From a virus (lineage: Duplodnaviria > Caudoviricetes), in the IMG/VR virus record IMGVR_UViG_3300033412_000476, positions 1 through 64,000 of that record: DNA of 64,000 bases. One strand, written 5' to 3'. Positions 1 to 64,000 of the stretch are shown here, in pieces (within the stretch, counting starts at the first letter, position 1; every line of letters starts with the position of its first letter). The notes under the pieces were generated by a model. The model was not told where the DNA came from. It did not search any database and worked only from the letters and a program-made list of their open reading frames with translations. The position numbers and the translations under genes are program-made.

Positions 1-1
1 C

Positions 2-187
2 GCGAGGCAATCCATGGACACGCTCATCGCGCCGATCCTGCTGCGTAAGGCGGAGCTGATGCACGAGATCCTCGGCATTCGCCACGACATCTCGAGCGAC
101 ATTGGTCTGACCGAGCTCGCCGGCCGCAAGGGTGCAGACGCTTTGGTCGCGCAAGCTTTCGCAGCCTGGGACGGAAACATCACATGA
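2..187 (+). CDS. 3' end of a hypothetical protein entering from outside the window
   Basis: Open frame from base 2 (ARQSMDTLIAP...DGNIT*); its TGA overlaps the ATG at 184 (ATGA coupling). Confidence 0.5.
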   Translation, partial: ARQSMDTLIAPILLRKAELMHEILGIRHDISSDIGLTELAGRKGADALVAQAFAAWDGNIT

Positions 188-1866
188 CCATCGACGGCCT
201 GAACGAACGCGACATCGTCAAGATCCAAAAGGCGTTTGGGCCTGGCGCGCTCGGACTCGTCAAAGAGAATCCCTACATCCTCTCGCGGCTGTTTCCGCTC
301 AAGACCGTCGACGCGGTCGCAAGCAAGCTCGGTGTATTCAAGGTTGGCAACGTACACCGCGGCGTCGCCATTGCAGAGTACATGCTCGATCGCGCGATGC
401 TGGACGGGCACTGCTACGTGCACACGCACACGCTCGTCAGCCAGGCTAAAACTGATTGCAAGCTCAAGGAGTTCGACAAGGACGATCTGAGTTTGCACGG
501 CACTATCGTCGTCGACGGCGTACACGCAATGCTGCGCACGATCTACGAGGCGGAGAGCTTCGTAGCGAACCAGCTCCAAGCGCTGCTCGAGCTGCCGGAG
601 CTACCGGCCAAGTACACGCACGTTCAAGTCGACGGCGACATCGTGCTCGATGAACAGCAGAAGCTCGCAGTCGAACGCTGCTTGCAGGCGCGTGTGCTAG
701 TGGTCACCGGGCCGCCAGGTTCCGGCAAGACAACGATCACGGAGCATGTGCTCGAGGAGTTCGATGCGCAGCATGTGCATTACGCGCTCTGTGCGCCGAC
801 GGGCAAGGCTGCTAAGCGCTTCGCAGAGGTCACGGGGCGACCAGCAACGACGATTCACAGGCTACTGAAGTGGCAGTTCGATCCCGAGAGCGCCGGGGGC
901 TTCAGCTTCTACTACGGCGTACAGAACCCGTTGCCGCTCGATGTCGTGCTTGTCGACGAGTCGTCGATGATCGACATCCGGCTTGCTGCGGACATCCTTG
1001 CAGCGATCGATCCTGCGCGAACCCGAATCATCTTCATCGGCGACGCAGACCAGCTTCAACCGGTAGGGCCGGGATCGTTCTTTGGCGACATGATCGCCAG
1101 TGGCGTTGTTCCGACGGTTCGTCTGCAGACCGTCCACCGCGCGGCTGAAGCGAGCTGGATCTACCGCAACGCGCCCAAGATCCTCACTGGCAAGGACGTT
1201 GAGCTTGACACGGAAGTTGAAGACTTCATGTGGTACGAGCTCGCGACCACGCAAGCGCACGGCATCGGTGAGATCGCGGTGCAGGTGATCCGCAGGCTGC
1301 TCGAGGCCGGCCACACCTGGGATGAGTTTCAACTGATCACGCCGATGCGGATCAAAGAGGGTGGCGCGAATGCGCTCAACCTGCAGATTCGAGCAGAGCT
1401 GCTCGACGCCAAGGGCCTGACCGCCGAGATCGGCGCGTACGAAGACGCCGTCAAGGTCTGCCGCGGCGATCGCGTGATTCAAACCAAGAACAACTATCAG
1501 CTCGAGGTCTACAACGGGGAATGCGGCGAGGTCGCCATCGTAGAGACGCCATCGCGCGTTCGCGTCCGCTTCGACAACGAGTATCGCGACTACAAGGGCG
1601 TGACCGATTTACGCAATCTCGCGCTGTCGTACGCGCTTACCGTACACAAAGTGCAAGGGTCAGAGTGGCCAATCGTAATCGTTGTGTGTCACTCCGTCCA
1701 CGGGCGCATGCTCAACCGAAAACTGTTTTACACCGCGGTCACGCGAGCGCGGAAACAGGTGATCGTCATCGGCGACGAGCGTGGCGTCAAACAAGCGATC
1801 TCCAATACGCAGTACGTCACGCGCCGGACGCAGCTCATCCCGCGGCTGAAAGGCATGCTGCAGTGA
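184..1866 (+). CDS. recD2: RecD2-like SF1B helicase
   Basis: N-terminal ENPY.L HhH-type region, Walker A GPPGSGKTT, VLVDESSM, GDADQLQPVG, LSYALTVHKVQGSE, FYTAVTRAR. Confidence 0.9.
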   Translation: MTIDGLNERDIVKIQKAFGPGALGLVKENPYILSRLFPLKTVDAVASKLGVFKVGNVHRGVAIAEYMLDRAMLDGHCYVHTHTLVSQAKTDCKLKEFDKDDLSLHGTIVVDGVHAMLRTIYEAESFVANQLQALLELPELPAKYTHVQVDGDIVLDEQQKLAVERCLQARVLVVTGPPGSGKTTITEHVLEEFDAQHVHYALCAPTGKAAKRFAEVTGRPATTIHRLLKWQFDPESAGGFSFYYGVQNPLPLDVVLVDESSMIDIRLAADILAAIDPARTRIIFIGDADQLQPVGPGSFFGDMIASGVVPTVRLQTVHRAAEASWIYRNAPKILTGKDVELDTEVEDFMWYELATTQAHGIGEIAVQVIRRLLEAGHTWDEFQLITPMRIKEGGANALNLQIRAELLDAKGLTAEIGAYEDAVKVCRGDRVIQTKNNYQLEVYNGECGEVAIVETPSRVRVRFDNEYRDYKGVTDLRNLALSYALTVHKVQGSEWPIVIVVCHSVHGRMLNRKLFYTAVTRARKQVIVIGDERGVKQAISNTQYVTRRTQLIPRLKGMLQ

Positions 1867-2882
1867 GCCGGCTGGTTCTCAAGGTCAAGAATGCAAAGGG
1901 CACGCCACGCCGGCTGCCCTTGCATGAGGCGCTTGGCATGAAGCCCGGCAGCGCGTCACCTCGGGGATCGACTTACTACAAGACGTTTCAGCACTGTCCG
2001 CGAGAGTTCTTCATTCGGTACGTCCTTCAGTGGATCCCGCTCTTGCCGTCAGACGCGCTCACGATCGGTCTGCTCTGGCATCTGTGCCTCGAGCTCTACT
2101 ACCGCGCGATGCAGCGCCATCAGCACAAGACGCCTGTGCAGCCGACCAATCCGGCGTGGCTATGGGGCGGGTGCAACGAGGGCGCAGCGGAAGCGTACGC
2201 GCTGCTCGACAGACTGACTGAAGTCGAAGGTTACGCGGAGATCGCCGGCTTTGTTCGGATCATGCTCAACCACTACTTCGAGGCGTTCGATCGCGTCGAC
2301 AAGATCCGCATCTTGGCGGTCGAAGAGACGCTCGAGTACTGGTCAGACGACCCGTACACCTGTCGCGCGGACTTGATCGTCGAGGACTACGAACGCGGCG
2401 GGATGTTCTTCTGGGAGCACAAGTCCGCGGCCGCGCTCACGGAAGATTTGCTCGCAGCCTACGACATGGATTTGCAGATCCTCGGCGAATGGTGGCTCAT
2501 CGCGACGGTCGTCGACAAGGACGCGTACCCGCCGCTGCGTGGCGTGGTCGTCAACATCATGACCAAGCCGCGCTCGCTCGATCCCAAGACGTCGCTCAAG
2601 GCGCACCGGCACTTGGTCAACCCATCGCCCGGCCACGTGCAGGCGTTCGAGCACACGATCGGTACGCGCAACATCATGCTCGAGGCTGCCGAGCGTGCGG
2701 GTTGGCCGAAGTACCTCGGCAACTGTGCGGGCGCTGCACGCGGCTACAGCAAGTGCCCCTGCTACGACCTCTGCCAACAGCACCCAACGTTCACGGCGGA
2801 GCAGCTCAAACGCGCCGACGTTCGTAAGTTCGCCGGCTACACACTTGCCGCGGAGGCGCACGACGATGACGCAGACAGTTGA
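1863..2882 (+). CDS. PD-(D/E)XK exonuclease, Cas4/RecB-like, probable Fe-S cluster
   Basis: GTG overlapping recD2 stop; TFQHCPREF, ADLIVED...WEHKSA, C-terminal C..CPCYDLC. Confidence 0.8.
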   Translation: MSRLVLKVKNAKGTPRRLPLHEALGMKPGSASPRGSTYYKTFQHCPREFFIRYVLQWIPLLPSDALTIGLLWHLCLELYYRAMQRHQHKTPVQPTNPAWLWGGCNEGAAEAYALLDRLTEVEGYAEIAGFVRIMLNHYFEAFDRVDKIRILAVEETLEYWSDDPYTCRADLIVEDYERGGMFFWEHKSAAALTEDLLAAYDMDLQILGEWWLIATVVDKDAYPPLRGVVVNIMTKPRSLDPKTSLKAHRHLVNPSPGHVQAFEHTIGTRNIMLEAAERAGWPKYLGNCAGAARGYSKCPCYDLCQQHPTFTAEQLKRADVRKFAGYTLAAEAHDDDADS

Positions 2883-3615
2883 AGATCTCCTCGGGTGCAG
2901 CAACGCACTTGATCTCGTTACGACCTGGTCGCACTGGTTTTTCTACGGTGCGACCGGCACGGGGAAGACGCGGATGGCTTCAACTTTTCCGCGGCCGATC
3001 TTCCTGGTGCCGCAGAATGAGAAGTCGATCACGACGCTGCGGCAGCAGAACATCCTCTACTACGAGATCGTCGACATGAAGGCGAGTAAGCTCAACCCCA
3101 AGACAGGCCGCGGGTCGATGGAGTCGGTGATCGATCGTCTCGAGAAGGTCTACTTCAGCAGCCCTGACAACTGTCCGTTCGATACCATCGTCTGCGAGTC
3201 AATCTCACACTTCACAGACCTCGCGGTCGAAGAGCTGACGGACGGCGCGCAGAAGCAGATGAACCAACAGCAGTGGGGCGTCTTGGCTTCACACCTGCGC
3301 AACATCCAAACGCGCTTGCGCGCGATGGACGTCAACGCAGTCTTCACCGCGCTCGACACGACTGAGCAGAGTGAAGATGGCAAGGTCGTGCTCGGCCGGC
3401 CGCTCATCCCGGGTCAAGCCGCGCAGAAGCTTCCGAGCGCGTGCGACGTGATCGGCCATTGTGAGGTTCTCACTGGCGGCAAGGGCGGCAACATCTATCG
3501 CGTGCACTTCCGAGACCACAAGTGGTTTCCCGCGCGATCGCGCTTCCCAGGCTTACCCGACAAGGTCGACAACTTCGAGTACGCCAAAATCCAACATTTG
3601 CTCGCAGCAACGTGA
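2866..3615 (+). CDS. AAA_24/Sak4-like ATPase (ssDNA annealing)
   Basis: GGAGG RBS before ATG 2866; FYGATGTGKT, TIVCESIS, QQQWG..; lies between exonuclease and SSB. Confidence 0.72.
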   Translation: MTQTVEDLLGCSNALDLVTTWSHWFFYGATGTGKTRMASTFPRPIFLVPQNEKSITTLRQQNILYYEIVDMKASKLNPKTGRGSMESVIDRLEKVYFSSPDNCPFDTIVCESISHFTDLAVEELTDGAQKQMNQQQWGVLASHLRNIQTRLRAMDVNAVFTALDTTEQSEDGKVVLGRPLIPGQAAQKLPSACDVIGHCEVLTGGKGGNIYRVHFRDHKWFPARSRFPGLPDKVDNFEYAKIQHLLAAT

Positions 3616-3643
3616 ACGAAGTGACTAACCAAGGAGCCAGCAC

Positions 3644-4210
3644 ATGAGTCGTTTGAAGGTAACCGCATCGCAGTCCCGCGCCGACTTCCAGCCGCTGCCG
3701 AAGGGCACGTACGATCTCGACATCGTCAGCGTCGAAGAAGCCACCACGAGCAACAACAATCCGCAGCTGCGGATGAAGATGAGCGTGATGGACGGCGAGT
3801 ATGCCGGCAAGAACGTCATGCACTTCATGACGATCACGGACAAGACCGGCGGCTTCGTCAAGGAGATGATCGACGCTACGGGCATCGACGCCGAGATCGT
3901 CGAGCTCGATGAGGTCAACCCCGAGGACGGTAAGCCGTTCCTCTCGATCGACTTCGATCCCGAGGACTTCGTGGGCAAGCAGGTCCGTGCGGATGCCACC
4001 GTGCGTGAGTACGAAGGCAAGGAGAACAACCGCTTCAACAACTTCCGCCCGATCGAGGCGCAGGAAGTTGCAGCGCCATCGAACGCGAAGAACGCGCAGC
4101 CCACTAGCAAGGCCGCCGCTCCGGCGCAGGGTCGTGCGGCCGCGCAGCCTGCCAGCAACCAGCGTGCGGCTTCTCCTGGCAACCAGACGCGCCGCTCGCG
4201 CTCGGTGTAA
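3644..4210 (+). CDS. DUF669-family ssDNA-binding protein
   Basis: FQPLPKGTYDLDIVSVE...TSNNNPQL..GEYAGK...YEGKENNRF OB-type pattern with Ala-rich tail; AAGGAG RBS. Confidence 0.72.
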   Translation: MSRLKVTASQSRADFQPLPKGTYDLDIVSVEEATTSNNNPQLRMKMSVMDGEYAGKNVMHFMTITDKTGGFVKEMIDATGIDAEIVELDEVNPEDGKPFLSIDFDPEDFVGKQVRADATVREYEGKENNRFNNFRPIEAQEVAAPSNAKNAQPTSKAAAPAQGRAAAQPASNQRAASPGNQTRRSRSV

Positions 4211-4217
4211 TCGAGCC

Positions 4218-4721
4218 ATGAGCGACGCCGACAGCAACGGCTCGCAGCCGCCGCAGCTCAGTGCGGAAGAGCTCGAGCGCTTGCGCGTGGCCCTGATCCA
4301 TCAGGTGGCTCAGCAAACGCAGCAAGTGCTCGGGCTCGTCGGCTTCATCGTCGACGAGCGGGCGGTGCTCGCCGCGGCTGCGGAAGAGTTCAACTCACAG
4401 GACGAGCTGCTGAGCAAGGTCATGCCTACGTTTCACGGTGGCGACCGGAACAAGCATCCTCTGTTCGCTGCGATCTTGGGCAAGCAGCAGCAAGCGCTCG
4501 TCCTGACGCCAGGACAGCGACCGGAGCCGCCGATGCAAGTTGTAGGTCCGAAGAAGCTCGATCCGCGCAACCTAACGCAAGAGATCGTAGGCACGCTGCT
4601 CGCAATCATGCTGATGATGAACCCCGCGCTTCGTGCTGCGTACAAGCTGCTCGGCGTGCGTGTCGTCTTTCAGCAGATGAGCGTCAAACCCGCGCCGGTA
4701 CCACCGAGGATCGTATTGTGA
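4218..4721 (+). CDS. hypothetical protein
   Basis: ATG 4218 after the SSB stop; stop overlaps next GTG. Confidence 0.6.
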   Translation: MSDADSNGSQPPQLSAEELERLRVALIHQVAQQTQQVLGLVGFIVDERAVLAAAAEEFNSQDELLSKVMPTFHGGDRNKHPLFAAILGKQQQALVLTPGQRPEPPMQVVGPKKLDPRNLTQEIVGTLLAIMLMMNPALRAAYKLLGVRVVFQQMSVKPAPVPPRIVL

Positions 4722-5143
4722 AAAGAGTCGTCATTGAATCACCGCTCAAGGGCGATCGCGAGCTCAACAAGCTCTACGCACGCGTGTGCGCGCTGCACTG
4801 TCTCATCCGAGACGAGTCGCCGTACGCATCGCATCTGTTCTTCGATCATGCCGATCTGCTCGATGACGCCGTCGGTGCAGAACGCCAACTCGGCATCAAG
4901 GCCGGCTTCAGTTGGGGCGAGGCAGCACGCGTTCGCGCGTTCTACCTCGACCTCGGTGAATCCGAGGGAATGAAGCTTGGTCGGCTCGAAGCTGCGCGGC
5001 TGATGCAAGACGTCGATGATCGCCGACTCTTCCGGAACATGCAGCTCTCCGCGATCGCACGCGACACGCAGATCGAGGTGCTGCACAGCCTGCGGCACGA
5101 CTATCGAAAACTGATTTTGGAGCGCGCGAGCCATCAAGTATGA
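4718..5143 (+). CDS. conserved phage protein, nucleoside deoxyribosyltransferase-like fold suspected
   Basis: VVIESPLKGD..N..YAR.C...ESPYASHL...LDD...GI.AG..W...Y.D.G.S.GM pattern. Confidence 0.55.
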   Translation: MKRVVIESPLKGDRELNKLYARVCALHCLIRDESPYASHLFFDHADLLDDAVGAERQLGIKAGFSWGEAARVRAFYLDLGESEGMKLGRLEAARLMQDVDDRRLFRNMQLSAIARDTQIEVLHSLRHDYRKLILERASHQV

Positions 5144-8109
5144 ACAAGCCGCTCAAGCTGCCGGTCTTCGACTCACGCTACGCGAACTGCGAAAGCTGTG
5201 AGCTGCTGCCGCAGCTTGAGCGGCGCCACTTCTGTTGCGCCTATCGCCCTGAGAAGTTCAATGGCGTCATGATCGTGGGCGAGGGCCCGGGGCAGCAGGA
5301 GGTCAGCAAGGGTCGGCCGTTCGTCGGCATCTCGGGGCAGCTGCTGCGCCTGCTGTTCGACGACGTCGGCATCAACATCGACGAGTGCTACATCACCAAC
5401 GCGACGCTGTGTAAGCCGCCGCCCAAGGACAAGGCGCTACACGAAGAGTTTCCGCGTGCGATCCCGTCGTGCATTGGGCGGCTCGAAAAAGAGATTGAGG
5501 CCGTGCGGCCGAAGATCATCGTCACGCTCGGCGCGGCTGCATGGATTGCGATCAGTGGCTACGACGTTCAGAAGACGAAAACCGTACCGTTCGACTGTGA
5601 TAACTGTGATCCGCTCACGCGCAAAGTCGGGCCGGTGCTGCAGTGCGCCTCCGCGGTCGTAAATCCCGAGGACGAATCGACGTCGATCCCGTGCGGGTAC
5701 ACGCACTTCTTCCGGGCGAACAACGTCGCAGGCATCGACGCTGAGGAGCTGCTGCAGCTCAAAGCGCTGCCGTGTCCGAAGTGCGGCGCGACGTTCAAGC
5801 GTTTGCGGCCCAAGATGATCAAGTGCCCCAAGTGTGGCGGTCGTAAGCGCCGTAATGAGGAGTACACAGTTTTCGATTGGGAGTACAACGTCACTGCGGC
5901 AGCAGGTGCGATCTTTGTACCCGGCAAAGAGGACGAGCCGCGGCAGGAGTATGAGCTTGACCCCTGGCTCGCTGCGCAGGGCGTGCAATACGTACTGCCG
6001 ACGTACCACCCGGCGTTTCTGCTGCGCGGCCAGCAGTTCTACGCCAAGACCGTCCAGAAGCATCTGAAGAAGATCCCGCGGTTGCTCGGCGGCGGCAAGG
6101 TCGAGAAGGTGCAGTACACTGGCACAAGCGACCCCGCGGTCGTTCGCAACTTCGTGTACGCGTGGCTCAAGGAGAACGTAGAGCCGCCGCACTTCAGCAA
6201 CGATATCGAGACCGAAGCCTTCGACGCGGACGGCAAACCGACCGACGCGCGCGAGATCCGCAACGTCACCAAGATCAAGTGCATCGGGATCTCGACGCTG
6301 ACGCACACGCTCGTCGTCGACACGCGTAACTGCAATCCGAGCAACCCAGACGACAAGCTGCTCGAGGTGCTCTACCAGTACCTCACCGACGATCGGATCC
6401 CCAAGAGCTTCCATCACGGGTTCGGCTATGACTTGCCCGTTCTCGAGCTGGTGTGGGGCATTCCATGCTCGGAGACCGCGAACAGCTGCGTCGACGACAC
6501 GATGTGCGCGCACATCAACTTGTACCCAGACGAGCCCCACCGCTTGGAGCACGTCACGTTCGAGGTCGCCGACGTGCACGCGTGGAAGCCGCCGCGAACG
6601 CAGAACGGCGCGCAGGTGCACGCGAGCTATGAAGAGCTCGAGCTCTACAACGCGCGCGACACGTGGCACACGCGCCTGGCGATTGAGCACTTCGGCGTCA
6701 ACCGCGGTCAAGCAATCCCCGGCGGGCGCATGGACCGCGCGGGCCTCTCGAAGGTCTACGAAGTCGATTCGCAGCTCCGCAAGATCGCGCTCGGCATGAC
6801 CATGGCCGGCGTTCCGCTCAACTATCGGAAGTTCCGCGAGGTCGGCGAACACTCGCGTAAGCTCATCGCTGCCGCCGAAGCGTCGATCCGCTCGGCATTG
6901 AAAGAAGCTGATCACCCTGCGCCCAACGATCTGAACTTCAACAGCGCGCCCCAGCTCATCTCGCTGCTCTTCGGTCGCGACTCGTTCTTCCAGCTCGCCG
7001 CGGTAGACACGACGGCCAAGGGTCAACCCGAGACCTCGCGCGTTGCGTTGCAGAAGCTCCTCTCGACGACGGAGAACACGCAGGCGCTGAAGGTCCTCAA
7101 TGGCCTCATCGAGCTGCGCAAACAGAAGTATGTCGCGAGCAACTTCGTGTTCGCGCCCGCGATGCAGCCGTGGAAAGACGGCCGCGTCCACTTCATCTGG
7201 CAGTCGTGGGGCGCACGTACCGGGCGCTTCACCAGCTCGCCCAACGGCCAGAACGTACCTATTTGGCTTCGCGATGCGTTCGAAGCGCCAGAGGGCCGGT
7301 GCATCGTTGGCGCAGACGCTGACCAGCTCGAGCTGCGCATGATCGCGTGGCTGTCGGGCGATGAAGAGCTGATCAAGCGCGTGCTCGGCGCCAACGAGAA
7401 ACGCAAGCTCGAACCGGAATACGACCCGCACAGCTTCGTTGGAAGCATCGCCTTCCCGAACTACACCGCGCTGTCGCTGAGCGACCCAAATCACGTCAAG
7501 CCGACGCAGGACGGCGGCATCAAACGCTGCATGTGCGAGACCTGCCGGCGCAAAACGCTGCGCGACATCATCAAGCGCGTCATCTACGGCCTGAACTACG
7601 GCGCGGGTGAGTACACCGTGCTCGAGGCCATCTACAACGGCGGCTACGAGGGGCCGCCGATCACGATCCCGATGATCTCGCACGTGAAGAAAACTGTTTT
7701 CACGCTCTTCAAGGGCATCCCGCTTTGGCGTGACGAGCAGGTCAAGCTCGCGCGAGAAAACGGCGCGCTCTTCTCTCCCATCATGAAGCGTCGTCGCATC
7801 TTCCCGCTCGCGGGCTTCCCTGGCGTCGAGATCCCTATCACCGAGATCTTCAACTACCCCATCCAGTCGGGCGGCGCAGACTACATGAACGAGGCGTTCA
7901 TCTTGTTCTGCAACGAGCTGCCTTCGGTCGACCCCACCGCGTTTCCCATCGCGCAGATCCACGACGCCGGTTACGCCGAGGCGTCGGAGGATCGTGGCGA
8001 GGACGTCAAGAAACTGCTCGTAGAGTGCATGACCGTCGTGAAGGAGCGCCACGGCATCACGATGCGCTTCTCTGCATCCGGCAAGGTCGGCAAGACGATG
8101 GTAGCGTGA
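5140..8109 (+). CDS. polA: Family-4 uracil-DNA glycosylase fused to 3'-5' exonuclease and family A DNA polymerase (SPO1-type architecture)
   Basis: UDG: GEGPGQQE..GRPFVG, ITNATLCKPP, TYHPAFLLR. Exo: DIETE, YDL, YNARD. Pol motifs A DADQLELR, B RDIIKRVIYGLNYG, C QIHDA. Confidence 0.92.
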   Translation: MNKPLKLPVFDSRYANCESCELLPQLERRHFCCAYRPEKFNGVMIVGEGPGQQEVSKGRPFVGISGQLLRLLFDDVGINIDECYITNATLCKPPPKDKALHEEFPRAIPSCIGRLEKEIEAVRPKIIVTLGAAAWIAISGYDVQKTKTVPFDCDNCDPLTRKVGPVLQCASAVVNPEDESTSIPCGYTHFFRANNVAGIDAEELLQLKALPCPKCGATFKRLRPKMIKCPKCGGRKRRNEEYTVFDWEYNVTAAAGAIFVPGKEDEPRQEYELDPWLAAQGVQYVLPTYHPAFLLRGQQFYAKTVQKHLKKIPRLLGGGKVEKVQYTGTSDPAVVRNFVYAWLKENVEPPHFSNDIETEAFDADGKPTDAREIRNVTKIKCIGISTLTHTLVVDTRNCNPSNPDDKLLEVLYQYLTDDRIPKSFHHGFGYDLPVLELVWGIPCSETANSCVDDTMCAHINLYPDEPHRLEHVTFEVADVHAWKPPRTQNGAQVHASYEELELYNARDTWHTRLAIEHFGVNRGQAIPGGRMDRAGLSKVYEVDSQLRKIALGMTMAGVPLNYRKFREVGEHSRKLIAAAEASIRSALKEADHPAPNDLNFNSAPQLISLLFGRDSFFQLAAVDTTAKGQPETSRVALQKLLSTTENTQALKVLNGLIELRKQKYVASNFVFAPAMQPWKDGRVHFIWQSWGARTGRFTSSPNGQNVPIWLRDAFEAPEGRCIVGADADQLELRMIAWLSGDEELIKRVLGANEKRKLEPEYDPHSFVGSIAFPNYTALSLSDPNHVKPTQDGGIKRCMCETCRRKTLRDIIKRVIYGLNYGAGEYTVLEAIYNGGYEGPPITIPMISHVKKTVFTLFKGIPLWRDEQVKLARENGALFSPIMKRRRIFPLAGFPGVEIPITEIFNYPIQSGGADYMNEAFILFCNELPSVDPTAFPIAQIHDAGYAEASEDRGEDVKKLLVECMTVVKERHGITMRFSASGKVGKTMVA

Positions 8110-9269
8110 TGTCACTGGCGACTGAGCCTGTCGAGCTGCTCCGCTGGCACGTAGACTCCTGCGACGACTGCCCGTTCGCACATGCGGCGTCGATCGATCG
8201 CCGCGGGGTTGAGCACGCCTGCATCGCGCATCGCCCTGCCCGCGGTCTCGGTCGGCACCGGCCAAACTACGTGCCGACGTGGTGTCCGCTGCACACAGCG
8301 GACATCGCCGTCATCCGCGGCGATCGCAAGGGTGTGACTGCGCTTGCAAAGTTGCGCGCTGCTGCCGATGCGCCAGCAGCGATCATCCCTACAGCTGAAC
8401 CCAAGAAAGAGCCCAAGATGAAAGCGACACTTGTAGATGAACCGACGATCTTCGTTCTCGGTGAAACGCAGCTCGACGATCGTGGCCTTGTCGAACTCGT
8501 CGACTGGCTGAAAGAGTTCGCGCCGGAGTGCCTCGATCCTGAGGACGGATCAGCCTTCAATCGCATCTATCCGCACGTAGCTTTCGAGGGCGATCGCGCG
8601 CTCTCGGGCGGTGAGCTGCTCGTCGAGCTCGCTGGCCGCAAATGCTACAACAGTTTTGGCCGTAAGGCTGGTCGCAAGAGCAACGCGGAGTACATCGCCA
8701 ACTTGTTTGGCGAACCAGGCAAGATCCCTCACGCGAGCGTGCTCTATCACGCGAAGATGACGTTCTTCTTCGGCGGCGTGGGCCGCAGGCTCAGCCACGA
8801 GCTCATCCGCCACTACGTTGGCGCTGACCGGAGTGAAGAAGGCTCACCGAGTCAGGAGAGCACGCGCTTCACGCACCACAGCGGGCACTTCTCGGTGCAC
8901 CCGCGCGACGCGGACGACGTCGAAGCGCGCACGCGGTTTCACCAGGACATGAACACTGCATACGAGAACTATCTCGCGTACATCGATCGCGAAGTCACGC
9001 GCTACCGAGAGGCAAACGGCAAAGATCCGGTGGGTATGGACCGCAAGCGCATCTACGAAGCTGCGGCACAGCGGCTGCCAGGGGCGGCCTGCACGAGCTT
9101 CGTGTGGACCACCAACCCCATGGCCTTGGCCAAGCTCTTCGCCGAGCGCTGCGACTACGCAGCAGACCTCGAGATGCAGCGGTTCGCGATCAAGCTGCGA
9201 ACGCTCTGCTACGCCCGCTGGCCCAACCTGTTTGCTGCCGCCAACCCTGCGTGCACCGGTGCCAAATGA
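8109..9269 (+). CDS. thyX: FAD-dependent thymidylate synthase ThyX with Cys-rich N-terminal extension (core may start at 8418)
   Basis: ELAGRKCYNSF, HASVLYH..MTF, LSHELIRH, SQESTRF, ADLEMQ. Confidence 0.82.
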   Translation: MSLATEPVELLRWHVDSCDDCPFAHAASIDRRGVEHACIAHRPARGLGRHRPNYVPTWCPLHTADIAVIRGDRKGVTALAKLRAAADAPAAIIPTAEPKKEPKMKATLVDEPTIFVLGETQLDDRGLVELVDWLKEFAPECLDPEDGSAFNRIYPHVAFEGDRALSGGELLVELAGRKCYNSFGRKAGRKSNAEYIANLFGEPGKIPHASVLYHAKMTFFFGGVGRRLSHELIRHYVGADRSEEGSPSQESTRFTHHSGHFSVHPRDADDVEARTRFHQDMNTAYENYLAYIDREVTRYREANGKDPVGMDRKRIYEAAAQRLPGAACTSFVWTTNPMALAKLFAERCDYAADLEMQRFAIKLRTLCYARWPNLFAAANPACTGAK

Positions 9270-9595
9270 CGCGTCGACTTCACGAGATCGACGAAGTCAA
9301 CCGCGCGATCGAGATCGACGTTGAAATCGGCAATGCGAAGTACACCGTGCGGACTGCAGAAGCCAAGCTGCTGCTCTGCGAGCTGAAGTTCCAAGAGGGC
9401 TCGCTCAAGGACGCCGGCATCAACGGCGTAACCAACGAGGTGCTACTCGCGATCGTGATCGATCGGCTGCAGTGGTTTCAGCTTGGTATCAACTGGCGTT
9501 GCCGGCAGAACGCGATCGCGATTACCAAGCTCGAAGAAGCACTTCACTGGCTGCGCGATCGCGCCGATGAGCAAGAGCCGCCGCCGAAACGGTGA
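9266..9595 (+). CDS. tad1: Tad1-family anti-defence (Thoeris/CBASS signal sponge) homologue
   Basis: KFQEGSLKDAGINGVTNEVLLAIVIDRLQWFQ...CRQNAIAITKLEEALHWL matches the Tad1 core as recalled; ATG overlaps thyX stop. Confidence 0.8.
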   Translation: MTRRLHEIDEVNRAIEIDVEIGNAKYTVRTAEAKLLLCELKFQEGSLKDAGINGVTNEVLLAIVIDRLQWFQLGINWRCRQNAIAITKLEEALHWLRDRADEQEPPPKR

Positions 9596-9621
9596 ATAGG
9601 CGCGCGCGTGCTACCGTCAAG
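9593..9621 (+). promoter_or_regulatory. Degenerate copy of the ECF-like promoter, upstream of the lipoprotein/RHH/sigma genes
   Basis: TGAATA-N16-CGTCAAG; the TGA is the tad1 stop codon. Confidence 0.5.
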
Positions 9622-9635
9622 CCGGGGGAGGAGTC

Positions 9636-10310
9636 ATGAAGTACGTCGCTGTCCTACCTTTGCTGCTGGTCGCCTGCGGGTTCGAGGTCAACCCGCTTGG
9701 GCATGACGAGCCCAACTCGAGCGCGGACGAAATCGCCACGATCGGCGGGCATCATCTGACGGACGCAGCAGAGGAGCTCGATGGCGCCGAGGGCTCAGCA
9801 GTCGACGCGGGCGCGGAGGAAATCGACGGCGGATCGACGGAATCGACCGCCGGGCGGGGAGGGTTTTCCGACGGCGGGCATATACAAGCCGAGGACGGCG
9901 GCCACCTAGAACCGGACGCGGGTGAGCCGTCTGACGCGCGTGTGCCGCCGGATGCCAGTGAGCCGTCTGCAGAGCCGGACGCTGCCGCGGACGCCGCGCA
10001 GCCCACGGCAGAGCCGGACAGCGGCTACTACGCGCCGCGCAGTCGCAGTGCCTGCGAGGGCTGTGAGACGCAAACTGATTGTACGGACGGCTTCAGCTGC
10101 GTTGGCCAGCCAGGTGAAGGTTTGTGCCTACCGTACGTTGGGCAGGACGAGAGCTGCGACGCGATCTGCGGCGGCACGATGAAGCTCGCCGGGCTGACGT
10201 CGATGCCTGCGACCGGGGTGCTGGTCAACCTGTGCCGGCCAGACAACGGCGCGTCTTCGCTGTCGCAGGCATGCTTCAACTTTATAGTTGACGGGCATCG
10301 CTGTGATTGA
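9636..10310 (+). CDS. Lipoprotein, myxobacterial style (Asp/Ala/Gly low-complexity linker, Cys-rich C-terminus)
   Basis: MKY..LLLVA-C lipobox; DAG/DAA repeats; about 10 C-terminal Cys; GGAGGAG RBS. Confidence 0.75.
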   Translation: MKYVAVLPLLLVACGFEVNPLGHDEPNSSADEIATIGGHHLTDAAEELDGAEGSAVDAGAEEIDGGSTESTAGRGGFSDGGHIQAEDGGHLEPDAGEPSDARVPPDASEPSAEPDAAADAAQPTAEPDSGYYAPRSRSACEGCETQTDCTDGFSCVGQPGEGLCLPYVGQDESCDAICGGTMKLAGLTSMPATGVLVNLCRPDNGASSLSQACFNFIVDGHRCD

Positions 10311-10336
10311 CGTGTTCTGGGGGTCGCCTGTAGTAT
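10307..10336 (+). promoter_or_regulatory. Possible sigma70-type promoter for RHH and sigma genes
   Basis: TTGACG-N18-TAGTAT just upstream of GTG 10346. Confidence 0.4.
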
Positions 10337-10345
10337 TCGCCCATC

Positions 10346-10645
10346 GTGGCTGTCAACGTCATCACCTGTCGCTTTCCGCTCGAACTACTGGAAAGGATTG
10401 ACGAACAGGTCGCGCAGCTGCGAGCCGACGGTGCCAACGAGAAGTTCGCCACGCGCTCGAGTGTCATCCGAACGCTGCTCGCGCAGCAGCTCGTAGACGA
10501 TCCGCAGGGCCTACTGACCCGGGAGATCCTCGGCCGCACCTACCAGGTGCTGCAGGAGGTAACCGCCAAAGCCATGGCGCTGTGCGCCGAGAAGCTGCCG
10601 GAGATCACCGCACAGGTGCTCAACGAAGCAGACTTGGATGGCTAG
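10346..10645 (+). CDS. Ribbon-helix-helix (CopG/Arc-like) transcriptional regulator
   Basis: VITCRFPLELLERID.....TRSSVIRTLL beta-helix-helix pattern. Confidence 0.7.
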   Translation: MAVNVITCRFPLELLERIDEQVAQLRADGANEKFATRSSVIRTLLAQQLVDDPQGLLTREILGRTYQVLQEVTAKAMALCAEKLPEITAQVLNEADLDG

Positions 10646-10650
10646 CCGCG

Positions 10651-11163
10651 GTGGGCAAGCCACTCGACACTGCGACCGTCGAGCGGCTGCTCGCGGCGTA
10701 TCGTCCGCTGCTTTTGCACGCTTGTAAGCGCCATCCGCAGCTCGACCATCACGAGCTCCGCGCCTGCTGGGAGGACGCCTTGCTCGAGGCGTACGGCCAG
10801 CTCGACGACCGCGCGAGCGAAGCGACGTGGGTGCGTAAGGTGTTCCGCTGGCGGCTCGCAGCCCTCGTCAAACGTACCCTTGCAGAACCGTCCGCACTCG
10901 GGGACTCGCTCGGTGAGGACCCGCAGGTGCTCAACGGCATCAACCCCGAGCAGGCGTTTTGGGGTGAGTCGGCCATGGCCGAAGTGCTGCGGATGCCGCC
11001 GTCGACACAAACGATCGTGATAGCCCATCTGCACGGTTACACGTATGATGAAGTCGCGGCGCAGGTCGGGCTCAGCCGCTCGACGGCGTACGAAAAAGCC
11101 ACCGACGCTATCGACAGACTCAGGAGGCGCTTTGGCCTTGGGCGAGACAAAGAGCGGACCTAG
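10651..11163 (+). CDS. ECF-type sigma-70 family factor
   Basis: Region 2-like (LLAAYRPLL...WEDALLEAY...TWVRKVFRWRL) and region 4 HTH (HGYTYDEVAAQVGLSRSTA); start uncertain. Confidence 0.78.
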   Translation: MGKPLDTATVERLLAAYRPLLLHACKRHPQLDHHELRACWEDALLEAYGQLDDRASEATWVRKVFRWRLAALVKRTLAEPSALGDSLGEDPQVLNGINPEQAFWGESAMAEVLRMPPSTQTIVIAHLHGYTYDEVAAQVGLSRSTAYEKATDAIDRLRRRFGLGRDKERT

Positions 11164-11422
11164 CTGCTACGTCGACCCAAACTCGCCGCCGAGCTCCTAT
11201 GCGGTTGCCGCGGTGTACGAGGGCGATCCCGCTGGCTGGGCCAAGGTGGCGACGGCGACCGCGCTGCGTGCGATCTTCGTCGCGCCTGGCCTCGCCGTCG
11301 CAGGCATCCGCGGGCGCAAGCTACTCGTTGGCTCGCTCGCCGCGAGCGCGGGCATCACGACCGCGCTCTTTCTGCTCTACGGCCTCAAGCGTGCAGGGGT
11401 GATGAAATGGAGTCCGCAATAA
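11045..11422 (+). CDS. Small membrane protein (start uncertain, overlaps the sigma gene)
   Basis: Two hydrophobic segments in the C-terminal half. Confidence 0.5.
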   Translation: MMKSRRRSGSAARRRTKKPPTLSTDSGGALALGETKSGPSCYVDPNSPPSSYAVAAVYEGDPAGWAKVATATALRAIFVAPGLAVAGIRGRKLLVGSLAASAGITTALFLLYGLKRAGVMKWSPQ

Positions 11423-11664
11423 AGCTCATCAAGCTGCAGGTTCGCACGTGCCCGCCACTCGATGACGCGAGCGTGTGCGAGCGCACGATCTATTTGAACG
11501 CAACCGTCGTAGCCAAGATCGAAGACCTGCGCGGCGAGCACATGCTGGATTGGTCGCATGTGTGTTTGCTCGCAGCTGAAGCCAAAGAGCTTGAGCTCAC
11601 CAACGGATTTTACACGCGGGTCTCACCATCGCAGCTCGCACAGAAGCTGCTCGGCATCGAGTAG
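11407..11664 (+). CDS. hypothetical protein
   Basis: In-operon ORF overlapping the previous stop region. Confidence 0.5.
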   Translation: MESAIKLIKLQVRTCPPLDDASVCERTIYLNATVVAKIEDLRGEHMLDWSHVCLLAAEAKELELTNGFYTRVSPSQLAQKLLGIE

Positions 11665-11682
11665 AACCCAGCCGTACGCGAC

Positions 11683-12186
11683 GTGGACAACGATCGTCTC
11701 GAGATTCCGCCGCGCAACGACTCAATCCGCGCGGCCGCAACACTCGTCTCGTCACCACGTGTTCGTAGCTTCGTGGGCACCGTCGCCGCGCTCGTCGTGC
11801 TGCCAGCTGCTGGCTGGGTCGGCGCCAAGCTCGACACCAAGCTCGAGGTCGACGCGCTGGTGCGCCAGAACGGAGAGTTCCAAGGCCGCATCTCCGCGCT
11901 CGAGAGCCAGCGCAAGGACATGCAGTCGCACATCGATGCGCTCTCCGCGCCCGTCACCGAAGGCGTCTCGCCTGGCGGTCCGATCACCCAACTACAGGCG
12001 CAGATGCGTGTGGCGCACCGCAACGCATTGCTTGCCTACGCGGTCGGGCTCGCCTTCGACAAGGACAAGGCCCGCAAGCGCGCGGAGGCTGAGAGGTTCG
12101 TCACGGCCTACAACAACCAGCTGCGGCGCGGCATCACGCCGGATGTGGCGGCTGAGACCACAATCGACAGCATCGCCCTGCCTTGA
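11683..12186 (+). CDS. Membrane-anchored coiled-coil protein
   Basis: TM FVGTVAALVVLPAAGWVGA followed by a heptad-rich segment. Confidence 0.62.
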   Translation: MDNDRLEIPPRNDSIRAAATLVSSPRVRSFVGTVAALVVLPAAGWVGAKLDTKLEVDALVRQNGEFQGRISALESQRKDMQSHIDALSAPVTEGVSPGGPITQLQAQMRVAHRNALLAYAVGLAFDKDKARKRAEAERFVTAYNNQLRRGITPDVAAETTIDSIALP

Positions 12187-12198
12187 ACTATCCCGCGG

Positions 12199-12247
12199 TT
12201 TCAGCGTAGTCTTCTGAGGTCGTCGTGGCTCCCGGACGATGCTGAAA
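12199..12247 (+). other. Intergenic stem-loop
   Basis: TTTCAGCGT...ATGCTGAAA outer stem enclosing a TCGTC/GACGA hairpin. Confidence 0.35.
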
Positions 12248-12264
12248 ACGGGGGCAACAAAATC

Positions 12265-12543
12265 ATGAAGCTGCGCGGTCTGAGCCAGGTGTCGATCCCG
12301 TCGCTGAACGACATTCAGCAGTCGGTCTCGCAGCAGCTCGACCGCTCGATCGTGCTGCCCGCCGAGCGCGTAGCGCAGTACAGCCTGCTCGGCGCGGCGA
12401 GCGCGGCCGCGCTGACGGCGATCATCGCGCTCAGCGTTCGCCGCCGGCCGACCCGCTCGGTCGGCGCGCTGCTTCTGCTGCTCGCTGCACCGGTCGCTGG
12501 CGCCGGCATCGGCGTGATGGCCGCAACCAAAAGCAACACCTAG
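12265..12543 (+). CDS. Small two-TM putative virion membrane protein
   Basis: N-terminal LRGLS motif; two TM segments. Confidence 0.65.
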   Translation: MKLRGLSQVSIPSLNDIQQSVSQQLDRSIVLPAERVAQYSLLGAASAAALTAIIALSVRRRPTRSVGALLLLLAAPVAGAGIGVMAATKSNT

Positions 12544-12555
12544 GAGTCTGCGATC

Positions 12556-12840
12556 ATGAGTCAGCTTGGTTGTGGCTGCGACGGCAAGAGAATGAACGGC
12601 TTCGGCCTCGGCGCGGTCGACCACAGCGGTTTCGTCACGCTCGGCATGACGCCGAGCGACACCGGCGGAAATCAGCTTTTGCGCGACGTCGCGATCGGCG
12701 TCGGCGCCTTCGCCGCGGTTGCGCTCTACGATAACAAGGCGCCCAAGAAGTGGCCCAAGCCTAAGAAGCTGTGGCAAGACCTCGTCTTCGCAGGTGGGCT
12801 CTACCTGCTCGGCACGTACGTCGCCAACCGCGTGATCTGA
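12556..12840 (+). CDS. Small two-TM putative virion membrane protein
   Basis: AGGAG RBS; MNGFGLG motif; two TM segments. Confidence 0.65.
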   Translation: MSQLGCGCDGKRMNGFGLGAVDHSGFVTLGMTPSDTGGNQLLRDVAIGVGAFAAVALYDNKAPKKWPKPKKLWQDLVFAGGLYLLGTYVANRVI

Positions 12841-12846
12841 GGTTTC

Positions 12847-13185
12847 ATGGAGACGCGTCACAAGTCGTCGCAGCCGCGCGAGTTCGTGCAGGTCGTCACG
12901 ATCGACCATCACGCGTTCCACCTGAAGATCACGACGACGCATCGCACGACCATCGAGCGCGACAAGCAGCGCATGCGGTTTCGTGTCCCTGGCGACGACG
13001 GTGATCACACAGCAGCAGTAATGGATGGCCCGGAGCGGGAAGTCCACGACGTCTTCCACACCGTGACGCTGAGCACCGGCAAGGGCGGCAAGGTCGAAGA
13101 GATCAAGCTCGACAACGCCGCGCTCATCGTGCTGATCGAGTCGCTGTCGAAAGCCTGCAGCAAGCCGCAGCCGGCCTACTACTGA
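12847..13185 (+). CDS. hypothetical protein
   Basis: GAGG RBS, in operon. Confidence 0.55.
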   Translation: METRHKSSQPREFVQVVTIDHHAFHLKITTTHRTTIERDKQRMRFRVPGDDGDHTAAVMDGPEREVHDVFHTVTLSTGKGGKVEEIKLDNAALIVLIESLSKACSKPQPAYY

Positions 13186-13424
13186 TGCCCTCGTATCTCA
13201 CACCCAAGCAAGAGCGCGCGTACGCTGCGATCAAGCAGTCGTGCCTCAAGCGCCGCTGCAAGAGCAAAGCTCGCTGTCGCTCGGCTTGCGCAGCGATCGG
13301 AACGAAGAAACTTCGCGTCGAGTGCTCGCGCGCCTGCGGCAAACCCAAGCGGTGCACGGCTGTCTGCAGCGCCACCGCGGGCCGCATCGTCAACGCGAAG
13401 TTCCGTCGACGCCGCAGGCGCTAG
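13185..13424 (+). CDS. Cys/Arg/Lys-rich basic protein (protamine-like)
   Basis: CLKRRCKSKARCRSAC...RRRRRR. Confidence 0.6.
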   Translation: MPSYLTPKQERAYAAIKQSCLKRRCKSKARCRSACAAIGTKKLRVECSRACGKPKRCTAVCSATAGRIVNAKFRRRRRR

Positions 13425-13425
13425 C

Positions 13426-13605
13426 GTGGAGATCGAGCACATGCACTGTCCGTGCGCGTGTGATCACCCACAGCCGTTTCATCTCGCCGACGATGACCGT
13501 GTGCCGCCCGAACTGCGCGGCAAATGGATCTGCGGCGCGTGCTACCACGATGACCGCAGTCTCTGCGTCATGTTGCCGTGCACGCCCGAGATCTGCGGCG
13601 AGTAG
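13426..13605 (+). CDS. 59-aa Cys/His-rich putative zinc-binding protein (absent from ORF track)
   Basis: Read by hand: VEIEHMHCPCACDHPQPFH...WICGACYHDD..LCVMLPCTPEICGE*. Confidence 0.5.
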   Translation: MEIEHMHCPCACDHPQPFHLADDDRVPPELRGKWICGACYHDDRSLCVMLPCTPEICGE

Positions 13606-13671
13606 CGACTGCGTTTGACAGGCGCCAGCGCGGGGTGCACGTGCGGACTAGCAACCACGGGAGGCGCCGCA

Positions 13672-13884
13672 ATGACCCTACTCGGACTTCTCATATACCT
13701 GATTGTGTGGGGCTGCGTGCTGTACGTGCTGTGGTGGGGTCTGGGCAAGATCGGCCTGCCTGAGCCGTTCGGCAAGATCGCGACGGTCGTACTCGTCGTG
13801 GTGACGGTGATCGTGCTGCTCAACATCCTGTTCGTGTTGGGCGGCCGGCCGCTCTTCGACGTGCCGTTCCCGCGGCTGCGCTGA
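13672..13884 (+). CDS. Small two-TM membrane protein
   Basis: GGGAGG RBS; LLIYLIVWGCVLYVLWW...IATVVLVVVTVIVLLNILF. Confidence 0.7.
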   Translation: MTLLGLLIYLIVWGCVLYVLWWGLGKIGLPEPFGKIATVVLVVVTVIVLLNILFVLGGRPLFDVPFPRLR

Positions 13885-13885
13885 G

Positions 13886-14548
13886 CTACTTGCGCTTGAG
13901 CTTGCGCCGCTTGCTCGGGGGCTTGACTGGCGTTGCTGCAGGTCCACCAGCGCTGAACAGGCCCATCAGCTTGCGACGTCGCGTTGGCTTGCGTAGGTAC
14001 ATCCACGCGCCGATGCTGAGCGCGAGCGCACCGAGGCCACCGCCGACGTACCACCAGAAGTACGGATTGCCGCCGACGAGCGAGCTCTGCGTCGGGATGG
14101 GCGCGTTCGCGAGCGCGGTGTCGACCGCGGTCACGAAGTCGTTCGTTTCCTTCTCGACGCGCTCGAGGTCTTGCCCCACAGCCATCAGCGTGTTGTCGTC
14201 GCTCGCCTGCGCAGCACGAGCGAAGAGCTGCGCGAGCTCGTTCTGGATGATCCCATACTGATTGAATAAGCCGAGCTCGACTGTGCCCGGCACAGCGGAG
14301 TCGATGAGCTTCTTGCTCGCCTTACGCGCGAGGTTGAGCGTGGAGGTGAAGCGCGCCTGCAGCGCGTTCGCCGCCTGCGTTGACGGCCCTGCAGCTGCTT
14401 GCTGCGGCTGCGCCGGCTGCACATCGACCGCGCGCGGATCCGCAGGCTCGGGCGAAGGCGTCGACGACGCGGATGCGACCGGCGGAAGTCCGAAGGGGCG
14501 GTTGCCGCCGTTGCCTGCCGGGAAGGGGATCACATTTCCGCTGGACAT
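13886..14548 (-). CDS. Tail-anchored helical protein with basic C-terminus
   Basis: Helical ectodomain, TM WWYVGGGLGALALSIGAWMY, then RKPTRRRK...KRRKLKRK. Confidence 0.65.
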   Translation of the reverse strand: MSSGNVIPFPAGNGGNRPFGLPPVASASSTPSPEPADPRAVDVQPAQPQQAAAGPSTQAANALQARFTSTLNLARKASKKLIDSAVPGTVELGLFNQYGIIQNELAQLFARAAQASDDNTLMAVGQDLERVEKETNDFVTAVDTALANAPIPTQSSLVGGNPYFWWYVGGGLGALALSIGAWMYLRKPTRRRKLMGLFSAGGPAATPVKPPSKRRKLKRK

Positions 14549-14600
14549 GGAACGCGAGGCTACCACGCGACCACGGGTTTGAGCTACCCTGGACGCGACG

Positions 14601-15371
14601 ATGGCCGCTCCCACCGGCAAAGGCATCTATGCCATGGGGCCGCAGTTGTACCCTGACGGTGATCCTGCAGGGTACGCGAAGCGGCTCGGCTGCCGTTTTG
14701 TCGCGCTGATCAACGGCTACGGCGTCCAGACGCACGCAGTCCGCGCCAAAGACCTGGGGCTGCAAACCTATTTGTGGAGCCCGCCGGAGACCTGGCACCC
14801 CGACAACTGGGCCGACACGTTCTCGCTGCAGATGGAGCGCGTGGAGTCACTCGGGCTCGCCGGACTCATCGCGGACGTCGAAGACGCGCCGATGTGGCTC
14901 GGCCAGCACGACGACGTGCAAGCGCTCGGCGAGGCGCTCAAGTACGCCAGCAAGAACTACTCGATCGGCTTCACGTCATTTCCGGGCTGGCCGTATGTAG
15001 ACGACCTAGCGAAGATCTTCGGCGGATCGGTCTGGTGCTCGCCGCAGTTGTATGGCGTGCGCGACCCCGGCACGCCGCAAGTCGTCGCTGCACGAGGCAA
15101 AAGCTGGAAATCAGCTTTCGGCGCAGCGCGGTACGTCCCGTCGATTGCCGCGTGGAACCGCTCAGCGCAAGCGCAGGCGACGTACCTGCAGGCGTTTAGC
15201 GACGCCTTCGCTGCGATCATGTGGCTGTCGCCCGCGACGCCCGTCATTGACAGCCCGCTCTACAACGTGCTCAAGAGCTGGCAGCCGCCGCGTGGCAAAC
15301 CGTTCGATGGTCGAGAGCTCTTCTCGACGGCGAAGACCGGGTTTCTCAAATCGATGAGGGTATTTTCATGA
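14601..15371 (+). CDS. Putative glycoside hydrolase (GH25/GH18-like barrel), candidate endolysin
   Basis: KGIY..., GLQTYLW, LIADVED (DxE), SPQLY pattern. Confidence 0.5.
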   Translation: MAAPTGKGIYAMGPQLYPDGDPAGYAKRLGCRFVALINGYGVQTHAVRAKDLGLQTYLWSPPETWHPDNWADTFSLQMERVESLGLAGLIADVEDAPMWLGQHDDVQALGEALKYASKNYSIGFTSFPGWPYVDDLAKIFGGSVWCSPQLYGVRDPGTPQVVAARGKSWKSAFGAARYVPSIAAWNRSAQAQATYLQAFSDAFAAIMWLSPATPVIDSPLYNVLKSWQPPRGKPFDGRELFSTAKTGFLKSMRVFS

Positions 15372-15616
15372 AAGCAGACGCAGGATTGATGACGCTGATC
15401 GTCGCGGGCGGCGCCTTCGGCGTCGGGTACGCGCTGGCCAAGATCTCACAGTCGCAGAGCGGCATTCCCGCTGGTGCAGTCGCGAGCGGCACGAGCGGTC
15501 TGTCGGCCGTGGTGCGCTTCCAGCCGGCGCGATCGCTCAGCGGTTGGGGCACACCTGGCTTCGGTCGCGGTCGCCACGGCACGGGCGCTGCGATCTACTG
15601 GCGCAAGGTCGCCTGA
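15368..15616 (+). CDS. Small N-terminal TM protein
   Basis: TM LIVAGGAFGVGYALA; LSGWG motif. Confidence 0.6.
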   Translation: MKADAGLMTLIVAGGAFGVGYALAKISQSQSGIPAGAVASGTSGLSAVVRFQPARSLSGWGTPGFGRGRHGTGAAIYWRKVA

Positions 15617-15619
15617 ACC

Positions 15620-15841
15620 ATGAAGCGGAGAAACACCGGCCGCAAAAAGCGCCTTAGCCGGCGTGCATGCGCGTGTGCCGCGAGCAAGGACAGCAAGGGC
15701 GTGATCGGCGAGATCGTCTGTGGTCGAGTTGCCCGCAGCAAGCTTCGCCACTACTTGCGCGGCCGGCTCGACACGCGCTCGCCAAAGTCGACGCGCCGCG
15801 TCGTGTTTCTTCCGTGCACCAATCCGAGCAAAGGCTACTAG
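15620..15841 (+). CDS. Basic Cys/Arg-rich protein
   Basis: MKRRNTGRKKRLSRRACAC... Confidence 0.55.
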   Translation: MKRRNTGRKKRLSRRACACAASKDSKGVIGEIVCGRVARSKLRHYLRGRLDTRSPKSTRRVVFLPCTNPSKGY

Positions 15842-15871
15842 TTTCGACGCTACGGCGCGGGAGATCGAGCG

Positions 15872-16636
15872 ATGCGACGAAGCAAGCACCTGACCAAGAA
15901 GCAGAAGGAGCGCCTGCGGCAGATCGGCAAGTGGGCCGGCATCAGCGCGTTCGGCTACGAGGCGTTCATGCTGCTGGTGCAGCAGCGACAGAAGACACGT
16001 GACGTCTTCAATCTCGCGCTGCAGCGACAGGCCGCGTCACGCAAGCCGCTGCTCGTCGTCGGTAGTCCGAGCAGCAGCGTGCTCAGCAAGATCTTCGGCA
16101 CCGACTACGACTGCGCCGACCTGTGCATCGATCCGAAGGGCTGTCCGGGTTGCCCCAACAGCGACACGCGGCCTATCGGTCAGGCGCTCTCGGCGCTCGG
16201 GAGCGGCTCGTACGTCGTGTTCGTTTCCGCGGGGCAGCTCGAGCATGTCGACGACGTCACAGCGACGCTGCAAGAGCTGCAGCGCGTCAGCGGCGGCGAT
16301 CTGTTCGTCGCACACAAAAACCCGTGGACGCTGCTCTCGCTCTTCGGCAAGCGCCGCATTCTTGCTGCGCCACCGACGGGTAACTACACCGAGTGGCGCG
16401 ATCTGCCGTGGATGCCGGGACCGAGCGTCAAACAGCGCGTGGCGCTCAGCGGCATCGACACGAGCTCGCTACCGCAGCTCGGCGCGGTGCTCGGCGTCGC
16501 AGGTGGCTTCGTCGGCTACCAGCTCGGCGACAAGAAGCTGCTGCCGGCGATCGCAGGGCTCGCTGCCGGCACAGCGACCGCAGCGCTCATCGTCAAGAGC
16601 AAGCGTGACGCAGTGCTGACCGCCAGCGCGAGCTAA
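15872..16636 (+). CDS. Membrane-anchored degenerate class-I methyltransferase-like protein
   Basis: PLLVVG.P, DLCIDPKGCPGC, LEHVDD...LQELQRV; TMs at both ends. Confidence 0.5.
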   Translation: MRRSKHLTKKQKERLRQIGKWAGISAFGYEAFMLLVQQRQKTRDVFNLALQRQAASRKPLLVVGSPSSSVLSKIFGTDYDCADLCIDPKGCPGCPNSDTRPIGQALSALGSGSYVVFVSAGQLEHVDDVTATLQELQRVSGGDLFVAHKNPWTLLSLFGKRRILAAPPTGNYTEWRDLPWMPGPSVKQRVALSGIDTSSLPQLGAVLGVAGGFVGYQLGDKKLLPAIAGLAAGTATAALIVKSKRDAVLTASAS

Positions 16637-16641
16637 AGGTC

Positions 16642-16839
16642 ATGGTCGATCGCTACAGCATCGCGCAGGCCGAGGCGAACGTCTTCTATCCCGCGGTGAC
16701 GCAGGAGGAGCTCGCCGATGATCAGCTTTTGCTCGTCAACTACCGCAAGTCCCTAGGCCGGGAACGCCTTCTATGGGGAGGGATCGCGTTTGTCGCGGGC
16801 GCGTGGGTGTTCGAGTACTTGCGACGCGGCAGGGGCTAA
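16642..16839 (+). CDS. Small tail-anchored membrane protein
   Basis: C-terminal TM followed by RRGRG. Confidence 0.55.
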   Translation: MVDRYSIAQAEANVFYPAVTQEELADDQLLLVNYRKSLGRERLLWGGIAFVAGAWVFEYLRRGRG

Positions 16840-16862
16840 CGCAGAGTGAGTCGCAGGCTGCT

Positions 16863-17177
16863 GTGGACGACGAATCGTTCATCGAACGCGCGGTTCGCGC
16901 TCCCGTCGAATACTGCCTGTCTTTGCTGCGTGTTGTGATGCGTCAGCCTCTCGAGCGCTACGGCAAGGTCATGTTCAACCGCGGCGTGCAGTACGAACGC
17001 GAGCGTCGCCGGCTCGAGTCACTGCCGCCCAAGCCGATTTCAACGTCGATCATCGCGACCGCGGTCACTGTGGATCCTGACGAGTACGACCCGGATAGAA
17101 CCCCCGTGCGACCGCCGCTGTCAGTAGCCTCGGTGGAAGTGGTTGTGCCGCAGTCAGAGGACGAACGCGACGACTGA
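16863..17177 (+). CDS. hypothetical protein
   Basis: GTG start; acidic/Pro-rich C-terminus. Confidence 0.45.
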   Translation: MDDESFIERAVRAPVEYCLSLLRVVMRQPLERYGKVMFNRGVQYERERRRLESLPPKPISTSIIATAVTVDPDEYDPDRTPVRPPLSVASVEVVVPQSEDERDD

Positions 17178-17667
17178 TCGCGTAGTAGATGTTGCGCGTT
17201 GCAACACGGCATCGTGCGATCTGCCAGCGGCCTTCGAGCACCGCGCGTGCAGCTCGCATGACGTCGCCGTCCAAGTTAGGGGCGCCGTAGTGCATCGCGG
17301 TCGGGCAAGGACTGCTACGTAGCCCTGCGAGGAAGTCGACCGCAGCTGCGCGCAGCTCCGCCCACGCGAGGTTCTCTCTTTGCGAAAATCGAAGGTCATC
17401 GCTCGCCGGCAGCGAGCGTGCGAGCCGAGCGCGGGGGCTGTCACCCTTGATCGCTGAGTACGACCACAGCACGAGCGCGAAGGGCTGTGAGAAGACAGTG
17501 GCGCGGCGCCTGATCACGCCCAATACGGCGTCACACTCCGTCGCGGACCACCCACCTTCGACGAAGCAAGCCCTCGCTGCGTCGAGCGCCACATCCGCAC
17601 GCGCGGTGGACGATGGGAGGACTACAGCCAGAAAGGTGAGTAGTTTCGTTGTAATGCGAATCGACAT
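17065..17667 (-). CDS. Secreted SleB-like cell-wall hydrolase candidate
   Basis: Signal peptide (..STARA-D); ARACFVEGG..EC.AVLGVIRRR and PCPTAMHYG resemble the Hydrolase_2 LAR.I.AE/AV..VI.NR pattern. Confidence 0.45.
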   Translation of the reverse strand: MSIRITTKLLTFLAVVLPSSTARADVALDAARACFVEGGWSATECDAVLGVIRRRATVFSQPFALVLWSYSAIKGDSPRARLARSLPASDDLRFSQRENLAWAELRAAAVDFLAGLRSSPCPTAMHYGAPNLDGDVMRAARAVLEGRWQIARCRVATRNIYYAISRRVRPLTAAQPLPPRLLTAAVARGFYPGRTRQDPQ

Positions 17668-17895
17668 CCACTGTGGGTAACACGTCACTTCGAAAAAGCG
17701 CAAAGCTCACAAAAATAGGGGGCGGAAAAGTTCGAGCACCCTCCCGGGCTCCGCCCGGGTTATGGTTTCTTCCGCAAACAACAAGCCGAACGGTCTCCGC
17801 AGGTGGAGCTGTCGGCGACGGCGGGCTGGGGCGGTGGCCCCGCGCTACCCCCTGCCCCCGTTCCTAACGTAGCGCCGTCCGAGCGAGCCAAGCGA

Positions 17896-18810
17896 ATGAG
17901 CACCAACAGCAACTACACCCCGTCCGCCGGCCGCAGCTTCAGCAGCGAGATCTACTACCAGGCGGAGAGCCTCGGCCCGTTCAATGCGGTTGCTGGCCAC
18001 AGCTCGTTCGCGGCGTACTGCACGTTCATCCTGCGCGGCGGCATCCAGGACATTGCTGCGAACATGGTGGAGCAGGTGCTGTGGGGGAACCTGAACGTCG
18101 CCGATCAGCGCGGCTGGGAGATCTCACTCATCGGCGGTTCGGGCAACACGCTGTTTCTCGCAGCACGCATCGGCACGGGCGCGGACATCGTCAACGCCGC
18201 GGTGCTGATCACCGGCACGCAAGCGGACGGCATCATCACGCCGATCGAGCGCTTGGTCATGGCCGGCCTTTGGTACGACGGCACGACGCTGTACCTCAGC
18301 ATCAACGGCGTGCTCGCAGCCTACGATGCAAGCGCGGCACCTTCACCGAGCAATCTACTCGCGCGCATCGGCGCAGGGCACGCAGCTGTCGCGGCTGATC
18401 CAGCGATCAACGTCGACATCGTGAGCGTCGGCTACTTCAACGAGGCCGATTTCGACGGTGGCGGCGGTGGGATCGGCGAGTTCGCCAGCGACGCGTTCAG
18501 CGCGAGCCGTGCAAACAGCGGCATGTCGGCCTACCTGCGGCCCATCAGCGCAATCGACTGGACTCACCGCTACGACTTCGCGGCGAGCACCGGCGCGACG
18601 ATCATCAAGCAGCCCGACGGCTCTGCACTCTCGTCGTTCGGCCTGGCGCCTGCGACGCTCGAAGATCTCGGCGGCCAGGGCCTGAGCAACCCCGACCGCG
18701 AGACCAACACCGCTGCGCCACTCACGCGCGTCGGCGCCGTCCACGCGTTCACGCGTAAGAACGCCGACTGGTACGCGGGCGGCGCGTTTCTGACTGCACA
18801 GGGTGGCTGA
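17896..18810 (+). CDS. LamG/concanavalin-like virion protein, paralogue 1 of 4
   Basis: Shared motifs FAA(Y/F)CTF, LWGN, GW, LWYDG, VNG, DW.HRY, RKN.DWY.GG. Confidence 0.7.
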   Translation: MSTNSNYTPSAGRSFSSEIYYQAESLGPFNAVAGHSSFAAYCTFILRGGIQDIAANMVEQVLWGNLNVADQRGWEISLIGGSGNTLFLAARIGTGADIVNAAVLITGTQADGIITPIERLVMAGLWYDGTTLYLSINGVLAAYDASAAPSPSNLLARIGAGHAAVAADPAINVDIVSVGYFNEADFDGGGGGIGEFASDAFSASRANSGMSAYLRPISAIDWTHRYDFAASTGATIIKQPDGSALSSFGLAPATLEDLGGQGLSNPDRETNTAAPLTRVGAVHAFTRKNADWYAGGAFLTAQGG

Positions 18811-18857
18811 TCAGCTGAACCGCAAACGCGGCTAGGCAAGCCGCGAGGAGATCGACG

Positions 18858-19778
18858 ATGGGTTATTCGACGTTTGCACGGGGCTTTTCGGCTGCGGCCT
18901 ACTACCGCGGCGCCAGCGCCGGTGCGTTCAACGCGGTCGCGAGCGACAACACGTTCGCTGCGTTCTGCACGTTCAGCCTCAACTCGGGCTTGCAGGCGCC
19001 GGGCGGCTCGCCCACAGGAGAGTACCTCTGGGGCAACAGCGAAGACGCGAACTTCTCGGGCTGGTCACTCGAGCTCGTGGCCAGCGGCGGCGAGCTGCTC
19101 TTGCAGGCCAAGGTCGGCGACGGCTCGGCCTACGCCACGGTGCAAGAGCCAATCACCGGCCCTGCGGTCGCAGCGACGGGTCAGCTGCCCGCAGCGGGCA
19201 TCTTCAACCGCCTGATCCAGGCCGCGCTGTACCTCGATGGCACCAACATCGTGCTCGCGGTCAACGGCACGATCTGCGGCTTCACCGCGTTCGACCCCAC
19301 GACGTTCTCGCCGAGTGCGCTCGCAGCCTCGCTCGGTGCCGGCACGGCCGCTGTTGCTGCGCTGCCGGCGACGTTCGCGGAGATCCTCGCGTGCGGCTAC
19401 TCGAGCGACGTCGAATACGCGACCGGCATCGGACCCGGCTACATGGGCTCGGCGTTCGTCGCCGCGCAAGAGACCGACGGCAACGCCGGCTTCATCGTCG
19501 CGGACCAGGGCCTCGACTGGACGCACCGCTACAGCTTCCAAAGCGCGGCGCAGGGCTTGCCGGGCACGGTCAACAAGACCGCTGCAGGTAACCTTGTGAC
19601 GGGCTACCCCGTGGGGCCTTCATCGCTCGCCGACCTCGGCGGAAAGGGTCGCGCCAATCTCGGCACCTACAGCCCGGTGGCGCTCGCCAAAGGCGGCGGC
19701 AGCACGACGCTGCCGATCCTCAGCCAGCGCACACGCGCTGACTGGGCGCACCTCGGCACGTTCTTCTACACGCCGTAA
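18858..19778 (+). CDS. LamG/concanavalin-like virion protein, paralogue 2
   Basis: GAGGAG RBS; same motifs. Confidence 0.72.
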   Translation: MGYSTFARGFSAAAYYRGASAGAFNAVASDNTFAAFCTFSLNSGLQAPGGSPTGEYLWGNSEDANFSGWSLELVASGGELLLQAKVGDGSAYATVQEPITGPAVAATGQLPAAGIFNRLIQAALYLDGTNIVLAVNGTICGFTAFDPTTFSPSALAASLGAGTAAVAALPATFAEILACGYSSDVEYATGIGPGYMGSAFVAAQETDGNAGFIVADQGLDWTHRYSFQSAAQGLPGTVNKTAAGNLVTGYPVGPSSLADLGGKGRANLGTYSPVALAKGGGSTTLPILSQRTRADWAHLGTFFYTP

Positions 19779-19808
19779 TCTAGTTCAGCTGAAGGGACTC
19801 GCAGCCAC

Positions 19809-20795
19809 ATGTCCAACGCCAACTTCACGGCCGCGCTGAGTGGCTTCGCCAACGCGGGCCCGTACGGCTACCGCTCAGCCGATGCGGCGGACTTCGGCGC
19901 GGTGTCGGAGAACGGCTCGTTCGCCGCGTTCGTCACGGTCATCCCTCGCGGTTCTGCGCAGAGCTCGCAGCTCAACGCGCAGTACCTATGGGGCAACAAC
20001 GACGCGAGCGACGCCAACCGCGGGTGGTCGATCTCGATCGAGATCGTCGGTGGCCAGCTCGCGATCGTCGGACGCGTCGGCTACGGGTCGGGCGTGAGCG
20101 AAATCACGCTCGCAATCAGCGGTACCGGCTTGTCGGCCTTCGCTGAGCGCATGATGCAGATCGGCTTGTGGCTGTCGACTGCGAACTCGCCTGGCGTGCG
20201 CTTGACCGTCAACGGCAGCATCGCTGCGGTCGCAGGCGTGACGCTGCCGGACACGTTCGCGCCGAGCGCGTTCCCGGTCGGCCTCGGCATCCCGCCGGTC
20301 AGTCCGAGCACGATCGCCGCGACCGAGATCGACATCGTGGGCGCGGGCTACACCTACAACGTCGACTTCGACAACGACGACGACGTGGCAGACTACGCCG
20401 GTCGCGCGTGGAACGCTGCTCGCGGCGCGTGCGGTGCCGCAGTGGCGCTCGACCCCGACACTGGCGCCGACTGGGTGCACCGCTACAGCGCGGCGCAGCT
20501 CGGCCAAGGACAGCCGGCCGCGATCACCAAGCAGCCGACAAGCGCGCAGCTGCGCCAGGACGCGTTCCCCAACCCGGATGGCTACGCAACGGTGCCGGCG
20601 GCCGTGACCTTGGCCGATCAGGGCAACGTGCTGACGCCGACGAACGCCGACACGCAGATCGTGGCCTACAACCCCGTCGCGCTCAGCCGCTTGGGCGCGC
20701 TGTTCACCGGCGGCTACGTCGTCGCGCCGTTCCTGCGCGGTCGCAAGAACGTCGACTGGTACCAGGGCGGCAGCTATCTCATTCCCGAGGCGTGA
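19809..20795 (+). CDS. LamG/concanavalin-like virion protein, paralogue 3
   Basis: Same motifs; RKNVDWYQGG. Confidence 0.72.
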   Translation: MSNANFTAALSGFANAGPYGYRSADAADFGAVSENGSFAAFVTVIPRGSAQSSQLNAQYLWGNNDASDANRGWSISIEIVGGQLAIVGRVGYGSGVSEITLAISGTGLSAFAERMMQIGLWLSTANSPGVRLTVNGSIAAVAGVTLPDTFAPSAFPVGLGIPPVSPSTIAATEIDIVGAGYTYNVDFDNDDDVADYAGRAWNAARGACGAAVALDPDTGADWVHRYSAAQLGQGQPAAITKQPTSAQLRQDAFPNPDGYATVPAAVTLADQGNVLTPTNADTQIVAYNPVALSRLGALFTGGYVVAPFLRGRKNVDWYQGGSYLIPEA

Positions 20796-20837
20796 TCGGA
20801 CCCGCTAACCGTCAGCTGAACTGCATCGGAGGCTTCT

Positions 20838-21788
20838 GTGAGCAACGACAATCTGATTCAGGCCGTGAGCGGCTTCGACGTCGTCGACGACGTAAGCACA
20901 GGCCACTACCAGGCCGCGAGCGCTGGTGCCTTCAACCAAGGCAACGCCGTGGATGGATCGTTCGCTGCGTTCTGCACGTTCTACGTACGGGGCGAGCTCG
21001 TGGCGATGCCGAGCTCGCTGCCCGCGAGCGGCGCGCAGTTCCTCTGGGGCAACCTCTCGGGAAACAACGGCTGGTCGCTCTCGCTCGGGCTCGCCGACAA
21101 CGTGCTCAGCCTCATCGCGACGATCGGCACCGGCGCAGGCACGGTCACGGTCGCGTTCCCCTTGACCGGCTCGGCGCTCCCCAGCGGCAACTTCGCCTCC
21201 GTCATCGAGCGGCTGATCATGGCCGCGCTCTGGTACGACGGCGACAACCTGGCCTTGACCGTCAACGGCAACCTCGTCGCGCCGTCTGCCGTCGTGGCGA
21301 GCTTCGGCGTCAGCAACGCGGCCGTTCGCATGGGTCTGAACCCTGCAGGCTCTGCACCGGCCATATATGCTGACATCGTCAGCGTCGGCTTCTACAACGG
21401 CGTGCCGCTCTCGGCCACGACCCGCACCATCGGCCAGCTCGCTGGCCTAGCGTTCCGCTCTGCGCGCGAGTCCTTCGGCTCGGGGCTCATTCTGCCTGAC
21501 TCGGGTCACGACTGGACCTATCGCTACTGGGCGCGCACGCTCGCGTTCACCAACGCGCCGGCAGCGGCCAACGTGCGCAAGAACTCGATCGGCACGTCAA
21601 TCACCGCACCTGCTCCGGCCAACCAGCCGCTCGTCGACATCGGCCTGGGCGGCTCGCAGGACACAGCTGGCACGGCGATCGCGCTGCTGCCCTCCACCGA
21701 CAGTGGCCTATTCCTCGCGAGCCAGAAGAACGTCGACTGGTACCACGGCGGCGGCTCGATCGCGGTCGCGCCAGAAGGTCCGGCGTAA
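20838..21788 (+). CDS. LamG/concanavalin-like virion protein, paralogue 4
   Basis: GGAGG RBS; same motifs; QKNVDWYHGG. Confidence 0.72.
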   Translation: MSNDNLIQAVSGFDVVDDVSTGHYQAASAGAFNQGNAVDGSFAAFCTFYVRGELVAMPSSLPASGAQFLWGNLSGNNGWSLSLGLADNVLSLIATIGTGAGTVTVAFPLTGSALPSGNFASVIERLIMAALWYDGDNLALTVNGNLVAPSAVVASFGVSNAAVRMGLNPAGSAPAIYADIVSVGFYNGVPLSATTRTIGQLAGLAFRSARESFGSGLILPDSGHDWTYRYWARTLAFTNAPAAANVRKNSIGTSITAPAPANQPLVDIGLGGSQDTAGTAIALLPSTDSGLFLASQKNVDWYHGGGSIAVAPEGPA

Positions 21789-21955
21789 CGCTCACTCCGC
21801 ACGGTCCTCGAGCCACAGAGTCCCGAGCTGTAGAAACAGATTGAACGCCGCGGCGTGAAAGCACAGTCGCATCGCTAGATGCGGCCACAGCATGATCGCC
21901 GCGCTATGCGTGATAATCACAGCGTCCGCGATCACGAAGCGTCGCGTGCTCCACG

Positions 21956-22375
21956 TCATTGATCTTCTGGTGGCTCAGGCACGCTGCGGCCGTCGAACTT
22001 GCGCAGCTCGATGAGCGCGGCACGCTCGCGCCACCATTCGCTCGCCATGCCGCCGAGCACGCGCTTGTCGGCCGGCGTCGTGACCGCGCGCAGCTTCTCT
22101 CGCTCGCCAAGTAGGTAGTCGAGCGCTTTCGCGGCTGCGTATGCGACTGAGTCGCTCGGCGCGCGGCTGAGCTCATCACGCAGCGCAACGGCGGCCGCCA
22201 GCCCGCGCGAGTCGAACGCTCGAGGGCTGACAAGATCCGGCAAGGGCGGTGGCGGTGGCGGCTCGTTGATGCAGAGGTTGTTCTTGCGACAACGCTCGCA
22301 CGCGCGGTAGGCCACTGCGCCCGATCTGAAACGCTCGCGTTCATTTAGCGAGCAGCAGTCGATGCATAGAAACAT
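21956..22375 (-). CDS. hypothetical protein with N-terminal CxxC...CxxC
   Basis: ATG overlaps upstream stop; CIDC..CERC. Confidence 0.5.
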   Translation of the reverse strand: MFLCIDCCSLNERERFRSGAVAYRACERCRKNNLCINEPPPPPPLPDLVSPRAFDSRGLAAAVALRDELSRAPSDSVAYAAAKALDYLLGEREKLRAVTTPADKRVLGGMASEWWRERAALIELRKFDGRSVPEPPEDQ

Positions 22376-22845
22376 CAGCTGAACTCGCCGATGCACAGAT
22401 CGTACGTGCCATCGCCGTTGCCGACGCAGTGCCTGCCGTCGATGCGCCTTCGCCACATGCCCGACGTCGGCAGCTCGATCGCGTTGTTCTGTTCAAGCAG
22501 CGCTTGCCAGCTGTCGAGCCCGAAACGGCGAGCCTGCCGCCGCTTTTCTTCTTCGGAGCGCGGACGATCGTCGTCGCGCTCGCGCTCTTCGATGAACTCA
22601 CGCACGAAGCGTGCGTGGTCTTTGTGAATCTTGCCGTACTCGTCGACGATGCACACCTCCGCGGACTCGAGTAGCACTTTCCAGTCCGTCAACGTGTTGA
22701 TGCCGAAGTCGGGGTGGATGTGCAGCGCGAACGTCCAACCCATGCTCGACTTGCCGAGGTGCAGCACGTCAGGCGCAACGAGTACGTTCCAATCGACGAT
22801 GCGATGCAGCCCACGAACGAAGTAGTTGGTCCCCATCGTAATCAC
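22375..22845 (-). CDS. conserved phage hypothetical protein
   Basis: MGTNY...HLGKSS.GW.F pattern. Confidence 0.65.
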   Translation of the reverse strand: MITMGTNYFVRGLHRIVDWNVLVAPDVLHLGKSSMGWTFALHIHPDFGINTLTDWKVLLESAEVCIVDEYGKIHKDHARFVREFIEERERDDDRPRSEEEKRRQARRFGLDSWQALLEQNNAIELPTSGMWRRRIDGRHCVGNGDGTYDLCIGEFS

Positions 22846-23744
22846 CCCTTTGTCAGGCGCTTGGCGGCCTTTCGCAGCTTGGTTTTGTCGAGCTCTTCGC
22901 GCTCGATGACTGTATCCATCAGATCGCTGTCGACGATCTCCTCGAACGCGACGTTGATCAGCTCCTGCAGCACGCGCGGCTCGAGAGCGTCGACCTCCCA
23001 GCTCTCGTAGCCGTGCTTGTCGACGTACTTGCCGGCGCGGCTGTCGCTCATCTTCGCCGGGTTGGGCGGAGGGTCGTACTCTTCGATCTGCGCCATCGTC
23101 AGCGCGAGCTTGCGCACGGTGACCATGCCGTCCGCGCGTGTGAAGAGATTGAGCCGGTCTTGGATGTCGCGGACCATGTCCTCGCCGCTTGGATCATGAT
23201 CTCCCAGATAGAAGAGCCACATGTCGCGCGCTGGGCCGTCGTCTGCGCCGAACGCGTCGATGAAGCGCTGCGCGCTCGCGTACATGGCTGACTGGCTCGA
23301 GTAGCCCTTGTTGACCATCAGCGTGACGTGCCACTTGCGTGCGAGCGGTTCGAGTACACCCGCGAGCGCGGCCTTCTCGACCCAGAGCTCGGCGTAGCAG
23401 CGCTGCCCCTGCCAGCGCGGCAGCCGGTACGATCGCACCGCGGCATCGACCAGATCTTCGAGGTTCGAAAACTCGCTCCGCCTGTCGGGCTCACGGCCGC
23501 GGTCCTCGATCGCGTTCCAGTCGAGCATCCCCGCGAGCCGCGCCTTGCTGACGACGTTGCCGAGGTTCTTGTAGCTCTTCTCGGTGTTGGGGATCAGATC
23601 GCGCGAGACGAACTGGTAGTACAGCTGGCGCAGCGTGAGCGTCAGCCCCTGCGCACGGTACGCCGCGATGATCTCGTTACACTTGTCGACGACCTCGAGC
23701 GTGCTGCCCCGCGGGTTCCAAGCGACGAAAGTCTCGCGTGCCAT
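22842..23744 (-). CDS. Spo11/TopoVI-A-like (JetD-like) TOPRIM protein
   Basis: LTLRQLYYQ winged-helix Tyr motif, WVEKAAL, YLGDHDPSG (DxD), WEVDAL. Confidence 0.75.
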   Translation of the reverse strand: MARETFVAWNPRGSTLEVVDKCNEIIAAYRAQGLTLTLRQLYYQFVSRDLIPNTEKSYKNLGNVVSKARLAGMLDWNAIEDRGREPDRRSEFSNLEDLVDAAVRSYRLPRWQGQRCYAELWVEKAALAGVLEPLARKWHVTLMVNKGYSSQSAMYASAQRFIDAFGADDGPARDMWLFYLGDHDPSGEDMVRDIQDRLNLFTRADGMVTVRKLALTMAQIEEYDPPPNPAKMSDSRAGKYVDKHGYESWEVDALEPRVLQELINVAFEEIVDSDLMDTVIEREELDKTKLRKAAKRLTKG

Positions 23745-24169
23745 CAGCCTTCAGCTTTCCCGCCCATGCCAGCGGCGAAGTCCGCGCGTTTGCGGATCAG
23801 ATACCCGAAGCGCAACACGTCGTTGACCGGCGCGTCGGTGAAGTCCTTCATCTCGAGCGGGGCACCATGGCGACGCTCGAGACACCTCACGCAGAGGATG
23901 AACGGCGCGCCTTTCTCTCTGCCGGACTTTCGCAGAAGCGCGAGATAGGAAGGCATCGCTCGCGCGAGCGCGCGTGAATGGATCTCTTGCTTGATCAGGT
24001 ACACGCCTGGCACGGCGGCGTGCCACACGTGGTCATGCACGTTGAAGGCCCCACAGGGCCGCAAGCAGTCGAAGCAGTCAAACCAGTTGCCAAGCTCGCG
24101 CACGCTGTCGAGGAAGCGCTCGATCGAATCGATCGTCGGCTTATCGAGGTCGATCACACGTCCGGTCAT
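23744..24169 (-). CDS. hypothetical protein, CxxC motifs
   Basis: CFDC..C...CVRC; translational coupling. Confidence 0.55.
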   Translation of the reverse strand: MTGRVIDLDKPTIDSIERFLDSVRELGNWFDCFDCLRPCGAFNVHDHVWHAAVPGVYLIKQEIHSRALARAMPSYLALLRKSGREKGAPFILCVRCLERRHGAPLEMKDFTDAPVNDVLRFGYLIRKRADFAAGMGGKAEG

Positions 24170-24172
24170 CGA

Positions 24173-24562
24173 TCACTCCTCGCGCCAGTCGGCGTCGTTC
24201 CAAGGATTTTCGCCTTTGCGGATCGCAGCCCACTCCGCATCAGTTGGCGCGCGGAAGCTGCCGCGCGGCTCACTGACGTAACCCTCGTCGGGCCCGAGCG
24301 GGTGACTAGTGTTGAAGAACACGTAGCGGCCGACCCAGACTGAGATTCCGCCGGGTGCGTCGTCGAGCCCGAGATCGCTGAGCGTGGCCATGCTGTGCTC
24401 TTCGAGCTCGAGACGTACATGCGGACCGGCAGTGAAGAGCACGCAGCCTTCCCCGCGGCCGTTGCACGCGATGACAGCTAGCGAATCACGCTTCCACGCG
24501 CCCGGCGGGTAGCCGTCCCAGGGCTCACCTTTGTCCCGCTCTTCGAGCTTCAGGTGCGGCAT
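24173..24562 (-). CDS. hypothetical protein
   Basis: ATG coupled to the MTase stop. Confidence 0.55.
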   Translation of the reverse strand: MPHLKLEERDKGEPWDGYPPGAWKRDSLAVIACNGRGEGCVLFTAGPHVRLELEEHSMATLSDLGLDDAPGGISVWVGRYVFFNTSHPLGPDEGYVSEPRGSFRAPTDAEWAAIRKGENPWNDADWREE

Positions 24563-25368
24563 CAGCGCACCACATCGAGCAGCGGTTTTTCGTCGAGCTT
24601 GAACAGCTCTAGAATGCCGGTGCGCACGTTGGTGCCGCTCGGCTTGAAGCTGCCCTCCGGCAGTTCGATCCACACCCCGCCGAGGTGAATCACCGCCATG
24701 CGAAACGCCTTGATGGCCGCGCCTTCGCCGTAGAGCCAGCGCGGGCTCATCACCGAGACGAGCTTGCCGCCCGGCGCGAGCAGCTCGTACATGTGCGTGA
24801 CGTGCGCGATGTCCTGCCGATCGCTGAACGGTGGGTTGGCGACGATGCGATCGTAGCCGCGGCGGTCGTCGAGATCAGCAAGCCGCAGCTGCAGGAAGTC
24901 CGCGGCGACTAGGCGCGTGCCTTCGCGGAAGCGCTGGCTCAACAGCGTGCGGTTCTCCGGATGCAGCTCGCAATAGTCAACGATTGCGCCCGCTGTGCGT
25001 AGTACGCTGACGATCGCGCCTTGGCCGGCGCTCGGTTCGAGCACGCGCATGCCGCGCTCGACTACGGCGAGCTCAACGAGCTGCACCGCGACGGCCGGCG
25101 GCGTCGGGTAGAACTGATAGAGCTTGCGCAGGTCGGTGACTGCGCCCGTTGCGATCGCGTCTTCGACGACTTCGCGCGGATCGGAGTCGAAGACGTGCGC
25201 CTGCGCCTTGCGGCTCCACTTGCCGCCGAGTGCTTCGATGACTGCAGCAACCTGCAGGTAAAGCTTGCGGTCGAGCTGACCGCTCAGCTGCAGGTGCTTG
25301 CCGGCGACCGTCGCCGAACGCAGCACTTCGACGACGTCGGCGCGCAAGGTGATCTCTGTCTGAGCCAT
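24562..25368 (-). CDS. Amino (m6A/m4C) DNA methyltransferase, gamma-like
   Basis: FYPTP, VLEPSAGQG (motif I), ANPPF (motif IV), F..SGT.V; GAGGAG RBS. Confidence 0.8.
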   Translation of the reverse strand: MAQTEITLRADVVEVLRSATVAGKHLQLSGQLDRKLYLQVAAVIEALGGKWSRKAQAHVFDSDPREVVEDAIATGAVTDLRKLYQFYPTPPAVAVQLVELAVVERGMRVLEPSAGQGAIVSVLRTAGAIVDYCELHPENRTLLSQRFREGTRLVAADFLQLRLADLDDRRGYDRIVANPPFSDRQDIAHVTHMYELLAPGGKLVSVMSPRWLYGEGAAIKAFRMAVIHLGGVWIELPEGSFKPSGTNVRTGILELFKLDEKPLLDVVR

Positions 25369-25381
25369 CGATTGTTGCTCC

Positions 25382-25705
25382 TCAGCCTTTCTCTCGTGCA
25401 ATGCGCTCGGCGAGCGCAGCGACGTCGTTCTGTAGCGTTGCGACGAAAGCGCGCTTTGCCGCTTGGTACTCGGCTTCCGTCGCCACGTGTAGCTGCACGC
25501 CGGGATGCATCACGATCCCGAGCCAGATCGCACGTGCTCGCAAGTCATTGTGCTCAGGTGACGGCGCTTCATGCGGGCTGCCGGTCGCGCTGCCCTGCTC
25601 TGCCTCGCACCAGCGACGATAGGCGTATGCGATCATCACCGGGTCGCACCCGCGGTAGGTGTCGCCGTGCTTCTCGAGCTCAGGTGCTTTGTCTTCGCGG
25701 GCCAC
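25382..25705 (-). CDS. hypothetical protein
   Basis: In-operon ORF. Confidence 0.55.
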   Translation of the reverse strand: MAREDKAPELEKHGDTYRGCDPVMIAYAYRRWCEAEQGSATGSPHEAPSPEHNDLRARAIWLGIVMHPGVQLHVATEAEYQAAKRAFVATLQNDVAALAERIAREKG

Positions 25706-25708
25706 CCT

Positions 25709-26089
25709 TTATTCGCCCTCCGAGTGCAGCAACTTGGTCAGCATCACCTTTTGCGCTGCGATGATCGCGTCGAGCAGCGCCGGCATAAGCGCAAGTGCGT
25801 GAACGCGGGTCTTGCGCGGGGCTTTGAGTAGTGGCGTTGTCGCGCTGTTCGCGCCGCCGCGCGTCACGACGAGACACCAGGTACTTTCTGCTTTACCGAA
25901 CCCGACGCGGTACCGTTCTCCGCCTAGATCGAGCGGGACATCGGCACTGAGACCGACGCCAGCCGTGCGCAGTGCATCCTCGAACTCCTCGAGCCGTTCG
26001 TTGACATCCTCTGAGAGATCGTTGATCTCGTCCGCATTCGACTTGATCGTCGCGAGTCTCCGCGCGATGTCGGGATCGGCAATATGCAT
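25709..26089 (-). CDS. hypothetical protein
   Basis: AAGGGAG RBS; N-terminal coiled coil. Confidence 0.55.
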   Translation of the reverse strand: MHIADPDIARRLATIKSNADEINDLSEDVNERLEEFEDALRTAGVGLSADVPLDLGGERYRVGFGKAESTWCLVVTRGGANSATTPLLKAPRKTRVHALALMPALLDAIIAAQKVMLTKLLHSEGE

Positions 26090-26241
26090 TTGTCTCACGC
26101 TCCCTTGCGAGGACTCGAGGCTGACGCACGGTCGGTTGACGATGGCACGGAGCAAGCGCGGACCGCGGTTCATAACTCCGCGGAGGCAAACCACACTCGC
26201 TCTCTAATAGCCGGCCTTCCGTGCGTCAGCCTCCAACCCTC

Positions 26242-26466
26242 TCACTCCGAAATCAGTTTGTAGCGCAAGGTGAACCCTCGCACCGAAGCTTCAGATCTGC
26301 GCGCGGCGACGCTGCCATCTTCGAACACACGCGCGATGATCACAACGCGCTCACGCACCTTCGAATGCTTGCGGAACGGTCGACTTTCCAGCGCGAGCAC
26401 CTTCACACGTCGTCCGTTGTCGCGAGCGTCAAGCGATTCCCAAATCTGGTTGACGGCGACGGCCAT
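26242..26466 (-). CDS. small hypothetical protein
   Basis: QIWES.D.R..GRRV.V small beta-domain pattern. Confidence 0.5.
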   Translation of the reverse strand: MAVAVNQIWESLDARDNGRRVKVLALESRPFRKHSKVRERVVIIARVFEDGSVAARRSEASVRGFTLRYKLISE

Positions 26467-26831
26467 CACTCGCCCTTGCACATGCGGACGAGCCGCAACG
26501 TCGGGTGTTCACCGTCATTGCGCGTATGTGGCAGCGCGAACGCGATCCGCTCGCCGGCAGCAATCGCCGCCGCGCAGAGCAGTGCGCTGAGCTCGGGATC
26601 GACCGCGTTGTGATGCACGAGCGCGCCCCACCGCTCCGCCGCGAGCAGCGCCGTCAGCGCTGAACGCAGCGAATGCGCCTCGAGCGCGACGAGCAGCCCC
26701 TCTGCCTGGAAGTGCTCGGGCAGCGCGCCCGGCAGAAGCCGGTAGTGCATCGCTCGCGGGCTGCGCAGCTGGTGCGGTGCGATGACCGGCTGGATTGCGA
26801 TCCACAGCTTCTCGGTGAGCAGCTTCATCAC
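26466..26831 (-). CDS. hypothetical protein
   Basis: Coupled stop/start on both sides. Confidence 0.5.
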   Translation of the reverse strand: MMKLLTEKLWIAIQPVIAPHQLRSPRAMHYRLLPGALPEHFQAEGLLVALEAHSLRSALTALLAAERWGALVHHNAVDPELSALLCAAAIAAGERIAFALPHTRNDGEHPTLRLVRMCKGE

Positions 26832-27025
26832 AGGTCTCGCGAGTCGTCACGCAAGAGCACGACGTAGCCGTCCCGGTCGACGTTGACGCCGCTGCAAGGA
26901 CCCTGGCAGTCGCAGCCCTCAGTCAGCACGAACGCGTCGGGCGTCGTTTCCTGCAACTTCTGTAGCTGCGCGATCAGATCACCGAGCCGAATCGGTTTGA
27001 GCCTGGGTTTGTCGGTAGCCATCAC
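26828..27025 (-). CDS. hypothetical protein
   Basis: Coupled; EGCDC motif. Confidence 0.55.
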   Translation of the reverse strand: MMATDKPRLKPIRLGDLIAQLQKLQETTPDAFVLTEGCDCQGPCSGVNVDRDGYVVLLRDDSRDL

Positions 27026-27738
27026 AGAAATCCCTTCGGTGGGTACACCTTGCCAAGAGCGTCGAAGCCGTGGTGTTTCTCCGCGATCGAGTCTAGATGG
27101 CGCCCGAGGTCGCGCCCGTAGCGCTCGGCGCGCTCGCTACGAATCGAACGCGCGATCGCTGCCCCGAGGTTGGGCTCGCGCGCAGGCGCGGCAGCAGCCT
27201 CCGCGCGACCGTTGCACGCTGGGTAGCGGCTGCAGCCCTTGAAGGGGCCGCTGCGCCCGGTGCGCTCGACCTGGGGTGCGCCGCAGGCCGGGCAGCGGGG
27301 GCCGACCGTGGCGGCCTTGAACGCCTCACGGATTACGCCGGTGAGTCGCTCGAGGAAAGCGGCCTGGCGCTGCGCTTCTCCGCCCGCAGGCGCCGTCCGG
27401 AAGACGCGGACCGCCTGACAGAGCGGCTTGAATCCGAAGCCGTCCAAGCGGCGGTAGGCGCCTGCCGCGAGCGGTGCCGGCAAGGGCGCCGTATCAGCGA
27501 TGACGCCCCAGAAGATGCGGATTGCGTCGGCGCCACAGTCGCGCAGCTGCGCGTCGGTTGAAATCGACGTAAAGACGCGCACTTCGGTGCGCCTGCGCGC
27601 TGGCCGCAGCAGGGCCACAATCTCGTTTCCGCTGCTGCAGAGTAGGTAGCCCCCGCCCGACTGCTTGACGGCCGCGCCGATATTGTCGAGCGCGCCAAGC
27701 AGCGCCGCGGGCGGCACGTTGTAGAAGCGCGGGCTCAT
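27022..27738 (-). CDS. Protein with topoisomerase-type C4 zinc ribbon
   Basis: CPACG...RTGRSGPFKGCSRYPAC. Confidence 0.65.
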   Translation of the reverse strand: MSPRFYNVPPAALLGALDNIGAAVKQSGGGYLLCSSGNEIVALLRPARRRTEVRVFTSISTDAQLRDCGADAIRIFWGVIADTAPLPAPLAAGAYRRLDGFGFKPLCQAVRVFRTAPAGGEAQRQAAFLERLTGVIREAFKAATVGPRCPACGAPQVERTGRSGPFKGCSRYPACNGRAEAAAAPAREPNLGAAIARSIRSERAERYGRDLGRHLDSIAEKHHGFDALGKVYPPKGFL

Positions 27739-27887
27739 GACCGCGAACCGCGCTTGTAGATACTTGCGCTCGCGGCGAGTCCGCACACAACGCCCAAGGC
27801 AACGGCGCCCGGCGTGCCGAGATGCCACGCCGCCGTCAGCACGAACGCCGCCGCGCAGGCGATCACGAGAGGTAGATATCGAAGCAC
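27735..27887 (-). CDS. 50-aa two-TM membrane protein (absent from ORF track)
   Basis: AGGAG RBS plus CAAC-GTG; VLRYLPLVIACAAAFVLTAAWHLGTPGAVALGVVCGLAASASIYKRGSRS*; stop overlaps next ATG. Confidence 0.58.
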   Translation of the reverse strand: MLRYLPLVIACAAAFVLTAAWHLGTPGAVALGVVCGLAASASIYKRGSRS

Positions 27888-27903
27888 GTTGCTCTCCTAC
27901 AGG

Positions 27904-27960
27904 GCTCGGGTTCCAGCCGAGCGTCGCACAACCAGACGTTGCCTCAACCGGGCATATTCT
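27904..27960 (-). promoter_or_regulatory. Degenerate promoter plus leader hairpin cassette
   Basis: AGAATA-N16-CGTCTGG; GCTCGG-CTGGAAC-CCGAGC. Confidence 0.6.
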
Positions 27961-28495
27961 TCAAGACCGGTCGCACGATGAAGCCGTACGCGTCGAGCGC
28001 TGCAGCTTCACTCGCGGTCACACGGAAGACTTCGCCTGCGCGCAGCTGGGCAACGATCCACATCGCGGGCTCAATGCCGAGCCCGCTGCAAACCCGCAGC
28101 AGTGTCGCGACGTAAGCTTCGTGTTGCTCGCGGTCGAGCGGCAGCGCGACGACCTCCCAAGTGCACTCGATTACCGGCGGGCGTTTCGCAAACCAGCGCC
28201 CGAGCTCCGCTGCACTCGGCTGCCTGGGATTTGTCGTGAGGGCGATGAGCCGCTCGCGGGCTTCCGCTTCTAGCGCGCGGTTCTTCTCGTCGAGCGCTTC
28301 TAGCAGCGCATCCGCGCACGCGACCGCGGTACGTTCAACGCTGTCGTCTGCTGAGCCCGTCGCGTGACCCAAGATGTATGGTTGCCGCACCGTCGGATCC
28401 TCGAGCAGTAGCTTGAAGATCTCGAGCGCGAAGCGTTCACGTGTTTCCATCAGAGCGCTACCTTCCTGGTTCCATGCGAGCATAGTAGTGGCCAT
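27944..28495 (-). CDS. hypothetical protein
   Basis: ORF track; start uncertain. Confidence 0.5.
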   Translation of the reverse strand: MATTMLAWNQEGSALMETRERFALEIFKLLLEDPTVRQPYILGHATGSADDSVERTAVACADALLEALDEKNRALEAEARERLIALTTNPRQPSAAELGRWFAKRPPVIECTWEVVALPLDREQHEAYVATLLRVCSGLGIEPAMWIVAQLRAGEVFRVTASEAAALDAYGFIVRPVLKNMPG

Positions 28496-28850
28496 CGGGG
28501 AGAATCGAGACCAGGCGAATCAGACATGCACGAGACAGGATGCGCGCGGTCCTGATCTGTTGACCTCGTACCGGCGCAGATGCTTTCGGATCAGCCGGCA
28601 ACGACTGAAGTAACGCCGTCTGTGCAGGCGTGAGCCTAGGCGCTGTACCGCGCGAACGCCGCGCGCTGTACTGCGGGCTTTGACCCCGCAGCTTGTTGGC
28701 GAGCGCGCGGGCTGCGCCGAGCGTCAAGCCCCCGCGGACGTGCAGTGCGCCGATGACGTCGTCGTGGCTCAGCGACTCGAGCGCGGCGAGTATCGCGCCA
28801 ACGTCCTTTCGATTCAGTGGGATCACTTCGTTGGGTGTTTGCGAGCTCAC
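28458..28850 (-). CDS. hypothetical protein
   Basis: GTG overlapping the helicase stop. Confidence 0.45.
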   Translation of the reverse strand: MSSQTPNEVIPLNRKDVGAILAALESLSHDDVIGALHVRGGLTLGAARALANKLRGQSPQYSARRSRGTAPRLTPAQTALLQSLPADPKASAPVRGQQIRTARILSRACLIRLVSILPDGHYYARMEPGR

Positions 28851-30400
28851 TTCACGTCCCCGTCGAGCCACACCAGCTCATGCTTGGCGCGCGTGATGGC
28901 GACGTAGCGGATGTTCTCTTCTTCGGTGCCTTCACGCCAGGTCGTGGTCTCGCCGCGGCTCTTGCAGAAGGTCGCCGAGAGCAGCCACACGCGGCCAGCC
29001 TCGAGCCCCTTGGCGCGGTGGACGGTCGACAGCATGATCACGCTGCTGACGTCGTCGCCGGTGAAGAGCGTGTCAAAGCGCGCGTACAGCTCCGCGAAGC
29101 TGTAGATGCCCTCGACCAAGGCCGTGATGACCGCGCGGTTGTCTCCTGCGATCTCGATGGCGGTCTCGCCGGTGCTCGGGTCGATCTCGCCGCGCTCGAC
29201 GCGCTTGTTGATGACTCGGATCTCAGCGTCGAGCTGTCGGTCGAGCTCCGCGAGCAACCCATCGATGTTGCGCACGCCCGAGCGCTCCACACTCTCGACC
29301 TGCTTGCGCAAGCCTTGGCTGAGGTCACGGCCGCGGATGCGCGCGGCCTTGCCGTTCTTGAGCAGCGTGAGCGCTGCAGGCACGAGCGGGGCGTTGGTAC
29401 GGCTGAGCACGAAATCGCCCGGACCAGCTTCGCGCACGAGCGTGTCGCGTACGTCGAGTGCGTGGCGCACGATGCCGACCGGCGCGGTCGCCGCTGCAAC
29501 GAAGTCGAGGACCAACTTCACAGCCTCGGCCACGACTGCTTGCGGGCAGCGATAGGTGGTCTTCAGGCCCAGCTCGACAGCTTGGAGCGAGCCCTTCATG
29601 CGATCGAGTGCGCTCGCGTCCGCCCCGCGCCAGCTGTAGAGACACTGCCTGTCGTCGCCGATCACGCACACTCGGCCCTCCGGCCGCGTCGCCTTGGTTG
29701 CCAGCTCGAGCTGTGCCGCGGACATGTCCTGCGCTTCGTCAACGCACACGAGGTCATAGCGGCCGAACACCATCCCGTGCACGAGCGGCAGGAAGATCAT
29801 GTCCGAGAAGTCGATCGTGTCGGTCCGGTCGGCGGCGATCTCGGCAGCATCGAGCGCCCACTGCGCGACTGCGCCGTCAGTCCAGCCCCGATCTTCGTCG
29901 AAGTCCTCGCTCGGCAGCAGGTGACCGTAATCGAACGCCATCTGCGTGACGGTGTCCCATGCGCCGTCGTCAGCGTACGCGCGGCCCTTGTCGGTGTCCC
30001 AGTACACCAGGTGTGGCTTGATCTCGCGGATCTTGGTGCACAGCTCGGCAACGCAGCGCAGGACCGACTGAGGGGCGTTCTTGGGCACTACGGCCTTGGC
30101 CAAGGACCACTTGCGGCGGTTGTCGACGTTGAGCTTGGGCCACGCGCGCCGCAGGTACGAGAACCCCAGGCCGTGCAGCGTCTTAGCCTCGGCGCGCGGG
30201 TTGGTCAGCCGCGACTGCAGCTCATCGGCGATGATCTTGTTGAACGCCGCGAGCAAGATCCGGCGCTCGGGCGCACGCGAAATCCCCTCGATGATCGTCG
30301 TCGTCTTGCCCGTGCCAGCGCGAGCGCGAATCACCAGGTTGCCCTTGCCCTCGGCAAACCAGCGGAAGATGTCGTTTTGCTCGGGGCTCCAAGTCTTCAC
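28847..30400 (-). CDS. UvrD/Rep-family SF1A helicase
   Basis: ARAGTGKTT, VDEAQD, GDDRQCLYSWRGA, STVHRAKGLEA, YVAITRAK; start moved to GTG 30400 after GAGGGAG. Confidence 0.9.
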   Translation of the reverse strand: MKTWSPEQNDIFRWFAEGKGNLVIRARAGTGKTTTIIEGISRAPERRILLAAFNKIIADELQSRLTNPRAEAKTLHGLGFSYLRRAWPKLNVDNRRKWSLAKAVVPKNAPQSVLRCVAELCTKIREIKPHLVYWDTDKGRAYADDGAWDTVTQMAFDYGHLLPSEDFDEDRGWTDGAVAQWALDAAEIAADRTDTIDFSDMIFLPLVHGMVFGRYDLVCVDEAQDMSAAQLELATKATRPEGRVCVIGDDRQCLYSWRGADASALDRMKGSLQAVELGLKTTYRCPQAVVAEAVKLVLDFVAAATAPVGIVRHALDVRDTLVREAGPGDFVLSRTNAPLVPAALTLLKNGKAARIRGRDLSQGLRKQVESVERSGVRNIDGLLAELDRQLDAEIRVINKRVERGEIDPSTGETAIEIAGDNRAVITALVEGIYSFAELYARFDTLFTGDDVSSVIMLSTVHRAKGLEAGRVWLLSATFCKSRGETTTWREGTEEENIRYVAITRAKHELVWLDGDVK

Positions 30401-30450
30401 GGCTGCATACTCCCTCTGTTCAGGCTGCGGTGCCTGTTGCGTTGCCCTTC

Positions 30451-30478
30451 TTAGACGAATCCTCGCCACGGCTATTCA
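30451..30478 (-). promoter_or_regulatory. ECF-like promoter
   Basis: TGAATA-N15-CGTCTAA. Confidence 0.8.
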
Positions 30479-30485
30479 CTCGCTT

Positions 30486-30716
30486 TCACGGAAGCAGACA
30501 GTAGCTTGCGCGGCCGACGGCGATCGCGAGCGTTGCACCGTAGAAGTCGCGGCCGTCATCGCCGACGCGCACGACCCACACCCATTCGAGCGCGACCCCG
30601 AGCGGTTCGAGCGCGACAGCCTTGTGCTGCTCTCGCGAGATCGAGACTGTGTGATACGCCTGCGCCAAGCGCTCGATCTCAGCCTGCACTTCGGCGGCGC
30701 GGTGCAGCGTCTTCAC
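30486..30716 (-). CDS. small hypothetical protein
   Basis: Coupled to the upstream ORF. Confidence 0.55.
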   Translation of the reverse strand: MKTLHRAAEVQAEIERLAQAYHTVSISREQHKAVALEPLGVALEWVWVVRVGDDGRDFYGATLAIAVGRASYCLLP

Positions 30717-31018
30717 GGCAACGCTCGGAAGGTCGACCCGACCAGTGGCACGGCGATGTGTTCGCCGCGTGACTCGAGTGACCAGTCCGGATAGAGCGCC
30801 ACGCAGCCGGGCTCGGGCTCGAACGCGACGCTACCGATTGCCGCCCCGCGCTCAGCTCGACGCTGCAGCGCGTCGATTCGAGCCTGCGCAATGTCGGCCC
30901 GCTTGCGCGGCGAAAGGTGCGCTGTGCTGTTACCGATCTCGCCGCCGCGCCCTTGGATCGGCCCGACCAGCACACGACCATCCGCCAACTTCACGCGAAA
31001 CCGCACTACGCCTTCCAT
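30713..31018 (-). CDS. small hypothetical protein
   Basis: AGGAGGA RBS, start MEGVVRF. Confidence 0.6.
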   Translation of the reverse strand: MEGVVRFRVKLADGRVLVGPIQGRGGEIGNSTAHLSPRKRADIAQARIDALQRRAERGAAIGSVAFEPEPGCVALYPDWSLESRGEHIAVPLVGSTFRALP

Positions 31019-31043
31019 TCCGATCCTCCTACAGCTCGCCCGC

Positions 31044-31071
31044 TTAGACGAAAACTGTTTTCGGCGATTCA
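31044..31071 (-). promoter_or_regulatory. ECF-like promoter
   Basis: TGAATC-N15-CGTCTAA; spacer holds GAAAACAGTTTTC inverted repeat. Confidence 0.8.
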
Positions 31072-31260
31072 ACGCTCCGCGGCGTCGACCTCCAAGATCG
31101 TGAAGACCACCGCGCGCAGCCGAGCGTATGTCAGCTCGTCGCCCGGCTTGGATGCACGCGCACCCATTCGGAAGAGCCGACCGAGCGCCATCCGCATCAA
31201 CACGGCGCGCTCGTCCTTGCTCAGCGAGGCGATCGCCTCCGCTTCTGCAGGTAGGCTCAT
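31069..31260 (-). CDS. small hypothetical protein
   Basis: Stop TGA is the -35 box of the next promoter. Confidence 0.55.
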   Translation of the reverse strand: MSLPAEAEAIASLSKDERAVLMRMALGRLFRMGARASKPGDELTYARLRAVVFTILEVDAAER

Positions 31261-31265
31261 GATCT

Positions 31266-31655
31266 TCAGGCCCCCCAGATCAAGCCGTCGTCACCCACAT
31301 ACAGGTGATACTCGTGGAACGCTTTGCATGCATCGGTGAGCGTTGTTGCGGCGGGCTCCGACCAATCGCCATCCCAGAACCCCGCGCCGTGGCCGTTGCG
31401 CGTCAGCCAAAAGTCGTGGCCGGCTTGCTCGTCCTCAGAGTGCTCGCTCACGCGGGCCCACTGACCGGACCACGTCGAGCGCTGCGCTTCGAAGAAGGCT
31501 TTGCAGTCCGCTTCGAGCTTCGCGCGAGTCTCGGGCGCGAGATCTTCCGGGCCGTAGTTGTCGTCGATCGGATCGCCGCCGTCGTCGCGACTCTCGTCGT
31601 TGCTCGACCACAGGGCGCACGTGATGTACGCCCGCGTGAAGTCCGCGAGGCTCAC
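31266..31655 (-). CDS. conserved phage early protein (GHDFWLTRNxHGAGFWD family)
   Basis: AYITCALWSS...AGHDFWLTRNGHGAGFWDGDW; function not known to me. Confidence 0.72.
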   Translation of the reverse strand: MSLADFTRAYITCALWSSNDESRDDGGDPIDDNYGPEDLAPETRAKLEADCKAFFEAQRSTWSGQWARVSEHSEDEQAGHDFWLTRNGHGAGFWDGDWSEPAATTLTDACKAFHEYHLYVGDDGLIWGA

Positions 31656-31885
31656 AACGACACCTCGCGGTCAAAGGTGACCTGCAGGTTGAACACGCCG
31701 TGCACGTCGTGCCGCAGGGGCACGAGCGCGTAGATCCGCTGCGCACGTAGCGCGAAGCTGCACCGGTGCACGACCATGTCCGGGCTGCGTCGGCAGCTCT
31801 TCAGCAGCCCTTGCGCCGCTGCGCGATCGATCGGCTTGCCGTTCCAGGGCAAGCCCGTGCCAAAGAGAACGTATTGATAGCCCAC
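31652..31885 (-). CDS. small hypothetical protein
   Basis: AGGAG plus CAAC-GTG after the hairpin. Confidence 0.55.
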   Translation of the reverse strand: MGYQYVLFGTGLPWNGKPIDRAAAQGLLKSCRRSPDMVVHRCSFALRAQRIYALVPLRHDVHGVFNLQVTFDREVSL

Positions 31886-31900
31886 GTTGCTTGTCTCCTG

Positions 31901-31955
31901 CCCCGGGTTCCAGCCGGGGTTGCATCTTAGACGTTGTCTGCTTGCTCTGCATTCA
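31901..31955 (-). promoter_or_regulatory. Promoter plus leader hairpin cassette
   Basis: TGAATG-N16-CGTCTAA; CCCCGG-CTGGAAC-CCGGGG. Confidence 0.8.
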
Positions 31956-32160
31956 TCCATTCGAGCAGCGAAACATGCCGATCGACGATCTTCACAGTGA
32001 AGGTGTGACCCGTCCGCGCAAGCGACACGCACAGCGCCGAGAAGTCCGTATCGGTGTGGTGCGCATGCACGTACGGCTCACCCTTCGCGATACGCGCCGA
32101 GCCAAGGCGTGCGTTGTGACCACAGCGCAAGCGCACCACCTCGACAACTACGGCGCTCAC
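31927..32160 (-). CDS. small hypothetical protein
   Basis: GTG coupled to upstream stop; its TAA is inside CGTCTAA. Confidence 0.5.
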   Translation of the reverse strand: MSAVVVEVVRLRCGHNARLGSARIAKGEPYVHAHHTDTDFSALCVSLARTGHTFTVKIVDRHVSLLEWMNAEQADNV

Positions 32161-32372
32161 GGTGCCTCGACTGCGCGCACGTCTGCGACGTCGTAGTTGA
32201 CCTCGCAGCCCGCGAAAACGCCGGAGTCGATCTTCAGGACCGCGAGCACCCCGCGGCCATAGTCGTGATACCGCACGAATGTGTAGCCTTTGAACCAGTC
32301 CGCGCAGCGGTAGGCCCACAGCGTGCGCACTTCGACCGGCGCACCGGGTTTCAGATCGAGTTGCGTGTTCAT
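32157..32372 (-). CDS. small hypothetical protein (SH3-like pattern)
   Basis: LKPGAPVEV...WFKG..FV; coupled. Confidence 0.5.
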   Translation of the reverse strand: MNTQLDLKPGAPVEVRTLWAYRCADWFKGYTFVRYHDYGRGVLAVLKIDSGVFAGCEVNYDVADVRAVEAP

Positions 32373-32599
32373 CGCGACACCGCGTCTGCAGGCACGTAGG
32401 CGTAGCGGTGTGCGAGGTCGTGGCGACCGAACGAGTCCGGGCCGGCGTTCCACTCAGGCAGGAACCGCTCGGGGTTCCTGACGGCATACAGCGGCTTGCC
32501 CATGCCGTCGGGGACGACGTCCAGCTCGGTCCCCGCGGGGACGTCGATCACCGTCGAGCGCGTGATCGTGAGCCGTAGTGCTCGGTTGGTGACTGGCAT
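32369..32599 (-). CDS. small hypothetical protein
   Basis: GAGGTAGG RBS. Confidence 0.55.
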   Translation of the reverse strand: MPVTNRALRLTITRSTVIDVPAGTELDVVPDGMGKPLYAVRNPERFLPEWNAGPDSFGRHDLAHRYAYVPADAVSR

Positions 32600-32603
32600 G
32601 TTC

Positions 32604-32882
32604 CTACCTCAGCCCTTTCCAGTGTTGGATCTGAAGATCTTTTGCGTACCGCTCGGTATCGGCGACACTCACCCAATGCCAGGGTGCGCCCGCACAGAGT
32701 CGAAACTGCAGCGCGACACCTAGCTCAACGCCAACACGTGCGTCTGTGTTCAGCACGTCGCGCAGAGCTTGCATTGCGCCGAGCAACGTTCGATGTGGTC
32801 GGCTGCTAGCGGGCCAGCCTCTGGGGTTGTCAGCGTGCACGGGGCCGCCGTCGCTTACGTATCTGATCCGCCAAGTGCCCAC
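32604..32882 (-). CDS. small hypothetical protein
   Basis: GAGG RBS. Confidence 0.5.
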   Translation of the reverse strand: MGTWRIRYVSDGGPVHADNPRGWPASSRPHRTLLGAMQALRDVLNTDARVGVELGVALQFRLCAGAPWHWVSVADTERYAKDLQIQHWKGLR

Positions 32883-32886
32883 GGTG

Positions 32887-33102
32887 CTACCTCACGCCCG
32901 GCGGGAAGATCTCGGCGAACGCTTCCGCCTCGTCGTCGAAGTTGAAGTGACCCCATTCGCAGCGCGCTTTGCGGACAACCGCTGCGCGGTCAGCACCCTT
33001 GATCGTGCTGTACGGGCAGCGCGCAACCCAGGTGCCGTCAGGCGCTTGCGTCAAGCTGTAGTTGGTGCGGATGTACCGCTGCCGTTCGTTCGGCGTTGAC
33101 AC
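32887..33102 (-). CDS. small hypothetical protein
   Basis: GGAGG plus CAAC-GTG. Confidence 0.6.
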   Translation of the reverse strand: MSTPNERQRYIRTNYSLTQAPDGTWVARCPYSTIKGADRAAVVRKARCEWGHFNFDDEAEAFAEIFPPGVR

Positions 33103-33116
33103 GTTGCCTCCGTTCT

Positions 33117-33170
33117 CGCGGGTTCCGCCGCGTTGTGCTGATTAGACGTTGCTCGTGCTCGAGGGATTCA
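33117..33170 (-). promoter_or_regulatory. Promoter plus leader hairpin cassette
   Basis: TGAATC-N16-CGTCTAA; CGCGG-CGGAAC-CCGCG. Confidence 0.82.
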
Positions 33171-33513
33171 CCCGACCGGGGCAGAAATCGCCCCGCACGC
33201 ACGTCTGCGTGACTGCGGAGAGCACCGATCCACAGCGTGAGCACGCGCCGATCGTCGGCGCAGTGCGGCCCGACGCTGCGCTCGCGATCTTCGCAAGCAG
33301 TGCTCGCCCGGCTTCCGTTGCGGTCGCGTACGGATAGGCGACTGTCACCAGATCCTTGCGTGCCAGCTCATAGCAGGCTCCGCCGTTGGTTGCTTCGTGG
33401 CACCCATGCGGTCGAGCGGCCGCGAGTAGCGTGTCGTACAGGCGCCAACTGAGGGCCTTGCAGCCGTTGTCCCGGGCTGCTGTCCACGTGCGTTTGGCTT
33501 GGGCGCGGTTCAT
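33142..33513 (-). CDS. hypothetical protein, C-terminal CxxC..C..C
   Basis: Stop TAA inside CGTCTAA. Confidence 0.55.
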   Translation of the reverse strand: MNRAQAKRTWTAARDNGCKALSWRLYDTLLAAARPHGCHEATNGGACYELARKDLVTVAYPYATATEAGRALLAKIASAASGRTAPTIGACSRCGSVLSAVTQTCVRGDFCPGRVNPSSTSNV

Positions 33514-33767
33514 GGTTCTTCACCACAGCGGCGAAGCACGTCACAGTAGTAGGCGTCAAGCGTCCCGCAGTGGAGTCGACCCGACTCCATGTTCAGCAAA
33601 CCCCGCGCTGCGCGGCACAAGTCAGCCAGGTAGTCCGCGGCGTACTCGTCCGCAGCCCACTGCGCAGCGGCCGTAACGATCGCTCTGTGCAGCTGCACAT
33701 GTGCTCGCTCGGGACCGCGGGGTGACGCCATCGCGGCGTCGTGCCGAGTCTTCTCGTCCGTGCTCAC
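33510..33767 (-). CDS. small hypothetical protein
   Basis: GGAAGG plus CAAC-GTG. Confidence 0.6.
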   Translation of the reverse strand: MSTDEKTRHDAAMASPRGPERAHVQLHRAIVTAAAQWAADEYAADYLADLCRAARGLLNMESGRLHCGTLDAYYCDVLRRCGEEP

Positions 33768-33783
33768 GTTGACCTTCCGTTCT

Positions 33784-33839
33784 GCGCGGGTTTCCGCCGC
33801 GCGTGCCTGGTTAGACGAAAACTGTTTGCGAGGTATTCA
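33784..33839 (-). promoter_or_regulatory. Promoter plus leader hairpin cassette
   Basis: TGAATA-N16-CGTCTAA; GCGCGG-CGGAAAC-CCGCGC. Confidence 0.85.
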
Positions 33840-34130
33840 GTCGTTCCAAGGCCGACGATCGGCGCCGTCGGAGTCTTTGAGTGTGCACAGCGCGCACGGG
33901 TTAGGGCCTGGCCTGCCGCAGTCGCACGCGACCTCACGCCGCGACAACTCGAGCCCGTCGAACGTTGCCGCACACTGAGCCACGCGAGCGGGGTTGAGCA
34001 CGCGCAGCGCGTCGCCTTCCGCCGACGACTCTGCGGCGCGCGTGCGGAGCACGAGGCTGCGAAACTCGCGGTAGTCCTCGGGTGACTGCGCAGTGACGTC
34101 CACGAGCCAGCCCTTGCGAAGCGTGATCAT
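33837..34130 (-). CDS. small hypothetical protein with CxC..CxxC
   Basis: Stop TGA is the -35 box. Confidence 0.55.
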   Translation of the reverse strand: MITLRKGWLVDVTAQSPEDYREFRSLVLRTRAAESSAEGDALRVLNPARVAQCAATFDGLELSRREVACDCGRPGPNPCALCTLKDSDGADRRPWND

Positions 34131-34471
34131 GTCGCCACCTCCCCGATCACTTCGCCCGAGATACCATCGAAAAGCAGGAACGACCGCGCGGTATTGCCCA
34201 GCTTTTCAGCCGCCCACACACGCGCTTCCGCGATGCTGGCGAAGCAGCCCCGGGTCAAGGTCGCGAACGGTCCCGTTGACTCTGTGGGGTGCCATTCGGT
34301 GCGACCCTCGATCGTGAACGGAATGCAAACCGTCCAGTAGCGGTCGAACACTAGCGAGCCGTCGACGTCGACCTTTCGGCCAACCACTGACGCCAGATCA
34401 CCCATAGCCACAAGCACCCTCCGTCGGCCTGCCATCTTCAGTGCGCGTAGGCCAGATCGCGCAGACCCCAA
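34127..34471 (-). CDS. small hypothetical protein (start uncertain)
   Basis: Stop coupled to the next ATG. Confidence 0.5.
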   Translation of the reverse strand: MGSARSGLRALKMAGRRRVLVAMGDLASVVGRKVDVDGSLVFDRYWTVCIPFTIEGRTEWHPTESTGPFATLTRGCFASIAEARVWAAEKLGNTARSFLLFDGISGEVIGEVAT

Positions 34472-34486
34472 GTCGGGGTTTCGGCT

Positions 34487-34732
34487 TCAGTCGATCGTCA
34501 GATCGTACAGGTGCTGGACGCCACCGTCGGAGTAGTCGACGCCCCACAGCAAGCGCGCCGCACCGGGGTCACGCTTGGGGCTGAGCCCTACCGCGATCGT
34601 CTCGCCCGACTCGCAGCTGACGTCGGAAGCCAGCTCGCGCGCTGCAGCTTCGATGGCCTGCGGGTTCGCTTCGCCATGCAGCTGCCGAGCATGGCAGTCG
34701 CCAAACCGATCCTTGATCACCACACAACCCAT
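34487..34732 (-). CDS. small hypothetical protein
   Basis: AAAGGAG RBS after the hairpin. Confidence 0.6.
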   Translation of the reverse strand: MGCVVIKDRFGDCHARQLHGEANPQAIEAAARELASDVSCESGETIAVGLSPKRDPGAARLLWGVDYSDGGVQHLYDLTID

Positions 34733-34748
34733 GACGCATCGCTCCTTT

Positions 34749-34799
34749 GCGCGGGTTCCGCCGCGCGCTTGTTAGACGGGCTTGCGCCCGAGAGATTCA
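34749..34799 (-). promoter_or_regulatory. Promoter plus leader hairpin cassette
   Basis: TGAATC-N15-CGTCTAA; GCGCGG-CGGAAC-CCGCGC. Confidence 0.85.
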
Positions 34800-35153
34800 C
34801 TTCGCCGCGTACTTCGCCCAACGGCGAGCGCGCTTGATGCGGTACTGCGCGCGGACATCGGCGATCGCCTCGTCACGCGTAGCGCCGAGCCCGGTCGCAA
34901 CGAGGTTTCCGCCGCGGTACAGCTCAGCGTGCCGGTAGCCCCCGGGCATACCCGGGGTGTAGGGGTCCTCGCGCACCTGAAAGCGCTGGCCAAAGCCGTC
35001 CAGCTCGCGAAGCTTCGCCTTGTCTTCGCTGTAGGTCGCCGCCGCGCGCAACCAGCGGACCGTCGCAGAGGTGCCGCACAGCGCGGTCACTTCGCCGATG
35101 TCGTGCTCCGCACTACCGGGCCGACCCGACGCAACCATGGACCCTACACGCAT
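34797..35153 (-). CDS. first leftward early-type gene, hypothetical
   Basis: AGGAGG RBS; stop TGA is the next -35 box. Confidence 0.6.
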   Translation of the reverse strand: MRVGSMVASGRPGSAEHDIGEVTALCGTSATVRWLRAAATYSEDKAKLRELDGFGQRFQVREDPYTPGMPGGYRHAELYRGGNLVATGLGATRDEAIADVRAQYRIKRARRWAKYAAK

Positions 35154-35170
35154 TCGCCGTACCTCCTGCC

Positions 35171-35224
35171 GGGGGTTTCCGCCCCGTTCGCCCATTTAGA
35201 CGGGGGCCCCCGGGGGCGTATTCA
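35171..35224 (-). promoter_or_regulatory. Leftward central promoter plus hairpin
   Basis: TGAATA-N16-CGTCTAA; GGGG-CGGAAAC-CCCC. Confidence 0.85.
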
Positions 35225-35229
35225 AAGGC

Positions 35230-35291
35230 TGTCAAAAAATAGCTCTTTTTTGACAAAAAGCCTGCGTATTACTATAGTAATACACGCTTTT
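35230..35291. promoter_or_regulatory. AT-rich divergence centre: 10-6-10 inverted repeat, 18-bp palindrome and rightward sigma70 promoter
   Basis: TGTCAAAAAA-TAGCTC-TTTTTTGACA (35230-35255); GTATTACTATAGTAATAC (35266-35283); TTGACA-N17-TATAGT (35250-35278). Confidence 0.75.
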
Positions 35292-35303
35292 CTTTGGGCA
35301 TGG

Positions 35304-35356
35304 TGAATACGGCCCGAAAACCGCCGTCTAATAGGGCGAACGCGGCGGAAACCGCG
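35304..35356 (+). promoter_or_regulatory. Rightward central promoter plus hairpin
   Basis: TGAATA-N15-CGTCTAA; CGCGG-CGGAAA-CCGCG. Confidence 0.85.
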
Positions 35357-35396
35357 GAAGAACCCCCGGGATGGATCCGGGGCTGAAGGAGGGCTT

Positions 35397-35894
35397 ATGG
35401 CACTGCATTTCAAGGGTGAACGGGGCGTCCAGTACGCCGGGCGCGTGCTGCGCGACCGCTACGTGAGTGACGTTCGGATCATGAGTGACGTTTGGGCTGG
35501 ACAGTACATGCTCGATTGCGTCGAGCCCGATGGATCGATCACGTCGATCGCGTACATGACGGAAGGCTTTGGCGGGAACCCGGGGCTGGAGTCGTGGGAG
35601 ATCGACGCCACCCCGGAAGCGATCGCGCAGCACGAAGCTTGGCTCGCGGCGCGCGAGGCTGAGCGCGTCGAGCTGGAAGCGCGCCGCGCTCGCGCGATCG
35701 CCGCAGCTGAGGCTAAGGCGGTTCGCAAGGGCCGGCGCTGCAAGGTTGTGCGCGGTCGCAAGGTGCCCAAGGGCACGGAAGGCGTGTGCATCTGGGTTGG
35801 CGACGGTCACTACGGCGAGCGTTGCGGCATCAAGGACGACTCCGGAACCGTCCACTGGACCGCGAGCAAGAACGTCGAAGCGATCGCCCCGTGA
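35397..35894 (+). CDS. first rightward early-type gene, hypothetical with SH3/KOW-like C-terminus
   Basis: AAGGAGG RBS; KGRRCKVVRGRKVPKGTEG...GERCGI. Confidence 0.65.
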   Translation: MALHFKGERGVQYAGRVLRDRYVSDVRIMSDVWAGQYMLDCVEPDGSITSIAYMTEGFGGNPGLESWEIDATPEAIAQHEAWLAAREAERVELEARRARAIAAAEAKAVRKGRRCKVVRGRKVPKGTEGVCIWVGDGHYGERCGIKDDSGTVHWTASKNVEAIAP

Positions 35895-35906
35895 TCGCTA
35901 GCGCGT

Positions 35907-35992
35907 GAGCCCCCTGCGGGGCTCCGCATCCCTCGCAGCGCAAGCGCCCGACGTTGGCGCGGCGAGGGATGCGCCGGCCGGAACACCGGCGC
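35907..35992 (+). other. Structured intergenic leader ending in a GGAA-loop hairpin
   Basis: GAGCCCC/GGGGCTC hairpin; CGCATCCCTCGC/GCGAGGGATGCG 12-bp stem; GCGCCGG-CCGGAACA-CCGGCGC then AGGAGG (inner coordinates approximate). Confidence 0.6.
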
Positions 35993-36007
35993 TAGGAGGC
36001 TAGGAAC

Positions 36008-36349
36008 GTGGATCAACATGATCTCCCGCGGAGCTTTGGCCGACGTACGGCCGGTGTAGCTAACGCACGTGCAGCAGCACAACGGCTGATCGCCGATGCG
36101 ACCGCGCTGGACGGCGGTGCGATCGACCGCGCGAAGTATCTGCTAGAGCTTCGCCCCGCAACGCTGGCCAAAGCCTGCGGGATCACTACGGCTGATCTGC
36201 AAGCACTGCTCTGCGAAGCCCGTGAGCAGTACCACACCGCTGAGCACGCGCGACCTGTGCGCGCCAGTGTCAGCATGATCCGTCGGCGTGTCGAGTTTCG
36301 CGTAGCGCTCGCGCTCGCGAAAGAGATCGTAGTGAATACCGGCAGCTGA
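36008..36349 (+). CDS. hypothetical protein, possible HTH
   Basis: PATLAKACGITTADL; RBS plus AAC-GTG. Confidence 0.55.
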   Translation: MDQHDLPRSFGRRTAGVANARAAAQRLIADATALDGGAIDRAKYLLELRPATLAKACGITTADLQALLCEAREQYHTAEHARPVRASVSMIRRRVEFRVALALAKEIVVNTGS

Positions 36350-36361
36350 AGCGCCGTCTAA
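36333..36361 (+). promoter_or_regulatory. ECF-like promoter (no hairpin)
   Basis: TGAATA-N16-CGTCTAA. Confidence 0.82.
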
Positions 36362-36388
36362 GACAGCAAACCCGAGAGAAGGAAGAAC

Positions 36389-36775
36389 ATGGCAAAGTCT
36401 ACTGTGGACACAGTCCGCGGCGTCCCGTTCGCGGACATGGGCGAAGAAGAGCTTGCGGCGTACGCACACGGCGCTGCGCAGTCGAGCGATGAAGGCTATA
36501 ACCAAGCCGTCGCACGCGCGGCACGCAAGGAAATCGCCAAGCGCGCCAAGCGCGCCAACGATCTGACCGAGTACGCGGTCGACGGCTTCAACGGTGCTGA
36601 GTGCAGATTGCTCTACTCGTCGGCGGCATGGTTTGCGTTCCAGCTCGGGGTTTACCTCAAAGCGACCGGGCGCTCGACCCCGCGCGACGTTCGCATGGGT
36701 CGTGGGTACTCGGTGCGCTGCGCCGACATGCTCTTCAAGCACGTGGACGGCGCGACGTTCGAACGCGTGCAGTGA
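36389..36775 (+). CDS. hypothetical protein
   Basis: Stop TGA is the next -35 box. Confidence 0.6.
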   Translation: MAKSTVDTVRGVPFADMGEEELAAYAHGAAQSSDEGYNQAVARAARKEIAKRAKRANDLTEYAVDGFNGAECRLLYSSAAWFAFQLGVYLKATGRSTPRDVRMGRGYSVRCADMLFKHVDGATFERVQ

Positions 36776-36828
36776 ATACCGGCGGCTGAAGTTTCGTCTA
36801 ACCACAAACCGCGCGGCGGAACCCGCGC
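36773..36828 (+). promoter_or_regulatory. Promoter plus leader hairpin cassette
   Basis: TGAATA-N16-CGTCTAA; GCGCGG-CGGAAC-CCGCGC; AGGAGAGG. Confidence 0.87.
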
Positions 36829-36844
36829 ATCGTTAGGAGAGGTC

Positions 36845-37222
36845 ATGGAGCAACTCAGCTTGGGGATGCTGACGTGCGACGCGCACGAGGCATCGGCACC
36901 TTACGAGTCGGATCGTTGGGCGAGCACCGATCGCGGCTGGCTGTACGACCCTGCGCACCCTAATGCGGACTACCACGGCGGCAACCTGCCGATCGGCAAC
37001 TATCTCGATTACGGGCCGTGCGGAGAGCACTACCGCAACAACCCCGACGGCGCCGTGCACGTGTGCTTCACGCCGTGGTGGATCGACCCCGTGACGCGGT
37101 CGATCTGCCGCGGAGTGACAGAGAGCACGCACGTGCACACCCCTGCAGAGGCGCAAGCCTGGCTCGCCGAGCAGTACCGCCTGTGGACGGCGCGGCGTGC
37201 CGCAGACAAGGTGACGCCGTGA
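36845..37222 (+). CDS. hypothetical protein
   Basis: Strong RBS; coupled to the RadC-like gene. Confidence 0.6.
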   Translation: MEQLSLGMLTCDAHEASAPYESDRWASTDRGWLYDPAHPNADYHGGNLPIGNYLDYGPCGEHYRNNPDGAVHVCFTPWWIDPVTRSICRGVTESTHVHTPAEAQAWLAEQYRLWTARRAADKVTP

Positions 37223-37689
37223 AAAACTACTTGGACAAACTGATTGTACGGCGCGAGCGGAGCCTCGTGTGCGAGTCGGACGGGCCGCTCGGCCGCAAGA
37301 TCACGCACAGCGGCGACATCGCGAAGATCGCGATCCCGCTGATTGGGCCTGAGGCTGTCGAAGTGTTCGTGATCTTCGCGCTGACCGCGCGACACAAGGT
37401 CACGGGCTACCACGAAGTGGCGCGTGGCTCGCTAAGCAGCTGCGCAGTCAGCCCCGGGGACGTCGCGCGCGTCGCGTTGATCGCGGGCACGCCGGCCTTC
37501 ATCGTGGCCCACAACCACCCTAGCGGCGAGCCTGAGCCCAGCCCCGAGGACATCGCGCTCACGCGGAAGATCAAGCAGGCTTTCGACCTGCTCGGACTGA
37601 CCCTGCTCGATCACGTGATCGTCACGAGCGAGCACCACAAGAGCTTGCTCGATATGGGCCTGCTCGACGTTTCCGTGAAACCGGCGTGA
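37219..37689 (+). CDS. RadC-like JAB domain protein
   Basis: EVFVIF...EVARGSL...HNHPSGEPEPSPED...LLDHVIV; stop TGA is a -35 box. Confidence 0.88.
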   Translation: MKNYLDKLIVRRERSLVCESDGPLGRKITHSGDIAKIAIPLIGPEAVEVFVIFALTARHKVTGYHEVARGSLSSCAVSPGDVARVALIAGTPAFIVAHNHPSGEPEPSPEDIALTRKIKQAFDLLGLTLLDHVIVTSEHHKSLLDMGLLDVSVKPA

Positions 37690-37749
37690 ATACCGGCAGC
37701 TGAAGTTTCGTCTAAGAGGCACAAGCAAGCGGCGCGGCTGGACCCGCGC
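37687..37749 (+). promoter_or_regulatory. Promoter plus leader hairpin cassette
   Basis: TGAATA-N16-CGTCTAA; GCGCGG-CTGGAC-CCGCGC. Confidence 0.85.
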
Positions 37750-37766
37750 AAGGATGGGAGAGCAAC

Positions 37767-38339
37767 ATGGCAACGGACATCATGGCTTGGTGGAAGCTGC
37801 ACTTGCCGCCGCACCTGCGCGAGACGGCGCCCGAGCGGCCCGAGGGAACCGACCTCGCGATCTGGCGCGAGGAGATCGACGGCAATCCGTTCGCGTACGG
37901 CTTCCAAGGCAAAGCGCGTCAGCCCGTGTGGGCCTATCGCTTCAAGGACGCCGCGCACCGTGAGCGGTTCATCGGTGAGAAGATCGCCGCACGTAGGGCG
38001 CACTTCGGTCGCAAGGCTGAGCGCGCAGCGGAACGCAAGCAGGCGACGCACAGCCTCACGGTGGGTGACATCTTGTCCTCGAGCTGGGGCTACGACCAGA
38101 CCAACGTCGATTTCTACGAGGTGGTCGCCGTCCCTAGCTCCAAGTCGGTAATCATCCGGAAGATCGCCAGTCAGGCGGCCGCTCGCGACCGCGTCGCGCC
38201 GCAGCCCGGGGTGTTCATCGAGGGCCCCATGCTCAAGCGCGTGACCGCCCACGGCTCCGTGAAGATCGAGGATTACGCCTGGGCCAGCAAGTGGTCCGGA
38301 GCTCCGATGTACCAGACCGACATCCACGAGGGTCACTGA
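37767..38339 (+). CDS. conserved phage hypothetical protein
   Basis: VGDIL.SSWGYDQTNVDFYEVV pattern. Confidence 0.68.
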   Translation: MATDIMAWWKLHLPPHLRETAPERPEGTDLAIWREEIDGNPFAYGFQGKARQPVWAYRFKDAAHRERFIGEKIAARRAHFGRKAERAAERKQATHSLTVGDILSSSWGYDQTNVDFYEVVAVPSSKSVIIRKIASQAAARDRVAPQPGVFIEGPMLKRVTAHGSVKIEDYAWASKWSGAPMYQTDIHEGH

Positions 38340-38354
38340 GCTTTGCGCCTGCGT

Positions 38355-38407
38355 TGAATACCTGAAAACTGTTTTCGTCTAAGCTGACGGCTCGGCTGGA
38401 ACCCGAG
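38355..38407 (+). promoter_or_regulatory. Promoter plus leader hairpin cassette
   Basis: TGAATA-N15-CGTCTAA (spacer GAAAACTGTTTTC); CTCGG-CTGGAAC-CCGAG. Confidence 0.85.
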
Positions 38408-38424
38408 CAGAAGGGAGAATCAAC

Positions 38425-38787
38425 GTGCAACTCGACATCGAATACGTGCTCGCGGGCGAGCCGGAAGACTGCGACCCAGCAGATCACTTCGACGACAGCG
38501 ACGAAGGCGACGCCGACGTCACATGGGTTCATGAGCAACTCAGCGCCGGCAACCAGTGGGCCTGGTTTCGCGCGGTCGTCACCGCCCGCGTTACACTCGA
38601 CGGCCAAACGTTCGAAGGCGTCGACTCGCTCGGGTGCTGCTCGTACAAGTCGGAGGACGACTTTCGACAGTGCCAGTACTTCGACGACATGAAGACTGAG
38701 GCGCGCTACGCCTTGCTCGCGTCACTGCACACCGCCGTCCGTAGGGGCGAGCTTGCCGCGGTCGCGCTGACCCAGGTGACGCCATGA
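38425..38787 (+). CDS. conserved phage hypothetical protein (acidic)
   Basis: G..WAWF...V......G.DSLG.CSY pattern; GGGAG plus CAAC-GTG. Confidence 0.65.
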   Translation: MQLDIEYVLAGEPEDCDPADHFDDSDEGDADVTWVHEQLSAGNQWAWFRAVVTARVTLDGQTFEGVDSLGCCSYKSEDDFRQCQYFDDMKTEARYALLASLHTAVRRGELAAVALTQVTP

Positions 38788-39032
38788 TCTACGGACGATT
38801 TGGCGACGCAGTCACGATCGTGCGCATGGGCACGCTCGACGACGTCAAGACGATCGACGGCCGCAAGCCCGACAAGCAGGACCGCGAGGCTGTCGAGATC
38901 GGTAGCTACGTCGTAGTCCGCCAGGACAACGGCAAAGAGCGGCTCTACCACCTTGCGTTCCTGCGCGCCGACGGCGGCAGCAAAGAGATCAACGAGGCAA
39001 TCGCCGCCTGCGACCCCTGGAGCCAGCCATGA
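38784..39032 (+). CDS. small hypothetical protein
   Basis: Coupled. Confidence 0.58.
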   Translation: MIYGRFGDAVTIVRMGTLDDVKTIDGRKPDKQDREAVEIGSYVVVRQDNGKERLYHLAFLRADGGSKEINEAIAACDPWSQP

Positions 39033-39244
39033 AGGGTCTACGCCGGCTGAAGCAGCCGCAGATCGAGTACATCGGCCGCGGGCCTCGTGTGGTCGCGCTG
39101 AGCGCAGCGAGCGCGCTCTACTTCTTCGGCTTCGACAGCGAAAACTATGAAGCTGTCGACGTCGGTCCGCCGGCTGATCCGCACCGCTGGAAGCCGGAAG
39201 CTCGCGTGTACGAGTGCCGCAAGAAGCAATCGAAGATGAACTGA
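39029..39244 (+). CDS. small hypothetical protein
   Basis: Coupled. Confidence 0.5.
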   Translation: MKGLRRLKQPQIEYIGRGPRVVALSAASALYFFGFDSENYEAVDVGPPADPHRWKPEARVYECRKKQSKMN

Positions 39245-39246
39245 GC

Positions 39247-39265
39247 CTCGAGCTGGAACCTCGAG
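39247..39265 (+). promoter_or_regulatory. Leader hairpin without recognisable promoter
   Basis: CTCGAG-CTGGAAC-CTCGAG, then GGGAG plus AAC-GTG. Confidence 0.75.
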
Positions 39266-39286
39266 CATCAACAGGGAGAAACGAAC

Positions 39287-39556
39287 GTGAGTATGAACAG
39301 ACCCAGCGTCACCGTACGTAACAACAACGTCCCCGGTGCGGCGGCTGACGGTGAGACGATCGTCGAGTTTAGCTTTCAGGACAGCACTGGCGGGCTGATC
39401 TCGTTCAGCATCGACGCGGAAGGCAACCCGCGCGTGGAGCTCTACCGCTGCGACGAAGGCATCCGCGTAGGACTCGACAATCTGACTGACCACAAAGGCG
39501 GCAAGCTGATCGCCGCGAGCGACATGTCGCTAGCCCGGATCGGAATCACCAAGTGA
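39287..39556 (+). CDS. small hypothetical protein
   Basis: RBS; coupled downstream. Confidence 0.58.
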   Translation: MSMNRPSVTVRNNNVPGAAADGETIVEFSFQDSTGGLISFSIDAEGNPRVELYRCDEGIRVGLDNLTDHKGGKLIAASDMSLARIGITK

Positions 39557-39828
39557 GCACCCACGATCCCGAGCTGCTGTTCATCGCGCACTACCCGCCG
39601 GGCCCGGTGCGCACGTTCGCCGCGCGGCTGCTCAACGAGGTGGGCTGCGCGGTGCAGACCGAAGACTACATCGCAGGCGTCGCCGAGTGCTGCGGCTGCA
39701 GCACCGCCGACCGCGAGCGCGTGATCACGCGCGCCATCGATTGCGGCTTTCTGCGCGCTGACGCGCTGCAGTGGGCGCCCCGAGGCAAACCCCGCTACAT
39801 CCCTTGCCTGTTCGCGGTGCAGCCATGA
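39553..39828 (+). CDS. small hypothetical protein
   Basis: Coupled. Confidence 0.5.
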   Translation: MSTHDPELLFIAHYPPGPVRTFAARLLNEVGCAVQTEDYIAGVAECCGCSTADRERVITRAIDCGFLRADALQWAPRGKPRYIPCLFAVQP

Positions 39829-40166
39829 GTTTCACCATGAAGGCGATCGCCATCGAGATGCGCAAGCGCGTCGCCACGCGGCGCAAGCCTACACTGGACG
39901 CGCTACGCGCGATGTCGCTACAGCAGATCGATCAGCTTCTCACGGAGTGCGCGGTCAAGGTTGTTCGCCTGCATACGTCGAAGTCGACGCCGCTGCGTTC
40001 GTACGCCTGCAAGCTCCGGCGGTTCGACGGCTCAACAGTCGAGCGCTTCGCAACGACAGCCGGACAGGCACTTCTCGACGCGCTCGACAGCGCAACAGAC
40101 GCCGGCTGGTTCGGCGATCACTACGAGCAACGAAACCAACTACAGGAGACAGCGCAAGATGAGTGA
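39825..40166 (+). CDS. hypothetical protein
   Basis: Coupled. Confidence 0.5.
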   Translation: MSFTMKAIAIEMRKRVATRRKPTLDALRAMSLQQIDQLLTECAVKVVRLHTSKSTPLRSYACKLRRFDGSTVERFATTAGQALLDALDSATDAGWFGDHYEQRNQLQETAQDE

Positions 40167-40374
40167 GAGAACCGACAGAGCCCGCGTGGTTGCGGGCGCA
40201 ATCAAAGCCAAGGTCGCTGCCTACGAGAACGGCGAGTGCGACAACGGCGCGCTCGACGTTGCCACCAACGCGATCGCCATGCTCGGCCAGCTGGCCGACG
40301 CGGTGCTCACGCTCGCCGAAGAGCACGATCATCTCGAGCGCACGCTCGCCTCACGCACGGATCACCTCGCGTGA
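40159..40374 (+). CDS. small helical hypothetical protein
   Basis: AGGAG RBS. Confidence 0.5.
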   Translation: MSERTDRARVVAGAIKAKVAAYENGECDNGALDVATNAIAMLGQLADAVLTLAEEHDHLERTLASRTDHLA

Positions 40375-40571
40375 CCAAACCCCTGAACGAGATACTTCAA
40401 ACGAAGATCCTCGAGCAACGCTCCGGCGCGCTGCTGCGCGCGTACGAGCTGATGCAGGAGACTGCGAAGCAGATGCCTCCGGCTGCGCGCAAGCTGGCCG
40501 ATCGCGCGCTCCTCGAGCTCGAGGCGTTCGGCCAGAGTCTCGAGCGTGAGTACCGCTCAAGGGGACTGTAG
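40371..40571 (+). CDS. small helical hypothetical protein
   Basis: GTG coupled to upstream stop. Confidence 0.5.
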   Translation: MTKPLNEILQTKILEQRSGALLRAYELMQETAKQMPPAARKLADRALLELEAFGQSLEREYRSRGL

Positions 40572-40573
40572 CG

Positions 40574-40822
40574 ATGACGCTCGAGGAGATCATCGCAGCG
40601 ATCGGCCGGCACATGTTCTCGCGAACGCAGCTGAACCGCGAAGTCTCCGCACGCGTGCACCTACACAACGACGTGCTCATCGGCAGTCTGTACCGCGACG
40701 TGCTCACTGACGAGATCACGCTGCTAGTTCAACTCGGCCAAGCTTGGTGCTACGGCTGGCAGCCCGAGGAAGCCCGCGCAACGTACTACCTGTCGCGGTT
40801 CACCAGGAGCCTGCGGCCATGA
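40574..40822 (+). CDS. small hypothetical protein
   Basis: In operon. Confidence 0.5.
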   Translation: MTLEEIIAAIGRHMFSRTQLNREVSARVHLHNDVLIGSLYRDVLTDEITLLVQLGQAWCYGWQPEEARATYYLSRFTRSLRP

Positions 40823-41211
40823 AGAACAGAAACCGTTTCAGGACCATCCACCGGAAAGCAACGATGCCCGCGCCCAAGAACGTGATCTTCGCCCCAACGA
40901 GCGTGCACATCTATCCGGACAGTCAACGGGGGCAGGTTGCCTTCGAGCTGCGCAACAAGGCTAATAAGCCGCTGATGACGCTGCTACTCGAACCTGAGGG
41001 CGCCGCGAATCTGTTTGCGAAGCTCGGAGAGGCCCTCGTCGCGATCACCGGTACCGCGGACCACTGGCGTCGCGGCGCTGTCGAGCCGCAGAAGACGCAA
41101 GCGCGCTGCACATGCCCTTGCCCTGACGATCCCGACAAGCCGTCGACCGATCCGACCGCGCACTACATCGGTTGTCCGTTTCGCGCAGAGCTCGAGGCGC
41201 AGACCGAGTGA
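40819..41211 (+). CDS. hypothetical protein, C-terminal CxC...H..CP
   Basis: AGGAG RBS; coupled. Confidence 0.55.
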   Translation: MKNRNRFRTIHRKATMPAPKNVIFAPTSVHIYPDSQRGQVAFELRNKANKPLMTLLLEPEGAANLFAKLGEALVAITGTADHWRRGAVEPQKTQARCTCPCPDDPDKPSTDPTAHYIGCPFRAELEAQTE

Positions 41212-41522
41212 AGATCAGAGTCAAGACGCCGCGACGGCTGCCGCCCAAGGCAGAAGCGATCGATTACCCAGAGATCATTTCGCAGATCAATCGGGAGCTG
41301 GAGCACCACGGCCTGAGCGCGCTCGACTTGCTCAGCAGCTTCGCGCTGCATCTGTTGGGCGTCGCGCTGGACGTCACCCCGCAGCACCCCGTCAGCCAAC
41401 AAAAGGTCTATAGAGACCTGCACTTAGAGATCAGCCGCATGGTCGGAGAGGCGCTCGACCGCAAGCAGCGTCTACTCGGATCTCCGCTGGGCAACCAGTC
41501 GCTACCGAAGGAGCGAGACTAG
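41208..41522 (+). CDS. hypothetical protein
   Basis: GTG coupled. Confidence 0.5.
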   Translation: MKIRVKTPRRLPPKAEAIDYPEIISQINRELEHHGLSALDLLSSFALHLLGVALDVTPQHPVSQQKVYRDLHLEISRMVGEALDRKQRLLGSPLGNQSLPKERD

Positions 41523-41550
41523 GAGCACGCGCGCGAAAATAGATTTCGGC

Positions 41551-41604
41551 TGAATCTTGTCGTAACGTCGGCGTCGCAGTTCAACCCTCGGCTGGAACCC
41601 GAGG
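41551..41604 (+). promoter_or_regulatory. Degenerate promoter plus leader hairpin cassette
   Basis: TGAATC-N15-CGTCGCA; CCTCGG-CTGGAAC-CCGAGG; AAGGAG. Confidence 0.7.
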
Positions 41605-41625
41605 CGCACCAAGGAGAAAAACAAC

Positions 41626-42417
41626 GTGGCAGATTTCATTTCAACAGGGGTCTTGTCCCTCGATTGCGCGCTCGGTGGCGGCTACCCGAAGAACGGCATC
41701 GCCGAGATCTACGGCGAGATGGGCGCGGGGCGGCTGACGCTCGCGCTGCATGCGATCGCAGAGTGCCAGCTGCAGCCCGACGGCGTCACGTTCATGTTCG
41801 CGCACGGCGATCAGATCGCGCCCTTCGACGCAGTCTACGGCATGCGGCTAGGCGTCGACCCTCAGCGGTTTCTGCACTTCGAGCAGCGCAAGCTCGAGTT
41901 GCTTTTTCGCTGCCTGCGCAGCGCCGTCACCGGCAGTCATCCGCCCGACCTCGTGATCGTCGACCTCCGCCGCGGCATCGCGCGACTGTCGGCCGAAGAA
42001 GGCAGTGAGCTGGTCGCCCGGCTCTCGCTCTTTCTGCGCGAGCACTGCTCTCACAAGCAGCGCACGAGCTTGCTCTTTCTCAGCGACGGCAAGCTGCAGC
42101 CGCTGCAGTTTCACGCGCAGCAGCGCATCCTGCTGCAGTTCGACCGCGTCGCGCCCAACGACGACACGCTCGTGCACGCGAACATCGTCAAAAACCGGCT
42201 CGGCGAGCCGTACAAGCAGCTGAGCCTGCAGCTGACGCCCGGCGACGGCGTCGATCTGATCGCGGACATCGTGCGGACGGCCGCCTACGCCGGTGTGCTG
42301 CCACACCAGAACGTCGAGGCGCTGTGCGTAGAGCTCCGCCGCGACAACCACGCCCGCGAGGCGCTCTGCCGTACCGTGCGCAGCAAGATGCTCTTTGGCG
42401 CGAGCGTTGCGCAGTGA
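41626..42417 (+). CDS. Degenerate (probably ATPase-dead) RecA-like protein
   Basis: ISTGVLSLDCALGGGYPKNGIAEIYG is RecA-like, but Walker A reads GEMGAGRL; IVKNR.G.P and GDG.D at the C-terminus. Confidence 0.75.
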   Translation: MADFISTGVLSLDCALGGGYPKNGIAEIYGEMGAGRLTLALHAIAECQLQPDGVTFMFAHGDQIAPFDAVYGMRLGVDPQRFLHFEQRKLELLFRCLRSAVTGSHPPDLVIVDLRRGIARLSAEEGSELVARLSLFLREHCSHKQRTSLLFLSDGKLQPLQFHAQQRILLQFDRVAPNDDTLVHANIVKNRLGEPYKQLSLQLTPGDGVDLIADIVRTAAYAGVLPHQNVEALCVELRRDNHAREALCRTVRSKMLFGASVAQ

Positions 42418-42701
42418 CAGTAACCCGCTACGCGCTCGTGCACCCAGAGATGGGGATCTACCTCGGCAGCGCGATGGGCCTTGGGTTCTGGTCCAAACTA
42501 GATCCTGTCGGCCAGCCTGCGGCGGTGACGTTCGACTCGGAGCAGCAAGCGCACGACGTCGTAAAGACCTGGGACGCGCCCGTCACGGGCTACACGCTGC
42601 ACGCCGTCGAAATCGCGTACGGCGTGTACGCCACCGTCGATGAGTGCGTTCGCGCCGGCCTACCGAAGTGGAACCCGTGGGATCAACGGAGCACACGATG
42701 A
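42414..42701 (+). CDS. conserved phage hypothetical protein
   Basis: GIYLGS.MGLGFWS.LDP.GQ..A.TF pattern; coupled. Confidence 0.62.
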   Translation: MTVTRYALVHPEMGIYLGSAMGLGFWSKLDPVGQPAAVTFDSEQQAHDVVKTWDAPVTGYTLHAVEIAYGVYATVDECVRAGLPKWNPWDQRSTR

Positions 42702-43348
42702 ACGACTTCGACGACGTCCTAGAGCGCGACAAGCAGAAGCCGCCCGACTACCCGCTGTGCTGGCCCAACGGCTGGCCGCGCGTGCCTGCGAGCGAACGCA
42801 AGCGCGCACGCTACGAAGTCACACGCGCGGCCGCGCTCGAGGACTTGTTCGAGTCATTGCGACTGATGCAGTGCATCGACGTCGTCGTCTCGCTCAACGT
42901 GAAGTTCAAAGCCGGCGTGTCACTCAGCAACGCGCCCGAGCCCGCTGACCCGGGCGTCGCGGTCTACTGGACGCGCAAGGGCAAGTCGGGCTGCATGGCT
43001 TGCGACAAGTACCTGACGCTGCGCGACAACATCCGCGCGATCGGCTCGGCGCTCGAGGGCATTCGCCAGGTCGAACGCAGCGGCGCGAGCGAAGTCCTCG
43101 AGAAGGTCTTCACGGGCCTCAAAGCGCTGCCCGCGCACATCACGCCGGCACGCGGCTGGCGCGAAGTACTGGGCTTCTCGCAGCTACACCCCGGTGAGCT
43201 GCCGACTCGCAAGCAGGTCGATGACGCCTACAGAACCCTCAGCCGCAGCCGACACCCCGACCACGGCGGCAGCCAAGAGCAGTTCGTCGAGCTTACGACC
43301 GCGCGCGAAGACGCGCTACGTGAGATCGACTGGAAGGCGCGGCTATGA
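42698..43348 (+). CDS. Phage J-domain (DnaJ-like) protein
   Basis: N-terminal YPL.WP.GWPR domain; C-terminal WREVLG...AYR.L.R.RHPDHGGS. Confidence 0.82.
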   Translation: MNDFDDVLERDKQKPPDYPLCWPNGWPRVPASERKRARYEVTRAAALEDLFESLRLMQCIDVVVSLNVKFKAGVSLSNAPEPADPGVAVYWTRKGKSGCMACDKYLTLRDNIRAIGSALEGIRQVERSGASEVLEKVFTGLKALPAHITPARGWREVLGFSQLHPGELPTRKQVDDAYRTLSRSRHPDHGGSQEQFVELTTAREDALREIDWKARL

Positions 43349-43566
43349 GCAGCAAGGATGATCGCAAACTAGCCGCGGCGAAAGAAAAGCTGCGGCGGAC
43401 GGTTACGCCGACGACGCTCGAAGAGCGTGCCCTCGTCCTATACGCTGAGACGCGCGAATCGTGGTGGGTCGACTCGCTGCAGCTGCTGCAGGCGCGCTGC
43501 CTCGCGATGTCGATGATCGCGCAAGCGCAGATCTTGCGAAAGCTCGGCGCGGATGATGACCTCTGA
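43345..43566 (+). CDS. small hypothetical protein
   Basis: Coupled. Confidence 0.5.
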   Translation: MSSKDDRKLAAAKEKLRRTVTPTTLEERALVLYAETRESWWVDSLQLLQARCLAMSMIAQAQILRKLGADDDL

Positions 43567-43866
43567 ATGAGGAGAACGCACGTGGATCCAACCGAGACCT
43601 TCCTGAAACTGGTCAACACCCTCGCTGAGCTCGAAGCCGAGCACGAAGAAGATCCGAAGAACCCAAACACCGCGCGGCTGCGGAAAGAGGCTGTAGAGCT
43701 ACTCGACTCGCTGTCGGAGTGGCTCGGGCGTCTCGGCGGCTTCCCGCCCAAGCTCTCCGAGCTCGACCTCGGCGAAGGCGAAGACGAAAATGAAGATGGC
43801 GACGACGTCATCGATGCCGACTTCGGGGAAGAAGACGACGATCTTGGCGTCGACGACGGCGACTGA
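43567..43866 (+). CDS. hypothetical protein with very acidic C-terminus
   Basis: ELDLGEGEDENEDGDD...; possible DNA mimic. Confidence 0.55.
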   Translation: MRRTHVDPTETFLKLVNTLAELEAEHEEDPKNPNTARLRKEAVELLDSLSEWLGRLGGFPPKLSELDLGEGEDENEDGDDVIDADFGEEDDDLGVDDGD

Positions 43867-44729
43867 TGAAGCCTCTCATCAAGTGGATCGGCGGGAAGGG
43901 AAAGCTGCTGCCGCAGCTACTGCCGCTGCTGCCGCCGCTCGAGAGTATCCACACGTACGTCGAGCCGTTTCTCGGCAGCGGCGCGCTGTTCTTCGCGCTC
44001 GAGTTCGATGACGACGACGCCGTCGTGCTCGGTGACAGTAACCCTGCGCTGATCAACGTCTACCGCAGCGTGCGTGACTCGATTTCAACCGTGACGATTC
44101 GGCTCGAAGCGCTGGCGGAAGGGCACTACGCCGCAGAGAAGCGCGGCGACGAAGTAGTACGCAGCTACTACAACAAGATCCGCGACGCCTTCAACTCAGA
44201 CGATTCCGGCGACATTCCTGCTGCGGCGCGGTTCCTCTATCTCAACCGCACGTGCTTCAACGGCGTCTGGCGTGTCAACCGCGACGGCGAGTTCAACGTC
44301 CCACTCGGCGACTACAAGCACCCTGCGATCTATGACGAAGCGCTGCTGCTCGCAGCGAACAAACGCTTACGCCAGCGCTGCGTGCAGCTGGTGCTCGGCG
44401 ACTTCAGTGACGTCATCTTCTACGCGCGCGAGCTGCGCGACGCGTTCGTCTACCTCGATCCGCCGTACGTGCCGGTCTCGGAGACCGCGGACTTCACGAG
44501 CTACACCGTGGAGAAGTTCGGGCAGGCGGATCTCGAGCGGCTACGCGCGCTGTGTGATGAGCTCGACAGTGCAGGCGCACGGTTTATGCTGAGCAACAGC
44601 ACTGCACCGACTGTCCGCGAGCTTTTTGGCAAGTACGACATTCAAGAGATCAGCCGGCGCGGCAGCATCAACAGCGACAAGAACAAGCGCGGCGACGTCA
44701 CCGAGCTCGTAGTCAGGAACTACCGATGA
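43866..44729 (+). CDS. dam: Dam-family (D12 class) N6-adenine DNA methyltransferase
   Basis: KWIGGKGKLL, YVEPFLGSG, FLYLNRTCFNG..R.N..G.FNVP.G, FVYLDPPY, FMLSNS. Confidence 0.92.
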   Translation: MKPLIKWIGGKGKLLPQLLPLLPPLESIHTYVEPFLGSGALFFALEFDDDDAVVLGDSNPALINVYRSVRDSISTVTIRLEALAEGHYAAEKRGDEVVRSYYNKIRDAFNSDDSGDIPAAARFLYLNRTCFNGVWRVNRDGEFNVPLGDYKHPAIYDEALLLAANKRLRQRCVQLVLGDFSDVIFYARELRDAFVYLDPPYVPVSETADFTSYTVEKFGQADLERLRALCDELDSAGARFMLSNSTAPTVRELFGKYDIQEISRRGSINSDKNKRGDVTELVVRNYR

Positions 44730-45367
44730 CCCGCATGACCGTCGGACCCAAGCGCTCGCGCAGCAAGGAACGCAAAAAGCCCGCGGTCTCGTTCGCACGC
44801 GAGGACTGGCTCAAGCTCCGTACGGCGCTGCGCGACGATCCCGAGCTCGAGGGCGCGGTGCTGCGCGTGATGATGGCAACGAGCGTTCGAATCCAGGACA
44901 TTCTACTCGTGCGCCTCGACGCCATCCGCGCGGCTTTGCGACACGACGACGGACTCATCGAAGTGATCCAGAAGGGCGGCAGCCGGCGAATGCTGCCCGT
45001 CGCAGGCGCGCACCACGAATGGTCCGCGCTACTGGCGCACTGCAAACAAGCCAACGCCGCAGCGACGATCGTAGCCGAGGCCGTGTGCCCTGCCTCGAGC
45101 TGGGGCGCCAAGGGCGGTGGCGGCGCCTACCAGCGCGTGCGCCGACACCTGCAGGCAGTAAGCGACCGCATCGGCATCGACGGGCGCGTGCACCTGCACC
45201 GCATCCGCCGAACGGTGGCCACGACCGCGTTGCGGCACACCAAGGACATCAAGCTCGTCGCGGAGATGCTCGGGCACAAACACGTTTCGACGACCGAGAT
45301 CTACGTCGACGAGGCCCGCAGCGACGACGTGGCCGCGCTGCAGCGCCAGCTGATGGAGGACCCTTGA
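44726..45367 (+). CDS. Minimal tyrosine recombinase (catalytic domain only)
   Basis: SVRIQD (R), QKGG (K), HRIRRT (HxxR), LGHK (H), TEIY (Y); 213 aa. Confidence 0.85.
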   Translation: MTRMTVGPKRSRSKERKKPAVSFAREDWLKLRTALRDDPELEGAVLRVMMATSVRIQDILLVRLDAIRAALRHDDGLIEVIQKGGSRRMLPVAGAHHEWSALLAHCKQANAAATIVAEAVCPASSWGAKGGGGAYQRVRRHLQAVSDRIGIDGRVHLHRIRRTVATTALRHTKDIKLVAEMLGHKHVSTTEIYVDEARSDDVAALQRQLMEDP

Positions 45368-45633
45368 AGACGAACGCGATCATGCTCTCGGTTGCCGTGC
45401 TGCTTGGCGGCACTGCTGCAGCGTTCGCGCTCGTGTCCTCGATCATCGTCGGCTTCGTGTACACCAAAAGCTTCTACACGAAGCTCTTCCACGTGCTCGG
45501 GCTGAATCCAGCGCTCGACGACGGCGCCGATCTCATGTGCTTCTTCGCGACGACGATCACGATGGCGCTCGTGTACTTCTGCTTGTGCATGGTCGGCCGT
45601 GCATGGTTTGTCGCGCTGCAGAAGCGCGGCTAG
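45364..45633 (+). CDS. Small two-TM membrane protein
   Basis: TTG overlapping the recombinase stop; two TMs. Confidence 0.55.
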   Translation: MKTNAIMLSVAVLLGGTAAAFALVSSIIVGFVYTKSFYTKLFHVLGLNPALDDGADLMCFFATTITMALVYFCLCMVGRAWFVALQKRG

Positions 45634-45637
45634 CGAA

Positions 45638-45666
45638 TAGACACTAGCTTGCGCGCGTCATAGACT
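45638..45666 (+). promoter_or_regulatory. sigma70-type promoter facing a gene-free gap
   Basis: TAGACA-N17-TAGACT. Confidence 0.45.
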
Positions 45667-45672
45667 GCAGAC

Positions 45673-45800
45673 GCCGGCACGCGAAGCTTTTCGCCTTTCT
45701 CACGTTGGGCTCTCCGGGCGACGCGTGCGTATCCACGGTGGGCTCCCCGAGAGCTCCGCTCCCGTACCGAGGCCAAAGCGGGAGCCCCGCGAGGGCTTTT
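45673..45800 (+). ncRNA. Candidate structured small RNA (about 130 nt)
   Basis: Promoter upstream, several stems, terminator at the 3' end, no ORF. Confidence 0.45.
45783..45800 (+). terminator. Short intrinsic terminator at the early/late convergence
   Basis: AGCCC-CGCGA-GGGCT-TTT. Confidence 0.55.
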
Positions 45801-46519
45801 CAGTCCCAGCCGGGCGGTAGCTGATCGACGGTCTCGTTCAGTCGCGCGGCCGCGTCGATGATGACCGCGATCGTCACGAAGTCGAGGCCCATCGCGCGCA
45901 GGTGCGCGACAGCGGCCTCCGGCGTGTCGACGCGCAGAATACCGGCTGCGGTCCACACGAGCACGGAGATGGCTTGGGGCTGTCCGCCCATCGGCGGAGT
46001 GTGCAGGCCGCGCAGACCGCGCAGGTGCGTTGCCCAGCGCGTGATCTCCGGTGAAACGAGCACGAGCTTCTGCTCTGCGAAGCTGCCGCGTGCGTTCGCA
46101 ACGGCGGCTTGCAAGAGGATCTCGCTCATGTAGATCGGCGAGAGCGCGTTGCACTGCGCGGCGCTCGACCGGAACGCTGCGGCCTCGCCCTCGATGCTGA
46201 AGTCGCAGACCTTCTGCAGGTGGTCCCAGTCGTGGACGGCGCGCGCCTTCCAGTTGGTCTGCGGATCCCAGAGCGGTGTGTCGCTGCCGCCCTTGTAGAC
46301 GTACATCGTGCCGGTCGACGCGATCTGATCGCGCATGTGCTCGAAGCTCTTGTACGGGTCGTGGTCGACGAACTGCACGCGGATCGGCAGCCGCTCGAAA
46401 GCCGCGTCGATGCGCGCCCGTTCAGCGCGAACCATCGCCTGCACTCGCGGGTCATGCGTGCTGTCGGGCGCGTTCTCGTACGCAAGCGCGAGCCGTTCGA
46501 TGTCAGCCGGACTAAGCAT
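45800..46519 (-). CDS. Zincin-like (HDxxH) domain protein, possibly virion-associated
   Basis: DPY...M...RAVHDWDH....F..EGE; LRGLRGL motif before the C-terminal domain. Confidence 0.55.
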   Translation of the reverse strand: MLSPADIERLALAYENAPDSTHDPRVQAMVRAERARIDAAFERLPIRVQFVDHDPYKSFEHMRDQIASTGTMYVYKGGSDTPLWDPQTNWKARAVHDWDHLQKVCDFSIEGEAAAFRSSAAQCNALSPIYMSEILLQAAVANARGSFAEQKLVLVSPEITRWATHLRGLRGLHTPPMGGQPQAISVLVWTAAGILRVDTPEAAVAHLRAMGLDFVTIAVIIDAAARLNETVDQLPPGWD

Positions 46520-46718
46520 CGCTCGCCTTCTCATCACCAAAGTACGTGATCACGTAGCGCCCGTCGGATGTGAGCTTCGGAACGCCGCGCTTGCCGCGCG
46601 CCTGAGCTGCAGCGGAGAGCCGCGCGTCGATACAGCGCGTGCAGAATGGGTTCTCTTGGTAGCCGGCGTCGGTCGCCAAAAACACCCGCAGGCAGTACTT
46701 GCAGGTGCGCTCACTCAT
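46512..46718 (-). CDS. small zinc-finger protein
   Basis: CKYC...CTRC. Confidence 0.55.
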   Translation of the reverse strand: MSERTCKYCLRVFLATDAGYQENPFCTRCIDARLSAAAQARGKRGVPKLTSDGRYVITYFGDEKASDA

Positions 46719-46993
46719 CGCGCGATCGCCCTGACACCAAGCAAACCCGCCATCCCATAATCGCTGGCCTTGACCGCACTTGCCCCACCCGACCCCGACC
46801 CACTCGCAACGCTCGGCGCCGCGTCAGCGGCCCCGAGCACTCTCGCAGCGGCGAAGGTCGTCGACAGCAGGCCGCTGGTCAGCGCCAGCGCGAGCGCTTC
46901 TTCGCGACGGCCCTTGGCAAAGAGGCCCATTGCCGTCAGCCCGGTCAGCCCCGAGCCGACGACAGCGAGCGCGAGCCAGTGCTGCCGAGTCAT
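46715..46993 (-). CDS. small two-TM membrane protein
   Basis: MTRQHWLALAVVGSGL...; two TMs. Confidence 0.6.
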   Translation of the reverse strand: MTRQHWLALAVVGSGLTGLTAMGLFAKGRREEALALALTSGLLSTTFAAARVLGAADAAPSVASGSGSGGASAVKASDYGMAGLLGVRAIAR

Positions 46994-47006
46994 AGTCACC
47001 AGCGTA

Positions 47007-47531
47007 TCAGAGCCCCTGGGCCTTGCGGTAGGCCGCCACCATGGCCTCGAAGCGCTCGACCATGTACTCCACGGTCTGCCCGTACTCGAGCGCAAAGCGC
47101 GTCAGCTTGCCGAGGTCGAGCAAGTCTTCGTCGGTGAGCTCTGCGGGCTCACTGGCAGCCTTGGCGGGCCGGCCGCGCTTGGGCGCAGCAGCTCGAGCTG
47201 CAGCGGCACCCGCGACCGCGTCCGCGCGCTCCGCGACAGCCCCCGCAACCGGCGCCGTAGCAACGCCGTTGCCGCGGTAGGCGGCCACTGCAGCGTCGTC
47301 GGCAGCTTCCTGTTCGACGGCCGCGGCGGCTGTCAGGGGCGCGCTGGCGCCGTCCTGCGGCTCGTCCTCGGCGTCTTCCGCGCCGGTGTCGACTTCGGCC
47401 GCGGCTTCGGGTCGCGCGGGCTCTGCAGGGCGCTGCGCCGCGTTGCCGTTGGTCGTGCGCCGGCCGCGGCGCTGGGTCGCCGACTGGGCGGCCGAAGCTG
47501 TTTTGAGCGTATCAGCAGACATACGAGCCAT
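47007..47531 (-). CDS. Ala-rich protein with AT-hook-like PKRGRP motif
   Basis: GGAGGAG RBS; low-complexity N-terminus, helical C-terminus. Confidence 0.6.
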   Translation of the reverse strand: MARMSADTLKTASAAQSATQRRGRRTTNGNAAQRPAEPARPEAAAEVDTGAEDAEDEPQDGASAPLTAAAAVEQEAADDAAVAAYRGNGVATAPVAGAVAERADAVAGAAAARAAAPKRGRPAKAASEPAELTDEDLLDLGKLTRFALEYGQTVEYMVERFEAMVAAYRKAQGL

Positions 47532-47607
47532 GGGTTGGGTTCTCCTCCGACTTGGAAGAACGCAAGCTCGCACGGCCGTATTCAGGGGTCAACAATGCGC
47601 TTACCGC

Positions 47608-49017
47608 TCAGCTCCCGCTTTCGAAGCTGAGCATGTCGCCGGTCGGAGCTGCACCGATTCCCGTTGCGGCCCAACCTGCCTGATCGGGTGCCGTAGTGAA
47701 GACGGTAGTTGTGACGCGTGAGTCGAGCTGAATCCAGGTGTTGCCGTCGCGCGAGACTTCCGCGACGACGTTCGCGCCGGACCGCCGTACGCGCAACGCG
47801 ATCGGCGCGGTGCCATCGAGCGAAGCATAGCCCTTGGCGGTGAACACACTTCGTGCGGTCGAGCTGGTCCACACGGCGATCGCGAGAGACGTGAGGTTGT
47901 TGGCGCCGTCCTGCACCAGCTGCGCGAGATACACCTTGCCGGTGCCGCTCTCGCGCAGCAGCACCGACAGCACGCCCACACCCGCAGTCAGAGGCGTGGT
48001 GAATCGGAACGTCGCACGCGCGAACGCAGATGCAGCTGAGTTCGCGACAGTCATCCCGCGCAGCTGCCCGGGCGAAGCGCCATCGTTCGGGCCGGTGATG
48101 CGCGTCGCACCATTTTGATCGGCCGAGGTGGCGCCGCCTTGGTTGAACCACGTGAAGGTCGCGATCAGACCAGGCTCTTTACCGAGTAGCCCATTGATCA
48201 CAGGTCGCCACGCTGCGCCGTCATCGACCCACTCACCGACGGGCGCGTCAGTCAGGTAGGCGATCTTGCCGGCGTGCCCCGCGGCAGGCCGCGCGCCGTA
48301 CGTGCCGTAATAGGGCACAGTGCCATTGAGCGCGTCGAGCGCCGCTTTCACGGTGGCGCCCGTCACACCCGAATCGTTGGTCACTTGGCTCGCGGCGTAG
48401 TCACCGGCGGCAGCAACCACAGCGCCGGTACGCGTGAACACGCTGGTGACCGCAGCGCCAGGCGTGATCCCGTCGAGCTTGGCTTTGTCCGCGCCGCTCA
48501 GAAAGCCTGCAGCGCCCGAGGCTACGGCTACGGCATGTTGAGTGCCGCCTCCGCGCACGCCGTGCTGCACATCGGTCGCGAGCACACCGACTTGTACATC
48601 GTTAGCGTTGACGGTGATCGACCCGTCCGCGTTCGCGCCCACGTCGAACGTGCGATCAATGCTCAGATCTCCGCCACCCGTCAGACCCGCGCCGGCTGTG
48701 AGCGTGCGCCCGAGCGGCGGATAGAACGCCGCGTAGTCACCGGCCGCCGCGACCACCGCGCCGACGCGACCGAAGACCGAGACCACCGGTGCGGCAGGAA
48801 TCGAAGCGATCTCGGTTTGAAGAGTGTTGAGCGCGTCTTTGACGGTTGCGCCGACTACGGCTGAGTCGTTGGTGACGAGGCTTGCGGAGTAGTCACCGAG
48901 GACTGCAACGACGTTGCCGACGCGGCCAAAGACGCTGAGTACTGGCACCGCAGGAATGTCCGGCGCAGTCCAGATGGGGACTACCGAGCCGATCGCTGTG
49001 GGGTTTGCGCCCGACAC
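47608..49017 (-). CDS. Fibre/spike protein 1
   Basis: Three V.SVF.R.G.VVA..GDY repeats; C-terminal beta-sandwich head. Confidence 0.75.
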   Translation of the reverse strand: MSGANPTAIGSVVPIWTAPDIPAVPVLSVFGRVGNVVAVLGDYSASLVTNDSAVVGATVKDALNTLQTEIASIPAAPVVSVFGRVGAVVAAAGDYAAFYPPLGRTLTAGAGLTGGGDLSIDRTFDVGANADGSITVNANDVQVGVLATDVQHGVRGGGTQHAVAVASGAAGFLSGADKAKLDGITPGAAVTSVFTRTGAVVAAAGDYAASQVTNDSGVTGATVKAALDALNGTVPYYGTYGARPAAGHAGKIAYLTDAPVGEWVDDGAAWRPVINGLLGKEPGLIATFTWFNQGGATSADQNGATRITGPNDGASPGQLRGMTVANSAASAFARATFRFTTPLTAGVGVLSVLLRESGTGKVYLAQLVQDGANNLTSLAIAVWTSSTARSVFTAKGYASLDGTAPIALRVRRSGANVVAEVSRDGNTWIQLDSRVTTTVFTTAPDQAGWAATGIGAAPTGDMLSFESGS

Positions 49018-50040
49018 TTACGCGCGACCGACGCCAAAGCGCGCACGGCAGCGAGCCTGCATGTACGCGTCGTTTGCAGCGAAGTTGCCTACCGTCGTGT
49101 CGACGATCGCGATCATCAACATGTCGGTGCCGCTTGAGCCAGAAAAGCCGAAAGCCTGCAGCGTGCACGTGACCACTGTGTCATTGCCTGTGAAGTTGGG
49201 CGCGACGTCGACGCCGTCGATCTGGTACTTCGCGCCGGTCGACAGGGGCAGCATGCTGTGCACGTGATAGCCAAAATCGTTGGCGGGGGTCACGATGTTG
49301 ATCCCCTGTGTGCCCCCGGTGAAGTCGACTTGTGTGACGTAGTTGTCTGCGTTGTTCGCGCGACCGGCGACGAACACGTGTCCCGTGAGTCCCACGCCAG
49401 CCACGCACCCGATGCGAGCGTTTGCCACCGCAGCGAACGAGCGCGCACGCGCGACGACGTACCACGCGTAGCGATTGGCTGCGGGCACTGCGACAGCAGC
49501 GTTCATCACAGCCGCTGTCGTGGCCGGCGTGGCGAAGGGGTTGTCACCTGGACCGCCGAACGCGGTGTAAGTCGTGTTGCCCGCAGCCACCCCGAGATTT
49601 GCCCCTGCGACTCGGTCCCTGATCGCGGTGAAGTTGCCACCGGCCACGGTCACGTTCGGATTTCCCGTCAACGCAAGCTCGACCTCCCACCAGTACTTCA
49701 GCGCTGACCCCAGAAACGAGGTCATCGGGATCATGGGGTCGACTTTGTGAACGTGGTCGGCGCGCGCTGCGCTGGCTGACACGCCATCGGCCGCGATGTT
49801 GCCGACCGTAAGGAGAGCAGGCGAACCGAACGTCACCTGCCCGGCAAGCAGAGTGTTCAGCGCGTCTGCGACGGTTGCGCCAGCAACAGTGGAGTCGTTG
49901 GTGACGAGGCTTGCGGAGTAGTCACCGAGTACTGCGACAACCGCGCCCACGCGTCCGAAGACTGAGGTCACCGGCGCAGGCGGTATCGTCGGCGCAGTCC
50001 AGATGGGGACTACCGAGCCGATCGCTGTGGGGTTTGCGCC
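48863..50040. repeat. Direct repeats shared by the 5' ends of the two fibre genes
   Basis: 51 bp identical at 48961-49011 and 49990-50040; 38 bp identical at 48863-48900 and 49892-49929. Confidence 0.85.
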
Positions 50041-50046
50041 GGCCAT
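49018..50046 (-). CDS. Fibre/spike protein 2, LamG-like head
   Basis: Near-identical N-terminus to fibre 1; different head (..YQIDG..). Confidence 0.75.
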   Translation of the reverse strand: MAGANPTAIGSVVPIWTAPTIPPAPVTSVFGRVGAVVAVLGDYSASLVTNDSTVAGATVADALNTLLAGQVTFGSPALLTVGNIAADGVSASAARADHVHKVDPMIPMTSFLGSALKYWWEVELALTGNPNVTVAGGNFTAIRDRVAGANLGVAAGNTTYTAFGGPGDNPFATPATTAAVMNAAVAVPAANRYAWYVVARARSFAAVANARIGCVAGVGLTGHVFVAGRANNADNYVTQVDFTGGTQGINIVTPANDFGYHVHSMLPLSTGAKYQIDGVDVAPNFTGNDTVVTCTLQAFGFSGSSGTDMLMIAIVDTTVGNFAANDAYMQARCRARFGVGRA

Positions 50047-50049
50047 GAG

Positions 50050-50652
50050 TTACATCGATAGGGCGTAGTAGACCGACAGCGTGTTGCCTGCGTGTGCCGT
50101 CAGATCGAGCACGTTGAGTCGGAACGCTAGGGCGCCTGCGACGTCATAGGTCTGCGCGAAGCGCGCAGTACCAGCGGCGAGCACATCGGTGCGGAGCTCG
50201 GTCCCCTCGAGCGGCCGCGAACCAAAGCCGCCGGCAGCGAAGCGCGAGCCCACCGGCGCCAACGGCGTGACCGTGCCGCCGATGAGCGTCATGGCGTGCC
50301 AGACGCCGTCGCTACGCCGCACCTCGGGAATGACCGACAGCCGCCCGCCGACCGCCATCACATACTCGAGATAGATCTCGCAGAGCCGGTACTCCTGACA
50401 CTGCAGCTCGGGCAGCGCTTGGTACTCCGCGCCCTGCGCGCTCGAGATGATGACCTCGAGCTCGGAGACGAGCGGCACAGTCTGCGTCGTGAACGCCGGC
50501 TCTTTGACCCAGGGGGCGTCATCGTCACCGGGGGCGCCTTCGTTGCCGCCCGACTGCTGATTGGTGTAGCCGGCCGGATCAGCAGGCTTGCGATCGCGAA
50601 ACATCACGTCGAGGTCGTGGCGCGTGCTGTCGGTGTTCTTGCGGTTGTCCAT
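50050..50652 (-). CDS. beta-rich putative minor virion protein
   Basis: Strand-like pattern ending FRLNVLD...LSVYYAL. Confidence 0.6.
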   Translation of the reverse strand: MDNRKNTDSTRHDLDVMFRDRKPADPAGYTNQQSGGNEGAPGDDDAPWVKEPAFTTQTVPLVSELEVIISSAQGAEYQALPELQCQEYRLCEIYLEYVMAVGGRLSVIPEVRRSDGVWHAMTLIGGTVTPLAPVGSRFAAGGFGSRPLEGTELRTDVLAAGTARFAQTYDVAGALAFRLNVLDLTAHAGNTLSVYYALSM

Positions 50653-50925
50653 CTAGCGAAATCTCGTTTCCGGCACGCTCTGCTCGCGAGCCATGTTCGC
50701 CGCGCGGACCATCTTCGTGATGCCGCGAAACGCAAGTGCAACGCGCGGCGCCCGGGCTTCGAGGATCTTCCCGCCGGCAAGCAGCGCGAGCTTGCCGAAG
50801 ACCGCTACGCCGCTCTGCGCGACCTGCGCGCAAGTGGGGTGCGCGACGCCAAGCTGTTTTCGACCGGCGGTGAGCATGGTGCCCGCACCGATCGGGACGT
50901 CCCCGCGGCAGAGCACGCACTGCAC
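50653..50925 (-). CDS. small protein (CxxC...HxxC, then amphipathic helix)
   Basis: CVLC...HPTC. Confidence 0.55.
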   Translation of the reverse strand: MQCVLCRGDVPIGAGTMLTAGRKQLGVAHPTCAQVAQSGVAVFGKLALLAGGKILEARAPRVALAFRGITKMVRAANMAREQSVPETRFR

Positions 50926-50927
50926 GA

Positions 50928-51110
50928 TCAGAACTTCCCGGTCTTGACAGCCTGACGCGCCGCGTTCGACGCCGCGAAGGCTGCGCAGGGCGTACAGCCC
51001 TGCTTTTTGACGCGGCGCTGCCCCGGCTGCGGCTGCTGCGAGAGGTGAGCGCCCATGCCCACGAACGCCGCCTTACCGAGCGTCTTGAGGATTGCCAACT
51101 TTACGCTCAT
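50928..51110 (-). CDS. small protein with CxxC
   Basis: AGGAG RBS; MSVKLAILKTLGK...GCTPC. Confidence 0.55.
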   Translation of the reverse strand: MSVKLAILKTLGKAAFVGMGAHLSQQPQPGQRRVKKQGCTPCAAFAASNAARQAVKTGKF

Positions 51111-51123
51111 GACCGGACTCCTT

Positions 51124-51522
51124 TCAGCGGGTGCGGCGCTTGATGCGATCGCGCACGGCCCACAGCATACCGCCAAGGCCGCCGACGACGAGCACCGCGC
51201 CTAGGCCCTTTTGGGTGTACCACGTCGCCATACCCGTGCTGACACTCGTCAGGCCGGCAGCGAACGCGGCACCCTTGATGGCGCCCTCACGGTGATCGCT
51301 GGCCACCCAGCCCAGCAGCGCGCCACCCAGGCCCGCGCCTGCGAGCGTCGCAGCCGCGTAGAGCGGAGAATCGACCGCCGTAGCCGCGCCAAGCCGGCTG
51401 CCGCCACGCACGCCGTGGAAGGGGATGCCGGTCGCGTCGGCGGGCATCAGCAGCGTCTGCATGGTGCCAAGGCCGCCAAGACCCGCACCGGGTGCACCAT
51501 CGAAGTTTCCGGCGGGCAGCAT
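51124..51522 (-). CDS. Three-TM putative virion membrane protein
   Basis: GAGGAG RBS; LGGLG and RLGA motifs; basic tail. Confidence 0.65.
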   Translation of the reverse strand: MLPAGNFDGAPGAGLGGLGTMQTLLMPADATGIPFHGVRGGSRLGAATAVDSPLYAAATLAGAGLGGALLGWVASDHREGAIKGAAFAAGLTSVSTGMATWYTQKGLGAVLVVGGLGGMLWAVRDRIKRRTR

Positions 51523-51524
51523 CT

Positions 51525-51860
51525 TCAGCTCTCCTCGTCGAAGTACTCGATCACTACGCCGAGCTCGACCATGCCGCCGGTGCCGGGCACCGTCAGCGCG
51601 TTGATCGTCTGGTGCGCCTGCAGATAGATCGGCATGACGATGTCAGTCGGCAGGTTCACGAACAAGAACGCGCGACCGGGCCCGGCTTCGTCGGGCGTGG
51701 GCCGATCGATCGAGAACGCGCAGCGCGGTCCGGGCGGCACGAGCAGCCGCACGCGGCGGATCGCACCGGGCGGCGCCTGTAGCTCAGCCGAGACGATCTC
51801 CCGCGCCTGCAGGTCGACTGTGGCGCGGTAGCTCTCGGTCGGTTTTCGCAGATGCCGCAT
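51525..51860 (-). CDS. Small beta-sandwich protein, penton-like candidate
   Basis: 111 aa, strand-rich, directly after the DJR-like genes. Confidence 0.45.
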   Translation of the reverse strand: MRHLRKPTESYRATVDLQAREIVSAELQAPPGAIRRVRLLVPPGPRCAFSIDRPTPDEAGPGRAFLFVNLPTDIVMPIYLQAHQTINALTVPGTGGMVELGVVIEYFDEES

Positions 51861-51868
51861 GAAGCTCC

Positions 51869-52831
51869 CTACGAGACCATGATGTAGCCGGCCATGCCGA
51901 TGCACAGCACGTCCGGCAGCTCATCGACCAAGGCGCGGACGTCGACGGTGACGCCCTCGCCGGGGTTCCAGATCATCCCGTCACCGGGGAACTGGTGGAC
52001 GACCGCGCGGCCGGTCGAGAGCCCGAGCAGCGTCGCTTGCGGGTAAGGCGCGTTGATGTTCTGCGGGCCGACGAACCAGTCGGCCTGCGTGCCGTTGCCG
52101 ACCTGCCGGATCTTGATCCGGATGCGACCGATCGCGCCGGTCGGATCGGACTGGTCGATGGCCGCACCGACCGTGACCGTCATATCGGTGATGAGAATCG
52201 GCTCGCTGCCACTGTTGGTGAAGTCGGGCGAGGTGAAATCGAGCGGCTGCGTGGTCTCGAGCTGCACCGAGCCCGTCAGGATGTACGGCCGGTGCGAGAG
52301 CGCGCCGATGCCGTGGAACGCGACAGCGACCGGCACCGCGTCCGAAGGATCCGAAGCGTCCTGCAGCTGAACGCGAATCTGAAACGTGTCGCGCACGGCG
52401 AGCACGAGCGGCTGACCGCAAGCCACGAAGTCCCAGTGCGCGTTGCCCGCGGAGAACGCCTCGGGGGCAGCGACGACCTTGTTGCCCCAGAGCGTGAGCG
52501 GGAGCGGCTCGCGGTTCATGTAAAACTGATTGTGGAACTGAAACCGCACGCCGATGCGGCCGACGTCGAGCGGGTTGGCCACCGACGGCTGCGCGTCGGT
52601 CGTCAGATAGCGCACGGCCGCCACGATGTGCGTGAGCCGGATGGGAAACTGCTCGCCGTTGTAGAACACCTCGGGTTGGCCCGAGGTGATGATGTTCCGA
52701 TCCGAGTTGAGGGTGATCTCGTCGAAGAACAGCCGCGGCTCGTTGATGATGCCCTTGCTGAGCAACGTCTTTCCGAGCTGGATGACGTAGTCGAGGTATT
52801 CGGAGGTTCCCTTGGGCGGCAGTTGCGGCAT
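51869..52831 (-). CDS. Double jelly-roll-like capsid protein candidate A
   Basis: Internal duplication: FYNGEQFPIRLTHI...VAFHGI and FTNSGSEPILITDM...IGMAGY. Confidence 0.55.
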   Translation of the reverse strand: MPQLPPKGTSEYLDYVIQLGKTLLSKGIINEPRLFFDEITLNSDRNIITSGQPEVFYNGEQFPIRLTHIVAAVRYLTTDAQPSVANPLDVGRIGVRFQFHNQFYMNREPLPLTLWGNKVVAAPEAFSAGNAHWDFVACGQPLVLAVRDTFQIRVQLQDASDPSDAVPVAVAFHGIGALSHRPYILTGSVQLETTQPLDFTSPDFTNSGSEPILITDMTVTVGAAIDQSDPTGAIGRIRIKIRQVGNGTQADWFVGPQNINAPYPQATLLGLSTGRAVVHQFPGDGMIWNPGEGVTVDVRALVDELPDVLCIGMAGYIMVS

Positions 52832-52837
52832 GGTGAC

Positions 52838-53971
52838 TTAGCCCTCGATCGTTGCAAAGCCGTTGAACGAAACGCCGATGTGATAGACCGGCGTCTCATC
52901 GGTCGGCACGGCGTCCATTTCGAGCTCGACGCTCAGCTGACCATCCGGCGGGAGCGTGATCGGTTCCGGCAGATCCATCACGAGCGCGGGCGTGATGGCG
53001 TCGAACACCAGCGCGAGCGGCGCACCGGGCCGCCACCAGTAGGTTTGCGAGCCGGTGCCGATCGTGCGAATGCGCGTGCCGGTGCGGAGCGCGAGCGGTG
53101 ACGGCCTTGCGCTCGCGCCAAACTGGGCGACGAGCCGCTGATCGTAAAGCCGCTGATCGATCGCAACGCGCAGGTCCGTGATCATCGAGCTGCCGTCGCG
53201 CGCGTCGTTCTGCCCAATGAAGCTGTTAGGGTTGCTGCTGCTACCGCTCGGAAAGCGCGAGAGTGGCGGCCACCAGCTGTCCGAGGTCGGAATGACGACC
53301 GGCGTACCGACACCGTAGCCGTCCGGCGGGTAGGGCCAACGCTCTTCCGGATTGAACTCGGTGATGTTTCCGGTGAACGGAAACAGATTTCGCAGGCACT
53401 GCCGCGCCGATCCGGGCCACAGACCGCCCTGCTGCTGATAGAGCATCCACGCGGTCGCGAGCGCGTCTTCAGCAACGCCGCTCACCCCTACGCCGGGGAA
53501 CGGCGTGTGCGCGGACAAGTCCCACTCGAGCGAGCCTTGCTTGGGCACGATGAGCGGGTTGTCGAGCCGCAGCATCGACTGACCCCACATCGAGCTCGGC
53601 AAGTACGTCGCCACCTCGCCCGCATCGCCCGCGATCAGATCGTTGGGCGGCTGCGCGGTCGGTTTTGGCGCCATCGACGCGCAGTCGATGAACTTGCGAT
53701 CGTTCCAGTGAAACTGCTGCGGCGAGCTGATCTTCAGCCGCGCGCGATTGAGTACTGCGGAGGTCTCGTTGTAGCCGACGCCAGAAACGTCGGTCGGCGT
53801 CCCCTGCAGCAAGTAGTTGACCGCGCAGAGCGCGATGCGCTTGAGCGTGATCGGGTGGCGCTCGCCGTTGTAGAAGTGCCGGCGCGGGAGCTCGAGCTGC
53901 ACAGGCGCCGCGTGTGCGTCCACGTTCGCGATGGACCAAAGCGAGCGCGGCTCGTAGTAAAGGCCGGCCAT
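52838..53971 (-). CDS. Double jelly-roll-like capsid protein candidate B (paralogue of A)
   Basis: FYNGERHPITLKRI, ITDLRV.ID, RIRTIGTGSQTYWW, VSFNGF align to A. Confidence 0.55.
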   Translation of the reverse strand: MAGLYYEPRSLWSIANVDAHAAPVQLELPRRHFYNGERHPITLKRIALCAVNYLLQGTPTDVSGVGYNETSAVLNRARLKISSPQQFHWNDRKFIDCASMAPKPTAQPPNDLIAGDAGEVATYLPSSMWGQSMLRLDNPLIVPKQGSLEWDLSAHTPFPGVGVSGVAEDALATAWMLYQQQGGLWPGSARQCLRNLFPFTGNITEFNPEERWPYPPDGYGVGTPVVIPTSDSWWPPLSRFPSGSSSNPNSFIGQNDARDGSSMITDLRVAIDQRLYDQRLVAQFGASARPSPLALRTGTRIRTIGTGSQTYWWRPGAPLALVFDAITPALVMDLPEPITLPPDGQLSVELEMDAVPTDETPVYHIGVSFNGFATIEG

Positions 53972-54108
53972 TAGAGGATCTCCGCGGGGCCGATGACGAC
54001 CTGCGTCGTGTACGTCGGCTGTCTCGGCCGCTTCAGCCACAAGATCCACACCGAGCCGGCGATGAAGCCGACCAGCGCGAAACCGAGCTGCTGCGTTTGC
54101 TTGCGCAT
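53971..54108 (-). CDS. 45-aa single-TM protein
   Basis: MRKQTQQLGFALVGFIAGSVWILWLKRPR...; coupled at both ends. Confidence 0.55.
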   Translation of the reverse strand: MRKQTQQLGFALVGFIAGSVWILWLKRPRQPTYTTQVVIGPAEIL

Positions 54109-54443
54109 CAGGCCGTCACATCCAACTGCAAGCCCTTCTTGCCTGCGTCGACGATGATCGCGTCGATCTCCTCGCCGTTCAGGAAGTGCCCGTGGTACGC
54201 CTCGAGCACACCGCCGCTGCGATCGGCGACGAATGCGCCGACGAAGTCGATGCCGCCCATCTGCGCTGCGGCGTAGGCCATGGCGCTCTTCTTGGTGAAG
54301 AACCAGCGCGAGGGCGTGCGCGCGTAGCCGTCGCTGGTCGTGGTCACGTTGTAGACCTGGAAGCTGTGGCTGGCGAACCACGCGCCGACTGCAGCCGCAA
54401 CAGCTACGGCGCCGGCCACGAGCACTTTCGGATTCGCCTTCAT
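54108..54443 (-). CDS. N-terminal TM protein
   Basis: GGAGG RBS; VLVAGAVAVAAAVGAWF. Confidence 0.6.
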   Translation of the reverse strand: MKANPKVLVAGAVAVAAAVGAWFASHSFQVYNVTTTSDGYARTPSRWFFTKKSAMAYAAAQMGGIDFVGAFVADRSGGVLEAYHGHFLNGEEIDAIIVDAGKKGLQLDVTA

Positions 54444-54466
54444 CTCACCCGACCTCCAGAAAGGCC

Positions 54467-54507
54467 AACGCCCCTGCGATACCCTGGGAGGATACCGTAG
54501 GGGCGTC
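54467..54507 (-). terminator. Long stem-loop after the three capsid paralogues
   Basis: ACGCCCCT/AGGGGCGT outer stem extended by a wobble-containing inner stem; no U-tract. Confidence 0.4.
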
Positions 54508-54535
54508 CGCCCACCAAGGACCCAACGCTCGCGCG

Positions 54536-55255
54536 CTACGCGACCGGACGGCGCTTCAGACCGTCGAGGTAGATGCGCATGCGCCAGTCCTGATCGACCA
54601 GGAGAGCACCCGCGGGCGTGCGGAAGCGAACCTTGATCGTCCGATCGCTCGAGATGAGGATCGGCATGTTGAGCAGGCGCTGGTTCTTCTTCGGCCCGAG
54701 CTCGCCGCCCGTGCCGTAGTTCAGGTTCAGCGACGTCGCGCCGCCGTTGGCGATGGTCAGCGCGTCACCGCTGCCCGTCGCGTAGGCGCCCACGCCCTGC
54801 CCGACGTACGCCAGCGGAGACTGGAACATCGGCTTGCTGATGTTGCTGCCGACCATCAGCTCGAGCAGCGCTTGCTGCTTCATCAGCGCGTGGTTGGTGC
54901 CGCTGAAGATCGGTGCCACCGCTTCGTCGTCGTTGGGCGGGTTGGTGTACACCGAGTCTTGGTTGTTGCTGCCTTCGATCGCGAACAGCTCGTAAGTCAC
55001 GCTGAAGACGATCGCCGCTTCGTCGTGGTTGAGCTTGCTCTTGACCACCTGGTTGGTGTCGGCCTGCGTCGCCATGCGTCGCCCGGTCGAGATCTGACCG
55101 GCCTGCGGCACCTGGCCGCCGACGACGTATGAGAACGCGTACAGGTCGACCTGTGCGCCAGCTGCGCCTTCGATGGTCGAGAACAGCGGCCAGTGCAGCC
55201 ACTCCTCGATCCGGAAGACCGAGCCGTCGGGCATCTTGAAGGTATCGATCGCCAT
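54536..55255 (-). CDS. Single jelly-roll major capsid protein candidate 3
   Basis: MPDG...EW..PLFST, DTN....L..., P.....V.F, RIYLDG.KRRP; AAGGAG RBS. Confidence 0.6.
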   Translation of the reverse strand: MAIDTFKMPDGSVFRIEEWLHWPLFSTIEGAAGAQVDLYAFSYVVGGQVPQAGQISTGRRMATQADTNQVVKSKLNHDEAAIVFSVTYELFAIEGSNNQDSVYTNPPNDDEAVAPIFSGTNHALMKQQALLELMVGSNISKPMFQSPLAYVGQGVGAYATGSGDALTIANGGATSLNLNYGTGGELGPKKNQRLLNMPILISSDRTIKVRFRTPAGALLVDQDWRMRIYLDGLKRRPVA

Positions 55256-55280
55256 GACCTGCTCCTTGTGCCTTTCGGCC

Positions 55281-55979
55281 TCACGCCACCGGACGGCGGC
55301 GTTCTCCATCGAGGTAGGTGCGCAGGCGAATGCGCGAGTTGGTGGCCAAGTTCAGGTTCGTCACCTGACCCGGGCCCGGAAGGAAGACGATGCCGAAGGC
55401 TTCGCCGCCCGCGATCTGCAGCGGCGAGGCGAGCTCGCGCGTTGCTTCCGTCGCGGGGTAGCCGTTGTTCGCGGGCACCTCGCCGTTGCCACCCGCGCCG
55501 CTCACCTGCGAGCGACCACCGCTGATCGTGTAGAAGATGCCCGTACCCGACGGCCAGTACGACAGCGGCGAGTTGGTGTACTGCTTGACGCCCGCGATGA
55601 CGAACTGCATCACGAGGTCACGCTGGATGCGGAGCATGTCCGGCAGCGGCACGCCCGGGGGATCGCAGTCGGGGAACCGGTCGACGCTCGCCGCCGGCCC
55701 GATCTTGGTCACCTCCACGCCGATGGCGCGGATGGTGATCTGCTCGTTCTCGGGCAGCTTGCCGCCCTCGCCCTGCAGATTGGTGTCGATGATGGTCGAC
55801 TGCCGCGGTCCCACGCTGCCGGGGACCACGCCGCCTTGACCGTACGAGAACGCGATGATGCCGCTGTTGAAGCTGCCCGCCGCGATCTCGACCGTGCTGT
55901 AGAGCGGCACGGCCATCGTCCACTCCCCGGGAATGACCACATTCCCGTTGGGGAGCCGAACCTTGTCGATTTGTGCCAT
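55281..55979 (-). CDS. Single jelly-roll major capsid protein candidate 2
   Basis: LPNG...EW...PLYSTVEI, DTNLQGEGGKLPENEQITIRAIGV, RTYLDG.RRRP. Confidence 0.62.
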   Translation of the reverse strand: MAQIDKVRLPNGNVVIPGEWTMAVPLYSTVEIAAGSFNSGIIAFSYGQGGVVPGSVGPRQSTIIDTNLQGEGGKLPENEQITIRAIGVEVTKIGPAASVDRFPDCDPPGVPLPDMLRIQRDLVMQFVIAGVKQYTNSPLSYWPSGTGIFYTISGGRSQVSGAGGNGEVPANNGYPATEATRELASPLQIAGGEAFGIVFLPGPGQVTNLNLATNSRIRLRTYLDGERRRPVA

Positions 55980-56009
55980 GGGATTGCTCCTGTGCCCTTC
56001 GCCTTCGGT

Positions 56010-56756
56010 TCAGCTCGTGGGCCGCTTGTAGAGGCCGTCGAGGTAGACGCGAACGCGTGCGAAGCGCGCGTCGTCGATGCCGCCCTCCTCGCCGCCTTCG
56101 ATGCCCAGCTCACCGAGCTCGATGCCCTGCCCGGTGCCGTCGTCGGAGTAGTTCAGCAGCAAGCGGAACTTCTCCTGACCACCGATGTGCTGCGGGACCA
56201 CGTTGGTCCGCACGGCCTGTTGCGACGGCAGGCCCGCGAAACCGTAGTTCGCGATCGTGCCCTCTGCGCTCGGTGCGAGCATGCCCGCGCCGAAGTTGTA
56301 GTAGCCGAAGCCCGCCATCGCGTACTTCTTCTGGCTGATCTCGAGCGTCATCAGCAGACGTAGCGCCATGACGCTGAGCATCAGCGGCGTCGGCGCAGGT
56401 TCACCGTTGCTGAGCGCCGCAGGCGCGCTGAAGTCCGGCGCGTCCTCGTCCGTGACGTGCCGACGGAACACCTCGGGGCGGATGGCGTAGACCATCAGCT
56501 CTTCGGTGTCGGCCATGGCGCCGGGGTTGGCCATGTTGGTGTCGAGCTCCGTCGCCGTCCGCTGGTTGGCGATGGCCACCGGCGCAAACGCCGGAACCGG
56601 ATCGCCCGCGGTGTACTGGAACAGCGACATCTCCTGAGTGTTGGTGCCGCTCAGGATCTCGACGGTCGAGAACTGCGGACGATCAGTCCAGTCGACGAAC
56701 GCGATCACGCGCCCGTCGGCCAGCTTGATCTCCACGATCTGCGAGTTGTCACCCAT
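56010..56756 (-). CDS. Single jelly-roll major capsid protein candidate 1
   Basis: LADG...DW..PQFSTVEI, DTNM..PG.M...EL.VYAI, RVYLDG..KRP. Confidence 0.62.
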   Translation of the reverse strand: MGDNSQIVEIKLADGRVIAFVDWTDRPQFSTVEILSGTNTQEMSLFQYTAGDPVPAFAPVAIANQRTATELDTNMANPGAMADTEELMVYAIRPEVFRRHVTDEDAPDFSAPAALSNGEPAPTPLMLSVMALRLLMTLEISQKKYAMAGFGYYNFGAGMLAPSAEGTIANYGFAGLPSQQAVRTNVVPQHIGGQEKFRLLLNYSDDGTGQGIELGELGIEGGEEGGIDDARFARVRVYLDGLYKRPTS

Positions 56757-56784
56757 GGTGGTCTCCGTGTGGGGTGTCCGCGCT

Positions 56785-57354
56785 TCAGCGCATCCGGAAC
56801 GTCGGGGTACCGAACGCGCCCGGAATGACCGCGCTCAGGCCGCTGAGGTTGACGGACTCACCGCCGCCCGGGCCGTAGCTGCCAGCGGCTGCCGGCTGCA
56901 TCACGACTGCGCCCATACCTCGGCGCGCGCCGTTCATCTGCTGCGCGACGATGGCGCCCATGCCGCGAATGCCGCTGGTGCCAGCAGGCATCATCGACAT
57001 GCCGCTCATCATCGCGGGCAGCTTGGTCGCTGCGAACGCGATCGCGGAACCGGCCGCGGCTGCGATGCCGGCGGGCTTGCTCGTGGTGACCCACAAGATC
57101 CCGCTGACCAGCAGACCGAGAACGAGTCCGACTGCGTCGGCGTTGTTGACGACCGGCGCGTTCTCCGCGGTCGGTGCAACGAGTTGCTTGACCCCGACCG
57201 CACCGAGAATCGTCGTGGCGCCGCCGAGTGCCGCAGGTCCGAAAGCACCGAGAGTGCTCGACGGATTGCTGAGCCGCTCGGCGCCGCTCAGGCGCTTGAC
57301 GGTGATGATCGAACCAAGGCGGCGACGCCGCCGTCCGTGCCTTCTCCGTGCCAT
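56785..57354 (-). CDS. Virion membrane protein with Arg-rich N-terminus
   Basis: MARRRHGRRRRRLGS; three hydrophobic segments; IRGMGA, RRGMGA, LSGLS motifs. Confidence 0.68.
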   Translation of the reverse strand: MARRRHGRRRRRLGSIITVKRLSGAERLSNPSSTLGAFGPAALGGATTILGAVGVKQLVAPTAENAPVVNNADAVGLVLGLLVSGILWVTTSKPAGIAAAAGSAIAFAATKLPAMMSGMSMMPAGTSGIRGMGAIVAQQMNGARRGMGAVVMQPAAAGSYGPGGGESVNLSGLSAVIPGAFGTPTFRMR

Positions 57355-57435
57355 CGTCACATCTCCTATACGCAGCCCGCTCCGGTTTTTTCCGGACAAA
57401 CTACGTTCGTGCGTTTCTTTTCCGGCGGCGTTGCC

Positions 57436-57708
57436 TTACGCGCCCTTGACCCTGCGAACGCGGATGCGTGCGCGACAGCCCTTGCGAAGCACGGCCGCCG
57501 CATGCTTGGCCGCGCGCTTGTTGGTGTGACACGTCTGCTTGGCAGCCGACTTGCCCTTGCCCTTGAACACGCACCAGCGGTGCTTGCGCCGACCACGGCT
57601 GCCGGCGCGGCCGGGCTTGGTGTAAGACGCGCACACGCGCATCTTCTTGGCCGGTCCGTACTTCTGTAGGACCGTGATCGTCTTCTTGCGTTTGCACCTG
57701 CGAGCCAT
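57436..57708 (-). CDS. Cys/Lys/Arg-rich core protein candidate
   Basis: GGAGG RBS; MARRCKRKK...KHRWCVFK...CRARIRVRR. Confidence 0.65.
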   Translation of the reverse strand: MARRCKRKKTITVLQKYGPAKKMRVCASYTKPGRAGSRGRRKHRWCVFKGKGKSAAKQTCHTNKRAAKHAAAVLRKGCRARIRVRRVKGA

Positions 57709-58133
57709 CAGCGCCTCCGTCGTCCTTTGCGGCGGTGGGTCCAGACCCAAGCGCCGATTGCCGTCGCAGCCAGTCCCACACCCACGGCCCAACCAAAGCC
57801 GCGAAGTTGAACGAGCTCGCCCGCGTGTTGGCGGTCCTTGCTCGTCCGATTGAGCACGTCATGCAGCTTCGCGTTCAGCGTGTCGGCTCGCTGGCGCCAC
57901 GCACTGAGCGACGGCGCGTCACCAGGCAGCGTGATCGTGTCGCTCTTCAAGAGCGAGATCTGCTGCGCGAGTGAGTCGAGCTCGTTTTTGTAGCCGACGA
58001 CGTCGACGCCCTGGTCGAGCAGAATCGACAGATTCTGCACGGCCTGGATGTGCAAATCCTCGAGCCCCGCGACCGTTTCGTTGAGATCAGTCTGCGCGGT
58101 TGCGTCGAGAACGCCGATGGCGTGAGAAAGCAT
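57708..58133 (-). CDS. Tail-anchored helical-bundle protein
   Basis: LRGFG, then TM, then HRRKGRRRR. Confidence 0.65.
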   Translation of the reverse strand: MLSHAIGVLDATAQTDLNETVAGLEDLHIQAVQNLSILLDQGVDVVGYKNELDSLAQQISLLKSDTITLPGDAPSLSAWRQRADTLNAKLHDVLNRTSKDRQHAGELVQLRGFGWAVGVGLAATAIGAWVWTHRRKGRRRR

Positions 58134-58138
58134 CGCTG

Positions 58139-58942
58139 CTACCTGCGCCTTCGCTTGCCGCGGTTGATCCACCAGACGATCGTACCGCCGAGCCCGACGA
58201 CGCCGAGCCCGACCGCGAGCAGCGGTACACGACTGGCGACGCGGGTACCGACGACGTGGATGTCCTCGCCGGTGAAATCTGTTTGCGTCTCGAGCGGCGC
58301 GAGCTCTTGATCGGTCAGGTGCTGAATCGGCGTGCTGGGGTCCGGCGCGTTGAGCACATCCGCCACCGGCGCAGCGATGCCGCCTGGCACCGTCGACATG
58401 GTCGTCGAGATCACCTGCGGCGGCCCTACAGGCGTTCCGGTCGGCGTGTTGACCGGCACGGTGTTGCGGATGACCGAGCCGCTGCTGTTGATGACAGCCT
58501 GCGCGTCGGCCGCGTCCGAGCCGTCGCCTGGAATGGGCAGCGGCTCGTTCAGGACGCTCGTCACCGGCGCAGCGCTCGGCGGAGTCAGCGCATCGATGCC
58601 GTCCTTGTTCTGCGCGGCCCACACGGGCATCGCGCTCGCCTTGCTTGGCGGCACGGAGATGCCGGCGGCGCCACAGATGATCGTGCACAGCGCGGACGAA
58701 GTGTTGGGTCCGTACTTGCCGTCTTCCACCAGCTTGACCCAGCGCCGGCTGCTGCCGAGCTTCTTGAGCAAGCTGCTGATGATCGGCCCGTTCGCGTTCC
58801 ATGCCTGCTGGTACGCGAGGACATCGGGGCTCGCCGCGCTGCTGCCAGTCACGGCGAGCGCCCGAATCATGCGCTGAGCAAAGCCCCGCATCTGAACGAC
58901 CATGTCGTTCTCGTGCGGAGCGATTTGTACCGCGGCGGCCAT
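58139..58942 (-). CDS. Tail-anchored protein with PG_binding_1-like N-terminal domain
   Basis: VLAYQQAWN...LVEDGKYGPNTSSAL; Pro-rich linker; TM plus RGKRRRR. Confidence 0.65.
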   Translation of the reverse strand: MAAAVQIAPHENDMVVQMRGFAQRMIRALAVTGSSAASPDVLAYQQAWNANGPIISSLLKKLGSSRRWVKLVEDGKYGPNTSSALCTIICGAAGISVPPSKASAMPVWAAQNKDGIDALTPPSAAPVTSVLNEPLPIPGDGSDAADAQAVINSSGSVIRNTVPVNTPTGTPVGPPQVISTTMSTVPGGIAAPVADVLNAPDPSTPIQHLTDQELAPLETQTDFTGEDIHVVGTRVASRVPLLAVGLGVVGLGGTIVWWINRGKRRRR

Positions 58943-58981
58943 GGAGTGACTCCTTGTCGGAGTCAGCGCGTCAGGCGCTGA

Positions 58982-59134
58982 CTACCGCTTGGCACGCTTG
59001 AGGCACTTGTTACGACGACCACGCTTCAGGCACGCCGTCTTGCGACGACCACCGCCGCTGCGCTTGCCGCGGCGCTTGCCACCACCCGACCCGCACTTGC
59101 GGAAACGACCCTTGGCAGTTCTGCATCGACGCAT
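58982..59134 (-). CDS. 50-aa protamine-like protein (absent from ORF track)
   Basis: GAGGAG RBS; MRRCRTAKGRFRKCGSGGGKRRGKRSGGGRRKTACLKRGRRNKCLKRAKR*. Confidence 0.65.
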   Translation of the reverse strand: MRRCRTAKGRFRKCGSGGGKRRGKRSGGGRRKTACLKRGRRNKCLKRAKR

Positions 59135-59137
59135 GAT

Positions 59138-59287
59138 TCAGCTCCTCTTTCGGCGACAAACGAACTTGCGGCAAACCCGTTTGCCGCGGACTCTGCGGTA
59201 CCCGCCCTTGCAGATGGCGCGGGAGCCTCGCGGACAGCGCCTGCAGCGCTTCGCATGCTTACTCGTCCCGCAGAGACCACTCGCCAT
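59138..59287 (-). CDS. 49-aa Cys/Arg-rich protein
   Basis: MASGLCGTSKHAKRCRRCPRGSRAICKGGYRRVRGKRVCRKFVCRRKRS. Confidence 0.62.
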   Translation of the reverse strand: MASGLCGTSKHAKRCRRCPRGSRAICKGGYRRVRGKRVCRKFVCRRKRS

Positions 59288-59301
59288 CTCGCACCTTCCC
59301 T

Positions 59302-59913
59302 TCAACGCTTTCGACAGACGAACTTTTTGCAGACCTTGCGGCCCTTGATCTTGCGATAGCCGCCGGTGCACACCGCGCGACCGCCGTTCTTGCACTTGCG
59401 CTTGCAGACGACCTTGCGGTTGCCCGCGCTTCGAGCGCCCGCGCGCGTGTTCGAAGTGAGCACGCCGTGCTTGTCCCAGCAGAGCTTGCGCCGAACGGTC
59501 TTGCCGCTCTTGAGCGTCATCTTGACGTTCTTGCAGCGCGCAGTGCGGCCGGGCTTGCGCGAGACGCCTTTGCGACGCGGCTTCTCTTCGACGGTATCGG
59601 AGAAGAGCTCGAGCTGCGCGCCTTCACGCACGCCCGCGCCCATCAAACGCGCGGCGCCAGCATCGCGAGCGCGAACGACGCTCCACTTGACGACGTCGTA
59701 GCGATCGAGACCGAGATCGTTTGCGAGCACACGCGCCGCGCGCTCGGGGCGTTCGCCTGGACCAAGCTCCGCGGCGTGCTTGTCGCCGTAGCGATCCTGC
59801 ACGACAACGAAACGGCTCTTCGCGGCGGCTTCACCGAAGCCGTAGCCGGCGGGCGCGGCCGGTAGACCACGGAAGCCGTACGGAACGAACCCATATGCGG
59901 GCTGTAGTGCCAT
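59302..59913 (-). CDS. Protein with C-terminal Cys/Lys/Arg modules
   Basis: C-terminus VCTGGYRKIKGRKVCKKFVCRKR is paralogous to 59138-59287. Confidence 0.65.
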   Translation of the reverse strand: MALQPAYGFVPYGFRGLPAAPAGYGFGEAAAKSRFVVVQDRYGDKHAAELGPGERPERAARVLANDLGLDRYDVVKWSVVRARDAGAARLMGAGVREGAQLELFSDTVEEKPRRKGVSRKPGRTARCKNVKMTLKSGKTVRRKLCWDKHGVLTSNTRAGARSAGNRKVVCKRKCKNGGRAVCTGGYRKIKGRKVCKKFVCRKR

Positions 59914-59973
59914 CGTCGTTGGGAGCGGCACTGCAGTTGACTTTTGCCGAGTCAACTACAGTGCGATTGGAGT

Positions 59974-60660
59974 CTAGCGGTGTCGTCGCCGTTTCGTCAA
60001 CTTCAACATGCCTCGCTTGCGCGCGTAGGTGAGACCTACCGCGAAGAAGAACCCGATGCCGACGAGGCCACCGAGCTGCCGCAGGTAGCCTGAATCCGGA
60101 ACAGATTCGGGCGTGTCTGCGACGGAATCACCCGACGGCACCGTGACCGTTGGCGTCGGTCCACCGTACGGCGGCACGGTTGGCGTGGACGGCGTGGAAT
60201 ATGGCGGCGTGCTTTGCTGCGGAGGCGTCGTCGGCGTACTCGGCGTCGACGGCGTCTGTCTTGGTGCAGGGCACTGTTGTTCCACATAGCCCGCCCACTG
60301 TGCTGCGCCAGCAGCCGCGGTGGTCTTGCCCGCAGCGATGTTCTGGCAGATCTGATCGAAAACGTGTTTGTGCGCCGGGCTGTTGATGCAGGTCTTGACG
60401 TATGCCGGCGCCTGCGCGAGCAGCGAGCTCCACATCGAGTTGCAAGCGTTGGTCACTTCTGCGGTCGGTGACGTCGACGTCGTCGGTGCTGTCGTCTTCG
60501 GTGGAGTTGTCGTCTTGGGCGGCGTGATGACCTGTACATCACCTTGCGTCGGCGCGTAGTAGCCGCGGCTCCGCTGAAGCTCCGTCAGCGCAGGCTGCCG
60601 AATGTTCGTTGCAACCGCGGTGGCTGGCGTCGACGCGCCCAAGCGAACAACGACGTGCAT
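59974..60660 (-). CDS. Tail-anchored protein with Cys-helical domain and Pro/Thr linkers
   Basis: C...W......QIC...G...W.GY.E domain; TM plus KRRRHR. Confidence 0.65.
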   Translation of the reverse strand: MHVVVRLGASTPATAVATNIRQPALTELQRSRGYYAPTQGDVQVITPPKTTTPPKTTAPTTSTSPTAEVTNACNSMWSSLLAQAPAYVKTCINSPAHKHVFDQICQNIAAGKTTAAAGAAQWAGYVEQQCPAPRQTPSTPSTPTTPPQQSTPPYSTPSTPTVPPYGGPTPTVTVPSGDSVADTPESVPDSGYLRQLGGLVGIGFFFAVGLTYARKRGMLKLTKRRRHR

Positions 60661-60669
60661 GGCTGGCTC

Positions 60670-62598
60670 CTACCGTAGCGGATTGCTCGACCGAATAAAA
60701 CCCTGCTTGAAGAGCGTGAACAGACTCGGTCGCGGGTTCTTGCCGTACTTGTTCTCGAGATAGCCCTTCCATGCGTTGCTCGCTTGGATGAGCGACCAGC
60801 TACCGCTGGCGAGCTGACTGCAGATCTGCGTGTGCATCTGCTTGTCCGCGGCCGTCACGACGTAGCGATACGGTGAGTTGGTGACGAACTTCTGCCAGTC
60901 TTCCTCGCACGGCAGCGAGCCGTGCTGCGTGACGGCCGGTGTTGGGGGCGGCAGATCAGGAACATCCGCGGCACACGCTGGCCGCGGTTGACCCTCACAG
61001 ATCTCACAGGCATTGCCGGCGCGCGTCCACCAGACCGCGCAAGCCGCACGCGCCGTGCGGACAACACTCGTAACCGTCGCCGTGAAAAGGCCAGGGAGGA
61101 GATCTCGATAGCGCGTGATGGCGACGCCGAGACGATAATAAAGGTCAGCCGTTGCCCCGTCGGCGAGCAGCCGGTAGCCGGCGCCGGTGAAAGTTCGGCT
61201 GAAGGGGTCACGTACGACGAAGAACGGTTCGTAGCCTCCACCGACCGCGCCTCCGATGAGCGAAACGAGTTTGTCCGCAATCCGCTGCATCGAGTTTTGG
61301 AATGGAGCGAGCGGTGAGCTCGCCACGGCCTGCTGCACTTTGGCGCCGAACTCGACGCTCTTCAGACACTGCGCGTCACTCGGATCGCACGTGAGCGCCG
61401 GATTGGCGAGCGCGATACGTGTGCGGGCGGTGACGTTGGTCAATAGGCCCTTGAAGTAGTCCGCGTAGTCCGTGCGCGTAACCGGCTGGCGTGCGATCGC
61501 GCCGTCGCTTCGCTTGGCGAAGCTGCCGTCTGCAGCAAGGCGCGGCGAGCTCTGCGCCAGCCACATGTTCAGATGCGTCTGCAGAACCACGTCGTAGCTC
61601 GCACCAAGAATCGTCCGCACGTGGTCTGCAACCGCATCGAGGCCGAACGCGAGGTTCGGATACGCCTGAGTGCCGTAGAAGGTGATCTTCGGCGCCGTCG
61701 CTTCGCCACGCGCGTGCGCTAGGTACGTCGAGAGCGAAACGACGCTGTTGGCCTTACCCATGCCGAGTGGCCAGTAGCTCGGGTCGCTGCCGCTGTAGCC
61801 CCAGTCTTGCACTGACCACAGCCGCCACTGCATGCACGCACGCAGCAGCGCCGGATCGCTAGCGTAGCGCTTGAGATCGGCGCGGTCCTTGTCGCCGTGG
61901 CTGGCAATCCAGTGCGCGGCCCACGTCGACGACCACGGCTGCATTGCCGCAAGCAAGAGCGGCCAGATGGGGCTCGGATGCTGATACAGTGGCGAACGCG
62001 CGCCAGGCGCCGCAGCCCACTGCACCACGAGCTCAGAGAATGGCGAGGGGCAGAGGCGTGAGTTGACTGCAGCATCGCGAATCGCGGTCGTGGCTGCGGT
62101 CTTTGCGAAATCTGCTTTCGCGACCGCCCACGCGGCGACCTCACTTGCGGCCGCTCCGATCGACTTGGGCCCGGTGCCGAAGATCACCGGCAGAAGCGCA
62201 AGCTCGGGCACGCCTGCGATGCCGCCCGAGTAGATGTCACTCCACGGAAATGGGAAGGCAAAGAGCGCGTAGTTGACGTGTGCCCAGCAGTCGAGCGCCC
62301 AGACGACCTTGAACTCCGACGATGACGTCGAGCTCGGGCGCATCGCGAGCGCGGCACGCAGGTAGTTTTGCACCCACGTGAAGTAGTCACGCGGGAAGAC
62401 GAGCTGCGCACTCTGCGCATTCGGATCACCGCCAAACTCGAGCCACGCGGCAGGACAGCGGTAAGTGTAGATCGCGTCGCCGCTCATGTTGCCGGCGTTG
62501 CACTGCCGCACGGCATAGCTCGGTCCGCTCACGACAGGCTGCGAAGCTCGCAGCGCCTCGAGCTTGTTGAAATACGTCAGTGTGTCGGCTTGCGCCAC
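60670..62598 (-). CDS. Large putative virion protein (642 aa)
   Basis: Long ORF in the structural operon; C-terminal domain shared with 59974-60660. Confidence 0.65.
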   Translation of the reverse strand: MAQADTLTYFNKLEALRASQPVVSGPSYAVRQCNAGNMSGDAIYTYRCPAAWLEFGGDPNAQSAQLVFPRDYFTWVQNYLRAALAMRPSSTSSSEFKVVWALDCWAHVNYALFAFPFPWSDIYSGGIAGVPELALLPVIFGTGPKSIGAAASEVAAWAVAKADFAKTAATTAIRDAAVNSRLCPSPFSELVVQWAAAPGARSPLYQHPSPIWPLLLAAMQPWSSTWAAHWIASHGDKDRADLKRYASDPALLRACMQWRLWSVQDWGYSGSDPSYWPLGMGKANSVVSLSTYLAHARGEATAPKITFYGTQAYPNLAFGLDAVADHVRTILGASYDVVLQTHLNMWLAQSSPRLAADGSFAKRSDGAIARQPVTRTDYADYFKGLLTNVTARTRIALANPALTCDPSDAQCLKSVEFGAKVQQAVASSPLAPFQNSMQRIADKLVSLIGGAVGGGYEPFFVVRDPFSRTFTGAGYRLLADGATADLYYRLGVAITRYRDLLPGLFTATVTSVVRTARAACAVWWTRAGNACEICEGQPRPACAADVPDLPPPTPAVTQHGSLPCEEDWQKFVTNSPYRYVVTAADKQMHTQICSQLASGSWSLIQASNAWKGYLENKYGKNPRPSLFTLFKQGFIRSSNPLR

Positions 62599-62607
62599 AG
62601 CGGCGCC

Positions 62608-63030
62608 TTACCGGCGACGCGGCTTGGCGTAGCCCTGCACGGCCGCGACGCCGAGCGTGATGAGCGGCATGAAGATGCCGGCGAGGCCATAGCCGACGGT
62701 CGCCAGCGTCTTGCCGCCCGAGCGCTTGTAGCCGTGGTAGCCGCCGACGAAGGCGCCGAGGATGTGCGCGGTCGTCATCGCGATCGAGCTCTGCACGCTC
62801 GGAACCGCGAGCGGCATGCCGAACGTTTCTTGGCTCCACTGGTTGGCGCGAGACATACGCGCCGCGACCTGATCGACCGGCCCGCCGTTGTCGACCGAAC
62901 CGTTGCTGCCGTTGACCGCCGCCGTCGTCATGATCTGCGCAGGCGGCTGAGGCACCGAGTTGTTCGGCAAGGGGTCGAACGCCGGCACCGAGGGGTCCTG
63001 CAGCGCAGCGATCGTCGTGGAATCTGCCAT
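62608..63030 (-). CDS. Membrane protein, YHGY.R family paralogue 1
   Basis: GAGGAG RBS; GGYHGYKRS...G..G.F.P......QGYAKPRRR. Confidence 0.68.
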   Translation of the reverse strand: MADSTTIAALQDPSVPAFDPLPNNSVPQPPAQIMTTAAVNGSNGSVDNGGPVDQVAARMSRANQWSQETFGMPLAVPSVQSSIAMTTAHILGAFVGGYHGYKRSGGKTLATVGYGLAGIFMPLITLGVAAVQGYAKPRRR

Positions 63031-63046
63031 GGGGTCGTCCTTCTCC

Positions 63047-63559
63047 TCAGCGCCGACCGCGCGGCCGCGCGTAACCTTGTGCGATCGAAACGATGGGCGT
63101 GACCACCGGGAAGATCGCGCCCATGAAGCCCCAGCCGACGCCGGCCATCACCGATCGGTCTCGCCGGTAGCCGTGGTAGGCCGAGATGCCGGCACTCACG
63201 AGCGAGAGCGCAGCCGTCGCGATGACTGCGCCAAGCTGCACCGTCGGGCTCGACTTCTGCCAAGGAAACGTCGGCAGACCGGGCAGGTTCATCGCGACCG
63301 GATCGCCGGAGCTCTGCGTGACGTCGACCATCGGATCGCTCGCCGAGGTCGCGAGTACCTGATCACCGACAGCGCCGAGGCCGTGAAGCAGCCGAGCGGT
63401 GCCGAACAAGCCGCCGAGCGTCGTCTGTCGAAGCAGGTTTTGCGGCTGCTGCGGTGTGACGCGGCGAGGCTGCCCCATCCAGTTGGTGCGCACCATGGGC
63501 TCGAACGCCGCGCCCAGGCGACCCAGCGTCATAATCTCGGTTGGCGCCATGTACGGCAT
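63047..63559 (-). CDS. Membrane protein, YHGY.R family paralogue 2
   Basis: SAYHGYRR.RS..GVGWG..G.IFP...P...AQGYARP; LHGLG motif. Confidence 0.68.
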   Translation of the reverse strand: MPYMAPTEIMTLGRLGAAFEPMVRTNWMGQPRRVTPQQPQNLLRQTTLGGLFGTARLLHGLGAVGDQVLATSASDPMVDVTQSSGDPVAMNLPGLPTFPWQKSSPTVQLGAVIATAALSLVSAGISAYHGYRRDRSVMAGVGWGFMGAIFPVVTPIVSIAQGYARPRGRR

Positions 63560-63563
63560 CGAT

Positions 63564-63992
63564 TCAACCCTTCGAGTACCAAGGCCGCGGTTTGCTGCCG
63601 ATGCGCGCGAAGATCGACTGCTTGACTGCAGCAACCTCGTTGTGCGCAGCGCTCGCGCGAATCGCGGCATTCTGCGCGGCGATCTCGCGGCTCGCTTTGT
63701 CCTGCGCCACGAAGTTCGCGAGGTCGGTCGCCGTGAGATACTCGTCGGGCGGCAGATAGCCCTTGGTCAGCGGCCTGCGGTGAATGTTGGGATTGACCGT
63801 CTGCACGGTCAGAGCCGTTGCGCCGTTGCTCGTGCCAAACGAGGCCGGCGACATCTGCACCGGCGGAACACCAGCAGCCGCAACGAGCACGCCCGAGTGC
63901 TGCTCACCGTAGTCACGCGCCGAGACGTAGCCCTGCGCGTTCTGCGTGAACTGGATCGCAGCAGAACCACTCTTCCAGCGCGTGAACATCAT
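63564..63992 (-). CDS. hypothetical protein (may begin outside the window)
   Basis: ORF track; GAAGGG RBS for the next gene lies in its 3' end. Confidence 0.55.
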   Translation of the reverse strand: MMFTRWKSGSAAIQFTQNAQGYVSARDYGEQHSGVLVAAAGVPPVQMSPASFGTSNGATALTVQTVNPNIHRRPLTKGYLPPDEYLTATDLANFVAQDKASREIAAQNAAIRASAAHNEVAAVKQSIFARIGSKPRPWYSKG

Positions 63993-64000
63993 CCGCTGCG

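Follow-up and report, generated by a model that had tools for sequence, protein, structure and literature searches.

A repeated GGAA-loop leader hairpin probably places about 14 genes of a soil phage under shared post-transcriptional control

Several described systems place short hairpins or inverted repeats in the leaders of genes. The boxB/N system of phage lambda, with two sites, combines a short, GC-rich stem of variable sequence with a conserved, purine-rich, GNRA-like loop (GAAAA or GACAA) in early leaders beside a divergent control region, where the first gene encodes a small basic Arg-rich protein; nut sites are few, and they precede terminators in long operons. In the leaders of E. 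coli ompA, B. subtilis aprE and T7 gene 10, a stem-loop at the extreme 5' end is followed by a strong and free SD and stabilises the mRNA. Translational operator hairpins 5' of the SD, such as domain 2 of the E. coli thrS operator, phage Mu Com/mom and the T4 RegA/RegB targets, are sites at the 5' edge of the RBS where a loop-specific protein controls initiation. Repeated cassettes are also known in phages: the PeSL combines a sigma70-type promoter with a stem-loop that acts as a terminator or attenuator for transcription arriving from upstream (PMC2839356, PMC4122927). In Cluster K mycobacteriophages, the SAS is a 13-bp sequence, GGGATAGGAGCCC, located at the start site and including the SD, and just upstream of about half of the SAS lies an ESAS with 17-bp conserved inverted repeat arms; the function of the SAS is unknown and is thought to be translational (PMC3203893).

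Our study analysed a window of 64,000 nucleotides from the 87-kb record of an uncultured soil phage, and the whole record was searched for the hairpin. We identified 14 copies (Table 1), which are found only between 27.9 and 41.6 kb, and all of them have the sense orientation with respect to the downstream gene. The original prediction had listed 13 copies, and all of these are present, 11 of them exactly where they had been placed and two displaced by one position (35170-35186 and 38390-38408); the copy at 31833-31855 (-) is an additional one. As had been predicted, the stems differ in sequence while the pairing is kept: there are nine distinct GC-rich stems of 5-8 bp, all of them perfectly Watson-Crick paired and with compensatory changes between them. 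The loop, of 6-8 nt, follows C-(N)-GGAA-(A)-A/C (window consensus C(T/C)GGA(A)(A)C) and reads CTGGAAC in six copies, CGGAAC in three, CGGAAAC in two, and CGGAAA, CTGGAC and CCGGAACA in one each. Thirteen of the 14 copies are intergenic; each of these has the SD on its 3' side and, on its 5' side, a promoter-like motif or the stop codon of the preceding gene. The copy at 31833 sits inside an ORF with no SD downstream and counts against a reading of the hairpin as part of a leader module.

Table 1. Hairpin copies, ECF-like promoter motifs and two candidate regulator genes of the phage
Feature	Sequence (stem-loop-stem) or boxes	Position	Strand	Remark
Hairpin	GCTCGG-CTGGAAC-CCGAGC	27904-27922	-	Leader of 50-aa ORF starting at 27887
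Hairpin	GGCTTGCC-CTGGAAC-GGCAAGCC	31833-31855	-	14th copy; within 77-aa ORF 31652-31885; no promoter by strict match
Hairpin	CCCCGG-CTGGAAC-CCGGGG	31901-31919	-	
Hairpin	CGCGG-CGGAAC-CCGCG	33117-33132	-	
Hairpin	GCGCGG-CGGAAAC-CCGCGC	33784-33802	-	
Hairpin	GCGCGG-CGGAAC-CCGCGC	34749-34766	-	
Hairpin	CGGGG-CGGAAAC-CCCCG	35170-35186	-	p118 leader
Hairpin	CGCGG-CGGAAA-CCGCG	35341-35356	+	p165 leader; second hairpin downstream at 35364-35382
Hairpin	GCGCCGG-CCGGAACA-CCGGCGC	35971-35992	+	No promoter match; third hairpin in a structured leader (35895-35992) that is conserved
Hairpin	GCGCGG-CGGAAC-CCGCGC	36811-36828	+	
Hairpin	GCGCGG-CTGGAC-CCGCGC	37732-37749	+	Deviant loop; -10 box 16 nt upstream
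Hairpin	GCTCGG-CTGGAAC-CCGAGC	38390-38408	+	
Hairpin	CTCGAG-CTGGAAC-CTCGAG	39247-39265	+	3 nt past upstream stop codon; no promoter
Hairpin	CCTCGG-CTGGAAC-CCGAGG	41586-41604	+	RecA-like gene leader
ECF-like promoter	AGAATAT-N-CGTCTGG	27932-27960	-	Variant; upstream of hairpin 27904
ECF-like promoter		30451-30478	-	No hairpin; 2.5-kb helicase unit
ECF-like promoter		31044-31071	-	No hairpin
ECF-like promoter	TGAATG-N-CGTCTAA	31927-31955	-	
ECF-like promoter		33142-33170	-	
ECF-like promoter		33811-33839	-	
ECF-like promoter		34772-34799	-	
ECF-like promoter		35196-35224	-	Leftward unit (p118)
ECF-like promoter		35304-35331	+	Rightward unit (p165)
ECF-like promoter		36333-36361	+	No hairpin
ECF-like promoter		36773-36801	+	
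ECF-like promoter		37687-37715	+	
ECF-like promoter		38355-38382	+	
ECF-like promoter	-10 CGTCGCA	41551-41578	+	Variant; same variant in the RecA leader of the relative
p118		34797-35153	-	Small basic protein; first leftward gene; dsRBD-like residues ~48-118; Arg-rich C-terminus
ECF-type sigma factor gene		10651-11163	+	170 aa; candidate reader of TGAATAC-N16/17-CGTCTAA promoters

A covariance model, the check that had been suggested for this element, was trained on seven of the copies and placed all 14 among the top 16 matches of the window; in the whole 87-kb record it found no matches outside 27.9-41.6 kb. The motif pattern, which was defined post hoc, matched 16 times in the record against 2.6 +/- 1.6 times (maximum 9) in 200 dinucleotide shuffles. 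In an alignment that was itself fitted to the model, 96% of the stem cells are paired and compensatory changes occur at all six pairs, with none of 500 shuffles doing as well and slid controls reaching 31-55%. A hairpin of 5-6 bp is thermodynamically unremarkable compared with shuffles; it forms in 11 of 12 predicted leader folds, and in most of those 11 the SD and the start codon are unpaired. A search with Rfam 15 gave zero gathering-level matches in the window, nothing at E <= 10 overlapping any hairpin within 27800-41700, and none in the relative described below. These results support a structured leader element with a covarying stem and a selected loop that stands outside the described families, as had been proposed.

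The element is also carried by a diverged, syntenic relative of the phage (L145), whose proteins share 43-76% identity with those of our phage. In that genome we found 15 copies, all in sense orientation, with the loops CGGAAA, CCGGAAA, CAGGAAA, CTGGAAA or CGGAAAA, so that the GGA(A) loop is conserved beyond a single record. Orthologous leaders of the two genomes keep the loop and change the stem: the RecA leader has CCTCGG/CCGAGG here and CCCGAG/CTCGGG in the relative, the p120 leader GCTCGG and CCGCG, and the 35971 leader GCGCCGG and GCGCGGG, respectively. It is important to note that, because only these two genomes carry the element, lineage-specific cassette duplication adds to the similarity among copies.

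Three points were absent from the original prediction, namely that the SD is the tightest positional link of the hairpin, that the promoters resemble those of ECF sigma factors, and that the phage encodes such a sigma factor. Regarding the first, 12 of 13 copies leave 0-8 nt between hairpin and SD (mostly 0-7 nt, by eye, in the relative), and the stem ends 14-17 nt before the start codon in 10 of 13. Regarding the second, the upstream motif is a promoter-like repeat, TGAATAC-N16/17-CGTCTAA, in which a -35 box of GAAY type, a spacer of 16-17 nt, a -10 CGTC box and the availability of a cognate sigma would together indicate an ECF sigma promoter. The 14 sites of the form TGAAT-N16/17-CGTC(TAA) are restricted to the hairpin region, and both boxes are kept in the relative with changed spacers. 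Regarding the third, the sigma gene product matches TIGR02937 over its full length with an E of 1e-8, a match that falls short of the curated cut-off of that model; against Sigma70_r4_2 it scores 27.2 bits in the genome scan (cut-off 25.7) and 24.8 on a longer ORF, and it matches the ECF SigE structure PDB 2q1z.

Upstream promoter-like motifs accompany 11 of the 14 hairpins at a gap of 5-16 nt, mostly 7-9, and in 10 of these 11 the -10 box lies 5-9 nt ahead of the stem; copies 27904 and 41586 are among them, with the variant -10 boxes CGTCTGG and CGTCGCA. Two copies had been described as lacking a promoter. By strict match this is correct for 35971 and 39247, whose stems end 15 and 21 nt before the start codon, and it also applies to the new copy at 31833. 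Since these three hairpins occur without a promoter and three promoters occur without a hairpin, the hairpin is not a promoter part. In addition, the -10 box and the loop GGA stand 15 nt apart in 7 of the 11 copies of our phage and 13-35 nt apart in the relative, which ties the hairpin to the RBS and not to the promoter. In a characterised ECF promoter, CGTC occupies positions -13 to -10 (PMC3397946); if the same holds in this phage, transcripts would start 0-3 nt 5' of most stems.

This arrangement resembles the T4-type PeSL in its repeated cassettes of promoter, stem-loop and SD beside small ORFan genes of a plastic early region. We reject membership, as the promoter is GAAT-N17-CGTC, of ECF type, the hairpin follows the -10 box, the U tract is absent and the loop is fixed. 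SAS and ESAS are likewise repeats linked to the sites where translation of some non-structural genes begins, but the 13-mer was not seen here, the arms vary freely around a fixed loop and the SD is an ordinary one, so that this assignment was rejected as well.

We propose that the GGAA-loop leader hairpin probably serves about 14 genes as a common signal for post-transcriptional control. The more specific reading, to which we give an even chance, takes it as a stem-loop close to the mRNA 5' end and next to the RBS, with a loop that is recognised by a trans-factor co-regulating translation and/or stability. The hairpin would be one component of a portable leader module, would form at the extreme 5' end, or a few nucleotides from it, in transcripts that begin at phage-specific ECF-sigma-type promoters, and would serve the tagged gene set, after initiation, as one shared operator. 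Its stem would shield and insulate the 5' end and the RBS. A trans-acting reader, whose existence and identity we infer along with the action at the RNA level, would dock on the invariant loop at the 5' margin of the RBS and would jointly set how all tagged mRNAs are translated, how long they last, or both. Either a phage protein or the 30S platform itself could fill this role. The proposed loop-specific site at the RBS edge would be comparable to the translational operators, and T4 RegA/RegB likewise has one signal common to many early mRNAs; in contrast to thrS, Mu Com/mom and RegA/RegB, there is no sequence similarity and the binder here is putative.

Three other mechanisms had been suggested originally, a 5' stabiliser, a nut- or put-like site and a CsrA-type site, and none of them is established. 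The first, which we consider unlikely, is a factor-independent 5'-terminal stabiliser or RBS insulator, which would do no more than hold off 5'-end-dependent decay (RppH/RNase E or RNase J type) and leave the SD free. The loop would then be retained for folding or stability, or by recent cassette duplication. Stems of this kind begin about 0-4 nt from the transcript 5' end, in agreement with the position inferred from the -10 spacing, and the unpaired SD of most predicted folds is also expected from this mechanism, by which the ompA, aprE and T7 gene 10 stem-loops work. The same theme recurs within this operon, where a candidate hammerhead would give the downstream cistron a 5'-OH and an immediate 6-bp hairpin. 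What the stabiliser leaves unexplained is the loop, since a pure stabiliser requires no specific one and the known examples have neither a conserved loop nor a repeated family, whereas here C-(N)-GGAA is kept in 29 copies of two genomes, in a regulon-like set, despite strongly diverged stems, promoter spacers and proteins. The promoter-less internal copies, moreover, hold a fixed position with respect to the SD.

A nut- or put-like role in processive antitermination, in which RNA polymerase started at each promoter would be modified by the nascent hairpin, with or without a phage N-like protein, so as to read through terminators, appears very improbable. The boxB-like shape of a short GC stem and a purine-rich, GNRA-like loop 3' of early promoters speaks for it, as does the first gene, p118, which is small and basic and has an Arg-rich motif with a Trp. 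The loops of 6-8 nt, C-(N)-GGAA-N with GGAA(A), differ from the five-nucleotide boxB loops GAAAA, GAAGA and GACAA but may take up a GNRA-like fold, and in p118 the Arg-rich motif lies at the C-terminus, after a dsRBD-like fold. However, no boxA-like conserved flank exists, as the upstream regions of the 14 + 15 copies have only A/C richness in common, and terminator-like sites are at chance level, with 14 found against 12.3 expected. The 14 copies, against two sites in lambda, include single-gene units directly preceding a new promoter, there is no link to long operons and the 2.5-kb helicase unit has no hairpin, and the hairpin keeps its place relative to the SD and not to the promoter.

It is hardly probable that the hairpins are host CsrA/RsmA-type sites, at which a CsrA dimer would bridge the loop GGA and the SD GGA to repress translation, or that the abundant phage leaders titrate CsrA. 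The two-GGA geometry that this role would need is present, with 12-20 nt between the two in 12 of 13 copies, a distance suitable for bridging, and three copies of the relative have CAGGAAA loops, the only ones with an A adjoining GGA. Nonetheless, the CsrA/RsmE consensus from SELEX and RsmE structural work is A(N)GGA or ACA-GGA, while the GGA here follows C, CT, CC or CA, after a G-C closing pair, and the variable loop position is unconstrained. Nothing in the 87-kb record matches PF02599, and CsrA is missing from many high-GC soil phyla.

An element acting as DNA (a repressor operator at +3 to +21, an N4-type hairpin promoter, or a PeSL-like recombination linker of repeated regulatory cassettes) has an equally slight probability, for although the cassettes repeat among small ORFan genes, as PeSLs do (PMC2839356), and the 15-nt distance from -10 to GGA recurs in this phage, that distance is lost in the relative, some copies have no promoter, the arms vary with their complementarity kept, of which a dimer that reads sequence would have no need, no phage RNA polymerase is among the 25 most-matched Pfam/PHROG families listed, and RNA is favoured by the strictly sense orientation and the closeness to the SD. 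Within this group, the loops of 6-8 nt rule against an N4-type promoter, which has a 5-7 bp stem, a 3-nt loop and a giant virion RNA polymerase; no RNA polymerase family is among the matches listed, and the largest ORF, of 989 aa, is a DNA polymerase. As the motif stems contain no G-U pairs, the sequence does not prove RNA over DNA.

For the preferred reading of a leader hairpin read in trans, p118 is the best candidate reader among the phage proteins. It has no match in Pfam. A dsRBD-like fold is suggested by two aligners and an ESM Atlas model, with weak support: VIA gave Z scores of 5-6.4, the best being 6.4, with dsRBDs predominating, and the top rows in Foldseek are dsRBDs, all with E above 0.001. 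The single-sequence model has a pLDDT of 53 overall and about 70-76 in the dsRBD-like domain, and at this low confidence its topology is compatible with the alpha-beta-beta-beta-alpha fold. Typical dsRBDs bind helices longer than 5-6 bp, which counts against p118 as the reader. By eye, the motif GLGATRDEA may correspond to the dsRBD pattern GxGx(S/T)(K/R)xxA at the start of helix 2; it is kept in the relative, as is the tail QYRIKRARRW, and the leader of p118 itself has the hairpin in both genomes.

The 13 leader hairpins of the original prediction are all present in the window, and we identified a 14th copy, with an 8-bp stem, about 30 nt within a 77-aa ORF that, by its codon bias, is coding. 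The loop is most often CTGGAAC (six copies), followed by CGGAAC (three) and CGGAAAC (two), with CGGAAA, CTGGAC and CCGGAACA found once each; the copies have nine distinct stem sequences, in which every pair is Watson-Crick. A covariance model trained on seven copies placed all 14 inside its top 16 matches of the window and gave no match in the remainder of the 87-kb record, and a motif regular expression, with a pattern defined post hoc, matched 16 times against 2.6 +/- 1.6 in dinucleotide shuffles. In the model-fitted alignment, pairing is found in 96% of the cells and double changes at 6/6 pairs, a result that 0/500 shuffles equalled, and slid registers pair in 31-55%. It is important to note that the folding energies of single leaders are ordinary relative to shuffles, so the case for the element is one of recurrence and covariation, not of stability. 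An Rfam search gave no match, in line with the expectation that no described family would fit. All our searches together found the element in two genomes, this phage and a diverged relative; pattern scans of IMG/VR, with the promoter alone or with promoter plus loop, returned single chance matches only, and the whole records behind five of these hold one site apiece.

The relative was identified through an NCBI assembly whose 87,822-bp contig (JAWVHB010000466.1) encodes a homologue, 66% identical, of p118, the first leftward gene product. Its 20-kb locus (L145) is syntenic with the window locus, its proteins are 43-76% identical, its promoters have the same boxes with changed spacers, and it carries 15 sense hairpins with the loops CGGAAA, CCGGAAA, CAGGAAA, CTGGAAA or CGGAAAA. 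A second covariance model recovered 13/15 of these at E < 1, including three outside its training set. The loop is kept where the stems have changed: in the RecA leader the stem is CCTCGG/CCGAGG here and CCCGAG/CTCGGG in the relative, in the p120 leader GCTCGG here and CCGCG in the relative, and in the 35971 leader GCGCCGG here and GCGCGGG in the relative. Both genomes also keep the variant -10 box CGTCGCA of the RecA leader. When 18 copies of the two genomes are aligned without gaps, covariation is seen at all five pairs, which, with the double changes in this phage, bears out the proposed covarying stems; the 100% pairing of this alignment is partly circular, because the copies were chosen for perfect stems. 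Adjacency to the Shine-Dalgarno (SD) sequence is kept in both genomes. The hairpin can be present in one and absent in the other at the same gene, for example the helicase; therefore, it behaves as a portable module. In addition, the two phages share a leader of about 100 nt with three hairpins, the last being the GGAA-loop hairpin, in which about two-thirds of the columns are identical, three pairs are compensatory and one G-U pair is kept; an ECF-like promoter lies upstream of it in the relative, and none was found upstream here.

Upstream of 11 hairpins, at 5-16 nt (mostly 7-9), is the two-box motif (G)TGAATAC-N16/17-CGTCTAA. We identified 14 such sites, all inside 27.9-41.6 kb; three lack a hairpin, and three hairpins lack a site, so that promoter-less copies do exist, as had been claimed, in a number of three instead of two. 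Judged from its boxes, GAAT-N17-CGTC is the geometry of an ECF-sigma promoter; a characterised one has the determinant GTTAC-N16-CGTC, with CGTC at -13 to -10 (PMC3397946). Taking CGTC at these positions, the transcripts would start 0-3 nt ahead of most stems, and a purine is found at the 6th-8th nucleotide past the -10 box at every site. The distance from -10 box to loop is 15 nt in 7/11 copies here and 13-35 nt in the relative. The loop GGAAC was also considered as a second -35 box with the start-codon CGTG as -10; the spacing of 18-26 nt is no promoter geometry. Two groups of three promoters share spacer sequences, GAAAAC(A/T)GTTTTC (a palindrome, imperfect in one case) and CCGGC(A/G)GCTGAAG, the latter also found in the relative (L145 8075-8101); these subclasses may be sites for additional regulators. 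The candidate cognate factor, the ECF-type sigma of the phage, matches the ECF superfamily model TIGR02937 over its full length (E 1e-8, below the model's curated cut-off), as well as Sigma70_r4_2, a PHROG sigma family and the solved ECF SigE 2q1z, and we infer that it reads the ECF-like promoters. Searches with the RecA-like and sigma proteins returned near-identical contigs and one further sigma protein on a 1.3-kb contig, 58% identical and the only relative among 5.8 billion proteins.

Coordinates of features identified in and around the hairpin locus and the sigma factor gene
Feature	Position	Strand	Remark
Weak sigma70-like promoter	10307-10336		upstream of sigma gene
99-aa ORF	10346-10645		upstream of sigma gene
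ECF-type sigma factor gene, 170 aa	10651-11163	+	profile and structure matches
ECF-like promoters, GAAAAC(A/T)GTTTTC spacer	31044-31071, 33811-33839, 38355-38382		
14th hairpin copy	31833-31855	-	
Gene downstream of hammerhead candidate	34127-34405		
Type II hammerhead candidate (RF02276)	34423-34486	-	
Gene upstream of hammerhead candidate	34487-34732		
p118 gene	34797-35153	-	
Control region	35153-35397		divergent transcription outwards
Inverted repeat and palindrome	35231-35284		
Near-consensus sigma70 promoter	35250-35278		TTGACA-17-TATAGT
p165 gene	35397-35894	+	
Three-hairpin leader	35895-35992	+	L145 8545-8645 (-)
ECF-like promoters, CCGGC(A/G)GCTGAAG spacer	36333-36361, 36773-36801, 37687-37715		

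Downstream, an SD of the AGGAG/GGAGG type begins 0-8 nt from the hairpin end in 12/13 copies, and the start codon lies at 14-17 nt in 10/13 (for 34749, 16 nt when counted to the annotated start 34732). Among the promoter-less copies, 35971 keeps this spacing (15 nt) and 39247 is at 21 nt. The start context AAC-GTG is found in nine hairpin-linked genes (31885, 33102, 33767, 36008, 38425 and 41626, for example) and in one other gene of the record, where GTG starts make up about 37% of gene calls. In predicted leader folds the hairpin forms in 11/12, and most of those leave the SD and start codon unpaired. As terminators of the antisense strand the hairpins were rejected, a T-rich tail being found at 36811 only. 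We also observed a candidate type II hammerhead ribozyme, a full-model match that scores 31.4 bits where the gathering score is 37, with an intact core (CGAAAC, GUC, CUGAAGA), which spans the gap from a stop codon to the SD of the next gene; cleavage would give the downstream cistron a 5'-OH with a 6-bp hairpin directly behind it. L145 yielded no counterpart.

The strict sense orientation of the hairpins, their separability from the promoter and their coupling to the SD point to an RNA element with a post-initiation role, which it would exert at the 5' edge of the ribosome-binding site. The C-(N)-GGAA loop has outlived a divergence that erased stems and promoter spacers; therefore, something presumably reads the loop. 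The most likely mechanism, to which we give about an even chance, is that a trans-acting reader governs how the whole gene set is translated or how stable its mRNAs are. In shape or logic, the element comes nearest to boxB/N, 5' stem-loop stabilisers and translational operator hairpins, along with PeSL cassettes (PMC2839356, PMC4122927) and Cluster K SAS/ESAS (PMC3203893), and it fails to show defining features of each known family tested. Of the original prediction, the structured, covarying leader RNA with a kept loop stood, and its proposed functions fared differently: a factor-independent stabiliser or insulator ranks second and is unlikely, and nut-like antitermination and CsrA binding each have very little probability. 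When 162 predicted proteins were surveyed with Pfam and PHROG, the 25 most-matched families included none for RNA binding, antitermination or RNA polymerase, and CsrA, KOW and S1 were likewise absent from the families listed. A DNA-level role is just as improbable, and an ordinary dimeric operator is ruled out by arms that are complementary yet variable.

For a trans-acting reader, p118 is a lead. This basic protein has a modelled alpha-beta-beta-beta-alpha topology (residues 48-118), and its best structural matches, with two aligners and an ESM Atlas model, are mainly dsRBDs and weak (VIA Z no higher than 6.4, and no Foldseek match at E <= 0.001); its single-sequence AlphaFold model, like that of p165, the first rightward gene product, is of low confidence. 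The GLGATRDEA motif and QYRIKRARRW tail of p118 are conserved in the relative. Separately, the C-terminal 65 residues of p165 are similar to a KOW-type 'putative RNA-binding protein' of small size (TM 0.81 by target), a likeness seen in the ESM Atlas model alone, our own model of that part being of low confidence. We put forward, as a speculative and rather doubtful proposal, a phage-private post-transcriptional regulon in which the ECF-type sigma would make a set of mRNAs each starting with the same GGAA-loop hairpin; p118, dsRBD-like and itself in the set, would read the loop where it borders the ribosome-binding site, marking these mRNAs as 'self', to be protected and translated, or jointly shut off at a stage switch. 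If true, this RNA-protein pair would be new: a dsRBD from a bacterial virus recognising a short capped hairpin through its loop.

Phage leader hairpins that coordinate many genes come from few model systems (boxB/N, RegA/RegB targets, PeSLs), and to our knowledge most phage lineages are unexplored for them. Here, two diverged genomes keep one compact signal that is linked both to phage-specific ECF-type promoters and to the ribosome-binding site; a candidate cognate sigma comes with it, as does a candidate RNA-binding protein. Should this be confirmed, the signal would provide a self-contained, portable module of promoter, leader and reader for orthogonal expression control, and a testable case of an uncultured soil phage telling its own mRNAs from those of its host.

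The window makes up bases 1-64000 of an 87,267-bp IMG/VR virus record, which has a G+C of 65%. The record has genes for a family-A DNA polymerase, helicases, a RecA-like protein, methyltransferases and a small tyrosine recombinase, along with many small ORFans; the hairpin region itself consists of small genes transcribed divergently out of the control region. Other soil metagenomes hold near-identical contigs of 87,028-87,195 bp. Because four independent assemblies (87,267, 87,195 and 87,028 bp, and 87,822 bp for the relative) all yield contigs of 87.0-87.8 kb, the genome may be essentially complete, against a CheckV estimate of 66%. No family of terminase, portal or capsid proteins was recognised in the whole record; therefore, the virion genes are very divergent. 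The 33-41 kb region had no blastn match among 50,697 phage records, and helicase-based relatives from IMG/VR, JGI metagenomes and GTDB genomes were all <=44% identical, lacked the motif and gave no host clue. The control region holds a near-consensus sigma70 promoter; therefore, the host can be presumed to use ordinary promoters, the GAAT/CGTC class being a special one. The same region contains an inverted repeat, TGTCAAAAAA/TTTTTTGACA, conserved in the relative. An 18-bp palindrome without mismatch, GTATTACTATAGTAATAC, lies across the -10 box of the sigma70 promoter; repeat and palindrome look like operators of a repressor/Cro-type switch.
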